The notes under the pieces were generated by a model that had not been told where the DNA came from, made no database searches, and was given only the letters and a program-made list of their open reading frames with translations. A program made the position numbers and the translations under genes. Below, one piece after another: positions 1 through 64,000 of a stretch of 64,000 nt of DNA (positions are counted from its first letter, which is position 1; the number at the start of each line of letters is the position of its first letter). This DNA is from Botryllus schlosseri (taxonomy: Eukaryota), in assembly GCA_051294905.1 (NCBI GenBank), contig CM119371.1, positions 35,280,001 to 35,344,000 on the forward strand. Reading direction: 5' to 3'.

Positions 1-1412
1 TGTGATGAAATATTTCATATGGGCGACAATACGGTGTGAACGGAGCCACGCATTCCGCTACCGATTTCATAGCCTATTCACCAATACTGTTGTGAAGACA
101 TATTTGCCACTCCATATGGCCTATGTACTTTGCGCGAAGCGCGACAAAAATTCTGAGCTATACTTGAAATTTTATGAGAATTAAATGTTGGAGGATTACA
201 CTACTTCTACTTGGCAAACTGAAAATAGTGAAAAGTAAGTAAGTAGATCACAAAGTATTACCAAGTAGAAGTAGCAGAATTTAGATCTACTTGAGTTAGT
301 ACCAGAAGTAGAGAGAAGTAGAGTATACTTCGTTACTGAACACCTCTGGCAACAACATCCCTTGTAATAGAAGGCAGTGTATCTTTATCTTTCCGAGTCA
401 TCAAGTCTCTGTAATATTATATTTCTGAAGCTCAGCGTGTTACAGGACATGACAAATGAAATGTAGGCCTACCACTAGACCAGCCGACATCTGTATTGGT
501 CATACTTATATGCTAGGGCTGTACAAGGGCGAAGGGCCTTTGCTTTAGTCTGCGAGATGGGTCTTCGGGGGGAAGGGGCTTGATCTAGTGAATTGAATGC
601 ATATGAGGACTGAGTGCATGAGTGCATTATGTTTTGTAAGTCCCTCTCGAGGAACAGGTTTATGCAAATTGTGAACTTTTTATTGACATGAAGAGTAAAA
701 ACAGGTGTAGACTCGGTAAATATACTTTTGTTTTCATTTATTACATGAAGAGCTTCTTGGAGGTACAGAACTTCAATATACATTTGAATAGTATATTCTT
801 ATTGAAATTGAGGTAAAAAATAGTACATTGAACGCTCTCTCTTCCATGCTGGTGACGTCATATTTTGTGATATGATTGTTGATATACAATGTTCTTTCCA
901 ATTCTCTACTAGTTGCTGACGATAACCCCTGGCGAGTGTCAGCCGAAAATATTCGGGTTCATTTCAATATGAATATACTATTCAAATTTATTACATGGTT
1001 AAAATGCTAGAAAATAATTGGGGTAAAATGTCAGATGGTGAATGATGCTGCTACCAAGTATTTGTGCAACGGCGTCTCTTAGGCAAGGATAACACAGGAC
1101 ACCTCAGCAGAGGTTGACATTATCCCACTTACCCCATGGAATCTTGGTTAATTTTTTGAAATAAATCCTGCGTGATGAGTGCTGTTCTGCATAGAATAAT
1201 TTAGTAATTAGACAGAAAGTTCTGTTTGACGTTGCCACCAATTCCACTCTGGTCCCACTTCAATACATACACCACAGCCGCAGCATCAGAAATCCTGGTA
1301 GTACGTCATCGACATGGTTCATTGATTTTACTACAGTTTTGGTCTGTGGTTGCGTTTTGTGACTTTTGCTGCTCGAAATCTGAAAAAAATACTAAATTTT
1401 AGAAGGTATGTG

Positions 1413-2620
1413 CAGGCGCGTAGCCAGCCGAAAAATAAGGGGGGGGGGTTTGAAATAAAAGGGGGGGGTTCCGATTTTTTCCGAATTTAGTAACGTAGCA
1501 TTGACTCATTAGGGTTAAGTACATGCGATGCGTAAATAACGATTATACAACATCCCCGTGTTGGCGATTATAGGCGTACGATAAGCTTTTCGACGAGTCC
1601 GGAAGTGCTGTTAATTAGCGACTCCCTGATCTGTCGTGAACAATGAAATACGCACGCGTCGAACATTTGAATACGCGCGCTTATCAACGCGCTGAACAAT
1701 TAAATTCGCGCGCTTGTCAAAGCGTCCAACAATTAAATACGCCCGCTCATCAATGCGTCTTGCGTCTTACGTAGCCTCGGTGACGATTTAGGCAAGTAAA
1801 AATGTACGAGTTTTTATGGAATATGTGCTACAATGACGCCGATTTCAGGTGGTTCAAACCTTTACCTCTTATAACTCAAGCCTACTGGACTATAGCTGAA
1901 GACTAGTGGAAATCAATTACGCATGTACGCACGCGTCGAACATGATTGCGGACATTCGATGTCATTCAGTTACGAGATGTAACTCTTTAATCACAATCGC
2001 TAATCAGCATATACTTAATAGCATTTTATCCAAGCCATCGAGAAATAGGAGCCGAAGCATGGTAGGCCCAAGACGCGGTAGTTAGGCTAGCGATATCTTT
2101 AGTACGAGGCCTATTCCAGATGCGATTGTGTAGGCCTACGAAGATATCGTGCACACCAAGCCAATGCAGATGTGATTGTGAAGGCCAGTGACGATATCGT
2201 GCGCCGCGGGCCTATTGCAGATGTGATTATTCAAGCCAGCGGAATTAGGCTTGTTGGAGACGCGTTAAATCAGGCTAGTAATGATTGCCGAACGCGCGAC
2301 AATGAATGACCTGATTTCGCCAATCATCTCAGCGGGAGATCGTGTCGTGTTACACTGTGCAGTGCAATGCGCACAGACGAATCTCGCTAATTAGCAACAC
2401 GTCTTTCGTTAATTGGCCGCGCCTTTCGTTAATTCGCCGCGCACAATACTGATAATATGACTTATTGAATTGCAAACGAGTATTAGCGTCAGAGCGGTCA
2501 TTTAAAAAGAGCAAGGTTTCGCGTTAAAGGAGGGGGTTTCGCGTTTCTAAAGGAGGGGGTTTCGCGTTTCTAAAGGAGGGGGTTTCGACCCCCGAAACCC
2601 CCCCCCTGGCTACGCGCCTG
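1413..2620. mobile_element. Non-autonomous hAT-type DNA transposon (family F1)
   Basis: Perfect 15-bp TIR caggcgcgtagccag / ctggctacgcgcctg; perfect 8-bp TSD ggtatgtg (1405-1412, 2621-2628); no transposase ORF; internal ~50-bp degenerate repeats at ~2090-2240. Confidence 0.92.
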
Positions 2621-3264
2621 GGTATGTGGTATATTTTTAGAATCGGCATGTAAAACTCTACAGAATGAGGCAAAGTTGTTTTGGTCGATATAGTTGGCCT
2701 TTTACTGTAAGCGAGGTCAAGGCCCAGGCCCGCATACTCAACTCGTACAATTTGTGATGATACACCCGTCATTGTAGATTGCTGGTAATTATAGGTCCGA
2801 CCTGTAGTCGCAGTGCTACTGTTGTGTTGGTACGTCGTGTGCAGCGGTGTATACGTAGTAGCATTGTTCAAAAACAACTTTTCTCCGGATTCCGGGGATT
2901 CACCGATTAAATTGATGAGTTACTTAAAAAACCCTGCGTACCAAATTTTACTCAATTCCAACCAGTAGCAGGCGCCGCAGAGTCAAAATTTTGAGTTAAT
3001 TATTTTTTAAAATTTTTTTACTGTCAACCCCATGAAATTGTTGAGTGGTCTTAATCGATGCGAAACAAATTTGACGCCAACCCATAGAAGCGAAGTTATT
3101 TGAGTTTTTCATTAACAATTAGCCTAGATTACCCGCCGTAACTGCTATTTTTACATCTCCACATGTTTCAACTGGAATAACTTCTCTTCTACTGGTGGAA
3201 AGTGAGCTGAAATTATTATGCATCGTTTATTTCGGCAACTGAAATATTTTGTAGGGCTGAAGGT

Positions 3265-4002
3265 AAATCTTTCACCATCAGAAGGGGGGCATGTCTTGAA
3301 AAGTTTGATAACCACTGTTCTAAGGTAAATACTTCCTATACTATTTTTTATGTTCAATTTCTGGCGCGACAGCCAGATCCCAAGGCCCTCGCAGTTTGAA
3401 AGGTTTCAATTGCTAAACATCACTGAAATCCTAAACGAGATTGACTTAATTTGGATGACGAGCGTGATTTCAGATTGGCCACTTCAGTTTCAATTATTCC
3501 AGTGAATGCTTATAAAAAACGATTCGCGCGTGTAGGCCTATGCATAAAATCAGGGTATTTATATTTTATCCACACATAGTAGAAGCGTGTTTGAAGCTAG
3601 CATGATTATGATGCTGTCAGCATTGTGTGTCCTGGAACTGAACCAAAAGTGGAATTAGAAAATCTACGAACAGATCGCTTCTCACAGATTTAAATTTCAA
3701 TCCCGTTCTAAGAATCGGGAGTCGGGACAACCAACTTTCATCTCTATATAGTTATGACGAATTGGTTATTAAGGTCGACCAGCCTATGAAATCTCGCCAA
3801 CTGTTTATGACTAGTGTCCGATATCATCAAAACAATGTTTGATTTGTTTTAAATAAGCATATATATTATCTCAATGTCCTCACTAAACAATCATATACCA
3901 ATATTGCATTTTGTTTTATAATCATAATTTTACACAGTGCGGACCGCGATTGGATTCAGATGTTGAATGCGGCCCGTGAGCTCAAAAGTTTGCCCACTGC
4001 TG
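3265..4002 (+). mobile_element. Right half of a composite Charlie/Buster-like hAT MITE (same composite as 30116-31099)
   Basis: Homologous to 30558-31099, including the inner MITE end gtttgataaccactg followed by ttctaagg; ends aagtttgcccactgctg followed by gtctagat. Confidence 0.75.
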
Positions 4003-4484
4003 GTCTAGATCCTTAATCTATCGACGTTTCAACACAATCAGTTCCTATGTTATCTGCACTTCAATTCTAATTTCAAATCCGTTGTGATGTCTATTTAGTT
4101 GTGTTTTTGATTTTAAACTTGGCAAAAAGGGTTCCACGAAGGCTTGCAGATTTGCGTTGGCGTTCCCTTGGTGACGGAAGGCTACCTAAGTACCGGTACC
4201 TAAGAACTAATGCTTTAGGGGCAATAGGGTTGATATTAGCGTGTTTTTGGTCGGGTTGAAGCTGATGGTCTTAAGGGTTGCTGTTAGCGTATTTTGAGTA
4301 GGGGATATAATCATTAGGGTTGAGGGTGAATGTCCTAACGGTTGTGGTTACGGTCGTTTGGGTTTGAGGTTGGGGTCTTTAGGGCTGAGGGGGTCAAACC
4401 CCCTCTTTTGAAGCGCGTGACCAAGTCGGTTGAAATGACCATTCTGATGCTAATGTTCAGTTGCAATTCAATGCTAGTCATATC

Positions 4485-4904
4485 CAGGGTGGGCAAAATC
4501 ATGTACCTGAGTGATTCGATTCTGAATCAGGTATTAGGCTTAAAGTCGATTTGAGTAAGGTATTCTAGTATCTCTTATTATGATGTCATAACAGTGTGAA
4601 AGATTTGGAAATTTCAGATATGTGTACCTTTTATGCTACTATACCTCAAAAAATAGAATGCCTACAAAGGTATTTTGTAGCTCTGTAATTCATGTTTTTT
4701 ATGTCACGATATGTTCATAGATTCAAGGCAACCACAGTGGAAATACTGTCAAAACTATAATTTTTGTTGATAAATTAACTCTTAGTGGCGTGAAACGTAT
4801 AATTTTGGTACTAGAAAAAAAATCATTTTTCACTACTCGACTCGAAATATTAGAATTAATACTCGATTCAGATTCGAGAACTCAATTCATTGTGCCCAGC
4901 CCTA
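4485..4904. mobile_element. hAT-type MITE (tagggctgggca-type ends)
   Basis: Ends cagggtgggca … tgcccagcccta; TSD gtcatatc / gtcatatt (7/8); gattc/actcga subterminal motifs; second copy at 8529-10717. Confidence 0.8.
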
Positions 4905-5274
4905 GTCATATTATTATCAGTGTTGCGCTAGGTCAATTAGCGAGATTTTCTGTGCACCATGTAACGTGGCGCGATCTCCTGCTGAGATGATTGTTGAATT
5001 AGGTTATTGATTGCTGTGCACTCAGCAATTGTCGCTGGCCTGATTTCGCGATCGACGCGCGATTGCGTCTCGAACAAGCCTATTTCCGCTGGCTTGAAGA
5101 ATCGCATCTGCAATAGGCCCGGTGCGCACTATATCATCGCTGGCCTACACAATCGCATCTGCAATAGCCCTGATACGAAACATCATCGCTGGCCTAACTA
5201 CCGCGTCTCTGGCCTACTATGCTCTGGCTCCTAGCTCCAGATGGCTTAAATGGCTTGGAGACAATGCCGTTAAG

Positions 5275-6269
5275 CATAGGCGCCGACTTTTATTATTTTA
5301 CGAGCTTGCGGAGTCTTTTGACATCATAATTGTTCCATATCGATGACGTTATCGTTGCACTAAGACGCATTTTACTACATGGCGCTGGTGCAGCGTTAAA
5401 CGATTCATGTGACGTTCTAATACCAGCCTGTAATCATTAATATCAACCATGCAGTCGAGTTATTAAATGGCTTCTTAAAACGGTACGATCATTCGAAAGT
5501 GCAACTGCGCTACCAGTCCGTCCATCGGAATCCTCCAGCCCTAATATATCCCACTCCCTAATATCCCCCCCCCAACCCTGATATCTCCCACTCACAACCC
5601 TAATATCACTCCCACAGCCCTAATATATCCCACTCACAACCCTAATATCCCTCACCCACAACCCTAATATCTCCCACCCACAACCCTAATATCTCCCACC
5701 CACAACCCTAATATCCCTCTCCACGATCGTAATATCTCCCACTCACAACCCTAATATCTCTCCCCACAACCCTAATATCTCCCACTCACAACCCTACTAT
5801 CTGCCACCCACAACCCTAATATTGGGGTACCCTAACCAAAACCCAATGCGTTTGCTCAGGCCAACGAAACCAGGCTTGTTCGAGACGCGATAAATCAGGC
5901 TAGCAACGATTGCCACGGGGTCGGAAATGAATGAATGACCTAATTTCGCAACCATATCAGCAGGATATCATCACAGACTCTTCTCGTTAATTGACAACAT
6001 GCTTCTCGCAAATTGCCCGCGCGGAAAACTGATGACACAATTATTGAATTGCAACTGAATATTAGCGTTACAATGGTCATTTCAAAATGATGGGGTTTTG
6101 TGTTTCGACCCTCGAAACCCCGTGTCTTACGCGCCTATCGAAATCGAAGACGTCTCTTATGAGGACACATCGATTCGCCTGATTACTAATTACTGGTCAC
6201 AAATCAATTGGGCATTTGAGCATGTTGTACAAGGTGGCCGCTTTGTAGCCCCGTAAGTCGGCGCCTATG
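5275..6269. mobile_element. Non-autonomous hAT-like element (family A), internally deleted
   Basis: Perfect 15-bp TIR cataggcgccgactt / aagtcggcgcctatg; TSD degenerate (ccgttaag / gcgtaag); both ends homologous to the inverted copy at 36843-39259. Confidence 0.8.
5539..5822. repeat. ~22-bp minisatellite (caaccctaatatctcccactca), about 13 copies
   Basis: Directly visible tandem units with an accctaatat core. Confidence 0.9.
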
Positions 6270-7328
6270 GCGTAAGCAGGGGCGTAGCCAGCCGAAGAAA
6301 AAAAAAACAGGGATATTTATTAAAACGGGGGATATTTCTCTAGAAGATGATGTTCTTTATGCTAACCGCGAAATTGCGTTAAAAATACACGCAAATGCCG
6401 ATACAAAAAGGGTAAGATAATCTCGTTTGTGTTATTGTCTTTATACACATGAACATTTGCCAGTTATCTTATAAATTAGCTCTATTATGTACTGTCGCAT
6501 GCTACAGTAACAAACGCAAGGCGCTTTTGGCTTGCGCGCCACTATTTGCCGACAGCGAGTTTCATGCGCGCGGATCTTGATACAAAGCGCGCTCAAATCA
6601 TGACTCAACGCAGCAGGTGATCGATGATCACCTCGCAAATCACAATGTATCAGATCAGATGGAAGTAGCAAACAAATCTCGATGACAGCGAGGTATCTTG
6701 ACCTTAATTACCAAAGCGAGGATGTTATCAGGAAAGTGCGCAGATCATATTACAGCACAGAGGAAGATCTCTCCATTTTGCGCTCAAACACGAACATTCG
6801 AACAGTGAAGATACGCAAATGAATTATAGTCTGTTGCCGTTTGATACAAACAATCTGAATTAATTGTGTTTCAAATCAATATGATTTCTACTGTCTGCCA
6901 AGATGGTGTACCGTAGTATTTTTGGTGTGTGGAGATGGTAAAGACCAATTACCTCTCGAGCTTCTGTGATTGCATCACATGAATAACAGTGGCCTGGCAC
7001 AGGCTTAGGCTCGCGATCAAAATGTATTCCTTAACGCGTTTGCGGTGCAGAAGTGACAATTGCATATTGTCGAGGCCAAGACTATAACAACTGGTCATTA
7101 CAATAGTACATCGAACATTGATGTAGCACTATCACGCGCCGCGGGTCACGGAGCGGCCTAATTTTCCTAGCCTGCAATGTTTTTACTAGTGGCCAAGCGC
7201 GTTAAAACAGGACAATCAGCAGATGCGCCAGAGGCCTGAGACACTAAACGACTGGAGATCTGGAAACCCACACACAACAACCGAACTAACTGATCGCAAA
7301 TCGGATCAATACATGATAGATTCCATAC

Positions 7329-8394
7329 GACTCATTCCATTATAATTTAGCAAATTTTTTGACATTTGTAATGCATGCCGTCAGAATTGTCCAATATTTA
7401 CAAATGTTCATTTATGAATTCTAAGTGGATTACAAAAAACAAAATTGAAAAATTTCCAACGGTTCAAAAGATAATTCGATTCTAAATTCTCTTGTCACTA
7501 GGTGGCGCTGCATGCAAAAATCTTTAAAATCAATATTTTTTGCTTAAATTGATGGTGGAGAACCAATTAAAATGTCTAATTATACAATGCTGGGGCCAAG
7601 GAATTGGAAAAAATCAACGTTTTTGCTCTCAACTCAATGAAAAAAAAAGTTACGGACGAAATAAAATTGAGGGGGCCCGGACTTGAAAATCCATGTGGTG
7701 TTCAGTTTCTACAAAAAAAAATTGTTGCAAGATGTTCTTTGAAGCAGTATGGTTAATATAGAATTGGATTTTCGAAGTGCAATCTATTCCTTCATAAAAT
7801 CTCCAAAAAAATTTATTTTTGCAATTGTTGATTGCTAAAAATAGTATTCACGGTGAGCAGCAGAGACCAGCTGTTCACCGTAAATACTATTTTCAGCCAT
7901 AAATCATATAAAAGACCATATTTTTTGAGATTTCATGAAGGAATAGACTGCACTTCGAAAATCCAATTTTATATTAACCATACTGCTTCAAAGTACATTT
8001 TGCAACAATTTTTTTTTGTAGAAACTGGACACCACATGGATTTTCAAGTCCGGGCACCCCCAATTTTATTTCGTCCGTAACTTTTTTTTCATTGAGTTGA
8101 GGGCAAGAACGTTGATTTTTTCCAATTCCTTGGTCCCAGCATTGTATAATTAGACATTTTAATTGGTTCTTGTTCATCAATTTAAGCAAAAAATATCGAT
8201 TTTAAAGATTTTTGCATGCAGCGCCACCTAGTGACAAGAGTGTTTTGAATCGCATTATCTTTTAAGCCGTTAAAAATTTTTCAATTTTGTTTTTTGTAAT
8301 CCACTTCGAATTCATAAAAGAACAACATTTGTAAATATTGTACAATTCTGAGGGTATGCATTACAGCCCTTGCTAAATTATAATGGAATTAGCC
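7329..8394. mobile_element. Foldback / long-TIR element (~500-bp inverted arms)
   Basis: 7331-7860 is the reverse complement of ~7870-8392 (e.g. ctcttgtcactaggtggcgctgcatgcaaaaatcttt vs aaagatttttgcatgcagcgccacctagtgacaagag); possible 4-bp TSD atac. Confidence 0.9.
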
Positions 8395-8528
8395 ATACAG
8401 GACATTTGATTAGTATACGATCTGCTTTGGTAGTGTAGGGATCTGCTATCTCCATGATACAAGCCTAGCGCGCATGTTCTAAACGTTTGTTGACAATAGA
8501 CTGCGAAACACGAAAACCAACTCGCGCG

Positions 8529-10717
8529 AAGGGCTGGTCAAAATCGAGTACCCGGGTGATTCGATTCTGAATCACGTATTCTGCTTCGAGTCGAGTAATC
8601 CAGTATCGCTCATTATGACGTTAATACCGAATGTTTTATGTCAAAGCATAGCAATTTACAGCGTAGCTACGCTGTAAATTGCTATGGTCAAAGTACAAAT
8701 AAATACCTTTTACGCCACCACAAAGAGTATAATGCCTGTTATCCATCACATTAAAGATACTTTGGTATTTTTTAGACCAGACCGATTTTATTGCACTTAT
8801 TGACAATGTTGTGGAATGATCATGACTTCAGAAATGTGATATTCTCAGTAACGTTCGTAGTTCGTAGCTTTGTACTATTATAGGTATTGTATGCTACGGT
8901 ACGGCCAGTCAAGGTTTCAACAGTGAAAATTAGTATCGAACAGGGGCGTAGCCAGCCGAGAATAAAGGGGGGTGTTTCGTCAACAAAGGATGTTCTGAAT
9001 TATACCCGATTTATCGGGCTAATTGTATGCATAAATGCTTCTACTACAAGAATCAGATGATCTTGCTCGTGTTAACAACTCTATACGCATATACATAGCC
9101 TTGTTACATTAAAATATAACGCCAATGCCGTACGCTACGATGGATAGCAGCCCGAGTACGTCTCTTCGTAGGCGCGCCTATGATTACTGAGAGCGAGTTA
9201 CGACATCTACAACACACGCGCACAGATCATATTTCAATCAACGTAGCAGCGCGAGATCTTATAATTTCGCTTTCAGATAAGTAGCGGCCTCGACTTGATA
9301 TGGTACCATAACCAGATTCTCGAATGTTAATATATGCAGTCGGAATGTGATATATATATCGTGATAACTTGTGCCATGATTCAGAACGCCCGCCCGACGT
9401 TCCGATCTTTTTTAATTCGGCCCGTAACTCATCCACATAACCCAGTTTTATTACCGTATTACGATATAGCACCACAACTGGTAAGCTGAGATAACAGCAG
9501 AAACAGACATAACGTGCCCTTGATTACCAAAAGTGAGCAGTGTGATCAAGTTACAATACAGTCAGAGATATTGCCATTTCGCGCTCACATAACAACGTCA
9601 CCTCGAATCGGGTATCATAACTCACAAATGATAATGTCGAGTGCGGAATCTCTTATTTATTGATGTAATTGGCGGTGAATTAGCTCGGTTGTTGGAGTAA
9701 CGACTGGCCGTCTTGCTGATCGTTACTCGGCCTCTAACACATCTCCTGCTTGTCACGGTTTAATATTCGCGCTAATACACCTTCGCCTTTGCTATGAATT
9801 GTTCCCAGTTCGTTTCTGGGGATCTGGATTAATTCAAATTATACACCATGAGTTTCGATTCAACTTGATATCGTTTGCTTAATTGATGTAGCATTTTTGC
9901 TATGTAGTGCGATGCAATCGTTAATGTCAGTAGCCCGTCTCAGGCTTAGGCTCGTAATCGTAAAAAGCATTCGATTACGATGCAAAAGTGACAAATGCGG
10001 ATTATCCAGGACTATTTCGTCTCGTTATTACCACATTACATCGAATATTTATAGAACTGTAACACATAGCTAATCGCTGAGCGACCTAATTTTTCGCGCC
10101 TCCCATGCGTCCTATGATTGTTTTTATTTTCGGCTAAATGTGTGAAAGCAGGACAAGAGATAACATAGGACTAAAAGGCGGGCAGTCGTTACTCACACAA
10201 CCGAGTTGTATCAAATTCATTCATGTATCAAACAGATTCCGCATTGTGCATTTGATTAAAACAAGGCAAGATATCAAGCCGAGTCGCCAATTTATTTGTA
10301 ACGCGAAATAGCGTGAAGTTCCACTGTGTTGTAACATGATACCTAAAGCACTCTTGTTATCACAGACGAGAGAAGAATCGGAGAAAAAGGGGTATATTGG
10401 CATTGATCGTTCAGTGAAAACACTCTCGGTGCAACAATTACGAATGCGCGATTATGCCAATAAATATTACCTCTAGATTTGGGATTCAAAAAGGGAGGGT
10501 ATTCTAGTTTAGAAAGGGGGGTGTTTGGACACCCGAAACACCCCCCCTGGCTACGCCCCTGGTATCGAACTATAATTCTCGTTGATAAATTAACTTTCAG
10601 TGGCGAGGAGACTATAATTTCAGTACTCGAAAAATTCGTATTTTGCTACTCGACTCGAATCATTAAAATTAATACTCGATTCAGATTCGAGTACTCGAAT
10701 CATTATGCCTAGCCCTA
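8529..10717. mobile_element. hAT-type MITE (same family as 4485-4904) split by element 8941-10561
   Basis: Ends aagggctggtca … tgcctagcccta; TSD ctcgcgcg / ctcgggcg (7/8); both halves homologous to 4485-4904. Confidence 0.8.
8941..10561. mobile_element. Non-autonomous hAT-type element (family B)
   Basis: Perfect 15-bp TIR caggggcgtagccag / ctggctacgcccctg; perfect TSD gtatcgaa (8933-8940, 10562-10569); internal homology to ~6990-7170. Confidence 0.92.
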
Positions 10718-12158
10718 CTCGGGCGGTATCGAAATTTCAATGTGAGTGTTATTGTAACTGGATAATAGCGTTCTGATGAGATGGGAGAGCCATGTGAGAT
10801 GCGTTTTTCGGGCTTCCGTAGTCAAGAGAACAATATTAGAAAAAGGCATCACCGCACTGCATTGTTCGATCGTTCGAGTGCGCGATAGTGCCGCGCGGCA
10901 ATTGGGGATTATCGAATAGGACAAGAAATATTAGATCAATGGAAATATATATAAGAAGGGGGGGTATTTTGCGCTTGGAAACAGGGGGTATCGGACACCG
11001 ATTACCCCCCTGTCTACGCCCCTGGGCGTAAGTATATGCTCATTAGCAATTGTGATTAACGTAATTTTCCATGTATAATGCGCAAAATTTTACCGATTTT
11101 TCGCCCTAAAATAGGGGGTGCGTATTATACATGGTTACAGCAAGCCTTGAAAAAAATCCCTCGATCGATGTTTGTTTAAATCACGCATCACCTCTAGCCA
11201 TTGGGCCCCGTAATTCGTATTATAGAGTGTACGGCGCTGCCAAATAGAGAAGCGTGTTGCCAATTAACGAAAAGCGTGTTTCTAATAGAACAAGCCTCAT
11301 CGTGTTTTGTTTATGAATTTACGCGTAAATGTTCGCATAAGCTTGCCAGCGGTCAATTAGCAATTCTTCGATCTGCAAAGATAGTCCTTGCCTACACTGC
11401 AATGAAAATAGGTCAACTGTTTTGACAGAATTACATCGACTTTTGTTGCCTCTCTCAGGCGAACATTGCAATAGTGACATCCTCTTCGTGCATATCAGGT
11501 ATGCATATCGGCTTGTGCGGCAATGACATGTCGAGTCGCTTTCCAGAGGACCTTTCTCTCGTGGCAGGCTCCTTGTAGGCCTGGGCGTGTTGTTGGGCGT
11601 AACCAGTGTATTTTCAAAATGACCCAGGCGTTGTGGACGGAAATCTTGAGCAGAAACAAAAATAACTTACGATATCAGACTCGCAATTGGAGCTTTGATG
11701 TGCCTGTGGGTTTTGTTTCGCTACCACAGGAAAGATGCGAAACATTTTCACCAGATGTGCAGCCATTTACGGACATAAATTTGCTGTTATATCAATTGCG
11801 GGGATCTTGTAATCCGCTGAACAATGTCATGGTAGTATTGATGTATTAGTATGAAAAGCAGCAATAATCCATACGCGTAATCTGCGTAATAACAGCAAAT
11901 CTGCGCTAATCACCACAGAAACTCTATTGCTCAAACCCGCCATGTTATTTCCTAAAATATAATTACTCAATTATATAATTATTCAATTGGAATAACCTTC
12001 CCTGCGACTAATGTTCGATATATATTGCTCTTACTGCAATAACACCTGCATAATTAAAATCGCACCATTTCACGATCAAATTCGACTGGACGATCGGGGC
12101 CATCGTTGTCCATAGGCCCTGACTGATATTAACCAGCGTGTTGTCGGTATTAAAACCC

Positions 12159-12905
12159 TAGGTGCGTAGCCAGGAAGTTTCTCATTTAAAACTAGAAATC
12201 TCGTCCCTTTGAAATGCCAATTCACTAAATCGTATTATTGATGCTGGGTAATGCAAATTAGCAAGATTCATTTGTATGCGAAATCGGTCATTGCCATCTG
12301 ATTTGCGCTGTCCATCGCTAGTTTGATTTAGCGCGTCCGTATGCAGGCCTGCACGCTATAATCGCTGTTATGAACTATCACGTGCACCGGGCTAGACCTG
12401 ATATTGTTACCAGCCTACACTATTGAGTCTATTGCAGGACTGGTGCATGTGCTAACATCGCTGGCCCAAACTATAGCGTCTGCTACAGGCCTCGTATGAT
12501 TTGCCTTTTATATCCAATTATGCGATTGTTATATCACCTGAATCACCTGAAATCGGTACCATTACGGAACAGATTCCACAGCAGACTTGAATCATATGAA
12601 TTTGTGAAATTGTCCATCGTCACCGAGGTTGTGTATTCAATTGTTCGCACACGTGTCAGTGAATTGTTGATATTGAAGCGAGATCGAGGAATCGCTAATC
12701 AACCACTGCACTCGCTGGCCTGCTTACGCGTACTTATACTCGTAAATTCGTCAACACTATGAAGCTTCTCCTATTCATGCATTATGGGCATTAACGCATG
12801 TACTTAACCTTAATAAATTGCTGTTAACTTGGTAAATTTGAAACAATTTCAAACCCCTCTGTTTTTATTGAAACCCCCCCGTTTCTTCATCTGGTAACCC
12901 ATGTA
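12159..12905 (-). mobile_element. Degenerate F1-family copy
   Basis: Starts taggtgcgtagccag; the distal part (12780-12900) resembles the reverse complement of the F1 left end; no clear TSD. Confidence 0.5.
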
Positions 12906-14259
12906 AAAATCAAATTCGGCGCCTGCGATTCTGCATGTATCACAGGAGAAAACGGATTTTTAAAAACATTTTAAAGTCACTGGTCACCCTGATCGACCTT
13001 ACTACTCCAACGTTTATTTTTCCACAACCCCCCACAAAACATCTTCGTACATCAGTATGCTGTATCAGTGGGCTATTGGCAATTAAAATGAGTTTGCACA
13101 GTAGAATATCTCATCTCAGACGACCATTCTGTTGATGTGAGTCCTGTAGCTTTCGCCGTAACGAATCACAAACTGCCTCATGTTCCGCTAATATATAAAA
13201 TTAGAATTTAGGTTATCAACCATTTTGCAAACTTGAAGGCTTCGCGGATCCGCTGTGCTACCCTAGCTGAGAACCACTGCTCAAAGAGAACACCCCCATT
13301 TTCCTAGCGTCGAATTTCTGCGCGCGAGTGGGTAAAATTGGCCACCTCGATAACCGCTGGTTGTAGAGTCATGAGATACTGCTCAAAAGCTGCCAAAACA
13401 TCATGTTTTTATCAGTCTTGAGAAGAAAGTTTTCTCTATTGTGAACACAAAACGAGTTCCAGCCCAAAACTGTAAAATTTAACGCAGCCCACATGTTGGT
13501 GTGATTTACACAAAAACCTTGCTAAATAGATCAATATCTTAATATAAACGCTCACTGGTAAGGGCTGTCCTTGCTGGCTACCTCAGGCCTGCGGGCACCG
13601 TGTTGCCGACGCCTGATTTAGAATATGGTTGTGGACGGAGACCCTGAGTGGTCGACAAGCCCTCTTTAGTAGGGTGGCAGTACAGTGTCGTAATGCAAGT
13701 CCAGACCCCTGGTTGCCTCCCGGGGCTTGAGAAGTTTTATAAGATCGTAGGTGGCCCAATAGGCATCCGCCCGCGTTCACACTCCGATGTCCTCTCATGC
13801 CGGGCGTGCCGACAACGTGAGACCATAATGCATCTTCCAGGCGAGGCCACGTTTGTTTCTCCTCTCCGACTAGCCCATCCTCAGACGAGGCTGGAAGACC
13901 ATTGCTGACTTGGTATATTTGCTACTGAAGCCGCCATCAAAGCATGACTATCCCTCCTCTCATTTCTCATGGAGACGTCTCCCGCCTGAGCCTTCCGCAA
14001 CAGTATTGATGATCAACTAATCAAGTTTTGTCACTGGCAGCTACCCACGTACGAGCTACCCTCCATGCTTTCAGGCAAAGCATGGATTTTCTTTTGCCAT
14101 TTTACCGGGGTTGCCGGCTGGAAAATATTGGCAATTCCTGAATTTCAATATTTTTTGAAATTTTAGGTTAATCGTTGAAATTCAAGAATCCCCTTTAATC
14201 ATAGTTTCCCGTGTCACAAAGCTTCCTGATACACGAATTCATAACATTGCACAATCTGT

Positions 14260-14775
14260 GCTACAACAAAATCAGAAATGCATATTTTTCACATCATGAA
14301 AATGTTTTGCTGGTAATGCTTGGTGATGATGATGAAGGCTTCAGAAGACTTGCAGTTAACAAGATTACAACTATGCGCAGATCAAGCACGGAATACCAGA
14401 TTCCAATTAGCGACTTTGAAGGATTATATGTTAATAAACCGAAACCTAAAAACAACATTGACACTAGCATCAGATAGTTCAAAATATCAATTATAAACAT
14501 CAAGGCCAAATTATTCCACCAAATGTTCCACTTGAATCTATAAGATACGGAAAAGCCACCTGCAATCAAAAACTGGTCTGATCTCGAGCTGAAAATCTAA
14601 GGTCATCACCAGGCTCAATCATCCTTGCCACAACCAGGCAGTGGAAAGACACTTGCAAGTGGTGACTAAAGAATCTGCCCATGTGCCGGGATTTAAACGT
14701 AGAGATGGTCTCATCAGACAAAAACTGAAGTTTTGAAAGCAGATGAAATCCTCTAATACGAAACAAGATTTTAAA
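14260..14775 (+). pseudogene. DNA transposase C-terminal relic (hAT-like, possibly hATm group)
   Basis: ORF 14211-14477 contains NAYFSHHENVLLVMLGDDDEGFRRLAV. Hand translation from ~14617 gives NHPCHNQAVERHLQVVTKESAHVPGFKRRDGLIRQKLKF*KQMKSSNTKQDF, which matches a PCHxQAVER…RDGxIR motif I recall from invertebrate transposases. Stops and frameshifts are present. Confidence 0.6.
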
Positions 14776-15199
14776 GTTTTTTCAGACTTATTCTCCGGTA
14801 GTGAAACCATCTTCGAATTTTTTTTTCAATATAGAGATGTTCTTGTGTTTTCAATATGGATTTGCAATTTATGTGCTTTCAATATAGAGTTGTCATTTCA
14901 TTTTTAAGACAAAGTTCTGTGGAATTGAGATAGAAACTTTTTTCTATCTCATCTTTTAAGCCAAAATCAGCTTTCTAGTGCAGGCGGTTATCAATATATA
15001 GCGAAGCTGGCTATTTTTGACTCGTTCTGTGAAATTGAACGACCACTAGAGGGTACACGAGCCCTAAATTATCATCGAATTTTTTTTTTGATATTTGGCG
15101 CCACATATCAAGTGACCGTTTTGAAATTTAAAATTTTCCATTTTTCAAGCCCCGCTAGACTTTGAGACAATAAATCATGAAAATATAGCGGTTGGGCAG

Positions 15200-15228
15200 T
15201 CTATAATCTAATGATGCTCTTTGTTTAG
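15200..15228 (+). promoter_or_regulatory. Conserved putative 3' splice acceptor (branch-like ctaat/ctgat + pyrimidine tract + AG) upstream of the ZF arrays
   Basis: ctaatgatgctctttgtttAG here; homologous AG at 22031, 22611, 27552, 31336, 34586, 40263, 47592 and 49492; shifted AG at 43012 and 52941. Confidence 0.55.
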
Positions 15229-15413
15229 ATTACTTACCTAGATATCAGATTGTGCCAGACGGTCATCAAGCTAAGGTATATGTGCCGAATAAGGTTGGAT
15301 AAATTTAGCATTCCCAACACCTTAATGTGAAGATCTTGACGGGAAACTCGTTCAGTATCGTTGATGTGATAGTTCGAAGAAAAATTTCTTATGACCTGAA
15401 GTTTCATATAGAC

Positions 15414-15893
15414 ATGCTTGCTGATATGGAAAATCATATATGTGATGTTTGTGGGAAAGCATTTACATTGAAGTGTTACCTCAAGCGTCATTTGAACATA
15501 CATACTGGCATCAAAAATCACGAATGTGCTATTTGTGGAAAAACATTTACATTGAATGGTAACCTCCTGCATCATTTGGACATGCACATTAGCATAAAAA
15601 ATCACAAATGTCATGTATGTGGGAAAGCATTCACATCTTGGAGTAACCTCAAGTATCATTTGGATGTGCATGCGGGTATCAAAAATCATAAATGTGATGC
15701 ATGGGGGAAAGCATTTACATTAATGCGTTATCTCAAGCGTCATTTGGATATGCACTATGGTGTCAAAAATCATAAATGTGATATATGTGGAAAAAAATGG
15801 TCGGACGGGCTACCTCGAGCGTCACATGGTTGCGTTTGGTCGTCAAAAATCGGAAATGTGATATTTAATGGGAAAGGTGCCATGAAGCTATGA
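15414..15893 (+). pseudogene. C2H2 zinc-finger array ZF-a (3 intact fingers, 1 with Cys>Trp, last one frameshifted)
   Basis: CxxC…HxxxH repeats of 28 aa; CDAW lesion; frame breaks at ggaaaaaaatgg (~15795). Confidence 0.75.
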
Positions 15894-15919
15894 TAATTCA
15901 TCAGTGATACCAGTCTTAA

Positions 15920-17353
15920 CCCTTTGCACCCGGCTGTCCAGTATACTGGACCGCCACTGTTTAACACAGAGGAGTTGTTATTTAATCCAAGATAGCTAGA
16001 CCTGTATTGGTCATGAACCGTTACAATGGTTTTATAAGGATAACTCTTATGAATACGCATACATCGGACCATGTATAATCTATTATATCAATGTATATCC
16101 TATTTGAAATGAAGATTGAACACGCAAAAACGTTGCCAGCAAAATTAAATTTGTAACGATGTTCGCTTGAATGAACGCCTGAGATCTAAACCATTGTACC
16201 TTCCGTTCTAGACGTCATATAACCAGTGACAGTTATCTTACATGGCTTGTTGTAGTTATACCATTGTATGAAAGCCCTTATATCGAAGATTAGCACGTAG
16301 AAGATGTTTCAAATTGACGTGAAAGAAAGCGATACCTTGCCACGTGAAAATCATGGCTGCGTAAGAGCACCTGGCTGGTTGCGGTTTCAGACAAATGTAT
16401 AATTGCTTCAGGCAATTGCAAATTATACATATAGTTAGCCATTATCCTGGCAAATCCATCAATATCGCTATCGTGGAGCTTAGCTTTGTATAAGACAACC
16501 GACACCAGCCCTAACACTGAACAAATTAGCGTGCGAGTTAGGCTATTTCGGTAGCCGGGCCTGTAATAATAACATCACATAGACGCAGCCTATGTCTGTT
16601 TTAGATGGCATAGGAAGTTACAGTTGACTTCTATGAATAGTGTTGATTATACGTAAAACATTCGCGCTATAGAAGACAGTTCAAATGGATGTGAAATGAA
16701 GCAATACTGTATCGTGTAAAATGAATTCTCCAGCGCATATAGGCAGCGTCGAATAAGGATAAGCCAGTATATGTTCACTTGGATTGCCTTATTGCAGTTA
16801 CACACAATAACCAACTGAAGCTGATAACACTTGAATAGCAGAGATATATATAACTTAGGCAATGCCGCCAGGGCAGTGCCTATTATGTTACGTAGAACTG
16901 TACACGCGCGCGTTGCCTTCGGCGAGAATACGAGATTAGGTAATCAATCACTTATCGGCGGCCGCCGCGTGAGTCATCCTTATCCTCTCTATCTTTCCAA
17001 TATCGTAGCGCTGGGCTGTGAAGCGTTATAGTAGCGTGTAATGGCTCGTTGGAACGTGGAGATTCATGCGGAGAACAATCAGGTGGTCATATACCAATAG
17101 AAGCCATATGAATGACGTCAGGATAAATTGAAGAACAAAATCATCTTCCATTTTCAAAAAATTGACAACATTTCCTCGCATAACGCCATTCCCTCTCGCG
17201 TCTGAGCCGTGCGAGTGTCTCAGTCCGCTAGGAGGCTACTTCAGGTTTACAGCAATATATTGGGCGTCGATTTAAGCCCTATGGATCGCATTTTATCGGT
17301 ATTTTTATGGATGCAGTAAAATTTTGGTCAGTAGGCCGGCCGATCACAAAGGG
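15920..17353. mobile_element. Non-autonomous piggyBac-like element
   Basis: ttaa|ccctttg … caaaggg|ttaa; the flanks rejoin into the post-ZF sequence seen uninterrupted at ~35890-35930; homologous fragment at 36063-36720. Confidence 0.8.
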
Positions 17354-18121
17354 TTAATAACCATGAATATGTATCATCTGTAAAACGGCAATGTAGCCAA
17401 GCCTTCGATGCAAACCACTGTCCCACGTGAAAACATTCAGTTAACTGCCTTTTTCTTGTTTATTACTGTGATAGCAGTTAACCACATTTTAGTGGTATTT
17501 AATGCTATCCAAGAAAGTATAGGTGTGTGGAGATACGATTTCCATACTCAATCGAGACGGGTCTTCATTTTCAAAGCGTTTCGCATATCAAACCATTAAT
17601 TATTCCCCATACGGCTCAAGAAGTCGAAGTAATGGCAAAGAAATCTGTACATCAGTACTGGAGCAAGCTGAATGTATTGCTGGTCTCGAAAACATTTGTA
17701 ACTTTACAACTTGGTGTTGCAGGCGATCCTGTGATCCTTCACCCATAAATTCAAATCTTTAATTATTACATCCTGTTCTGGCGTAATTTGCTTCGAGTAG
17801 AAAGGCCATGATCCGAGAGATTCTTAAGAGGCTCTTTGCTGAATCTACTGGCATTCAACGTCTGAAACATATTTGAATGTTGCGAAGTCATTCTGTTTTA
17901 GTACTCAATGGTGTTCTGTTTTGCGATGTCACTGTCGAACAATCATGACATAACCATCGCTAATCATGCAATTAATGGCATTGTCCCTAAACGATAGCAG
18001 AGAACAGCCAAAGCCTGCGAGGCTGGCAACGCGATAGTTCGGGCCAGCGACACAACGTCCTGCGCACGAGGCCTATTACAGATGCGATTGATGTATACAA
18101 GTACCGGTGTTGCCTCTATAC

Positions 18122-21100
18122 CAGAGGTCTCAAACACGCGGCCCGCGGGCCGCATGCGGCCCGCCAGAGCATTTTGTGCGGCCCGCGACGACATTTTAGA
18201 TTTTTACTAATTTGACAATATATAAGTGTCACATATATCTTTTCAGGTTATAAAGTGAAAATGCCCTCCTAAATTACTCCGAAAGCCTCAAACTATTCAT
18301 CAAACTTCGCTATCACATCAATTGCAAACGCTACCATGCAGTGGAAGATTCACTATTTCGCCAAATTTCCAATTCATGATGACAAATCGTGACCCTTAGA
18401 CGATTCGTGACTGAAATTTGTGAGTTGGACTTAGGCGCGACCTTTCCTAAATTACTCAGACTCGGGCTAACTCGATGGCAAAATGAAAATGAATCGAGTG
18501 GACTTGGAGTGACTCGGAATGCCGTGAATTTGTTAGAACCATGGACGCAACAAACTAATCGCGTATCAGGGGAGTAATAGATCAGAAGGTCGCACCTTGC
18601 TGGTATTTCGCTAACTAAGCAAGTTAATATGGCAACCATAGGAGTAATTCCCTCTCAACATGCAAACGCCCGTCTCCACACCATTTCAGATCAAATTGAA
18701 AATTTTCACATCGACAAGGTACTAAATTTGGTGCATAGCAAACTTTGTTTCAAGAAAATCGGACAATTCGTTACAGAGTTATTGCAATTTGAAAAATGAC
18801 ATTTTGTGCTCACTCGGCCGTGACGCTATACCGCTTGGAACCTGTGTCTAATTGTAATTAACATTATAGTGATCAAATTGCTGCCGGGCAGACTTGAATT
18901 TCTGTAGTAAGATATTTTGGTATATGCTTATTGGGATAGACCTAAATTTTTAACTTTACTAATGGGGGTTAGGGGTCAAATGTCAATTCAAAGTCATCAT
19001 GTTTTCAAAATCAGTCATGCGTAACAAATATGCAACTCTGCCTAGCGTAATTCTATTTAAACCGATTTTTTCGAGGAAGGTGTCAAATGGAAGCTTGGAA
19101 AGAGTAGAACGTTGCTAAATTGGTATTGCATGTGATATTTGACTGCCACTTGTCTAAAACTTCATTGAAAAGATGCGCTCTAAATAGTGCATGACCTGTT
19201 ATGCATAAAGTGTCAAAGTATATTTTTAACCGTGATCCTGTCTTATATTCAATTCATAACCAATTCTGATGGATTCTAATTGGTAACAGCTTTCATATGA
19301 CACCTTACTTATGAATTTTGAGTTAGATAGAGTCGTGCCAGAGAGTTCAGAAATATCATCACGCATCACTGATTATAACATACTGGTATGTCAATTTTCG
19401 AATCAAGATTTGAACCTTGATTCTGTAATACGGAGGGGAATTCCTAGTGAGTGAAGAACATGTACCACCAATCATTGCTTACCAGCATTACTACCTGCAG
19501 CCTGTATAAGTAATGATTTTAGCAGTTATAATTATACGCAAATTTCATGGTTGAGTAAGCACGAAATCCTCATTCTTCATACTGCAATTGCTCAAGAACC
19601 GATCAATAAGGTTATATTAATTAAATTCTATTCTACTCAGAATTGGGTACTTTAGTTGTACATGATATTGCAGAGAAATCTGAGAGGGTGTGAAGACGAA
19701 TTGAAATATTATTTGGATGTTGACTCGAATTACTGATAGTCGGTAAACCCAGAAGCCCCCTTGCAAGCATAATGCACATGCAATAAATAAAAGTACTCTA
19801 TGAGCATGGCAATAATTATCTACTGAACACACATTATCATATAAGGAGTAGAATAATGACAAAATCAGATAATCACTGAATTAATATAATTAAAATTAAT
19901 TAAAAAATGACATATTTTGCATTATGCACCATATTATATTTTTAACCATGTTGCTGTCAAATATCAATAATAAAACTAAGTTTCGTGCATTCTAGTTGGA
20001 AACAGCTTTCAAATGACACCTTGCTTGTGAATTTTGGTTTAAATAGAATTGCACCAGATGAGTTGAAAAATATCGTTATGCATCACCGATTTTAACATAT
20101 GCCAATTTTGAAATCGCGTTTTGAACCTTGACCCAATACTGTGGAGCGGGGAAATTCGTGGTAAGTGAAGAACATGTACCAACAATTATTGCTAAATAAC
20201 ATTCAAACCTTTACTCTACGTAACCTCTGAGCTATATCAGTTACAATCATACACAGGTTTTGTGTTGCCAAATTTCATGGTTGAGTAATCACAAAATCAT
20301 CATTTTTCAAACTGCAATAACTCGAAAGCCGTTCAACGAAATTGTCCGAAATAAATTTCGTTGTACTCAGAACTAGATACTTTAGTTGTATATAAATTTA
20401 GGGAAAAATCTGAGAGGGTGTGGAGACGGATTTAAAAAATATTTGCATGTTGACAGGGAATTACTCATAGGCAATCTGTTAGTTACATCTCTGGTCGCTA
20501 AACCGTGTTATTAAGGCCACTTAAAGGTATCGAGTACCGTAGTGAGACGCTCCAACGATGTAACAGCAATGGGCCGTTCGGCGTTCCGACATTTCAATCA
20601 GTAGGACACATTCATTAATATATTTTTATTTTATTTATATTTTTTTCTGCTCCTATATTTGAAGATATGTGGCCATGAGATTAATAGCCTACTTATCAGA
20701 AGTATACCCGAATCATGGATTGGAATTACAATGCTCAAATTAAAAATGTTTTGATATCAGATCAGTCTCTATTATCCATCTGTTAAATTCAAAATATTCA
20801 TAGTAGCTGAAAAATAATAACCCGATAGCTTTTATAATGGTATCATACATTTATCCGCCATACGGTGTCTATATCTAATAATTATATATATATATATATC
20901 AAGTACGACAGCAATTCTATTCAAATAGTTATAAATGTGAGGATTCTATTCGTGCCAGGCTTAAATTGATACAAGAGTACATCACATTTTGACGATCTGC
21001 GTTCACTGTCAGTCTGTTGGATCGGCTCACTTTCAATAGGACAATCCATTCCCGCAAAATAAGGCCTACTTGGAAAGACACAGAATACCCCCATAAATGC

Positions 21101-21166
21101 TGCGGCCCGCGGCGTCGTCAAAACTGGAAAACTGGCCCGCGAGCACATTTGAGTTTGAGACCTCTG
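18122..21166. mobile_element. Charlie/Buster-like non-autonomous hAT element
   Basis: Perfect 14-bp TIR cagaggtctcaaac / gtttgagacctctg; perfect TSD ctctatac; ggcccgc subterminal motifs; empty site visible at ~32770 (ttgcctctatacgatagtagatagc). Confidence 0.95.
18642..20466. mobile_element. Non-autonomous DNA transposon with 4-bp TSD and GAG…CTC ends (Sola-like), nested in 18122-21166
   Basis: 25-bp TIR gagtaattccctctcaacatgcaaa / tttgcatgttgacagggaattactc (24/25); TSD atag / atag. Confidence 0.8.
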
Positions 21167-22210
21167 CTCTATACGATAGTAGATAGCTGCCAAAGCCTGC
21201 GAGGCCGGCGACGCGACATCTTGCGCACGAGGTCAGATGCGATTGTTCAGGCCAACAGTTATGTCATGTGCACCAGGCATGTTGGAGATTCAACCAGGCC
21301 AGCGATAAGATCTTGCGCACATGGCGTGCTGTGTATGCGGTTGTTCAGGCCTGTAGTTGACGTGATAAATTAGCGAGGATTGCCGTGTGCGGGTACAGTT
21401 AATGATCTAATTTAGCAAGCGAATCAACGGCAAACCAACTCAACAGGAGATCACGCGCTGTTGTGCAGCGCAGACAACCCTGGGCAATCAATCTGTAATA
21501 CGCCTTGTGCGCAAGATGTCGTGTCGCTGGCCTGAACTATCGCATCGCCGGCCTCGCATGCTTTGACCGATATCAACTATCGTTCATGGAAAATGCCGTA
21601 AATTGTATAATGATTAGCGATCGTTGTCGTTGTAAGGATGCGTATTATACATGTGGATGTGAAAATTACTGTAATCTAAGATTGACAACGAGCGTCTCAA
21701 ACTTTGAATCCGCTATCAGACTATTGGCGTAATTTATTCACGCTAATCAAAATATGAGAAAGGCCTGATGATTCAATTGAAGTCCGATCTGTTACAGAAC
21801 AGATTCCACGACAGACTTTGACATTTTGATTTGATTTACCACCCTATAATATAGTCATGGAGTGGCTGCACCACCCCGTAATCGAGAGTTGAATTATGCT
21901 CAAATGGCTTGTTGCTATGTAGGCGTCTGAACTATCGTTTGTGCATTTTATTTAATTCTATTGATTTATTTGTATGTGCAAGAGTAACGGTCGCACTGTC
22001 TTTAATCGAATGAATGATGCTCTTTGTTTAGTTCACTTACCAATATATTAGATTGTGCCTGATGGTCAATAAGCTTGGCTGTATGTGCGAATTGAGTTGG
22101 GAAAGATCTAGAATTCCTAACACTTTGAGCGTGAAAATCTTAACTCGGTAAAGATTGTTGATGCATCATTTCCATGAAAAAATTCATATAACCTCAAGTT
22201 TTATATAGAC

Positions 22211-22480
22211 ATGCATGCTGGTATAGGAAATCAAAGACGTGATACTTGTGGGAAAGCATTTACTCGCAAGGGATACCTCGAGTTTAATTTGGAAATGCAT
22301 ACTGGTGTCACGAACCATAAGTGTCATGTATGTGGAAAAGCATTTACATGGAAGGGTACCCTCAAGCATCATTTGGACATGCATGCTGGTATGAAAAATC
22401 ATAAATGTTATACTTGTGGGAAAGCATTTTCTCGGAAAGGCTACTTCAAGCTTCATTTGGATAAACATGCCGGTGTTACA
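22211..22480 (+). pseudogene. Truncated C2H2 ZF array ZF-b (3 fingers, first lacks a Cys)
   Basis: The ORF runs from finger 3 directly into the upstream module of the next gene at ggtgt|tacagtatgcttg. Confidence 0.75.
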
Positions 22481-22740
22481 GTATGCTTGTATGGCTTGTT
22501 GATATGTAGTCATTTGATTTTGTTCAGTTCATTTGTTTCTATTGCTTTTTTTGTATGATATGCATGTATGGCGGTTGTGCTTACTATAATCTGATGGTGC
22601 AATTTTTTCAGCTTACTTACCGAAATATCAGAGTAACCGAAATATCAGAGTATCATTAAGCTGAAGTATATGTTTGAATAGAGTTGGGAAAAATTTGCAT
22701 TCCTGGCACTTCAACCTCAAATGCTCAATCAAGATCGTTG

Positions 22741-24159
22741 ATGCGATATTTCAGAAAAGAAAATTCACATGACTTCAAGTTTGAAATAGACATGCAGGCT
22801 GGCATCAAAAATCATAAATGTGACATATGTGGGAAATCATTTACTCGGAAGTATGTCCTTATGCGTCATTTGGACATGCATGGAGGCATCAAAAATCATA
22901 AATGTGATACTTGTGGGAAAGCATTTTCTCGGAAAGGATACTTCAAGCTTCATTTGGATATGCATGCCGGTGTCACAAATCATGAGTGTGATATATGTGG
23001 AAAAGCATTTGCATCGAAGAGTAACCTCAAGCATCATTTGGACAAGCATGCTGGCGTCACAAATCATAAGTGTCATATATGTGGAAAAGCCTTTACATGG
23101 AAGTGTAACCTCAAGAATCATTTGGACAGGCATTCTGGCATCACGCATCATAAATGTGACATATGTGGGAAATCATTTACTCGGAAGTATGTCCTTATGC
23201 GTCATTTGGACATGCATGGAGGCATCAAAAATCATAAATGTGATACTTGTGGGAAAGCATTTTCTCGGAAAGTATACTTCAAGCTTCATTTGGATATGCA
23301 TGCTGGTGTCACAAATCATGAGTGTGATATATGTGGAAAAGCATTTGCATCGAAGAGTAACCTCAAGCATCATTTGGACAAGCATGCTGGCGTCACAAAT
23401 CATAAGTGTCATATATGTGGAAAAGCCTTTACATGGAAGTGTAACTTCAAGAATCATTTGGACAGGCATTCTGGCGTCACACATCATAAATGTGATGTAT
23501 GTGGGAAACCATTCAAATCGAAGGGTAACCTCAAGCGTCATTTGGAAATGCATGCTGGAATCCAAAATCATGCATGTGATATTTGTGGAAAAGCTTTCAC
23601 TCAGAAGAGTGACCTGAAACTTCATTTATACATGCATGCTAGCATCAGAAACCACATATGTGAGATATGTGGGAAAGCATTTATTCGGAAGTATCTCCTC
23701 GAGCGTCATTTGGACATGCATGCTAGCATCAAAAATCACAAATGTGACATATGTGGGAAATCATTTACTCGGAAGTATGTCCTTATGCGTCATTTGGACA
23801 TGCATGGAGGCATCAAAAATCATGAATGTGATATATGTGGAAAAGCATTTTCACAAAAGGTCGAACTCAATCTTCATTTGGAAATGCATGCTGGCGTAAC
23901 AGATCATAAATGTGATATATGTGAGAAAACTATCAAGTCAAAGCGTGCCCTCAAATTTCATTTGGACATGCATGCTGGCGTCACAAATCATAAATGCTGT
24001 ATATGTGGAAAAGCTATTTCTACAAAGGGTACCCTCAAGCTTCATTTGGACATGCATGCTGGCGTCACAAATCATAAATGTGATATATGTGGGAAAGCAT
24101 TTATTCAGAAGAGCAACCTCAACGTTCATTTGGAGAGGCATGCTCAATCGCAAATGTGA
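22741..24159 (+). CDS. C2H2 zinc-finger protein ZF-c, 16 tandem fingers
   Basis: Open frame with 16 intact CxxC-x12-HxxxH units; first in-frame ATG at 22741 (the track start 22684 is TTG); internal 336-bp duplication. Confidence 0.88.
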   Translation: MRYFRKENSHDFKFEIDMQAGIKNHKCDICGKSFTRKYVLMRHLDMHGGIKNHKCDTCGKAFSRKGYFKLHLDMHAGVTNHECDICGKAFASKSNLKHHLDKHAGVTNHKCHICGKAFTWKCNLKNHLDRHSGITHHKCDICGKSFTRKYVLMRHLDMHGGIKNHKCDTCGKAFSRKVYFKLHLDMHAGVTNHECDICGKAFASKSNLKHHLDKHAGVTNHKCHICGKAFTWKCNFKNHLDRHSGVTHHKCDVCGKPFKSKGNLKRHLEMHAGIQNHACDICGKAFTQKSDLKLHLYMHASIRNHICEICGKAFIRKYLLERHLDMHASIKNHKCDICGKSFTRKYVLMRHLDMHGGIKNHECDICGKAFSQKVELNLHLEMHAGVTDHKCDICEKTIKSKRALKFHLDMHAGVTNHKCCICGKAISTKGTLKLHLDMHAGVTNHKCDICGKAFIQKSNLNVHLERHAQSQM

Positions 24160-26635
24160 TATATGCTGAAAGGTATTTCCTCAGAAGGGCAACCTCAAGC
24201 GTTACTTCCAGGACAGTTAATTTCTCGGTGTATTTGGATTTGAAAACTGCATAGTCCGACAAGCGTCGCCATGTCCGCTATTCTCTCTGAGCAATCATGG
24301 TATCGGGCAATCAAGACTTCGAGGCGTACGATGGCGGTATGATTGAATTCGCTGGTGGTGTTGGTCACCGTTGCAACAGCAACTTAATTTGTGGATTTTC
24401 AAAGGGGGTGTGAGCCTTTGACCCTGGCAATATATTAAGGATGATTGCTGCGCGATGCTCGCTCGTGCTCAATGACCTAATTTCGCTCTCGTACAAATGG
24501 CTAACTAACTTAGCAGGAGACCATGTGCTGTGCTGCTCGTTAATTGGTAACACGCTTCTCGCTAATTGGCAGCACATAACACCCATAATACGAATTACTG
24601 AGCGCGATGGCTGAAAGTGATGCGCGATTGGAAACAAACATGAAGAAAGGTGTGATTTCAATTTTTTATCGAGGGAGATTTTTTTCAAGACTATGCCAAT
24701 GTATAATGCGTATCCCCTATTTTAGGGCAAAAAACCGTGAAAATTTTGCGCATTATACATGGAAAATTACAGTAATTCATTATTCCTGATACTTGCTAAC
24801 AATGAGGGTGTATTTTCTGTAAAATATCGATATTCTAGAGCAATTTAAAATTATGCTTTATGTTTACCGCTGTACCGTGTAAAAACAGTTGAATTGCTGC
24901 CTTATTATGAGTTGATCACTGCGATGGTAGTTCCTATCCGCGAAAGTGAAGGTGGGGAGATCCGATTTCTATACGCAATTGAGACAAGTCCTCATATTTA
25001 AAGGCTTTCGCATATAAAAAACCACAATTATTTGCCATATTGCTCAAGTAGTCAGCAATGGCAAGGAAATCTATTAACCAATATTGGAACATGTTGACTG
25101 TTTTGCTGCTTTCGAAAAAGAATAACTTTAGTACTTGCTCTTACAATGCCATCACTGACCCAAATTTTGACAACTTCGGGTCCAATGCTACGTTATAGGG
25201 GCGTAGACATGTGATCCATATCCAAGATCCCCCACCCATTCCCCCCAAGCTCAAATATGCCACCAGAATCCGAAATCTAGCTCTGTTATATCTTGGTATA
25301 ATTGCTCATTTGTGATTGGATGCCCAATGAGCAGTTTCACAAGAGCAATAAATTTTTCTCCTAACCATTTCTCGTCTATGACAATGGGAGTAATATGCGT
25401 ATCACATTATATTGCAGCTGAAGATTTCGCCCTTGCGCGTTCATGGCTATAGTACCATAACAGATTGTGGGCCTACTAATCATATGCCCGATGTGGAATC
25501 TATCATGTAATCCAATTCGCAATGATTTAGATTGGTTGTTGTGTTGGTTCCCAGATTTCCGTCTTTTCGTATCTCTAGCGCATCTGCTGATCAAATGCAC
25601 TTGGCCAGTAGTAAAAACATTAGAGGCTTGCAAAAAGTAGACCGCTCCGTGACTCAAGGCGCGTTATAGGGCTATCCATATTCGATGTATTGCGGTAATG
25701 ACAAGAAGTTATAGGCGTGGACAATTCACAATTGTGACTTTTGCACCGCAAACGCATTTTGGAAAGCTTTTTTGATTGCTTGCCTGAGCCTGCGCCGGTC
25801 CACTATTATTCATGATTGTATCACACAAGCTCGAGCGTTAATTGGTTTTTAATAGAGCCCGACCAATTGTCGATCCGATATCACATTTTGAAGTAATTAT
25901 CTGTATCGACCATTAGAGGTGAAAAAATATCAGCAATTTTCGTTAAGTCACAACATGGTGGTAAAATGTTAGGAAACCATAATCGTTGGCCTCTGATTGA
26001 AAATATTGCTGTACCTCATATATCTTACACTTCCACGGTGTCCGGATGCAGCATTTTTAGTTGATTTCAATATCGAATATGACTATGGAATGGAAAATCC
26101 CGTTTTACCATTGTTAAGTCACGCTTGAATTCTTTTAGCAGTTTTGGTCACATTACTTTGCTGTAGGTAAGATGGCATATCACATGTATACTCGACTTTG
26201 ATACTAATATTACCATCCCAATCAGTTATCAGTTACCATTAATCCTGAAACTTACTACAGCGTTTTATGACAATCATAACATCATCTTGATATACAATTC
26301 GGAAGATAGTCTTTTAACTCGGTATGCAACAGCATCAAAATCTACATTTGTGTACAATCCATGATAAAAATGGAGATGTTCGGACCAGCAGATTTAGTAA
26401 AGCTAGTCATGATACTTCATTAGTCACGGCATGGCAACACGTACGCTGTATGCCAGAGGCGAAAGTCGTCGAAAATTTCAAGTTGTATGTTGACTGCCGT
26501 CAACACATGCTAGTGAAATTACGTGTACACAGCCATACACACATTCTTCTATGACTGCATGCGGCGTACAACCATTAGTTGGCCGCTGTTGATCTCAAGT
26601 ATTTCCTTCAATGGTAAGCACTACCTTGTCTAGTG

Positions 26636-27275
26636 CAGTGATTCTCAATTTTTGTTTCAACGCGGACCGGTAAAATTTCGAATCGAATTTTGCGTAACAG
26701 TGACCCCTACAAAATCAAAATTAACCGTGATTTAATTACGTCAAAAGTATGCAACTCAAATATACTGAATAAAACTTGATTTCATACTGCCTTTTTTATA
26801 TTAGATATGTATGTGTGGTTGTATTAAAATTTCCCCGAACAGAGTTAGCATTCAGCATTCCTAACAGTTTGAACGTCAAGACTTGGACTCGTTCAAGATC
26901 GTTGATGCGACATCTTCAAGGATAAATATGTATGACCCGAACTTTGAAACATGCATGCTGGTATCAAAAATCATGAGTGTGACACTTGTAGGAAAGCATT
27001 TACTTGGAAGGCTCACCTCAACCTTCATTTGGACTCGTAATTGTCGTTCGAATGTCGTCACTGGAGACGGCGTGAACTTCAAGAAAAATAGAATATGTTT
27101 CAAGGCCTAATGTTACTTCACGAAATTCTTAACTACTTCAAAATTTGATGTAATATATTTTCTATCAATGGAAAAGCCTTCAACATCTTGCATCTTGAAA
27201 TTAAGGTAAAATATTTTGTTTTTCCCTCGCGGACTGGTAGAAAGTACGTCGGGGACCGGCAGTTGAGAACCACTG
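26636..27275. mobile_element. Charlie-like MITE ends enclosing a ZF gene fragment
   Basis: gtctagtg|cagtgattctcaa … ttgagaaccactg|gg gtctagtg; second right end at ~31640-31883, also followed by gtctagtg. Confidence 0.6.
26845..27035 (+). pseudogene. ZF gene 5' module plus one finger remnant
   Basis: gacttggactcgttcaagatcgttgatgcga module followed by MHAGIKNHECDTCRKAFTWKAHLNLHLD. Confidence 0.7.
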
Positions 27276-27666
27276 GGGTCTAGTGAACTTGAATTGGCGC
27301 TCCCCAACCCTTGCTCGCACGCCTTTATCGAAATTGCTGAGAAAATGCTATGAATGTGTAAGGGATATTATGCTTTTTGTTTTACGATGTGGTACAGTAT
27401 GCTTGTATGGCTTGACGATATGTAGTCCTTTGAACTATGATCTGTTCATTTCATTTGATTTTGTTTAATTCATTAGTTTCTATGGTTTTATTTGTATGAT
27501 ATGCATGTATGGCGGTTTTGCTTACTATAATCTGATGGTGCCATTTTTTTAGATTTCGTACCGAAATATCAGATTATCATTAAGCTGAAGTATATGTGTT
27601 GAATTGAGTTGGAAAAAATTTTGGATTCCTGACACTTCAACCTTGAAGACTCGATCAAGATATTTG

Positions 27667-29082
27667 ATGCGACATTTCAGAAAACGAAATTCACACGACT
27701 TCAAGTTTGATATAGACATGCATGCTGGCATCAAAAATCATGAATGTGATGCTTGTGGGAAATCATTCACATCGAAGGGTTACCTTAAGCTTCATTTGGA
27801 CAGGCATGCTGGCGTCACAAATCATAAGTGTGATATATGTGGAAACGCATTCAAATCGAAGGGTGACCTCAAGCTTCATTTGAACATGCATGTTGGCATC
27901 AAAAATCATAAATGTGAAATTTGTGGAAAAGGATATACTCAGAAGGGAAACCTCAAGATTCATTTGGACATGCATGCTGGAGTCACAAATCATAAGTGTG
28001 TGATATGTGGAAAAGCATTTGCATCGAAGAGTAGCCTCGAGTGTCATTTGAAAGTGCATGCTGGCATTAAAAATCAAAAATGTGACATTTGTGGGAAAGC
28101 GTTCACTCAACTGGCTCATCTGAAGATTCATTTGTACATGCACACTGGCATCAAAAATCATGAATGTGATATTTGTGGGAAAAGATTCACTCATCAGGGT
28201 GACCTCGGGATTCATTCGGACAGACATGCTGGGGTCACAAATCAGAAGTGTGATATCTGTGGAAAAGCATTTACAATAAAGCGTGACCTCAAGCGTCATT
28301 TATACGTGCATGCTGGCGTCACAAAGCATAGGTGTTATATATGTGGAAAATCATATACATTGAAGAGTTACCTCAAGCATCATTTGAACATGCATGCTGG
28401 CATCAAAACTCATGAATGTAATATTTGTGGGAAAGCATTAACATCGGAAGGTAACCTCAAACATCACTTGAACATGCATGCTGGCATCAAAAACCATAAA
28501 TGTGATATTTGTGGAGAAGCATTTAGTCGGAAATGGGGTCTCAAGCGTCATTTGGACATGCATGCTGAAATCAAACATCATAAATGTGATACTTGTGGGA
28601 AAACATTCTCATCAAAGAGTTACCTCAAGCTTCATTTGGACATGCATGCTGGCGTCGCAAATCCCAAGTGTGATATATGTGGAAAATCATTTACATTGAA
28701 GGGTAACCTGAAGCGTCATTTGGACATGCATTCTGGCATCAAAATTCATAAGTGTGAAATTTGTGGGAAAGCATTTTCATTGAAGGGTAGCCTCAAGATG
28801 CATTTGAAAGTGCATGCTGGCGTAAAAAATGATGAATGTGATATTTGTGGGAAAGCATTTACTCAACTGGTTCATCTAAAGCTTCATTTGGACATGCATG
28901 CTGTCATCAAAAATCATGAATGTGATATTTGTGGGAAAAGATTTATTCATAAGGGTGACCTGTATTCGGACAGACATGCTGGTGTCACAAATCATCATTG
29001 TGATATATGTGGGAAAGCAATTACATTGAGTGGTGACCTCAAGCGTCATTTGGACATGCTGGTGTCACAATCACAAGTGTGA
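27667..29082 (+). CDS. C2H2 zinc-finger protein ZF-d, 14 intact + 2 damaged fingers
   Basis: First ATG at 27667. Finger 15 has a 3-codon deletion (HKGDLYSDRH) and finger 16 loses its second His by frameshift. More decayed fingers follow to ~29350. Confidence 0.82.
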   Translation: MRHFRKRNSHDFKFDIDMHAGIKNHECDACGKSFTSKGYLKLHLDRHAGVTNHKCDICGNAFKSKGDLKLHLNMHVGIKNHKCEICGKGYTQKGNLKIHLDMHAGVTNHKCVICGKAFASKSSLECHLKVHAGIKNQKCDICGKAFTQLAHLKIHLYMHTGIKNHECDICGKRFTHQGDLGIHSDRHAGVTNQKCDICGKAFTIKRDLKRHLYVHAGVTKHRCYICGKSYTLKSYLKHHLNMHAGIKTHECNICGKALTSEGNLKHHLNMHAGIKNHKCDICGEAFSRKWGLKRHLDMHAEIKHHKCDTCGKTFSSKSYLKLHLDMHAGVANPKCDICGKSFTLKGNLKRHLDMHSGIKIHKCEICGKAFSLKGSLKMHLKVHAGVKNDECDICGKAFTQLVHLKLHLDMHAVIKNHECDICGKRFIHKGDLYSDRHAGVTNHHCDICGKAITLSGDLKRHLDMLVSQSQV

Positions 29083-30115
29083 TATATAGAATAGCATTAG
29101 CATCGCTGGGTAACCTCCAGCTTCATTTGAACGAACATGCTGGCATAAAAAAAATCATGAATGTGATATTTGTGGAAAAGCAATAATATCGCAAATGGCA
29201 CCCAAGCATTATTCAGATAGGCATGCTGGCATCAAACATTATTATTGTGTTATTTGTGGGAAAGCATTTACATTGAACATAGCTCTCAAGCTTCATTTGG
29301 GTTTGCATGGTGGCATTAGTAATTAATGTGATGTGACGTAAAATATCGAAAATGTGATATTCACTTTGTAGTGTGCCCTCCAACCTCTTTATATTATTCA
29401 TCATTCACACTAGTCCAGAGCAATGTCTTTCGTAAAACGTGAGGAGATCCGATTTCTTCGCACAATCAAAAATTCCGTACATCACTATTGGAGCGAGTCG
29501 ACTTTTACCGATCTTAAAAAAGATTAGCAACTTTACCACTTGCTGTTGTTGTGACAGCGCTACCCCATGGTTTGTTAACCTCTGGTCAAACGCTTTTGTA
29601 GCCTCACGACGTTGAAACGGAACAAGTGGATTACTGTGAAGTTAATTCTATGTTATGTGTGACGAGAAAAATGATGGTGTATAATCATATTTCGAATAGC
29701 TATTATATCATGCTCCATTTGGCACAGGTGATTTCATCACTCCCTTGATTACTGCACTACCGTACCCAATATGAAAATGGAGATGTCTGGGCTTGCGGAT
29801 CTGGTAAAGTTTGCCATGATACTTTAACAGTCAAGGGCATGGTGACATGTAGGCTGTGTATGACAGTCGCGAAAGTCAGTAGTCGCAAAATTCAAATTGC
29901 ATGTTGACAGCCGGCGACACATGCATGTTGAATTACGTGTACACACCGTGCATATGTTCTTCATCGTCAATTGGCTGGCCGCCGCCGGCGTACAGTGAAC
30001 ACCTTTCTTTCATCGGATAGCAATGTGTTGTTGTGCGTACTTGAATTGGCAGTCCCCAACCCTTGGTCCGATAAATTTTCGGTTGGGCGCATAGTGTGTT
30101 TTGGTGACTCTGAGA

Positions 30116-31099
30116 CAGGAGTGGGCAAGCTACGGCCCGCCGCACTGTTCTGTGCGGCCCGCGAGAGTCTTGAAGAAAATTATCAAAATTTATTGATAAA
30201 ATGATTAATTGATGAATAAAAATTGATAAATGATAAAATCAAATTAATGCAATGACTTAAACTTTTTCTTAGTATATTTCACTATGGTAATTCTAAGGCA
30301 GTGATTCTCAAACCGGGGGCTCCACCCCTTGGGGCCGTGAAAGCATCAGAAGGGGTCGCGTCGCCGAGCTCAACTGAAAAAAAAATTCGCGCCCTGCGCG
30401 ATTTACATCCATTCATAGTTAATTGCTCTGTATTTAGTTTAAATTTTATATTTCAAAACCTCCAATCAACAGTCGTAACCTTCCATGCCATCAAACTATC
30501 AGTTTGACTTGCTTGCATCCTGGTTGCGTTTTGTGATATGACGGTAAGGGGTGCGTGAAATCTTTCACCATCATAAGGGGGAGGGTGTCTTGAAAAGTTT
30601 GAGAATCCCTGTTCTAAGGTAAATACTTGTTATATCATTTTTTATGTTTAATTTCTTGCGCAACAGCTCGATTTCAAGCCCCAAGCATTTTGAAAGGTCT
30701 TAACTGCTAAACATCACAGAAATCTAAACGAGATTGACCTAATTCGGATCAGTAGTGTAATTTAAGATGGACCACTCCAGTTTAATGTATGTGCTTATAA
30801 TTTATCTACACACAGTAGAAGCGTGCCTGAAGCTAACATCGTTATTATGCTGTCAGCATTGTGTGTCCTGGAACTGAACCAAGAGTGGAAATCTTGCCAC
30901 TGTTTGTGACGAGTGTACGATATCATCCAACCAATGTTTGGTTTATTTAAATAAGCATATATATTATCTCCATGTCCTCACTATCTAATCTAAACCAATA
31001 TTGCGTTTTGGTTTATAATCCCAATTTTTTATAGTGCGGCCCGCAAATGGATTGAGATGTTGAATGTGGCCCGCGAGCTCAAAAGTTTGCCCACCCCTG
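30116..31099. mobile_element. Charlie-like MITE with nested Charlie-like MITE (30299-30611)
   Basis: Outer: caggagtgggcaa … ttgcccacccctg, TSD ctctgaga / ctctaaga. Inner: cagtgattctcaaac … gtttgagaatccctg, perfect TSD ttctaagg. Partial paralogous copies at ~41648-42465, ~46897-47455 and ~51605-52420. Confidence 0.88.
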
Positions 31100-32426
31100 C
31101 TCTAAGATATACTAACCACAAATGTCTTTGTCGAGATTGATGAGTAAATGCTATCAACATGTAAGATACATCAGGCTGTTTGTATTACGAAGCGATACGA
31201 TATGCTGGTATAGATTATTGCTATGTAGTCCACTGAACCATCGTTTGTGTATTTCATTTGATTCTGTTGATATATTTTCATGACATACAAGTATAGTGGT
31301 TGTGCTGTTAATAATCTAATGATGCTCTTTTTACAGAATATTTACCAAAATATCAGATTTTGCCAGACAATCACTAAGCTACGGTATACGGTCGAATGAA
31401 CTTGGGAAATATTTAGCATTCCGAACACTTAAACTAGAAGTCTTGGACTCGTTCAATATCGTTGATGCGACATCCCTAACAATAAGTTCATATGAACTGA
31501 AGTTTCATATAGACATGCATGCTGGTATCTATGAACCTGGTGTCCAATATAACTCATCGCTGTCTGCTGTTCCACGCACGTCACGTCAATGAATCGAAAA
31601 TGAATTTACGTACATACTGTGCGGCTCAGATAGTCGCAGCTCGTAATTGTCGCTCGCATGTCGTCACTGTAGACGGCTTGAACTTCAAGAAAAATCTAAT
31701 ATGTTTCAAGGCCTAATGTTACTTCACGAAGTTCTTGACTACTTTTAAAATTTGATGTAATATTTCCTATATCAAAAGACAAGGCTTCAACATCTTGCAT
31801 TTTGAAATTGAGATGACATATTTTGTTTTTTCATTGCGGACTGGCAGGAAGTACGTCTGGAAATGGCAGTTGAGAACCGCTGGTCTAGTGAACTTGAATT
31901 GGCGCTCCCCAACCCTTGGTCGCATGCCTGTATCGAAATTGATGAGAAAATGCTATCAATATTTAAGGTATATTATGCTGCTGGTTTTACGATGTGTTAC
32001 AGTGTGCTGGTATGGCTTGTCGATATGTAGTCCTTTGGGTTGGGGCTAGGGTGACTTGTTGCTTTGATAGGCTGTTTTCTATATCATCGTTCATTACCTT
32101 GTTTTGTTGCGTTTTGGAGAAACATAGAGTATCATACAATTTGAACTCATTTCGAGTTGAATAAACATCAATTCTCTCCATCGGGTTCGCACCTCCCCTT
32201 GGATGCATTCACTTTCCCCAAGCGTCCACCTCCCAATTTCGAGAACAACTGTATTATTCAATAGCCATGAATGTATATGTTCAGTAAAACGTCAATATTT
32301 TCTGGCATTTTAAAATTACGTTCGATGTATACCCCTTTCCCGCACGAAAACATTCAATTTACTGCCTTTTTATGAGTTAATTACTGTGAAACCACTTCAG
32401 GTACATTTTATCAGTACCGGTATTTA

Positions 32427-33289
32427 CCGTAATATCCGAATATAGTGCGCCCCCATGTATAATACGCACCCTTAAAATGACATGCAAATTCTGGGAAAAA
32501 GCCTGTACCCATGTATAGTGCCAGCCCTGCATTCATAGTACATGAGTAGCTGTGTTTTAGTACGCGATGTTGTTCTGTTTTGCGATGTCACTGTCGAACA
32601 ATCATGACATAACCATCGCTAATCATTATGCAATTAACGGCATCGTCTCTAAACGATAGTACAGAGCAGCCAAAGCCTGCGAGGCTGGCGACGCGATAGT
32701 TCAGGCCAGCGACACGACATCTTGCGCACGTGGCCTATTACAGATGCGATTGCTAAAAGTAACGATATTGCCTCTATACGATAGTAGATAGCAGCCAAAG
32801 CCTGCGAGGCCGGCGACGCGACATCTTGCGCATCATGCGGTTGCTCAGTCCAACGATTATGTCTTGCACACCACGCCTGTTGGAGGTGCGACTGATTACG
32901 CAAGCGATTATATTTTGCGCACATGGCCTGTCGATGAATCAGCGACGATTGCCGCGCACGCTTTCAGCAATCAATGCTTGACCTAACTTCGCTTGCGTGC
33001 AAACGGCAAACCAACTCAGAAGGAGATTGCGTGCTGGGCAGACGACTCTCATTAATTGGCAACACGGTTTTTGCTAATTGGTAGCGCGTTACCCTGATAA
33101 TACGAATTACTGAGCACGACCGTGAAAGTGATGCGCGATTGGAAACGAACATGAAGAAAGGTGTGATTTCAAGTTTTTTATCGAGAGAGATTTTTTTCAA
33201 GCGTGTTGTTCCCATGTATAATACGCATCCCCCCGATTTTAGGGCAAAAAATCGTAAAAATTTTGCGGATTATACATGAAATATTACGG
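32427..33289. mobile_element. Tc1/mariner (Tc2/pogo-like) non-autonomous element
   Basis: ta|ccgtaatat … atattacgg|ta; catgtataat(a/g)cgca subterminal motifs; partial copies at ~17885-21672, ~24590-24772 and ~11060-11225 (inverted). Confidence 0.72.
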
Positions 33290-33714
33290 TACTTTTAGAA
33301 AATTCTTTGATTATAAAATGCCCTCTGTGCATCCAAATACATTGTAATGATTTCATGTAGCAAATCAATTTATTCAGTTTACATTTTTGCCATTGCGTCA
33401 GTACCTTTATCATGAAATGCACTGTTTTGCAATTATTGTTCGTATACAGTCCTTCAGAGTACGAATGCCAATTTAATATTCTATTCAACGCCTAAACCTT
33501 CTCACGAGCCTACGCAAGAAATGTATTATCCAAGTACGAAAGTATCTGTGGACAGTTTTCCTTTGCAATATACGTGTCTTCTGCTGACGAAAAGGATGCA
33601 AAGCTAGGCGACATTATCAATTGCAAAATTTCTCCAGATATTTTTCAACAATATTCTCCAAATGTTTTGTATCCTGACGTAGTCTAGACGTGATACTTAT
33701 TATGCCGAGTGATC

Positions 33715-33830
33715 ACTGAGTAATACCTGAGTGATACAGCCGATACCTGAGTGATACAGCTGATACCTGAGTGATACAGCTGATACAACTGCGATACAGC
33801 TGCTACAACTGTGATACAGCTGATACAGTA
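33715..33830. repeat. ~20-bp minisatellite (ctgagtgatacagctgatac), 5-6 copies
   Basis: Directly visible. Confidence 0.85.
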
Positions 33831-34668
33831 AAACGTCAATATTTTCAACAATTTCAATATATTCGTTGTATACCGCTTTTTCATGTGAAAACACTCATTG
33901 TTCACTCATTGCCTTTTTATGATTTTATTACTGTATTAGCGGTTCGACCACATTTTATCGGTATTTCATGCTAGCAGAGAAAGTGTAGATGTGGGGAGAT
34001 CGATTTCCATACACAATGTAGACAAGCCCTCACATTTCAAAGGCTTGCGCATATCACACCAATAATTATCCCGTATACCGCTCAAGTAATCAAATCATTG
34101 GGAAAGGAATCCGTACCTCAGTATTGGAGCAAGTTTGACAACTACAGTTCCAACACTCTTATAGCCTCACCACGTTGAAACGGTACAATTGGATCATTGT
34201 GAAGTGAATTCTATATTCTGTAGGACCAGTAAAATGATGTTTTATCAGTAGATTGCGAACTGCTTGTATTTCTTGCGCCATTTGTCACAGGAGATTACAT
34301 CACCTACTTGTCCTTAGTCAAGAAATCTGTCTGGTTCTCTCGTATATATGACTCGCGGGTTGGATGAATTGTTCTCGATATCACCGTTCATCACCTAGTT
34401 TCTTCCATCTTTGCAAAATGAAGAGTGTCATATAACACAGTTACAGTATGCTGGTATGGGTTGTTGGTATGTAGTCCTCTTCTATGAGCTATCATTTGTG
34501 CATTGTATTTGTTCCATTAATTGTTTTGTATCATATTCAAGGATAGCGTTAGTGCTATCTATTATTTATTGATGCTCTTTGTTTAGATAACTTACCACCA
34601 TATCAGATTGTGCCAAACGGTTCTTAGGCTATTTCTGTGCATGAAGTTGGAAATTTAGTCTTGAACTC

Positions 34669-35859
34669 ATGCATGCTGGTATGAAAAATCAGAAATGTGG
34701 TGTTTGTGGGAAAGCATTCAGTCGGAAGTATGACCTTAAGCTTCATTTGGACATCCATGCTGGCATCAAAAATCACGAATGTGATATTTGTGGGAAAGCT
34801 TTTACATCAAAGGGTAACCTCGAGCGTCATTTGGAAATGCATCTTGGCATCAAAAATCACGAATGTGATATTTGTGGGAAAGCATTTACTCGAAAAGTTG
34901 ATCTCAAGATTCATTCTGACAGGCATATTGGCGTCACAAATCATAAGTGTGAAAACTGTGGAAAAGCATTTGCATCTAAGGGTAACCTCATTCATCATTT
35001 ATACAGGCATGATGGCAACCAAAATTATAAATGTGGTATATGTGGAAAATCATTTTCTTGGAGAGCTGCCTTGAATCGTCATATGGAAATGCATGTTGGC
35101 ATCAAAAATCAAGAATGCAATATATGTGAGAAAGAATTTGCTGTTAAGAGCGACCACAAGCGTCATATGAAAATATGTATTGGTTTTAAAAACCACAAGT
35201 GTGTTATATGTGGAAAAGCATTTAATCAATCTGGTCACCTGAAGCCTCATTTGGATATGCATTATGGCATCAAAAATCATGAATGCGGTATATGTGGGAA
35301 AGCATTTACTCAACCGGGTCATCTGAAGCTTCATTTGGACATGCATGCTGGCGTCAGTCATAAATGTGATATATGTGGGAAATCATTTACTCGTAAGGGT
35401 GACCTCAAGGCTCATTTTGATATGCATGCTGGTGTCACAAATCATGAATGTTGTATATGTTGGAAAAAATTTACATCAAAGGGTAACCTCAAGATTCATT
35501 TGAAAAGGCATGCTGGTGTCAGCCATAAATGTGATATATGTGGGAAAGAATTTACTCACAAGAGCTACCTCAATTTTCATCTGAAAAGGCATGCTGGTGT
35601 CAGTAATAAATGTGATATATGTGGAAAAGAATTTACTGGCAAGGGCAACCTCAGGCTTCATTTGGACACACATGCAGGCGTCACTCATAAATGTGATATA
35701 TGTGGAAAAGCATTCACTCTAAAGGGCAACCTCAAGGTTCATTTGGACACACATGCAGGCGTCACTCATAAATGTGATATATGTGGAAAAGTATTCACTC
35801 TAAAGGGTAACCTCAAGCGTCATATGGTTGGATGCCGGTGTCAAATATTTGAAACATGA
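34669..35859 (+). CDS. C2H2 zinc-finger protein ZF-e, 14 fingers (fingers 6 and 14 are C2HC)
   Basis: ATG-initiated open frame; 28-aa units, then mostly 27-aa units in the C-terminal half; ends HMVGCRCQIFET. Confidence 0.88.
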   Translation: MHAGMKNQKCGVCGKAFSRKYDLKLHLDIHAGIKNHECDICGKAFTSKGNLERHLEMHLGIKNHECDICGKAFTRKVDLKIHSDRHIGVTNHKCENCGKAFASKGNLIHHLYRHDGNQNYKCGICGKSFSWRAALNRHMEMHVGIKNQECNICEKEFAVKSDHKRHMKICIGFKNHKCVICGKAFNQSGHLKPHLDMHYGIKNHECGICGKAFTQPGHLKLHLDMHAGVSHKCDICGKSFTRKGDLKAHFDMHAGVTNHECCICWKKFTSKGNLKIHLKRHAGVSHKCDICGKEFTHKSYLNFHLKRHAGVSNKCDICGKEFTGKGNLRLHLDTHAGVTHKCDICGKAFTLKGNLKVHLDTHAGVTHKCDICGKVFTLKGNLKRHMVGCRCQIFET

Positions 35860-36062
35860 TATTTACTTGGAAGAGTGTCCGCCCACTTCATGATAATTCA
35901 TTATTCCTAATACTCCATAACCATGAATGTGTAATTTTCTGTAAAACGTCAATATTAAGCTATTTGAAATCAGGCTCGATATTTACCACTGTCCCGTGTG
36001 AAAATATTCAAATTGCTGCCTTTTTATGAGTTAATCACTGCCATCATAGGCACCGACTTTAA

Positions 36063-36720
36063 CCCTTTACCCGCGGGTGGATCCTATATGATCCATACAC
36101 AGTTTTTCACCAACACGCTTCAATCAATAAACGACATCTTGCGTTGTAGTGGTCTTAAACGGTTACAGTTATCGTCTATAAATAGCTATTGTCAATGCGC
36201 ATACGAAGTGCCATGTATAAATCATGGCCTGACCGTATAATCTGTTCAAAATGCAGGTTTAATACAGAAAAAACGTTTCCTGCAAAACACAATGTGTAGC
36301 TCAGTTCGCCTGAATGAACGCTAATCTTATAATCCATTATATCTTCCGTTCTACACGTCGTAAGCAGACACAGCTGTCGTTTTAGAGTAGTTGTTGATCG
36401 CAAGAGTTCATTGAAACCATAATATCGGGAATGTAATGTAATGGGTGTGTAAGTTAGGCGAGTACGGTAATCGCGCCTGTAATAACAACATCTTACAGAC
36501 AGTTGAATCATCCGTTTTATATGTTATACGAAGTTACTGTAGACTTCAATGAATACATGTTGATCATATGCCCATATACTGATAAACCTGTATCCGACAT
36601 TCGATGTGTAGAACACGTTTCAAAGTGATAGGAAATGAAGCAGCAAGAGAAATCGTGCGCCTATGAGAAGTGTCAAACAAGGCAATATATTTACTCACGA
36701 TGGCCTTGTGCAGTTGCAAA
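36063..36720 (+). mobile_element. piggyBac-like left-end fragment
   Basis: ttaa|ccctttacccgcg; homologous to ~16060-16800; directly follows a family-A TIR (cataggcaccgactt, 36045-36059). Confidence 0.6.
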
Positions 36721-36842
36721 TTGCACATTTTGTTAGTTATGTGCCATCAATAGTATCTATAAGATCAGTAACACGGATTTTGCATCCGTGTATGGATGGT
36801 ACAACGCCATGTTGACATTTAAAATCGAAAAATAAGTACAAA

Positions 36843-39259
36843 TTAGGCGCCGACTCATGAGGTCACAAGTGATTTGTGACCAGTAATTAGTAATAAGGCG
36901 AATAGATGCAACCTCGTTAGAGACGTCTTCCGATCCCGGCACGCGCGTGAGTCAGCCGCGTAGCAACGGGTGTTTCGGGGGTCAAACTTCCCTATTTGAA
37001 ACGCGAAACCCCGTCATCTTAAAATTATTATTCTAACTCTAATAGCTGCAATTCAATAATTGTGTAATCAGTGTTCCGTGCGTCGGATTTAAAAGAAACG
37101 TATTGTCAACTTGCGAGAAGAATCTGTGAAGATCTCCCACTTGGATGGTCGCGAAATTAGGTCATTCATTCCGGTGCGCGTGGCTGATTTATCGCGTCTC
37201 GATCAAGCCTAGTTCTGCAGGCTTCAACAATCGCATCTGCAATAGGCCCATTTCACACTATATCATCGCTTAACTGCGCAATCGAATCTGCATTGGCGGC
37301 TTTGGCCTGGTGTGCACGATATCATTGCTGGCCTATACAGTAGCATCTGCAATAGGCCTGGAGTGAAAGATATCATTGTTGGCCTATCGCGTCTCAGACC
37401 TAGCATGCTTTGGCTCCTGTCTCTCACGGGTTTCGAGACAATGCGGTCGAGTTTACGCTAATTAGTGAATGTTTTATGTCATATCGATTAGAGAGCGACA
37501 TTGCTAAACTGAATAACATCGAATTGCTGCAAACAGACTTTAACGTGTGAAATTGATTCTCGCTAATACTTGAACGTAACGACCAGAAGGTGTGTATCAT
37601 GTCTCGAGTTCTGAAATACGACAAAGGTTTGAAATCGGTGCAATCAAGTTCGGACATTTTGATTTGCGAAAACTGTGGCCGAGACTGCGCAATATGCGCG
37701 TGCGTATTGAATTGTTAACCAGAGATCAGTGACTGGCTAATGGACAGCACTCCCGGACTCTTTGGTAAGCTTATCATGCGCCTAAAATCGTCGATACGAA
37801 GAGATTATATGATCTCCATTTACATATGTACTTGACCCGAATTGAATTGATGCTATATTATAACATATTTGAAAAAAAATCCGAATCCCCCTAATTTTTG
37901 GACTGGCTTACGTGCCTAGCGTGTGCTGAGAAGCACCATCTTAGATCTGCTCTGCCGACCAGACGCCCAAATATACATTCTGCTTTTCTGAAATCTAAAT
38001 TATGTGCACCCATATTCGTTTACAAAACTATTCATGATCTAGCTAGCTTCGTAATAGGTCGTCGGTGCGCGAAATTGGAGGGTGTGTTGGTATGTGCCTG
38101 CAAATTGGAACTCATTTCTGCACAGATTCGTTTGTCTGACAAGGCTTTGCCAGAGGCATTAATCGGGAAATGCAGCAATACAGCTTAAACACCGATATAA
38201 TGAGAAAACAATTGTCGCGACGAAAGCTACTCAATGCAGTGTCAGACTCAAAGCCGATTTGTTGCGATGCTGATTAGAATACACGCTTTCTCATTTGCCA
38301 TCATGCATATTTCTTGTTATCTACTCGATACATTCGTACTCCGAAATTGTCACACAAAGTCATTTTTCAATGTTCTTTTCATTATTAACGTGATGAATAC
38401 AAGATTGTGGGTGGCACAAATTCTGATTTTTTTCGATTCGTTTGAACAGGGAACCTTCTACATTCCAATAAACTTGATCGCTCTATGTACTCGTATCGAG
38501 AACAACATTATCGAATATTAAACTATTAGGCATTAGGTAGACAGTGGATTTTTATTTGTAAGATCGCGGCATGCGTCCGGAAGTGGAATTAATTCCAGCC
38601 CAGGGGTGGCCAACCCGCGGCCGTAGACCGAAATCTGTGCAGTCGTCAACACGTAATTTCAATTAGTATGCGTTGACGGCCGTCGACATGTATATTGAAT
38701 TTACGAATTGACCGATGTACTCCCGAAATGCTTCGCGAACTTAAATCGGGAAATGCACCAATGTTTTATTTATCAAACAATTGCCGCGATGCGAGTTGGT
38801 CAACGCCAAGCAAGAAATCGCAAGACGCAAGAAACAATGATTGGCTGCGCGATTTCGCGTTTGTAATCATCATTATGGTCTGCTTGAAGTGTTCCAGAGT
38901 TGTCGTGTGTTACTTGCAAGGCCAGTGCGTAGTGTATTTCGTTAGTCACACTGGGCATTGCGCGTAAATATTATTGATGCAACTGCATATTCCGTCAGAC
39001 CGACTGATAGCGCAGGCCGCAATTACACTTCAAATGATCGTACCGTTTTAAGATTCCATTTAATACCTCGACTGCATGGTTTGATATTAATGAGTGCAGG
39101 ACCGATACTAAAACATCACGCGAATGGTTCAACTCTGCAAGTACACCAGCGGCATGTAATAAAGTGTGTTTTCGTGTGACGATGACGTCATCTGTCTGGA
39201 ACAAATATTACGTCACAAGAATTCGCCACCTCGTCAAAAAATAGAAATCGGCGCATATG
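36843..39259 (-). mobile_element. Family-A hAT-like element (inverted) containing an F1-like segment and a Charlie-like end
   Basis: Ends ttaggcgccgact … aaatcggcgcatatg; perfect TSD agtacaaa (36835-36842, 39260-39267); empty site in the paralog at ~48463. Confidence 0.85.
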
Positions 39260-40435
39260 AGTACAAATATAGGCATTGCGGAAACGTTGAAGTTGGAGCA
39301 CGAATTAAACTCTTTCATTGTTGAAGAAGCATAATTTCTCTCAGTCAACAACCATGAATGTATATGTTCTAGAAAACGTCATTATTTTTAGGCATTTTAA
39401 AATTATGTTCGTTGTTTACCGCTGTACCACTTGAAAACAGTCAAATTACTGCCGTTTTATGAGTTAATTACTATGATTGTAGTTCAACCACATTTTGTCA
39501 GAATTTAAAGCTATCCGAGAATGAGCAGGTGTGGGGAGATCCGATTTCCATACGCAATTGAGACCAGTCCTCACATCTTGGAGGCTTTCGCATATCAAAC
39601 CAATAATTATTCCCTATGCGGCTCAAGGCAAAGAAATCCGTTCATCATTATTGGAACAAGTTGACTTTTACCGGTCTCGAAAAAGATTAGCTACTTAGCC
39701 ACTTTTTAATACTATGAGATCGCTACCCCATAGTTTCACAACTTCACGCTTCTGCAGCCTCACTACTTTGAAACGTAACAATTGGTTTATTGTGAAGTGA
39801 ACTCTATATTCTGTGTGACAATTAAAATTATGGTTTATCTGTAATCTCAGCAACTGCAGATTGAGTGAAGGTAACCATGACACTTTATTAGTCGAAGGCA
39901 TGGTGATATGTAGGCTGTATGTCAGTCGTCACTAAATTCAAATTGCATGTTGACTGCCGTAGTCACATGCTAGTTGAATTACGTTTACACAACTGTATAT
40001 TCCTCTTTGTGCGTTGTATAGTATACTTGAATTGTCACTCTCCAACCAGTGATTGCATGTCTTTGTCGAAACTGCTGAGAAAACAATATCAATATTAAGG
40101 TGCATTATACTATTTGTATCACGAAGTGTTACAGCATGCTGATATGGCTTGTCGATATGTAATTCTTTTGACAATGATTTCTTCATTTCCTTTGATTCTA
40201 TTGCTTTATTTGTATGATATGCATGTATGGCGGTTGCACTTTCTATCGGTGCTCTTTGTTTAGATCACGTACCCGCATATCAGATTGTGCCAGACGGTCA
40301 CTAAGCTAAATCGTATTGGCCAAAGGGAGCTGGGAAAAATTACATTCGTAACACTTTAAACGTGAAGATTTGCACTCGTTCAAGATCGTTGATGCGATAT
40401 TTTCAAGAAATAATTCATATAACCACAACTTTCAT

Positions 40436-41040
40436 ATGGACATGTGTGCTGGCATCAAGAATTATAAATGTGATATATGTGAAAAAGCATTTACATCGGA
40501 ATATACCCGCAGGCTTCATTTGGACAGACATGCTGGCATCAATAATAAATGTGATATTTGTGGAAAATCATTTTCTCAGAAGAGCTACCTCAAGTATCAT
40601 TTGGGCATGCATGCTGGCGTCACAGTCATAAGTGTGATATATGCGGTAAAACATTTGCATCAAAAGGTAACCTGAAGCTTCATTTGGATATGAATGCTGG
40701 CATCAAAATCAAATAAATGTGATATATGTGGAAAAGCATTCACTCAGATGGGCAACCTCAAGCGTCATACGGTTGTGTGCGGGCAGCAAAAATCATGAAT
40801 GTGATATTTGTGGTGAAGCATTTACTTGGACGGGTGACCTTATGCTTCATTTGAACATGCATGCTGATGTCACAAAAAATAAGTGTGATATATGTGGTTA
40901 GGCAGTAATATCCAAAGGTAACATCAAGCTTCATTTGGACATGCATGCTTGCATCAAAAATAATCAATGTGATATTTGTGGTAAAGCATTTACTCGGAAG
41001 GGTAAATTCAAGCTTCATTGGGACAGAGATGCTGGGGTGA
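40436..41040 (+). pseudogene. ZF-f, frameshifted and internally deleted paralog of ZF-h (49664-50776)
   Basis: Fingers 1-3 join directly to the terminal HTVVC finger (9 fingers missing); frameshifts at ~40625 and ~40710; stop codon in downstream fingers. Confidence 0.82.
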
Positions 41041-43179
41041 CAAAAATTCCGTGCATCACTATTTGAGCAAGTCGACTTTTTCTGGTCTTAAAAAAGATTT
41101 GCAACTTGACCAGATGCTGCTTTTGTTATGACAGCGCTACCCCATAGTTTGTCAACCTCTGAACAAACGCTTTTGTGGCGTCACGACGTTGAAACGGAAC
41201 AAGTGGATTATTGTGAAGTAAATTCTTTGTTCTGTGTGACGAGTTGAATGATGTTTTATCATCATATTGCGAATAGCTTTTATTTCTTGCGCCAATGGTG
41301 ACAGGTGATTTCATCACTCCCTTGTTTACTTCGCTACTGTACCCATCATGAAAATGGAGATGTGTTAGCTTGCGGATTTGGTAAAGTTTGCCATGATACT
41401 TTAACAGTCAAGGGCATGGTGACATGTAGGCTGTGTATGTCAGTCGCGATAGTCAGCAGTCTAAAAATTCAAATTGCATGCTGACAGCCGACAATGCATG
41501 CATGTTGAATTACGTGTACACATCGTGCGAACACCTTTCTTTCAATTGATAGCAATGTGTTGTTGTGTGTACTTGAATTGGCAGTCCCCAACCCTTGGTC
41601 CGATAAATTTTTGATTTGCCGCATACTGTGTTTTGGTGACTCTAAGACAGGGGTGGGCACCGTTCTGTGCCGCCTGCGGGAGTCTGAAGAAACATATCAA
41701 AAAATATCGATAAAATGCATACTTAAAATCGAAATAATGCAAGGACTTCATTAAACTTTTTCTTAGTATATTTCACTATGATAATTCTATGGCAGTGGTT
41801 CTCAAACTGGACGCTCGCCCCCCTCGGGGGCGTGAAAGTATCAGAAGGGGTCGCGAAGCTGAGCTCAACTGAAAAAAAAATCGCGCTTGACCCGATTTAC
41901 AGCCACTCATAGTTATTGCTCTGTATTTAGTTCGAATTTTATATTTCAAAACCTCTAATCCACACTCGTAACCTCCCTTGCCAGTACACTATCCATTTGA
42001 CTGGCTAGCATCCTGGTTGCGTTTTGTGATATGCCGGTAAGTGGTGCGCGAAATCTTTCGCCATCATAATGGGGGGAGGGTGTCTTGAAAAGTTTGATAA
42101 TCGCTGTTCTAAGGTAAATACTCCTCAAATCATTTTTTATGTTCAATTTCTGGCGCGACAGCCCGATTTCAAGGCCGACACATTTTGAAAGGTTTTAACT
42201 GCTTAACATCACAGAAATCTAAATGAGATTTTACCAAATTCGGATCAGTAGTGTGATTTAAGATTGACCACTCCAGTTCTATTTTATTTCAGTAATGTGC
42301 TTATAAAAAACGATTCGCACGTGTCTTAGGTAGATTCGTTATCTGTATGCGTAGAATTAGGGTATTCATATTTTATCTACGTACAGTAGAAGCGTGCCTG
42401 AATCTAACATGGTTATTATGCTGTCAGCATTGTGTGTCCTGGAACTGAACCAATAGTGGAAATCTTTGGCCTTCTTGGTCTTCTGGCCGCTCTATGGTCG
42501 GTGTCACACTGTCACACCCATTCTTAAGCAGCTACTTTTAAACGCTTTGCCCAACGGCAATGATATCAAGCAAATGAAAATTACGTTAGATGTGTACTGC
42601 TGCCCTGTGCTGAACCATTCAATTTACTGCCTTTCTATGAGTTGATTACTGTAATATTAGTTCAACTATATTTTTTCGGTATTCAAGAAAGTGTAAGTGT
42701 GAGGGGGTATCTGATTTCCATACGCAATCGACTCATGTCCTCAGATTAAAAAGCAATATATTGTCTAGTGTACTTGGATCAGCGCTCCCAACCCTTGCAC
42801 GCATGCCTTTGTCGAAATTGCTGAGAAAATACAATCAATATTTGAAGTACATTATGCTGTTTGTTTTACAAAGTGTTTACCTGCCGATATGTAGTCATTT
42901 GGACTGTGATTTGTTCATTTCATTTGTTTCTATTGCTTATTTGTATGATATGCGTGTATGGCGGTTGCGCTTTCTATAATATGATGGTGCTCTTTGTTCA
43001 CATTGCTTACAGACATATCAGATTGTGCCAGGCGGTCATTAAGCTAAGGCATATGTGCCGAACGGAGTAGGGAAAATTTTGCATTCCTGACACTTCAACC
43101 TTGAAGACTTGAACTCAATCAAGATCGTTGATGCGATATTTCGGAATAAAATTCATGTGACCACAAGTTTGATATAGAC

Positions 43180-44217
43180 ATGTATGCTGATATCAAAAAT
43201 CATGAATGTGATATTTGTGGAAAAGCATTTAGTCGAAAATGCGGCCTCAAGCTTCATTTGGACATGCATGCTGAAATCAAAAATCATAAATGTGATACTT
43301 GTGGGAAAACATTCTCATCGAAGAGTTACCTCAAGCTTCATTTGGACATGCATGCTGGCGTCACAAATCATGAGTGTGATATATGTGGAAAATCATTTAC
43401 ATTGGAAGGTAACCTCAAGCGTCATTTGGACATGCATTCTGGCATCAAAAATCATAAGTGTGAAATTTGTGGGAAAGGATTTAATCAGAAGGGTGACCTC
43501 CAGCGTCATTCGGACATGCATGCTGGGGTCACAAATCATAAGTGTGTTATATGTGGAAAATCATTTTTAATGATGGGTAGCCTCAAGATACATCTGAAAG
43601 TGCATGCTGGCGCTAGAAATCATGAATGTGATATTTGTGGGAAAGCATTTACTCAACTGTTTCATCTGAAGCTTCATTTGGACATGCATGCTGGCATCAA
43701 AAATCATGAATGTGGTATTTGTGGAAAAAGATTTATCCATAAGGGTGACCTCAAGTTTCATTCGGACAGACATGCCGGCGTCACAAATCATGAATGTGAT
43801 ATATGTGGAAAAGCATTTACATTGAATGGTGAACTCAAGCGTCATTTGGACATGCATTTGGGCATCAATAATCTTGAATGTGATATTTGTGGGAAAATAT
43901 TTACTCATCAGGGTTACCTCAAGCTTCATTCACGCAGGCATGCTGACGTCACAAATCATAAGTGTGATATATGCGGAAAAGCCTTTACATCAAAGGATCA
44001 CCTCAAGCGTCATTTGAACGTGCATGCTGGAATCAAAAATCATAAATGTGATATTTGTGGAAAAGCATTTAATCGGAAATGGGGCCTCAAGCGTCATTTG
44101 GACATGCATGCTGGAATCAAAAATCATAAATGTGATATTTGTGGAAAAGCATTTATAACGAAGAGTAACCTTGAGTGTCATTTGAAAGTGCATGCTGGAA
44201 TCAAAAATCAAATGTGA
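43180..44217 (+). CDS. C2H2 zinc-finger protein ZF-g, 12 intact fingers (frameshift-truncated)
   Basis: ATG-initiated frame. It ends where aatcaaatgtgac lacks 2 nt relative to NQKC; decayed fingers continue to ~44700. Confidence 0.82.
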   Translation: MYADIKNHECDICGKAFSRKCGLKLHLDMHAEIKNHKCDTCGKTFSSKSYLKLHLDMHAGVTNHECDICGKSFTLEGNLKRHLDMHSGIKNHKCEICGKGFNQKGDLQRHSDMHAGVTNHKCVICGKSFLMMGSLKIHLKVHAGARNHECDICGKAFTQLFHLKLHLDMHAGIKNHECGICGKRFIHKGDLKFHSDRHAGVTNHECDICGKAFTLNGELKRHLDMHLGINNLECDICGKIFTHQGYLKLHSRRHADVTNHKCDICGKAFTSKDHLKRHLNVHAGIKNHKCDICGKAFNRKWGLKRHLDMHAGIKNHKCDICGKAFITKSNLECHLKVHAGIKNQM

Positions 44218-44735
44218 CATTTGTGGAAAAGCATTTACCCAGCAAGTTGACCTCCAGCATCATTCGGATAAGCATGCTGGCGTCACAGATCATAAGTGCG
44301 ACATATCGGGAAAAGCATTTACATCAAAGCAATAACTCAAACATCATTTCGACTTGCATGCTGATGTCACAATCTGAAGTGTGATAAATATGGATAAGCA
44401 TTAGCATTGATAGGTAACCTCCAGTGTCATTTGAACGAACATGCTGGCATTAAAAAAATCATGAATGTGATATTTGTGGAAAAGCATTAATATCGGAAAT
44501 AGCACCCAAGCATCATTCAGACAGACATGCTGGCATCAAAAATTTTTATTGTGGTGTTTGTGGGAAAGCATTTACATCGAATATGGCTCTCAAGCTTTAT
44601 ATGGGCACGCATGCTGGCATTAGTCATGAATGCGATATATGTGGAAAATCATTTACTCAGAAAAGCAACCTGAAGCATCACACGGTTGCGTGCTGATGTG
44701 AAATATCAAAAATGTGATATTTACTGTGTAGGGTG

Positions 44736-46134
44736 CAGACATGGGGTGATTACTTCGTAAATGTAATCGAATGCGATTACGATTACTTCCTACCCACACA
44801 ATTACGATTACAGCAAAATCCCCGGTAATTGATTACGATTACAACACAAAAGTAATCACGATTACACACGATTACATTTATTTTGTATCCTTGTATCGAC
44901 GTGTTCAAACGAAATGTTGCAACAATGTAGCCAGGGATATCTAGATATCCCTGCATGTAGCATGTAGCACAGACCTTTAAATACCTTTATTACATTTGAT
45001 AAACAGAAGAGTTTCAAATCGCTTATCTGTTAAGCGACATCGATCTGGCTTGAAAACCCTCCCACCAACGCTATAAAGCCGTTCCACGGTCGACGATGTT
45101 GCAGGCCCCGGCAAATATAAAATGGCTAATTTCGCTAGCGTCGGCATCGATGCTTCATGAATATTCCAAAATTTCACGGGACCCGAGTCGTCTGATAAGC
45201 AAGGCTCGGCTAAATACTTGCTCAGTTCTTAGTCAATCGTTGAGCCGCGAGAGGTGCAAGCGCTGTTCGAAGATCTGCAACCCATGTAATTAAATAGTTT
45301 GCATCTTTTAACCGGAACATCAGTGTCAGTGGTGGTTGGCTGTTGTTTGATGTCGTACGAGACATTTCACCCTTGATTAATTCATGCAGCGCAGACAACT
45401 CGTCTTCTTTGCACGACACGCCTTTAAAACGCGGATCAAGTATTGCAGCTAATCGGAACACCTTCTCCTTGTCATAAGCCACGAATCGCAACTTCAGCGA
45501 ATGACGAAAAGTATTAATGATACGGTTGAAGTTACTATTGTTGTAATATTTCGCATGCATCTCATCAAGCTCTGATTGCAATCATCGAATACAGGGTATG
45601 ACAAAACTTGAGGTGACTATTTTATCTCCTTGCGCTTTATCAGTTGCCGTATCAAACGGACTCAAAATTTCGCATAAACAGCTCATGTACAGTAAGCTTG
45701 TGATGAGTCATGGTAAATCATGCAGAACGTCATGGGGAACTTCTAGAACCGATTTGATCATTCTTAGTTCGGGATTCCATCTCGTTGCATTTGCTGTTTG
45801 GAGCTTTTTGAAGTCTTTCAATCGCTCGGTGGCGTGCGTTGATTTACGAACGTGAGCCATAATGTTGGACGCTTTACTGATTACTTTACCCAAATTGGAT
45901 GCTTCTTTCATACCGTCTTGACGCATTAATACTATTACCTTGTTAACAGTGCCGACGTTCCCACAATTTATATGTACTAACATCACGGCACAATTGTATT
46001 TCCGACTCGCGTTCGCGACTTACTGTCAATCAGTAAGAGTAATCGCGTTTTTACGAAATAATCGATCCAATCCAATCGATTACGATTACGATTACTTGGA
46101 AATGCTGTAATCGATTACGATTACCCCATGTCTG
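44736..46134 (-). mobile_element. Internally deleted hAT (Ac/ZBED-like) transposon
   Basis: TIR cagacatggggtgat / attaccccatgtctg (14/15); TSD gtagggtg / ctagggtg; gattac subterminal repeats; empty site at ~29368 (gtagtgtgccctccaac). Confidence 0.93.
44977..45986 (-). pseudogene. hAT transposase remnant (C-terminal half with dimerisation domain)
   Basis: Three broken ORFs with ATRWN, AAILDPRFK and FWNIHEASMPTLAKLAILYLPGPATSSTVERLYSVGG…RCRL motifs. Confidence 0.9.
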
Positions 46135-47771
46135 CTAGGGTGCCCTCCAACTTCATTATTTTATTAATCATTCACTCTAGTCCATAACAATAGTGTATAT
46201 TGTATATGTTTTGTAAAACGTGGGGAGATCCGATTTCCATGCGCAATCAAAAATTCCGTACATCACTATTGGAGCAAGTCGACTTTTACTGGTCTTAAAA
46301 ACGATTCACAACTTTACCACTTGCTCTTGCCACGACAGCGCTACCCCATAGTTTGCCAACCTCTTGTCAACAGCTTTTGTAGCCTCACGACATTGAAACG
46401 GAACAAGTGGATTATTGTGAAGTGAATTCTATGTTCTGTGTGACGAGTAAAATGATGGTTTATCATAATATTGCGAAGAGCTTTTATTTCTTGCGCCATT
46501 TGTGACAGGTGATTTCATTACTCCCTTGTTTACTACGCTATCATACCCAATATGAAAATGGAGATGTGTGGGCTTGCGGATCTGGTAAAGGTTGCCATGA
46601 TCCTTAAATAATCAAGGGCATGGTGACATGTAGGCTGTGTATGTCAAATGCGATAGTCAGTACTCGCCAAATCAAAATTGCATATTGACAGCCGTCAAGA
46701 CTTTCATATTGAAGTACGTGTACACACCGTGCATATGTTCTTCATTGTCAATTGGCTGGCCGCCGCTAACGTACAGTGAACACCTTTCTTTCAATGGCTA
46801 GCAATGTGTTGTTGTGTGTACTGGAAGTGGCAGTCCCCAACCCTTGATCCGATAAATTTTTAGTTGGTCGCATAGTGTGTTTTGGTAACTCTAAGACAGG
46901 GTGGGCACCGTTCTGTGCAGCCCGCAAGAGTCTGAAGAAACTCATGAAAAATATTGATAAAATGCGTAGGCTACTTGAAATCGAATTAATGCAAGGACTT
47001 GATTAAACTTTTTCTTGGTATATTTCACTATGATAATTCTAAGTCAGTGGCTCTCAAACTAGGGGCTCCCCCCTTGGGTACGTGAAAGCATCAGACGAGG
47101 TCGCGAAGCTGAGCTCAACTGAAAAAAAATTCTCGCCGGGCGCGATTTACATCCACTCATAGTTATTGCTCTGTATTTAGTTGGAATTTTATATTTCAAA
47201 ACCTCTAATCCACAGTCGTAACCTTCCATGCCATCACACTATCCGTTTGACTTGCTAGCATCCTGGTTGCGTTTCGTGATATGACGGTAAGGGGTGCGCG
47301 AAATCTTTCACCATCATAAGGGGGGAGGGTTACTTAAAAAGTTTGAGAATCGCTGTTCTAAGGTAAATACTTCTCAATCATTTTTTATGTTCAATTTCTG
47401 GCGCGACAGCCCGATTTCAAGGCCCACGCATTTCGAAAGGTGTTTAACTGCTACAGTATACTGGTATAGATTAGTGCTATGTAGTCCACTGGACCATCGT
47501 TTGTGTATTTCATTTGATTCTGTTGATATATTTTTATGATATACAAGTATATTGGTTGTGCTGTAAATAATCTAATGATGCTCTTTGTATAGATTACTTA
47601 TCAACATGTCAGCTTTTGCCAGACGATCACTAAGCTACGGCATACGGCCGAATAAAGTTGGGAAAAATTTTGCATTCCCAACACTTAAAATATGAAGACT
47701 TGGACTCGTTCAAGATCGTTGATGCGACATCCCTAACAATAAATTCATATGACCTGAAGTTTCATATAGAC

Positions 47772-48000
47772 ATGCATGCTGGTATCTAAAATCATGAATG
47801 TGATGTTTGTGGAAAAGCATTTTCCTGGAAGAGCGACCTCAAGATTCATTTGAACACGCATGCTAGAGTTGTAAAGTATTTACTCAGAAGTGAATCCTCG
47901 TTCGTCACTTAGACAGTCATGCTGGCGTCAGTCATAGGTGTGGTATATGTGAAGAATCAGATACAATCTCTTGCGTCATATGGTTGCATCACATGTCGGA
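47772..48000 (+). pseudogene. Short decayed ZF array remnant
   Basis: 5' module, MHAGI* stop, one intact-looking finger (WKSDLKIHLNTH), then deleted fingers ending RHMVAS. Confidence 0.7.
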
Positions 48001-48489
48001 AATCTGGTATATACTGGAAAGAGTGCCCCCAGCTTCATATGATTATTCATCAGTCATACTAGTCCAGCTGTTCTCAAACTTTTTACGACACGCCCCCTCG
48101 ATTATAGTGAAGAATTTTGCGCCTCCTTATTGCAATCCCAAGGCATTGTTAGGGCATGAAAGATGGTATTGGTGTTGAGATACTTCTCAAATATGGAAAT
48201 GGTACCATACACAGAGCAAGAATTACGAGATAAATTTCCAGTTGAATATTTTGAAATCATGTTCAATAGTAGCATGTAGCAAATAGATATTTTAATGCTA
48301 TTACCCCACTTGTGTCTAGCTCAAATGTACCTGACCATAAGCAAAGTCAGTTGCATTTCTTTGAAGGGTACCTTCTGATCAGCGTAAGGTTTGGTGTCAA
48401 TCAAAATCTTGCATCAGTGTATGAATGGTACAACGCCATGATGACATTTCAAGTCGAAAAATAAGTACAAATAAGACATTGTTGGAACT

Positions 48490-49040
48490 TGGAAGTTGAA
48501 GCACGAATTAAACTCATTCATTGTTGAAGAAACATCATTTCTCTCAGTCAACAACTATGAATGTATATGTTCTAGAAAAGGTAATATATTTATGCATTTA
48601 AAAATTACGTTTGATGTTTACCGCTCACGTCAAAACAGTCAAATTACTGCCTTTTTATGTGTTAATTACTCTGATTGTAGTTCGACCACATTTTGTCAGA
48701 ATTTAAAGCTGTCCGAGAATGTGCAGGTGTGGGGAGATCCGATTTCCATACGCGATTGAGACCAGTCCTCACATTTCGGAGGCTTTCGCATATCAAACTA
48801 ATAATTATTCCGCATGCGTCTCAAAGCAAAGAAATTCGTACATCGTTATTGGAACAAGTTGACTTTCTGCGGTCTCGAAAAAGATTAGCAACTTTACCAA
48901 TTGTTATTACTATGACATCACTACCCCTTAGTTTGACAACATCGGGTCAAACGTTTCTGTAGCCTCACTACGTTGAAACGGGACAATTGGTTTATTGTAA
49001 AGTGAACTCTATATTCTGTTGGACAATTAAAATTATGGTT
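48490..49040 (+). pseudogene. Putative decayed hAT transposase C-terminal region forming the inter-ZF spacer (representative copy)
   Basis: Read across frameshifts and copies: RFPY…AYQ…IIP…HQYWSKL…RFA/RLATL…LAVTMTSLPHS…VERF(C)SL…K. Copies or partial copies at ~17360-17720, 24775-25190, 29430-29760, 33830-34310, 39290-39850, 41040-41340, 46215-46540, 51020-51300 and 63850-63955. Confidence 0.5.
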
Positions 49041-49663
49041 TATCTGCAATCTCTGCAACTGCAGATTGAGTGAAGGTAGCTATGATACTTTATTAGTCGA
49101 AGGCATGGTGACATGTAGGCTGTATGCCAGTCGCGATAGTCAGTCGTCACTAAATGCAAATTGCATGTTGACGGCCGTAGTCACATGCTAGTTGAATTAC
49201 GTTTACACAACTGTACATATATTCCTCTTCGTGTGTTGTATAGTATACTTGAATTGATGCTCCCCAACCATTGATTGCATGCCTTTGTCGAAATTGCTGT
49301 GAAAATGCTCTCAATATTATGGTACATTATACTGTTTGTATCACGAAGTGTTACAGTATACTGATATGGCTTGTCGATATGTAATTCTTTGGACTATGAT
49401 TTCTTCATTTCATTTGCTTCTATCGCTTTATTTGTATGATATGCATGTATGGCGGTTGCGCTTTCTATAATCTGATGGTGCTCTTTGTTTAGATCACGTA
49501 TCGACACATCAGATGTGCCAGACGGTCACATAGCTAAATAATATTAGCGAAAGGGAGTTGGGAAAAATAACATTCATAGCACTGCAAACGTGAAGACTTG
49601 CACTCGTTCAAGATCGTTGATGCGATATTTCCAAGAAATAATTAATATAACCACAACTTTCCC

Positions 49664-50776
49664 ATGGACATGTGTGCTGGCATCAAGAATAATAAATGTG
49701 ATATATGTGAAAAAGCATTCACATCGAAATGTGCCCTCAGGCTTCATTTGGACAGACATGCTGGCATCAATAATAAATGTGATATTTGTGGGAAAGCATT
49801 TTCTCGTAAGAACTACCTCAAGTTTCATTTAGGCATGCATGCTGGCGTCACAAATCATAAGTGTGATATATGTGGAAAAACATTAGCATCGAAAGGTAAC
49901 CTGAAGCTTCATTTGGATATGCATGCTGGCATCAAAAACCATGAATGTGATATATGCGGGAAAGCATATACCCAAAAATGTTACCTTAAGCTTCATTTGA
50001 ACATGCATGCTGACGTAACAAATCATAAGTGTGATATATGTGGGAAAGCATTTACATCGAAAGGTAATCTCAAGCAACATGTGGACCTACATGCCGGTAT
50101 CAAAAATCATAAATGTTATATTTGCGGTAAAGCATGTACTCAGAAGAGTGACCTGAAGCTTCATTCGGACAGACATGCTGGCGTAACAAATCATGAATGT
50201 GATATATGTGGGAAAGCATTTACTCGGAAGGGTGACCTCAAGGTTCATTTTGACAGACATGCTGGAGTAAAAAATCATAAATGTGATATATGTGGAAGAG
50301 CATTTACTCGGAAGGGTGACCTCAAGTTTCATTTGGACATGCATGCTGACATGAAAAGTCATAAATGTGATATATGTGGGAAAGGATTTACTTGGCTGGT
50401 TGACTTTAGGCGTCATTTGGACAGGCATGTTGGCGTCAATCATAAATGTTATATATGTGGGAAAACATTTACTCGAAAGGTCAGCCTCAGGATTCATTTT
50501 GAGAGGCATGCTGGCGCCAGTTATAAATGTGCTATATGTGGAAAAGCCTTTCCATCAAATAGTAACCTCAAGCAACATCTGGAAATGCATACCGGCATCA
50601 GAACTAGTAAATGTGATATTTGTGGAAAAGCATTTACTCACAAGGGTAACCTCAAGCGTCATTTGGACACGCATGCTGGCATCAAAATCCATAAATGTGA
50701 TATATGCGGAAAAGCATTCACTCGGATGGGCAACCTCAAGCGTCACACGGTTGTGTGCGGGCAGCAAAAATCATGA
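49664..50776 (+). CDS. C2H2 zinc-finger protein ZF-h, 13 fingers (last is C2HC)
   Basis: ATG-initiated open frame ending HTVVCGQQKS; out-of-frame decayed fingers follow to ~51020. Confidence 0.88.
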   Translation: MDMCAGIKNNKCDICEKAFTSKCALRLHLDRHAGINNKCDICGKAFSRKNYLKFHLGMHAGVTNHKCDICGKTLASKGNLKLHLDMHAGIKNHECDICGKAYTQKCYLKLHLNMHADVTNHKCDICGKAFTSKGNLKQHVDLHAGIKNHKCYICGKACTQKSDLKLHSDRHAGVTNHECDICGKAFTRKGDLKVHFDRHAGVKNHKCDICGRAFTRKGDLKFHLDMHADMKSHKCDICGKGFTWLVDFRRHLDRHVGVNHKCYICGKTFTRKVSLRIHFERHAGASYKCAICGKAFPSNSNLKQHLEMHTGIRTSKCDICGKAFTHKGNLKRHLDTHAGIKIHKCDICGKAFTRMGNLKRHTVVCGQQKS

Positions 50777-53102
50777 ATGTGATGTTTGTGGTGAAGCATT
50801 TACTGGTGAGGGTGACCTTATGTTTCATTTGAACATGCATGCTGGCGTCACAAATCCTAAGTGTGATATATGTGGTTAAGCAATAATATCCAAAGGTAGC
50901 ATCAAGCTTCATTTGGACATGCATGCTTGCATCAAAAAATAATAAATGTGATATTTGTGGTAAAGCATTTACTCGGGAGGGTAAATTCTAGCTTCATTGG
51001 GACAGATATGCTGGCGTGACAAAAATTGCGTGCATCCCTATTTGATCAAGTCGACTTTTACTGATCTTGAAAAAGATTTGCAACTTTACCAGTTGCTTTT
51101 GTTATGACAGTGCTACCCCATAGTTTGTCAACCTCTGAACAAACGCTTTTGTAGCGTCACGACGTTGGAACGGAACAAGTGGATTATTGTGATGCAAATT
51201 CTATGTTCTGTGTGACGAGTTAAATGATGTTTTATCATCATATTGCGAATAGCTTTTATTTCTTGCGCCAATAGTGATTTCATCACTCCCTTGTTTACTT
51301 CGCTGCCGTACCCAATATGAAAATGGAGATGTGTGAGCTTGCGGATTTGGTAGAGGTTGCCATGATACTTTAACAGTCATGGGCATGGTGACATGTTGGC
51401 TCTGTATGTCAGTCGCGATAGTCAGTAGTCGCAAAATTCAAATTGCATGTTGACAGCCGACGATGCATGCATGTTGAATTTCGTGTACACATCGTGCTAA
51501 CACCTTTCTTTCAATTGATAGCAATGTGTTGTTGTGTGTACTTGAATTGGCAGTCCCCAACCCTTGGTCCGATAAATTTTTGGTTGGCCGCATACTGTGT
51601 TTTGGGGGGGTGGGCACCGTTCTGTGCGGCCTACGGGAGTCTGAAGAAACTTATCAAAAACTATTGATAAAATGCGTACTTAAAATCGAAATAATGCAAG
51701 GACTTCATTAAACTTTTTCTTAGTATATTTCACTATAATAATTCTATGGCAGTGGTTCTCAAACTGGACGCTCGCCCCCCTCGGGGGCGTGAAAGTATCA
51801 GAAGGGGTCGCGAAGCTGAGCTCAACTGAAAAAAAAATCGCGCTTGACCCGATTTACAGCCACTCATAGTTATTGCTCTGTATTTAGTTCGAATTTTATA
51901 TTTCAAAACCTCTAATCCACACGCGTAACCTCCCGTGCTATTACACTATCCGTTTGACTGGCTAGCATCCTGGTTGCGTTTTGTGATATGCCGGTAAGTG
52001 GTGCGCGAAATCTTTCGCCATCATAATGGGGGGAGGGTGTCTTAAAAAGTTTGATAATCGCTGTTCTAACGTAAATACTTCTCAAATCATTTTTTATGTT
52101 TAATTTCTGGCGCGACAGCCCGATTTCAAGGCCGACACATTTTGAAAGGTTTTAACTGCTTAACATCACAGAAATCTAAATGAGATTTTACCAAATTCGG
52201 ATCAGTAGTGTGATTTAAGATTGACCACTCCAGTTCTATTTTATTTCAGTAATGTGCTTACAAAAAACGATCCGCACGTGTCTTAGGTATATTCGTTATC
52301 TGTATGCGTAGAATTAGGGTATTCATATTTTATCTACACACAGTAGAAGCGTGCCTGAAGCTAACATGGTTATTATGCTGTCAGCATTGTGTGTCCTGGA
52401 ACTGAACCAATAGTGGAAATCTATCGTCGGTGTCACACTGTCACACCCATTCTTAAGCAGCTACTTTTAAACGCTTTGCCCAACGGCAATGATATCAAGC
52501 AAATGAAAATTACGTTAGATGTGTACTGCTGCCCTGTGCTTAACCATTCAATTTACTGCCTTTCCATGAGTTGATTACTGTAATATTAGTTCAACTATAT
52601 TTTTTCGGTATTCAAGAAAGTGTAAGTGTGAGGGGGTATCTGATTTCCATACGCAATCGACTCATGTCCTCAGATTAAAAAGCAATATATTGTCTAGTGT
52701 ACTTGGATCAGCGCTCCCAACCCTTGCACGCATGCCTTTGTCGAAATTGCTGAGAAAATACAATCAATATTTGAAGTACATTATGCTGTTTGTTTTACAA
52801 AGTGTTTACCTGCCGATATGTAGTCATTTGGACTGTGATTTGTTCATTTCATTTGTTTCTATTGCTTATTTGTATGATATGCGTGTATGGCGGTTGCGCT
52901 TTCTATAATATGATGGTGCTCTTTGTTCACATTGCTTACAGACATATCAGATTGTGCCAGGCGGTCATTAAGCTAAGGCATATGTGCCGAACGGAGTAGG
53001 GAAAATTTTGCATTCCCGACACTTCAACCTTGAAGACTTGAACTCAATCAAGATCGTTGATGCGATATTTCGGAAGAAAATTCATGTGACCACAAGTTTG
53101 AT

Positions 53103-53804
53103 ATGGACATGTATGCTGGTATCAAAAATCATGAATGTGATATTCGTGGAAAAGCATTTAGTCGAAAATGCGGCCTCAAGCTTCATTTGGACATGCATGC
53201 TGAAATCAAAAATCATAAATGTGATACTTGTGGGAAAACATTCTCATCGAAGAGTTACCTCAAGCTTCATTTGGACATGCATGCTGGCGTCACAAATCAT
53301 AAGTGTGATATATGTGGAAAATCATTTACATTGGAAGGTAACCTCAAGCGTCATTTGGACATGCATTCTGGCATCAAAAATCATAAGTGTGATATTTGTG
53401 GTAAAGCATTTATCTGGAAGGGCAACCTCAAGCTTCACTCGAAAATGCATGCTGGCGCCAATCATGAATGTGAAATTTGTGGGAAAGCATTTATTCACAG
53501 GGCTCACCTCAAGTTTCATTTGAACATGCATGCTGGCCTCAAAAACCAAAAATGTGATATATGTGGGAAGGCATTCACATCGAAGAGTTCTGTCAAGCTC
53601 CATTTGTCCATGCATGTTGGCATCAAAAATTATAAATGTGGTGTTTGTGATAAAGCATTTATCTGGAAGAGCAACCTCAATCGTCACTTGGAAATGCATG
53701 CTGGCGTCAATTATAAATGTGATAAATGTGGAAAAGCATTTACCAGAAAGAGCAACCTCGAACGTCATATGGCTGCGTGCGACCGTCAAAAATCAAAAAT
53801 CTGA
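53103..53804 (+). CDS. C2H2 zinc-finger protein ZF-i, 8 fingers (first Cys>Arg, last C2HC)
   Basis: Open frame; fingers 1-3 nearly identical to ZF-g fingers 1-3; ends HMAACDRQKSKI. Confidence 0.82.
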   Translation: MDMYAGIKNHECDIRGKAFSRKCGLKLHLDMHAEIKNHKCDTCGKTFSSKSYLKLHLDMHAGVTNHKCDICGKSFTLEGNLKRHLDMHSGIKNHKCDICGKAFIWKGNLKLHSKMHAGANHECEICGKAFIHRAHLKFHLNMHAGLKNQKCDICGKAFTSKSSVKLHLSMHVGIKNYKCGVCDKAFIWKSNLNRHLEMHAGVNYKCDKCGKAFTRKSNLERHMAACDRQKSKI

Positions 53805-54545
53805 TATTTATTGGGAAGGGAGCCCTCCAGCTTCATGTGATTATTCCTCGTTCATAATAGTCAATAATCATGAGTGTTTTTTTTCCTGGACTTGTCCAAC
53901 GCTCCTGTAGCCTCATGTCGTTGGAGTGAAGCGAATTCTATTCAATATTATTAGTTTAACGATGGTTTATCAGTTGATCAGCTTTCATTTGTCGCGTAAC
54001 TTATTACAGGAAAATACATCACTTCCCTTTCCTCGCTCGAGTGTCTATCTGACTTGCGGTTTGAATGGGCTGTTTTCTGTATCGAAGTCCTTTCGTTTCG
54101 TCTTGGAGAAATGAAGCGTGTCACAGTGTTGGTCTGATACCGAAGCAGCAAGTTCCTTTCGAGTCCAAAATCCAAAATGGTTCTTGACCCAGAATCGGAA
54201 TTTCAGCAACAGCACATCAGGTCCTCCAGTCAGAGCAAAACTACACTACCGTGCTCATGATTAAAACTGTGATGTGCGGGACCATGATCATGTGTTGAAC
54301 CCTAAGCAGTTTTCTAAGCGTCTTTCAAGCTGGTGATGCCATATTTTGTGATACCATTGTTGACATACGATGTTCTTTCGAATTCTTCACTAGTTGCTGA
54401 CGATTACCCCTGACGAGTGTCAGCCGAAAATATTCGGGTTCATGTCAATATGAATATACTATTCAGTTTGATTTGCAGGCTCGAGCTTTATAGACTGATT
54501 TGCGATACACATACATATAAATATCTCGACCTTGCTGAACTAGAT

Positions 54546-55754
54546 AAGTGCTTCCCAACCCTTTCAAGTTCACGACCCACTTTTGACACACATTTATTGT
54601 GTGACCCGCCATGAGATGAGACAAAACGAACGAAAGCGTGATTCAGCGCACGATGTGTCGTTGTGGTCGTTTGCGGTATTCAGAGTGTTTTTAGACTGTG
54701 ATGGTGATTTACACCAGGCTCGAATTCATCATTTTTTATTCCATAGCTGACGACATGTATCACCGCCCACTTCTTGTTTTTTTGAGAAACCGCTTACGCG
54801 GATGTGATGGCGAGTAGGAGTCTGTATAGATAAACCCCCAACACTCGGAATGGGATTATAGAGTCGATATCGGTCGGACTTGAGTCAGCTACCTATTGGT
54901 GTTGCAGCTGTGAATCGCAACGGTATCTCGCCTCGCACAAACCGTCGTATGAGTAACGAGTGGATGCCGACAAGCTGTGAGAAATGCAGGATCACGGGTA
55001 GGCCTATATGAAGCAGTCAAGAATGAATACACGTAATAGATGATTACAAATACCAAAGTGCGTGTCTTTTACGAACACAATGGGGTTCCGAGTAGCTTGC
55101 GTCGCAGCAATTCTTTGCTTAATATAACACTAAATCGGGCTGGATTGCTGCATTTCCCTCTCAACGTACGCAAACCTTTGGAGCATTGGTTGTCAAACTA
55201 TTTTACACACATCCTCCTCTTTATGGTAGTGAAAAATTACGCGCCCCCTTATCGTCACATCACAAACTGTTACCGGAAAGCTAGCACACCCAATGGATAG
55301 TTTAATGGCATGGAAGGTTATGACTGTTGATTAGAGAATTGTCAAATATGAAATTAGGAGTATACACAGAGCAATATCTATCAATTGGAGGTAATAAATC
55401 GCGCGGGGCGCGAATAAATTATCTGTCGACCGCAGCTTCGCGTACCTTTTCAGATGCTTACACGCCTCCCGTTTTAGTACCCCTGCATTGGAGGAAGGAA
55501 TTATTTCCGATTCTTAGGCATACACAATAACACTGTCCAATTTGGCGCTTCAATCAAAATGACTGTCACGAAAATCTGGTTGATGAATTATTGTGAACAC
55601 GATAACGTAATATTTATGGGTGCAAAAACAACTTATTTTAGACTTAGAGGATGAGTACGCGTAATCGCGAGAAGAAAATTATTGGAATTGGCATACTGAA
55701 TAGGAAGCTGCAACATTTAGTAATCCGTCGCGACACACCGGCTGGGAAGCACTG
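54546..55754. mobile_element. Charlie-like non-autonomous hAT element
   Basis: Ends aagtgcttcccaacc … ggctgggaagcactg; perfect TSD aactagat (54538-54545, 55755-55762). Confidence 0.85.
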
Positions 55755-56984
55755 AACTAGATCTTTATGGCAGTGTCGAGATCGTCCATGGTGATTTTAG
55801 GGTGGTATTTAGTACATTTTGAGCAGCCATGAGATAAGTTTTGTGTGATCTTACAGCGTAATCCAATGATGTATTTCAATGACATGTATAGTAAGTATAA
55901 CAATTAGCTAATGCGGCGTTCCGCCACATTGCCGATGTCTGACTTTAAGTAGGCAGTCTAGGTGTCGTGCACTGATTTCAATTCTATATTTACGGAATCG
56001 GTGATGTATTTGTGATCAATTTATTATAAAGTTTCGCGTAAAACAGCATAACCAGTCACCTTCCCTTCGCCTCCGATCTCGAGATGACGCGCCGAGAGCA
56101 TTCATTCAATAATTGCATCAATCAAAATCACAAAGGCAATAGTAGCTTTCGATTAAGACGGAATCCATTGCATGTTGCCCTTGGGCGATCAGTTATAACA
56201 TTGTCAATGAAGCTGGTTTGTCACTGCACATCGGTAAACGGGCACCTATAATCCGCCAGGATCAGCCAAGCGGAACGAAGCAACGAAACCAGTCATTTCC
56301 ACCATTCCACGTTTCCATTCGATACTGGATCAGTCTGAATTGGTTTATGCTCGCCGAAGTAGAAGAACTAGGTATTTCTGAGATGTTGCGAAGGATAGTT
56401 GCATTTAGTTGTGTCAGAGATAGCTAAAAGTTATAGATATTGCAGGCTTGGCTTGTGTATGTGCAGCAATACTTGGCGTAGTCCTAAGTTATCAAATTAG
56501 ATACGAGTTATGTTACGATGCTTTCGCATAAACTGTTAACGTTCTACTCTAGGTGTTCTCAAACTTTTTTCATATGCGGACGCCTATACGAATTATATCT
56601 ATGTATGGTGCATTTAAAACACTTTGTTCAAAACTTGTTTTAAACAGTGTTTAAACAAATGCCTTGAAAGAAAATTGTGTGTTTTTCCAAACGCCGTCTA
56701 ATTATCCCATAATTAGGTAAATACGTCCGACAAACTATGCAGTATGAGCCCTAGCCCTAGCTCTAGCCCTAGTCATAGCCCTAGCCCTAGCCACAGCAAT
56801 CGTCGTAGGTTCAACAGCTTTTGCACGTAGATACAGATCATTGGTATGGAATGGGTGTTATGATGATGATGACCGCCGACCGTAAAAATGCTGCACAACG
56901 ATTTAGTCACTATTTGCTAGCAATCGGACGATTGCAGCGCAGTGAAACGCGATACCGGTTTTGAAAACCGACACAACTGTAGAA

Positions 56985-58262
56985 ATGGTATAGCAGCGAC
57001 GGCCAATACGTAATGCAGAGCAAATACACTCCCCTACTGATGTAGGCTAGCTGTGACCTGTGATGTATTTTCCATCCATACCCAGATTAAATTGCGGTAT
57101 GTGATGACTGTATATATAGCCTGCGTTGCCGTTTTTTGTGGCCTTTACGGTGTTTTCGACTGCAATAGTCATTCACACCAGATCGATATTCCAGTCTATG
57201 ATTCCATATCTGCCGACTCGCAGCATGGCCCACTTCTAGGCTTCTGTAACGCACCGCTTATACGCGGATAATGTGGCGAGGAAGGGACCTAGATAGCATA
57301 CGTGTGAAGATGACTAATGTGATAAGAAACAGGTCGCCAACTCAATTAGCTAACACTTTAGGTTTTATATATTTGCGAATCTTATTATAAGGAAATCAGC
57401 ATTTCCAATCATGGATATAACCCTGATTTTCCACAGTCTGAATGACGTTTTCATCCATTTGAGTTTGATGTTAGTGAGTGACATAAACAGTACAGTGTTG
57501 TAGGAATTGTATATAGCGACGGCCGATACGTAACGCAGAGCAAATACATTCCCTTACTGATGTAGCTGGTATATATTTTCCATCGATACCTGCCCTGAAT
57601 TGTGGTATGTGATGGATTTCAGTGGTCCCCAACATTTTTTGACTCGTTGCCCCCTTATCAAGCTCGACACAAATTTTAGCCCCCCATATTTACGGATCCG
57701 AAAAACGGGGCATATTAATGGAAAAGTTTTTCCCCAAACTCTAATCGCTGTGAATCGACTGAAAAATATATATCATTTTTTTCGAGTAGGTGCTCGGAAC
57801 ACGGGTTTTCGCGACTACTTTCCATCGAGCTAACCTTTGTTAGTCACCTTTCTAGTCATATATAGACTAGATAGACAGTAGCTACTTACATAGTCTGCAT
57901 CTCCGTTGTTTGTGGTTTTGACGGTGTTTTCGAACACTAATAATAATTTACACCAGGGCGATATTCCATGTTATGATTCCATATCTGACGACTTCTGTCA
58001 TGGCCTAATTCTAGACTTTTGTAAGACACCGCTTACGAGGATCAGACAGCGAGGAGCAGCCTACATAGCTGGCCTGTGTGAAGATGGCTAATGCGATAAG
58101 AAACTGGTCGCTAACTGAATCCGCTAACCTATAAGGTTCTCTATATTTGCGAATCTTCTTCCAAGGAAATATGCATCCCTCCGCAATCATGAATCTAGCC
58201 CCGATTTTCTACGGCCTGAAAGATCTTTTCAACCATTTAAGTTTGTTCTTACTGAGTCACAT
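56985..58262 (+). repeat. Diverged ~500-bp tandem duplication; the second unit is interrupted by a Charlie-like fragment (~57620-57885)
   Basis: gcgacggccaatacgtaatgcagagcaaatac at ~56997 and ~57517; shared end ccattt..gtttg…gagt.acata at ~57480 and ~58260. Confidence 0.8.
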
Positions 58263-59123
58263 ATTTATTTTTGCCTATACAGTGCCCATTTTAATGTGGT
58301 AAAAAAGAGATTTGACGACCAGAGGACAATAGAGAATGTAAAACCGAAATTAAAGGGTTCAGTGCCGCATCAGTCATGAACATCCATGTACGTCACTGCC
58401 TGTACCGGACCTGGACAACTACAAAATTCTCAGCTTTTCTAAATTAGAATAGAATTACAATAACAGCCACAAAGTTCTTTTCGAATTAGAATAAAGTTAA
58501 TATCGCAGCTACACCGTTATTTCCAAATTAGATTAAAATTAGAGTTGTAACTACACTGTGTTTTTCCAAATTAGCTTGGAATTAGAATACCTGAATTCAC
58601 GAAAACTTTGACATTCAACTAAGTTCCGTTAATATCATATCACGGTTCATTTTGATGAGCATCAAAATAGCGAATGTCTGTACAGCAAGCTTGGCTCGTT
58701 TCGCACTATTTTATTCTCCTGTAGCATTTACAGGAAAACCAGAAATTAAATTGGAATCATAACAAGAGCTTAGAAATGTTAAACAAATAAGATTAGAACG
58801 AGATGTACTCATTCAAGAGGATTTGTGCTCAGTTTTCAGGAAATCGAAATGTCCTCCGAGGACACCTAAAAGTCCTATTTTTTGACATTCGGCCTCATTT
58901 ACAGCTTCGACAGCTGCGCTAGTGCACAGTGTCAACTGGTATGGTAACTCTGAATTACTCACCAAGAATTATCTACTTATCCAAGTCTGTCCTGTACTAT
59001 GCATTCTCAATGCCAGTAGTCAGTCTATTGGAGGGCGCATGCCTTCTGCAGTGGGGTAAGAGGTATCAGGGTCTACGCTTCCGAGTAAGACCGGTTATCT
59101 TAAATTTTAGTTCAGGTCGCTCG

Positions 59124-62010
59124 CAATGTTTCCTCTATTTTTTTACGAGTCTGCGCAAACGCACCCAGGCTCTTGGACAACAGTGCGCAACCAGACCCCC
59201 CATAGGGTGATAAATCAAACTTCTGGGGGTTCGCCCCCCAGACCCCCCTCGGGCTATATGAGCTTTTTACCGCTTCTTATCATATAAATTGGGTGTCCGT
59301 TTGGTGGGTGTGACACCTGAACGCGCGAAGCGCGAAAATCTTTTATAATTCATGATTGAGTCGGTATATTGCGATCAATTTTTAAGCTCTCTCTGCTCAC
59401 GTAATAAGATTTACCGAGGAGGAGAAGAAGGAAAATTTGGATTTAAATAAATTAGTATTTACGGTGAGAACAACTTTAAATAAATAAACAAAGAATCGGT
59501 CACCGTAAATACTATTTTATTCAAATCCAAATTTTTCGACGGCAATAACTCCGCTTTCACTGGTTGGAATTGAACCAAATTTGGTGAGCATCGTTTCGAT
59601 GGACAGCCTAACACTTTCATGGGGTGAACAGAAAATTTCCATATTTTTTATTATTTATTTTTACATAATAAATAGAAACTTTCTTCTCCTGTAGCAAAGC
59701 GGTTACTGGCTGGAATTGAACCAAATTTTGTATGTAGGCTTAAATTAGGTAACCTAACAATTTTATGAAGTAGCCAGTACGATTTGAGAAAAAAAGTCAT
59801 TTTTAAAGAGCCCTAATAAACAGTGACAAGCAGATTAAGCGAGTATTCACTCAACGTTGGCCAAACAGGCAATCAGCTATATAGCCAAAACACTTGTACC
59901 GACAAGAATGGACGCTTGTAACCAGGAAGCCACTGAAATATTTCGGAAAAACCCAGATTTAGACGTTAAATAAACCCAGAAAAACCCAGCTCCTATATTT
60001 TACTCCAATTGCTATGCGAAAGCTGTGAAACTGGAATGCGGCAGGCATTAATCACAATCATACAGTAATAGAAGTAAGTTACATCCAGTATTATTGCTAT
60101 TCCCACAGTCCATACAATAGATTCAGCTCAGTTATGTTGTTTTCTGCTCGACGCATCGCTTTGAAATAATAGGTGCGCGGCGTCAATACTCAAAACAATG
60201 CCATTCCCCATCTCTAAGTGATTTTCGGGCATTTTCGGTGACCTGAGCAGATTAAAAGCTCTCGGTTGAATAATCCTGGAACAATGTGGCTGGCATGTCC
60301 TGTTCAAAAATAAACTGCCTGATCATGAATGTTAGGGTTGGTCAACGGTATATTCGCATGTGCTGATAACCAACCCCACAGAGACTAATTTGCTAGCTGC
60401 CAAATCTCTCTCTCTCTCTCTCTGTTGGAGGTAAGTATACTCAGATAACAATACGGTATATTAGTCCTCGGATAAACACCTGATCCGCCCATGTGCAATG
60501 TGCATACTTTATAATTACATGGTATTTATTGGAAGACGACGAAATTATTGGTGTGATAATAGCATTCAATTCTCAAATCGTTTTTTTTTAATAATTATTT
60601 TAAATTTCAAGGCTGACGGTTCTAATGAGTTGCCTTATGAGTTATGTACATGACTTTCTGCGACCTGGGCAGCCAGTTTTCAATGAAAGCTCCCTCGCAT
60701 CATGCCAAGATCTCTCATTTTCTTAGTGAATTCAGGTGAATTGAGACTCTGCCGTTACAATTACAGTGAAATCTATTGACAGGGGCAAACTGAGGTACGT
60801 GCATTTGACGACACTATATTATCTTGCTAATCTAATGATTAATTTCGAGCGTAAAATTGACCTGACGGATATGATGGTGAAAAAAAAAACAGATTTCAAA
60901 AACAAAAACCCAGAAACCCAGGTGACGCTCGAAAAAAACAGATCTGTGTGGAAAACATAGAAGTGGCATGTCTGCTTGTAACCGCAAGTACTATAGACGG
61001 TGAATCGTAATCTTGTGCGACCATCTCTGACGTCACAACAAATTCGTGTACGGACATGGTGACATATAGATTATTAGTAGACATACACTCACGAGAACCC
61101 TCTTCAAATCAATACATGCGATCGATGTAGGCCTACCGCGTTAAAACACTGATGTGACGTCTTAATACCGGCAATGCACTCATTACGATCAAGACATACA
61201 GTCTTATATAATGATACGAATGATCAATTCTGACTGAAGCAAGAACAATATTAGCGTATGACCTTATCGACAGGAGATTTCCGTTCAAACGAATCGAATG
61301 AAATCGAAATTTGTGCTGCTGGGAAGCTGATGTAGTTCAACGCCACACAGTGCGCAGCTGAAGCATTTCCCAATCAACGTTCGCAAGGGGATGGATATTT
61401 TCAACAATATTGGTGCTTGTACTTGCATATTCTGCATGTTATCCTTTCTCACCATACGCGATCAGATTTGCCTGATGGAAGTTATGACGTAGAAATTTCA
61501 CGGCATGTAATTGTACACTGTACAGTAAAACTTATGCAATGTTCTTATACAATACTATTCGTTAGTTTCTCGCAGATCAACTTCGAGCTAGCCCATAATT
61601 ATTTATAACTTTGTTAAACCATGTTATTTCGCCATTCCCAGAAAAGATTGCGTTATTGAAATGATATCAGTATCGCTCACGCGTACGAGACCATACTAAA
61701 AGAAAAATCTCTTTCGTGAAGCTCGCGTCATTGCAAATTATCATTCTTCACAGAGCGCAATATTTACCTTTACGGGTCGCACTTGTACCTCTGTTTCAGA
61801 CTTCAGCGATAACACTATTTGCCCCTGACAATGTTCTCTCTAATGTTTCACGAGTCTGGGCGCATGCGCGGTCCCTTGAACAACAGTGCGCAACGACTAA
61901 AAATAAATTATCACTTCAGATTTTCTGTGCGCAGCTTAGAGATTTTCCGTGCGCAGAAACCGTTTCAGCACTTCGCATTTGCGCACGTGTGCAGCTTAGA
62001 GGGAACATTG
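59124..62010. mobile_element. Non-autonomous hAT-type element with a second internal left end at 61829
   Basis: TIR caatgtttcctcta / tagagggaacattg (13/14); TSD gtcgctcg / gtcgctag (7/8). Confidence 0.7.
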
Positions 62011-62279
62011 GTCGCTAGCTATATACAATTTCCGTTCAGGCGATGTATATCAGCTATTAGTCTGGTTAAGAATAAGAGGTTAATTGAGAGAGGGTTGTGT
62101 ATAATAGTGTTGGTGGATCTAAATTAGTTTGGTTTCGACGCCCCTGCGTGACAGTGTCCTGGTCGTGTTGTACACAAGCACATGTAGCTCCACCTCGGCA
62201 AGCGTGTAAGTTTAGGTCAAGCGCTATCCATGAGTTAGGGTTAAAGGTGCTGGAGTTGGGTTATAATCTGCAATGTATA

Positions 62280-63237
62280 GGGGAGATGTGGTACCGATGG
62301 ATCACTGGGACCGAAAATACTTGAGAAATTCTCCATGATAATTCCATGATTTCACTCCGTGAATTTGTCTACAATTGCATGCTGGCAGAATCTTTCCTCA
62401 CATGCAAAAAAATTCGACCTGCGTGAGTTATGGGGTCTGTGACGAATGATTTACGTTTTAGGGGGTGTGAAGTAAATTTCGATCGACATTTGCATTTTTC
62501 TATATCATCTTTCAGACTAACAAACCCGCCATAATTTTTGATGTGAAGTATAGGGCTTGTATCAGGCTATATAATGGCACATATTTTTTTATTCAATACC
62601 ATCCTCGAGTGGACTATTTTCAAGTCAATTACAATATTTATGGGGTGGGGACCTATGGTACCATGGCAAAATCAAGCAAAATAGATGGACCAACTAATCA
62701 CTTAGCAACAGAAACTCGCCTACATATATATAGGCTGTAAATCATAGTTACCTGTGGTGTTTTATCGCTATTACGAGGTATTTTAAAGTCAAAATGTCGA
62801 TTTGCGGGTAATATGTATGTGGTATTAATTTTGTAAATTTTAGCGTAAATTAAAACAAGATTTTATCCCAACATTTGAGTTGATATAATCTATTTTATTC
62901 TTGAAGGTCGCGACGAAACATTCTTCATTGACTTGCGGTAGCTTAGCTTATAGTACACAAAACAAGTAAACTAATTTGAATTTTTGAGCGTGTGTCTCAT
63001 AGGTCCCATGGTCGTGTGCCTTCGGACCCACCGGGTGGGGACCGATGACACGTTCGAGCAACAAATTTTAAACGTTCATAAATATTTTTTGAAAAGACGG
63101 ATATTCATGTAAATGTCTGCAATAGGTAGAGCTTGTATCGAAGTGTTGAGACAGCAAAAGATCTGCTATTCTCGGCTGAAGATTTGAGGGCCAGAGATCA
63201 TTTTGCAATTTTTGATCCATCGGTACCACATCTCCCC
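62280..63237. mobile_element. Tc1/mariner-pogo-like MITE
   Basis: Perfect 25-bp TIR ggggagatgtggtaccgatggatca / tgatccatcggtaccacatctcccc flanked by TA on both sides. Confidence 0.88.
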
Positions 63238-63704
63238 TACTCAAGACCGTAACAACACTTCGTTAGCGCACACCTAGGCAAACTGCACACCACGGGCTAA
63301 ATGCGGCCCGTGACAAGTTGCTTGGAAATTCGAATATGTGGCATACTTTTAAATGTAAAAAGGTAATGTAAAACCATATAGGCTGTGTAAACTGAACCGG
63401 AAATATGTGTCTATGAAACATGTTCGTTTATGTGCTGTTATAGTGAGTGGCCTACGTACATATCCTCGCTTACTGATGATCATCTGTAAGCTCTGCTTCA
63501 CATATCAACTTCATATACTCAGACCAACTTTAGGGCACCCAACAGATGCAATATGTCTCTCACTAAATAAGACTGTAGGACACCGACATACGCGCTCATT
63601 TTACTTTTCTTATGCAAAACGTGGCCGTTTGACAATCATAATATGACATATCTCTGTCATCATATTTGAATTGCATCCTGGTATCTTAATAGAAAGAGGT
63701 GTCT

Positions 63705-63805
63705 ATCCATCCATCCATATGTCCGTCCGTCCGCCCGTCCGTCCATCCGTTCGTTCGTTCGTCCGTGCATCCACCCATCCACCGACCCAACCATCCACCC
63801 ATCCT
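63705..63805. repeat. Compound tetranucleotide microsatellite (ccat/ccgt/tcgt)n
   Basis: Directly visible. Confidence 0.85.
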
Positions 63806-64000
63806 TAGAAATATCTACAGCACTATTGGGGCAAGCTGACTGCATTATAGGTCTCGAAAAAGATTCGCAACTTCACGACTTGCTGTGACAATGACAGGAC
63901 ATCGCTGCCCCATAATTCGACAGTTCCTCGTCGAGCGCTTCTGTAGTCTCACCACCATTTTCTTGTTGTTTGTGACATTCATGGTGTTTGTCGACTACTA

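Follow-up and report, generated by a model that had tools for sequence, protein, structure and literature searches.

Lineage-specific expansions of zinc-finger genes are the main known way in which animal genomes gain new DNA-recognition proteins. The KRAB and FiNZ zinc-finger genes are the best-studied cases, and both join fingers to a repressor module. The TGEKP linker commonly marks the C2H2 class and is not required by the fold. KRAB clusters of tetrapods, for example on human chromosome 19, are composed of tandem, co-oriented poly-C2H2 genes that undergo birth and death via unit duplication and via finger gain and loss inside arrays, and in which helix positions -1, +2, +3 and +6 vary above a constrained framework. 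According to Wells et al. (2023; PMC10547256), the FiNZ genes of cyprinid fish are a lineage-specific set of hundreds of arrays that favors one chromosome, was missed by standard gene sets and revealed only by re-annotation, has no Pfam effector domain and bears an N-terminal exon of 28 aa that is conserved; these genes have been demonstrated to be expressed, to be under positive selection and, upon knock-down, to derepress transposons.

The locus described here lies in a 64-kb stretch of the Botryllus schlosseri genome, termed the window. It shares with the KRAB clusters each of the traits above, but no KRAB was found in the window, the linker is AG(V/I)KNH instead of TGEKP, and the coding part apparently is a single exon. 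The family appears to resemble FiNZ genes in its restriction to one lineage, in its number of arrays and favored chromosome, in its omission from standard gene sets and in the lack of a Pfam effector domain. Unlike in FiNZ genes, the leader upstream of the fingers keeps no reading frame, and distant paralogs had no ORF of at least 25 aa in common within ~6 kb upstream. The locus probably is a local tandem cluster, with 12 co-oriented members, of a huge lineage-specific poly-C2H2 family whose products are predicted to be bare, site-divergent binders. This is a known kind of gene family, a lineage-specific birth-and-death zinc-finger cluster; the variant linker and the lack of a recognizable effector set it apart.

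Arrays with an 84-nt period were located by Tandem Repeats Finder (Table 1), and 12 arrays or remnants were counted, all on the + strand, in agreement with the ~12 co-oriented copies of the original prediction. Four to six are open (247–497 aa, with frames of 493, 497, 404, 355, 376 and 247 aa) and six are wrecks, among which d, f and j are leader-only or one-finger relics. A six-frame search with the pattern C-x2-C-x12-H-x3-[HC] recovered 90 intact C2H2 fingers, each of them on the + strand and between 15441 and 53780, with no intact finger elsewhere in the 64 kb. The fingers possess the classical spacing C-x2-C-x12-H-x3-H, the core Phe and the core Leu each are kept in 81 of 90, and the G, K, F and L of CxxCGKxF...L are conserved in 81–85 of 90 units. 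Pfam zf-C2H2 (PF00096) matched six arrays with E values of 5e-81 to 4e-42 and scores of 140.9–263.1 bits relative to a curated cut-off of 25.2. The closest solved relative in a PDB sequence match was ZNF568 (E=8.6e-61 across 303 residues). Membership of this family, the sole basis for the assignment, suggests that the arrays would bind DNA.

Table 1. Features of the cluster and its surroundings, in window positions.
Feature	Position	Strand	84-nt array (Tandem Repeats Finder)	Description
Array a, partial leader	from 15184	+		upstream of array a
Array a, remnant	15309–15893	+	15430–15794	3 intact fingers; 194-aa open frame; 4.3 repeat units
Array b, truncated 5′ piece	22178–22558	+	22191–22461	leader and 2 intact fingers
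Array c, leader	22501–22818	+		TATA-like CTATAAT at 22584
Array c	22678–24159	+	22789–24144	493-aa open frame; 16 fingers
Relic d	26865–27110	+		leader piece and one decayed finger
Array e, leader	27278–27744	+		CTATAAT at 27525; TTTTTAG at 27546; ATGs at 27667 and 27718
Array e	27589–29082	+	27701–29316	497-aa open frame; 14 intact fingers
3′ flank, cluster-only	29423–30130	+		copies at 41041, 46206 and 51020; 81–89% identity
High-copy interspersed repeat, class unassigned	30133–31105			many contigs; 74–82% identity
Relic f	31122–31592	+		leader alone; finger pattern lost just after first HAG
Array g	34645–35859	+	34686–35827	404-aa open frame; 14 fingers
Array h	40352–40901	+	40420–41025	deletion derivative of a k-like gene
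Array i	43150–44217	+	43177–44654	355-aa open frame; 12 fingers
Decayed hAT transposase	44980–46019	-		three open pieces, between arrays i and j
Relic j	47478–47912	+		leader and one finger
Array k	49646–50776	+	49665–51015	376-aa open frame; 13 fingers; ends ...RHTVVCGQQKS
Array l	53061–53804	+	53089–53817	247-aa open frame; 7 intact fingers

The locus is a tandem cluster in which zinc-finger genes and wrecked copies stand together, and it is young and still changing. A two-gene block of 4.6–5.3 kb that contains arrays h and i (39257–43820, + strand) is duplicated as 48461–53743 with 85–93% identity, and array l is a recent copy that derives from the 5′ part of array i (93% identity). Within array c, a four-finger block of 336 nt (22813–23148) recurs at 23149–23484 with 96–100% identity per finger. 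Wrecks of truncated, deleted and frameshifted type lie next to the open arrays. The last linker of array b (HAGVT) continues directly into the region upstream of array c, which indicates that the remainder of array b was deleted, and a match of 40460–42465 to 50438–52422 at 92% indicates that array h lost its middle fingers. Further finger units in other frames extend to 44696 behind array i, the tail of which is thus frameshifted; ~3 further units in another frame follow array k to 51015, and decayed units extend beyond the stop of array e to 29316. Array g has several 6-residue linkers (AGVSHK) and only a partial leader (34494–34631), and the second Cys of the first finger unit of array l is changed to Arg (CDIRGKAF). 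Open arrays beside wrecks and the copies of the two-gene block and of the block in array c bear out the birth-and-death process proposed originally. Growth proceeds by duplication of whole units and of finger blocks within arrays, and decay by deletions and frameshifts that shorten arrays. As half of the members are wrecked and decayed fingers lie downstream of open arrays, some of the open frames may belong to recent pseudogenes that have yet to acquire a stop.

The original prediction held that a homogenized framework carries variable helix positions -1, 2, 3 and 6. In the 90 units, entropy reached 2.83, 2.56, 2.84 and 2.83 bits at -1, +2, +3 and +6, respectively, the top four among 28 columns with the fifth at 2.18 bits; the contact positions thus are more variable than every framework column, and dN/dS agreed with this ranking. 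The ratio was determined from reciprocal-best finger pairs, 19 from the window and 91 from 501 fingers of the window and 20 paralog loci; the pairs include within-array duplicates and measure past constraint rather than present function. Outside the contact positions dN/dS was 0.39 for the window pairs (57 nonsynonymous vs. 32 synonymous changes; p=1.1e-4 in a binomial test against neutrality) and 0.37 for the 91 pairs (239 to 138; p=4e-17). At the contact positions the value was 1.50 in the window (25 to 5), which is not significantly greater than 1 (p=0.30, one-sided; 19 pairs), and 1.41 in the larger set (117.5 to 24.5), which likewise is not (p=0.16; 91 pairs). The contact to framework pN ratio was 2.8 for the window pairs. 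Among the 91 pairs the four contact positions had the four highest pN values, and zinc-ligand codons showed 0 nonsynonymous vs. 18 synonymous changes. The framework is under purifying selection and the rate at the contact positions is close to neutral or slightly higher, a pattern in which selection retains the zinc ligands and the residues that form the fold and the four base-contacting positions drift. As dN/dS at the contact sites is not significantly above 1, the term ‘rapidly diversifying’ is not supported in the sense of positive selection.

The constraint on the framework, which is evident in the window alone, also bears on the proposition that every member of the cluster is a pseudogene and that the working members of the family reside elsewhere. 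Six of the 12 members are plainly wrecked, decayed fingers continue past the stops of e, i and k, the first finger of array l is minus one zinc-binding Cys, and RNA coverage is not clear in two runs at ~6 and ~13% of depth. However, the four frames of 376–497 aa in c, e, g and k are still open at a paralog DNA identity of just 73–80%, and the zinc ligands are without any replacement among intact fingers. A cluster composed entirely of dead genes is distinctly improbable.

The preferred reading of a cluster with coding members envisages a compact gene unit in which a ~470-nt leader without a kept frame would precede one coding exon of 84-nt finger units and a common 3′ flank. The leader is conserved among the cluster copies and was found in 13 places only, all within C1:35295184-35346464; two leaders lie just beyond the end of the window. 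The 3′ flank is, from its sequence copies, part of the duplicated gene unit. In array c, the leader contains a candidate acceptor or start site at ~22604–22613, an in-frame stop at 22675 and candidate ATGs at 22741 and 22792, and the previously reported position of the stop between the putative acceptor and the ATGs was confirmed. The leader is read in different frames from copy to copy, and its small upstream ORF lacks the ATG in e and is interrupted by a stop in k. Moreover, in b, c, e, h, i, k and l the first Cys is preceded by a Met at a distance of exactly 9 residues. As the leader has no conserved frame, the proteins probably start at this position and consist of fingers only; they would be bare arrays of ~250–500 aa without an effector domain. 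Transcription, start site, splicing or trans-splicing and start codon of the arrays are all deduced from sequence features.

Alternatively, the arrays may be the 3′ exons of effector genes whose upstream N-terminal exon, short or novel in the manner of the 28-aa FiNZ exon and either less than 25 aa or located beyond 6 kb, was missed. KRAB and FiNZ zinc-finger genes have just such a two-exon layout (PMC10547256), and a good acceptor-like site (a T-rich run and AG) is conserved in a, c, e, g, h, j and k, where it precedes the first Cys by ~215 nt. In c (22675), i and k, in-frame stops nevertheless separate this site from the fingers, and the frame of the leader and its small ORF are not maintained between copies. 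Units are homologous only from ~470 nt upstream onward, and this homology does not extend outside the cluster. Furthermore, a comparison of 26 upstream regions (20 paralogs and six window arrays; blastp 1e-4) revealed no non-finger ORF of at least 25 aa on the same strand within ~6 kb that was common beyond a few close copies. A missed exon is therefore an improbable explanation.

The absence of KRAB, SCAN, BTB, ZAD and SET domains noted originally was sustained on a larger scale. In the six arrays Pfam detected nothing but zinc-finger families, and it detected no KRAB, SCAN, BTB, zf-AD or SET domain in 90 ORFs of at least 75 aa from either strand of the entire window or in 261 (150 + 111) + strand ORFs of 33–74 aa between 9000 and 54000. 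In total, 351 flanking ORFs with a shortest length of 33 aa were scanned, and KRAB (PF01352) was found neither in these nor in the six arrays. A genome-wide search for KRAB also produced no match, but control genomes gave none either, and the result is weak. The proposed embedding in DNA transposons held in part: one dead hAT copy is present (C-terminal dimerization domain, E=8.5e-15, the sole transposase domain that scored in Pfam), but other high-copy repeats are unclassified. The repeat downstream of the 3′ flank of array e had 4873 first-look genome candidates, and neither a terminal inverted repeat nor an ORF with a Pfam match was found in it. RNA-seq had been proposed originally; reads were sought between 21000 and 36500, and no clear coverage was seen: 96 reads in one run (~6% of depth) and 210 in a second (~13% of depth), of which 89 and 206, respectively, aligned there only in part. 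Most of these reads sit on interspersed repeats.

These data are pertinent to the KRAB-independent transposon surveillance proposed originally, a reading by analogy with the KRAB genes of tetrapods and the FiNZ genes of zebrafish, in which each new array would be selected against a new transposon family and would silence that family. Tandem clusters, fast turnover and contact-focused variability are as in KRAB and FiNZ zinc-finger genes, and the setting is repeat-rich. Hundreds of arrays on one chromosome-sized contig recall zebrafish chromosome 4 (PMC10547256), and a correlation between zinc-finger and retroelement copy numbers across Metazoa is reported as well (Wells et al., 2023). Against this, neither a repressor domain nor a conserved N-terminal exon emerged from the 351 ORFs and 26 upstream regions, contact-site dN/dS is not significantly above 1, and no expression was seen in the RNA reads. 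Any diversifying family of DNA binders would yield the same pattern. Surveillance by silencing is possible but rather unlikely. In the preferred reading, the proteins would act as sequence-specific binders of nucleic acid, most likely DNA, with a different site for each paralog.

The noncanonical linker of the original prediction was verified, since TGE[KR]P[YF] occurs in none of 69 window linkers, but it is not specific to the cluster as the K form is carried by all 20 paralog loci, from 13 contigs, as xG(V/I)K(N/S)H. TGE[KR]P[YF] also is absent from 400 paralog linkers, and none of the 69 and 400 linkers has Pro at position 5. The length is kept at 7 residues, with 6 in some linkers of the window, where AGVTNH (15 of 69) and AGIKNH (7) are the commonest. 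The VT form is only a local variant, in which Lys is changed to Thr in approximately one-third of the linkers of the local subfamily. The proposed genome-wide search revealed 660 exact H-A-G-[VIM]-K-N-H sites (reversed-pattern control, 1) vs. 32 canonical H-T-G-E-K-P-[YF] sites (control, 0). Thus, AG(V/I)KNH replaces TGEKP(Y/F) throughout the family, with Gly kept, Lys mostly kept, and Thr and Pro lost. The family differs from the KRAB and FiNZ cases in two respects: no module is detectable, and the linker departs genome-wide from the best-conserved motif of the C2H2 class. As such, it would be a natural experiment on the real need for the TGEKP linker and on whether selection for function can act on bare finger arrays.

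The finger family accounted for 185 matches out of 1171 first-look genome candidates, mostly on contig C1, and by sequence similarity the cluster is part of a very large poly-C2H2 family on the order of hundreds of arrays. The AG(I/V)(K/T)NH linker was absent from all 5812 linkers of 365 public proteins and no tunicate was among the named top matches of the public protein searches. The lineage-specific repertoire proposed originally is supported when judged against these proteins. Standard gene sets and public protein databases miss this family, which numbers hundreds of arrays and occurs in a chordate near the vertebrates. The Thr of the TGEKP linker is a mitotic phosphorylation site, and its phosphorylation frees zinc-finger proteins from chromatin. 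In a more specific proposal, a single founder with a linker devoid of Thr and Pro gave rise to the whole repertoire (~200–300 arrays, ~3000 fingers), mostly on one chromosome and in one sea-squirt lineage; the effector-less arrays would bind DNA with altered linker mechanics, would diversify against transposons and would conduct an independently evolved, occupancy-only surveillance of the genome, and without the Thr they would escape mitotic-phosphorylation release from chromatin. This proposal is unlikely. Features of the fingers that run counter to the assumed DNA binding are the linker without Thr and Pro, the one-third of local linkers without Lys, and unusual helix residues: 39 of 90 window fingers have Gly at +2, 42 of 90 have Leu, Ile or Phe at +6, and Lys occurs at +1 and +5.

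In a Styela clava survey, zf-C2H2 was the most variable family of tunicate transcription factors, numbering between 72 and 310 genes across six species, and the available part of that survey describes no tandem variant-linker family, unlike the hundreds of such arrays in the genome here (PMC8122590). The best-scoring named public relatives instead were locust (Schistocerca) poly-zinc-finger proteins with 38–49% identity to array e. No linker of these proteins matched [AS]G[VI][KT][NS]H, and in contrast to the family here their linkers keep the initial Thr-Gly and mostly the Pro, and the proteins have long non-finger N-terminal regions. The likeness probably is convergent or generic. It comprises a CDICGK-type framework and a His that replaces the aromatic residue two positions ahead of the first Cys, and the Schistocerca proteins also have variant linkers (TGKKPH) that in one protein (P0054) are without Pro, for example SAVKSH.

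Within the contig C1 of an assembly of 495.5 Mb and 219 contigs, the window occupies C1:35280001-35344000. A six-frame scan detected 90 fingers of the form C-x2-C-x12-H-x3-[HC], all 90 on the forward strand between 15441 and 53780, and none in the rest of the 64 kb. Tandem Repeats Finder placed arrays with an 84-nt period, the length of the finger unit, at nine places, and three relics (d, f and j) were recognized from a common leader preceding the first cysteine together with one finger or none. The original prediction of about 12 co-oriented arrays or remnants, denoted a to l from left to right, was thereby borne out. Zinc-finger families were the sole Pfam assignments in six arrays, with zf-C2H2 E values of 5e-81 to 4e-42, and the closest solved structure by sequence was ZNF568 (8.6e-61). 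The tRNA and Rfam scans of the window produced no match. The +1 frame and an antisense frame of the finger arrays are stop-free over 130-275 aa, as expected of a repeat unit that contains no stops in these frames, which is not evidence for overlapping genes. The features are collected in the table.

Features of the zinc-finger cluster (window coordinates unless C1 is given)
Feature	Coordinates	Strand	Remarks
Array c		+	open frame 493 aa; 16 fingers
Array e		+	open frame 497 aa; 14 fingers
Array g		+	open frame 404 aa; 14 fingers
Array i		+	open frame 355 aa; 12 fingers
Array k		+	open frame 376 aa; 13 fingers
Array l		+	open frame 247 aa; 7 fingers
Wrecks		+	a, b, d, f, h, j
Cys-ended last fingers	50740-50790, 40750-40800, 35830-35862, 53780-53807	+	arrays k, h, g, l, respectively
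Two-gene block	39257-43820		arrays h, i
Copy of the two-gene block	48461-53743		arrays k, l
Array beyond the window	C1:35344736-35345758		64% identical to array e
Open non-finger frames, among others	22790-23617	+	
	27763-28299	-	
	52972-53523	+	
Decayed hAT transposase	44980-46019	-	only protein-level transposon trace in the window
Interspersed repeat, ~1 kb	30133-31105; also 41529-42278, 46778-47452, 51499-52235		
Very high contig depth	21000-21516, 24619-25135, 32374-33407		
Second high-copy repeat	20921-21373, 32649-32963		very high contig depth in 21000-21516 and 32374-33407

The variant linker is a family trait. Linkers of the type xG(V/I)K(N/S/A)H occurred in 20 of 20 paralogs, the related loci elsewhere on 13 contigs. 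The canonical linker TGEKP(Y/F) was found in none of 69 linkers in the window and none of 400 in the paralogs, and proline at position 5 was likewise absent from both sets. Across the genome, H-A-G-[VIM]-K-N-H matched exactly at 660 sites compared to one for the reversed-pattern control, and H-T-G-E-K-P-[YF] matched at 32 sites (control, 0), which are dispersed singly or in pairs over many contigs. As 84 of the 400 paralog linkers fit the strict pattern, the family behind the 660 sites can be put roughly at about 3000 fingers, which would make up a few hundred arrays. Among the genomic matches listed, most belong to several groups on C1, and smaller groups are present on C3, C11 and C13.

Public proteins were searched with the whole of array e and with a profile of two fingers (56 columns), the latter both against 1.84 billion representatives and against longer proteins. 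Many thousands of matches resulted, of which the best 120 to 150 were inspected, and these were generic zinc-finger proteins only. A query with just the 80 N-terminal residues of array e retrieved nothing. None of 5812 linkers in the 365 proteins returned fit even a loose version of the variant pattern and 1857 were canonical. No tunicates were among the named top matches. The nearest named relatives were locust zinc-finger proteins, whose linkers read TGKKPH, and one locust protein has proline-less linkers such as SAVKSH. A survey of six tunicates gives 72-310 zf-C2H2 genes (PMC8122590), and zinc fingers do not come up in the main text of the Ascidiella comparative paper. Literature searches yielded no account of a tunicate family of this kind and no occurrence of the linker strings. 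The variant linker thus appears to be unreported so far.

Contact positions -1, +2, +3 and +6 of the helix had been noted to vary widely over a homogenized framework, and two measures agree in ranking them as the top four. Their entropies among the 90 units (2.83, 2.56, 2.84 and 2.83 bits, respectively) are the highest of 28 columns, the fifth column reaching 2.18 bits, and in the enlarged set of 501 fingers from the window and the 20 paralog loci they have the four highest pN values. Framework residues are retained in most units (G 84/90, K 85/90, F 81/90, L 81/90), and lysine occupies +1 in 64 and +5 in 65 of the 90. Each finger was then compared with its reciprocal-best relative and changes were counted by the Nei-Gojobori method. 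Pairs were picked on overall identity, and many of them are duplicates within one array. In the 19 window pairs, non-contact codons departed from neutrality (p=1.1e-4) with a dN/dS of 0.39 (57 nonsynonymous vs. 32 synonymous changes), and contact codons gave 1.50 (25 vs. 5; p=0.30, one-sided). The enlarged set of 91 pairs provided values of 0.37 (p=4e-17) and 1.41 (p=0.16), respectively, and zinc-ligand codons in this set accumulated 18 silent changes and no replacements. Thus, the finger framework has been under purifying selection in the past. Contact residues changed at about the rate of silent sites, with dN/dS not significantly above 1, and the description of the cluster as rapidly diversifying, if taken as positive selection, was not supported.

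The absence of an in-frame KRAB, SCAN, BTB, ZAD or SET domain had also been noted. Across the full window, with both strands included, Pfam detected no KRAB, SCAN, BTB, zf-AD, SET or THAP domain in the 90 open reading frames of at least 75 aa, among which a hAT dimerization domain was the sole match. Between 9000 and 54000, 261 forward-strand frames of 33-74 aa likewise lacked these domains, and their only matches were to finger relics and three weak ones at chance level. No common non-finger frame of at least 25 aa was evident beyond close copies in ~6 kb upstream of the 20 paralogs on 13 contigs and six window arrays (blastp, 1e-4). A KRAB search of the genome gave no match, as did the control genomes, which were all prokaryotic, making this result uninformative. 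Judged from their sequences, the genes apparently possess no non-finger part. The cluster resembles KRAB and FiNZ zinc-finger clusters in general behavior as described in PMC10547256, FiNZ denoting cyprinid genes with a conserved N-terminal exon, but apparently belongs to neither group, as no KRAB domain turned up in the frames searched and no conserved N-terminal exon of at least 25 aa in the ~6 kb upstream. It stands out by having lost the TGEKP linker across the whole family and by apparently lacking any non-finger part.

The leader, the ~470 nt preceding the first cysteine, is kept among cluster copies and occurs, as DNA, at 13 genomic places, all within C1:35295184-35346464, of which 11 are in the window and two just past its end. 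It carries a TATA-like CTATAAT ~235 nt ahead of the first cysteine, followed ~21 nt downstream by a T-rich run ending in AG that could be a candidate transcription start region, cis-acceptor or trans-splice acceptor. The reading frame of the leader is not kept between copies. Only in c and e does the invariant MRYF start codon share the frame of the fingers, and stops immediately precede the fingers in i and k. The stop noted in array c at 22675, between an acceptor-like site and the ATG, was confirmed and lies upstream of both ATGs. A methionine is situated exactly nine residues ahead of the first cysteine in b, c, e, h, i, k and l, and we infer a single coding exon that would begin in a decayed first linker. 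Two other arrangements were rejected: a small upstream coding exon, whose frame opens with MPLSKLLRKY ~420 nt before the first cysteine in i and l, lacks its ATG in e and has an in-frame stop in k, and a splice acceptor immediately ahead of the ATG-bearing pseudo-linker is not a conserved feature, as AG is absent there in k and l.

Array b is a 5′ piece, and the upstream region of c starts where the last linker of b ends, which fits a deletion instead of splicing of b to c; a single spliced gene comprising both was rejected as readthrough from the end of b via the acceptor encounters a stop. Array h corresponds to a k-like gene minus its middle. Beyond the stops of e, i and k, decayed fingers continue in other frames. 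The final fingers of g, h, k and l have cysteine as their last zinc ligand (…RH-x3-C), and a short tail comes after it. In h and k the DNA past this end still reads, out of frame, as linker plus finger. The stop common to these arrays therefore looks like an ancestral truncation by an old small deletion within a linker.

The block of h and i is 85-93% identical to its copy with k and l in self-comparison, other arrays are 73-80% identical, and an internal four-finger block in array c is repeated at 96-100% identity. These duplications, and the presence of wrecks beside open arrays, substantiate the proposed birth-and-death mode. The cluster is a lineage-specific, birth-and-death group of poly-zinc-finger genes. 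Contigs of other individuals (sets X1 and X4) differed from the assembly by ~2-6% in single-copy intergenic stretches of 21000-36500 (e.g., 36/586 and 20/446 letters). The youngest duplications can thus be little older than allelic divergence. Such differences suggest that polymorphism is very high or that the lineages are divergent, and they bear on read mapping at 95% identity. Two further cluster-specific leaders and at least one array lie just past the window (C1:35344311-35346464), and therefore the cluster resumes after a finger-free gap of ~10 kb (54000-64000).

The region 21000-36500 was compared with both contig sets and with two raw RNA runs, X14 and X15, sampled at ~6% and 13% of depth. 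X14 yielded 96 reads, 89 of which matched only partly, and X15 yielded 210, 206 of them only partly; the partial reads fell mostly on interspersed repeats. No splice joints were present among these 96 and 210 mostly partial reads. X1 and X4 covered 28/30 and 30/30 bins, intergenic DNA included, and therefore look like genomic DNA with no bearing on expression. In the contigs, joints connect one paralogous finger to another, which suggests assembly chimeras.

The arrays had been described as embedded in DNA transposons, which is only partly borne out. The region is indeed repeat-rich and includes one decayed hAT element; most of its repeats are unclassified. The transposon surveillance suggested for the cluster is drawn by analogy and is not a finding of the analysis. 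Within the 3′ flank of the arrays, the first 700 nt are confined to this cluster, and the kilobase that follows (30133-31105) is the ~1-kb interspersed repeat. This repeat was co-duplicated with the zinc-finger units, and many contigs carry copies that are 74-82% identical, with 4873 first-look candidates. It contains no open frame with a Pfam match, and a search of the copy at 30133-31105 found no terminal inverted repeats. RNA reads from other copies cover this repeat. Both copies of the second high-copy repeat share an open frame on the reverse strand (…PRAQDVASPASQALAAIYYRIE…) without a Pfam match, on which RNA reads were present in X14 and X15.
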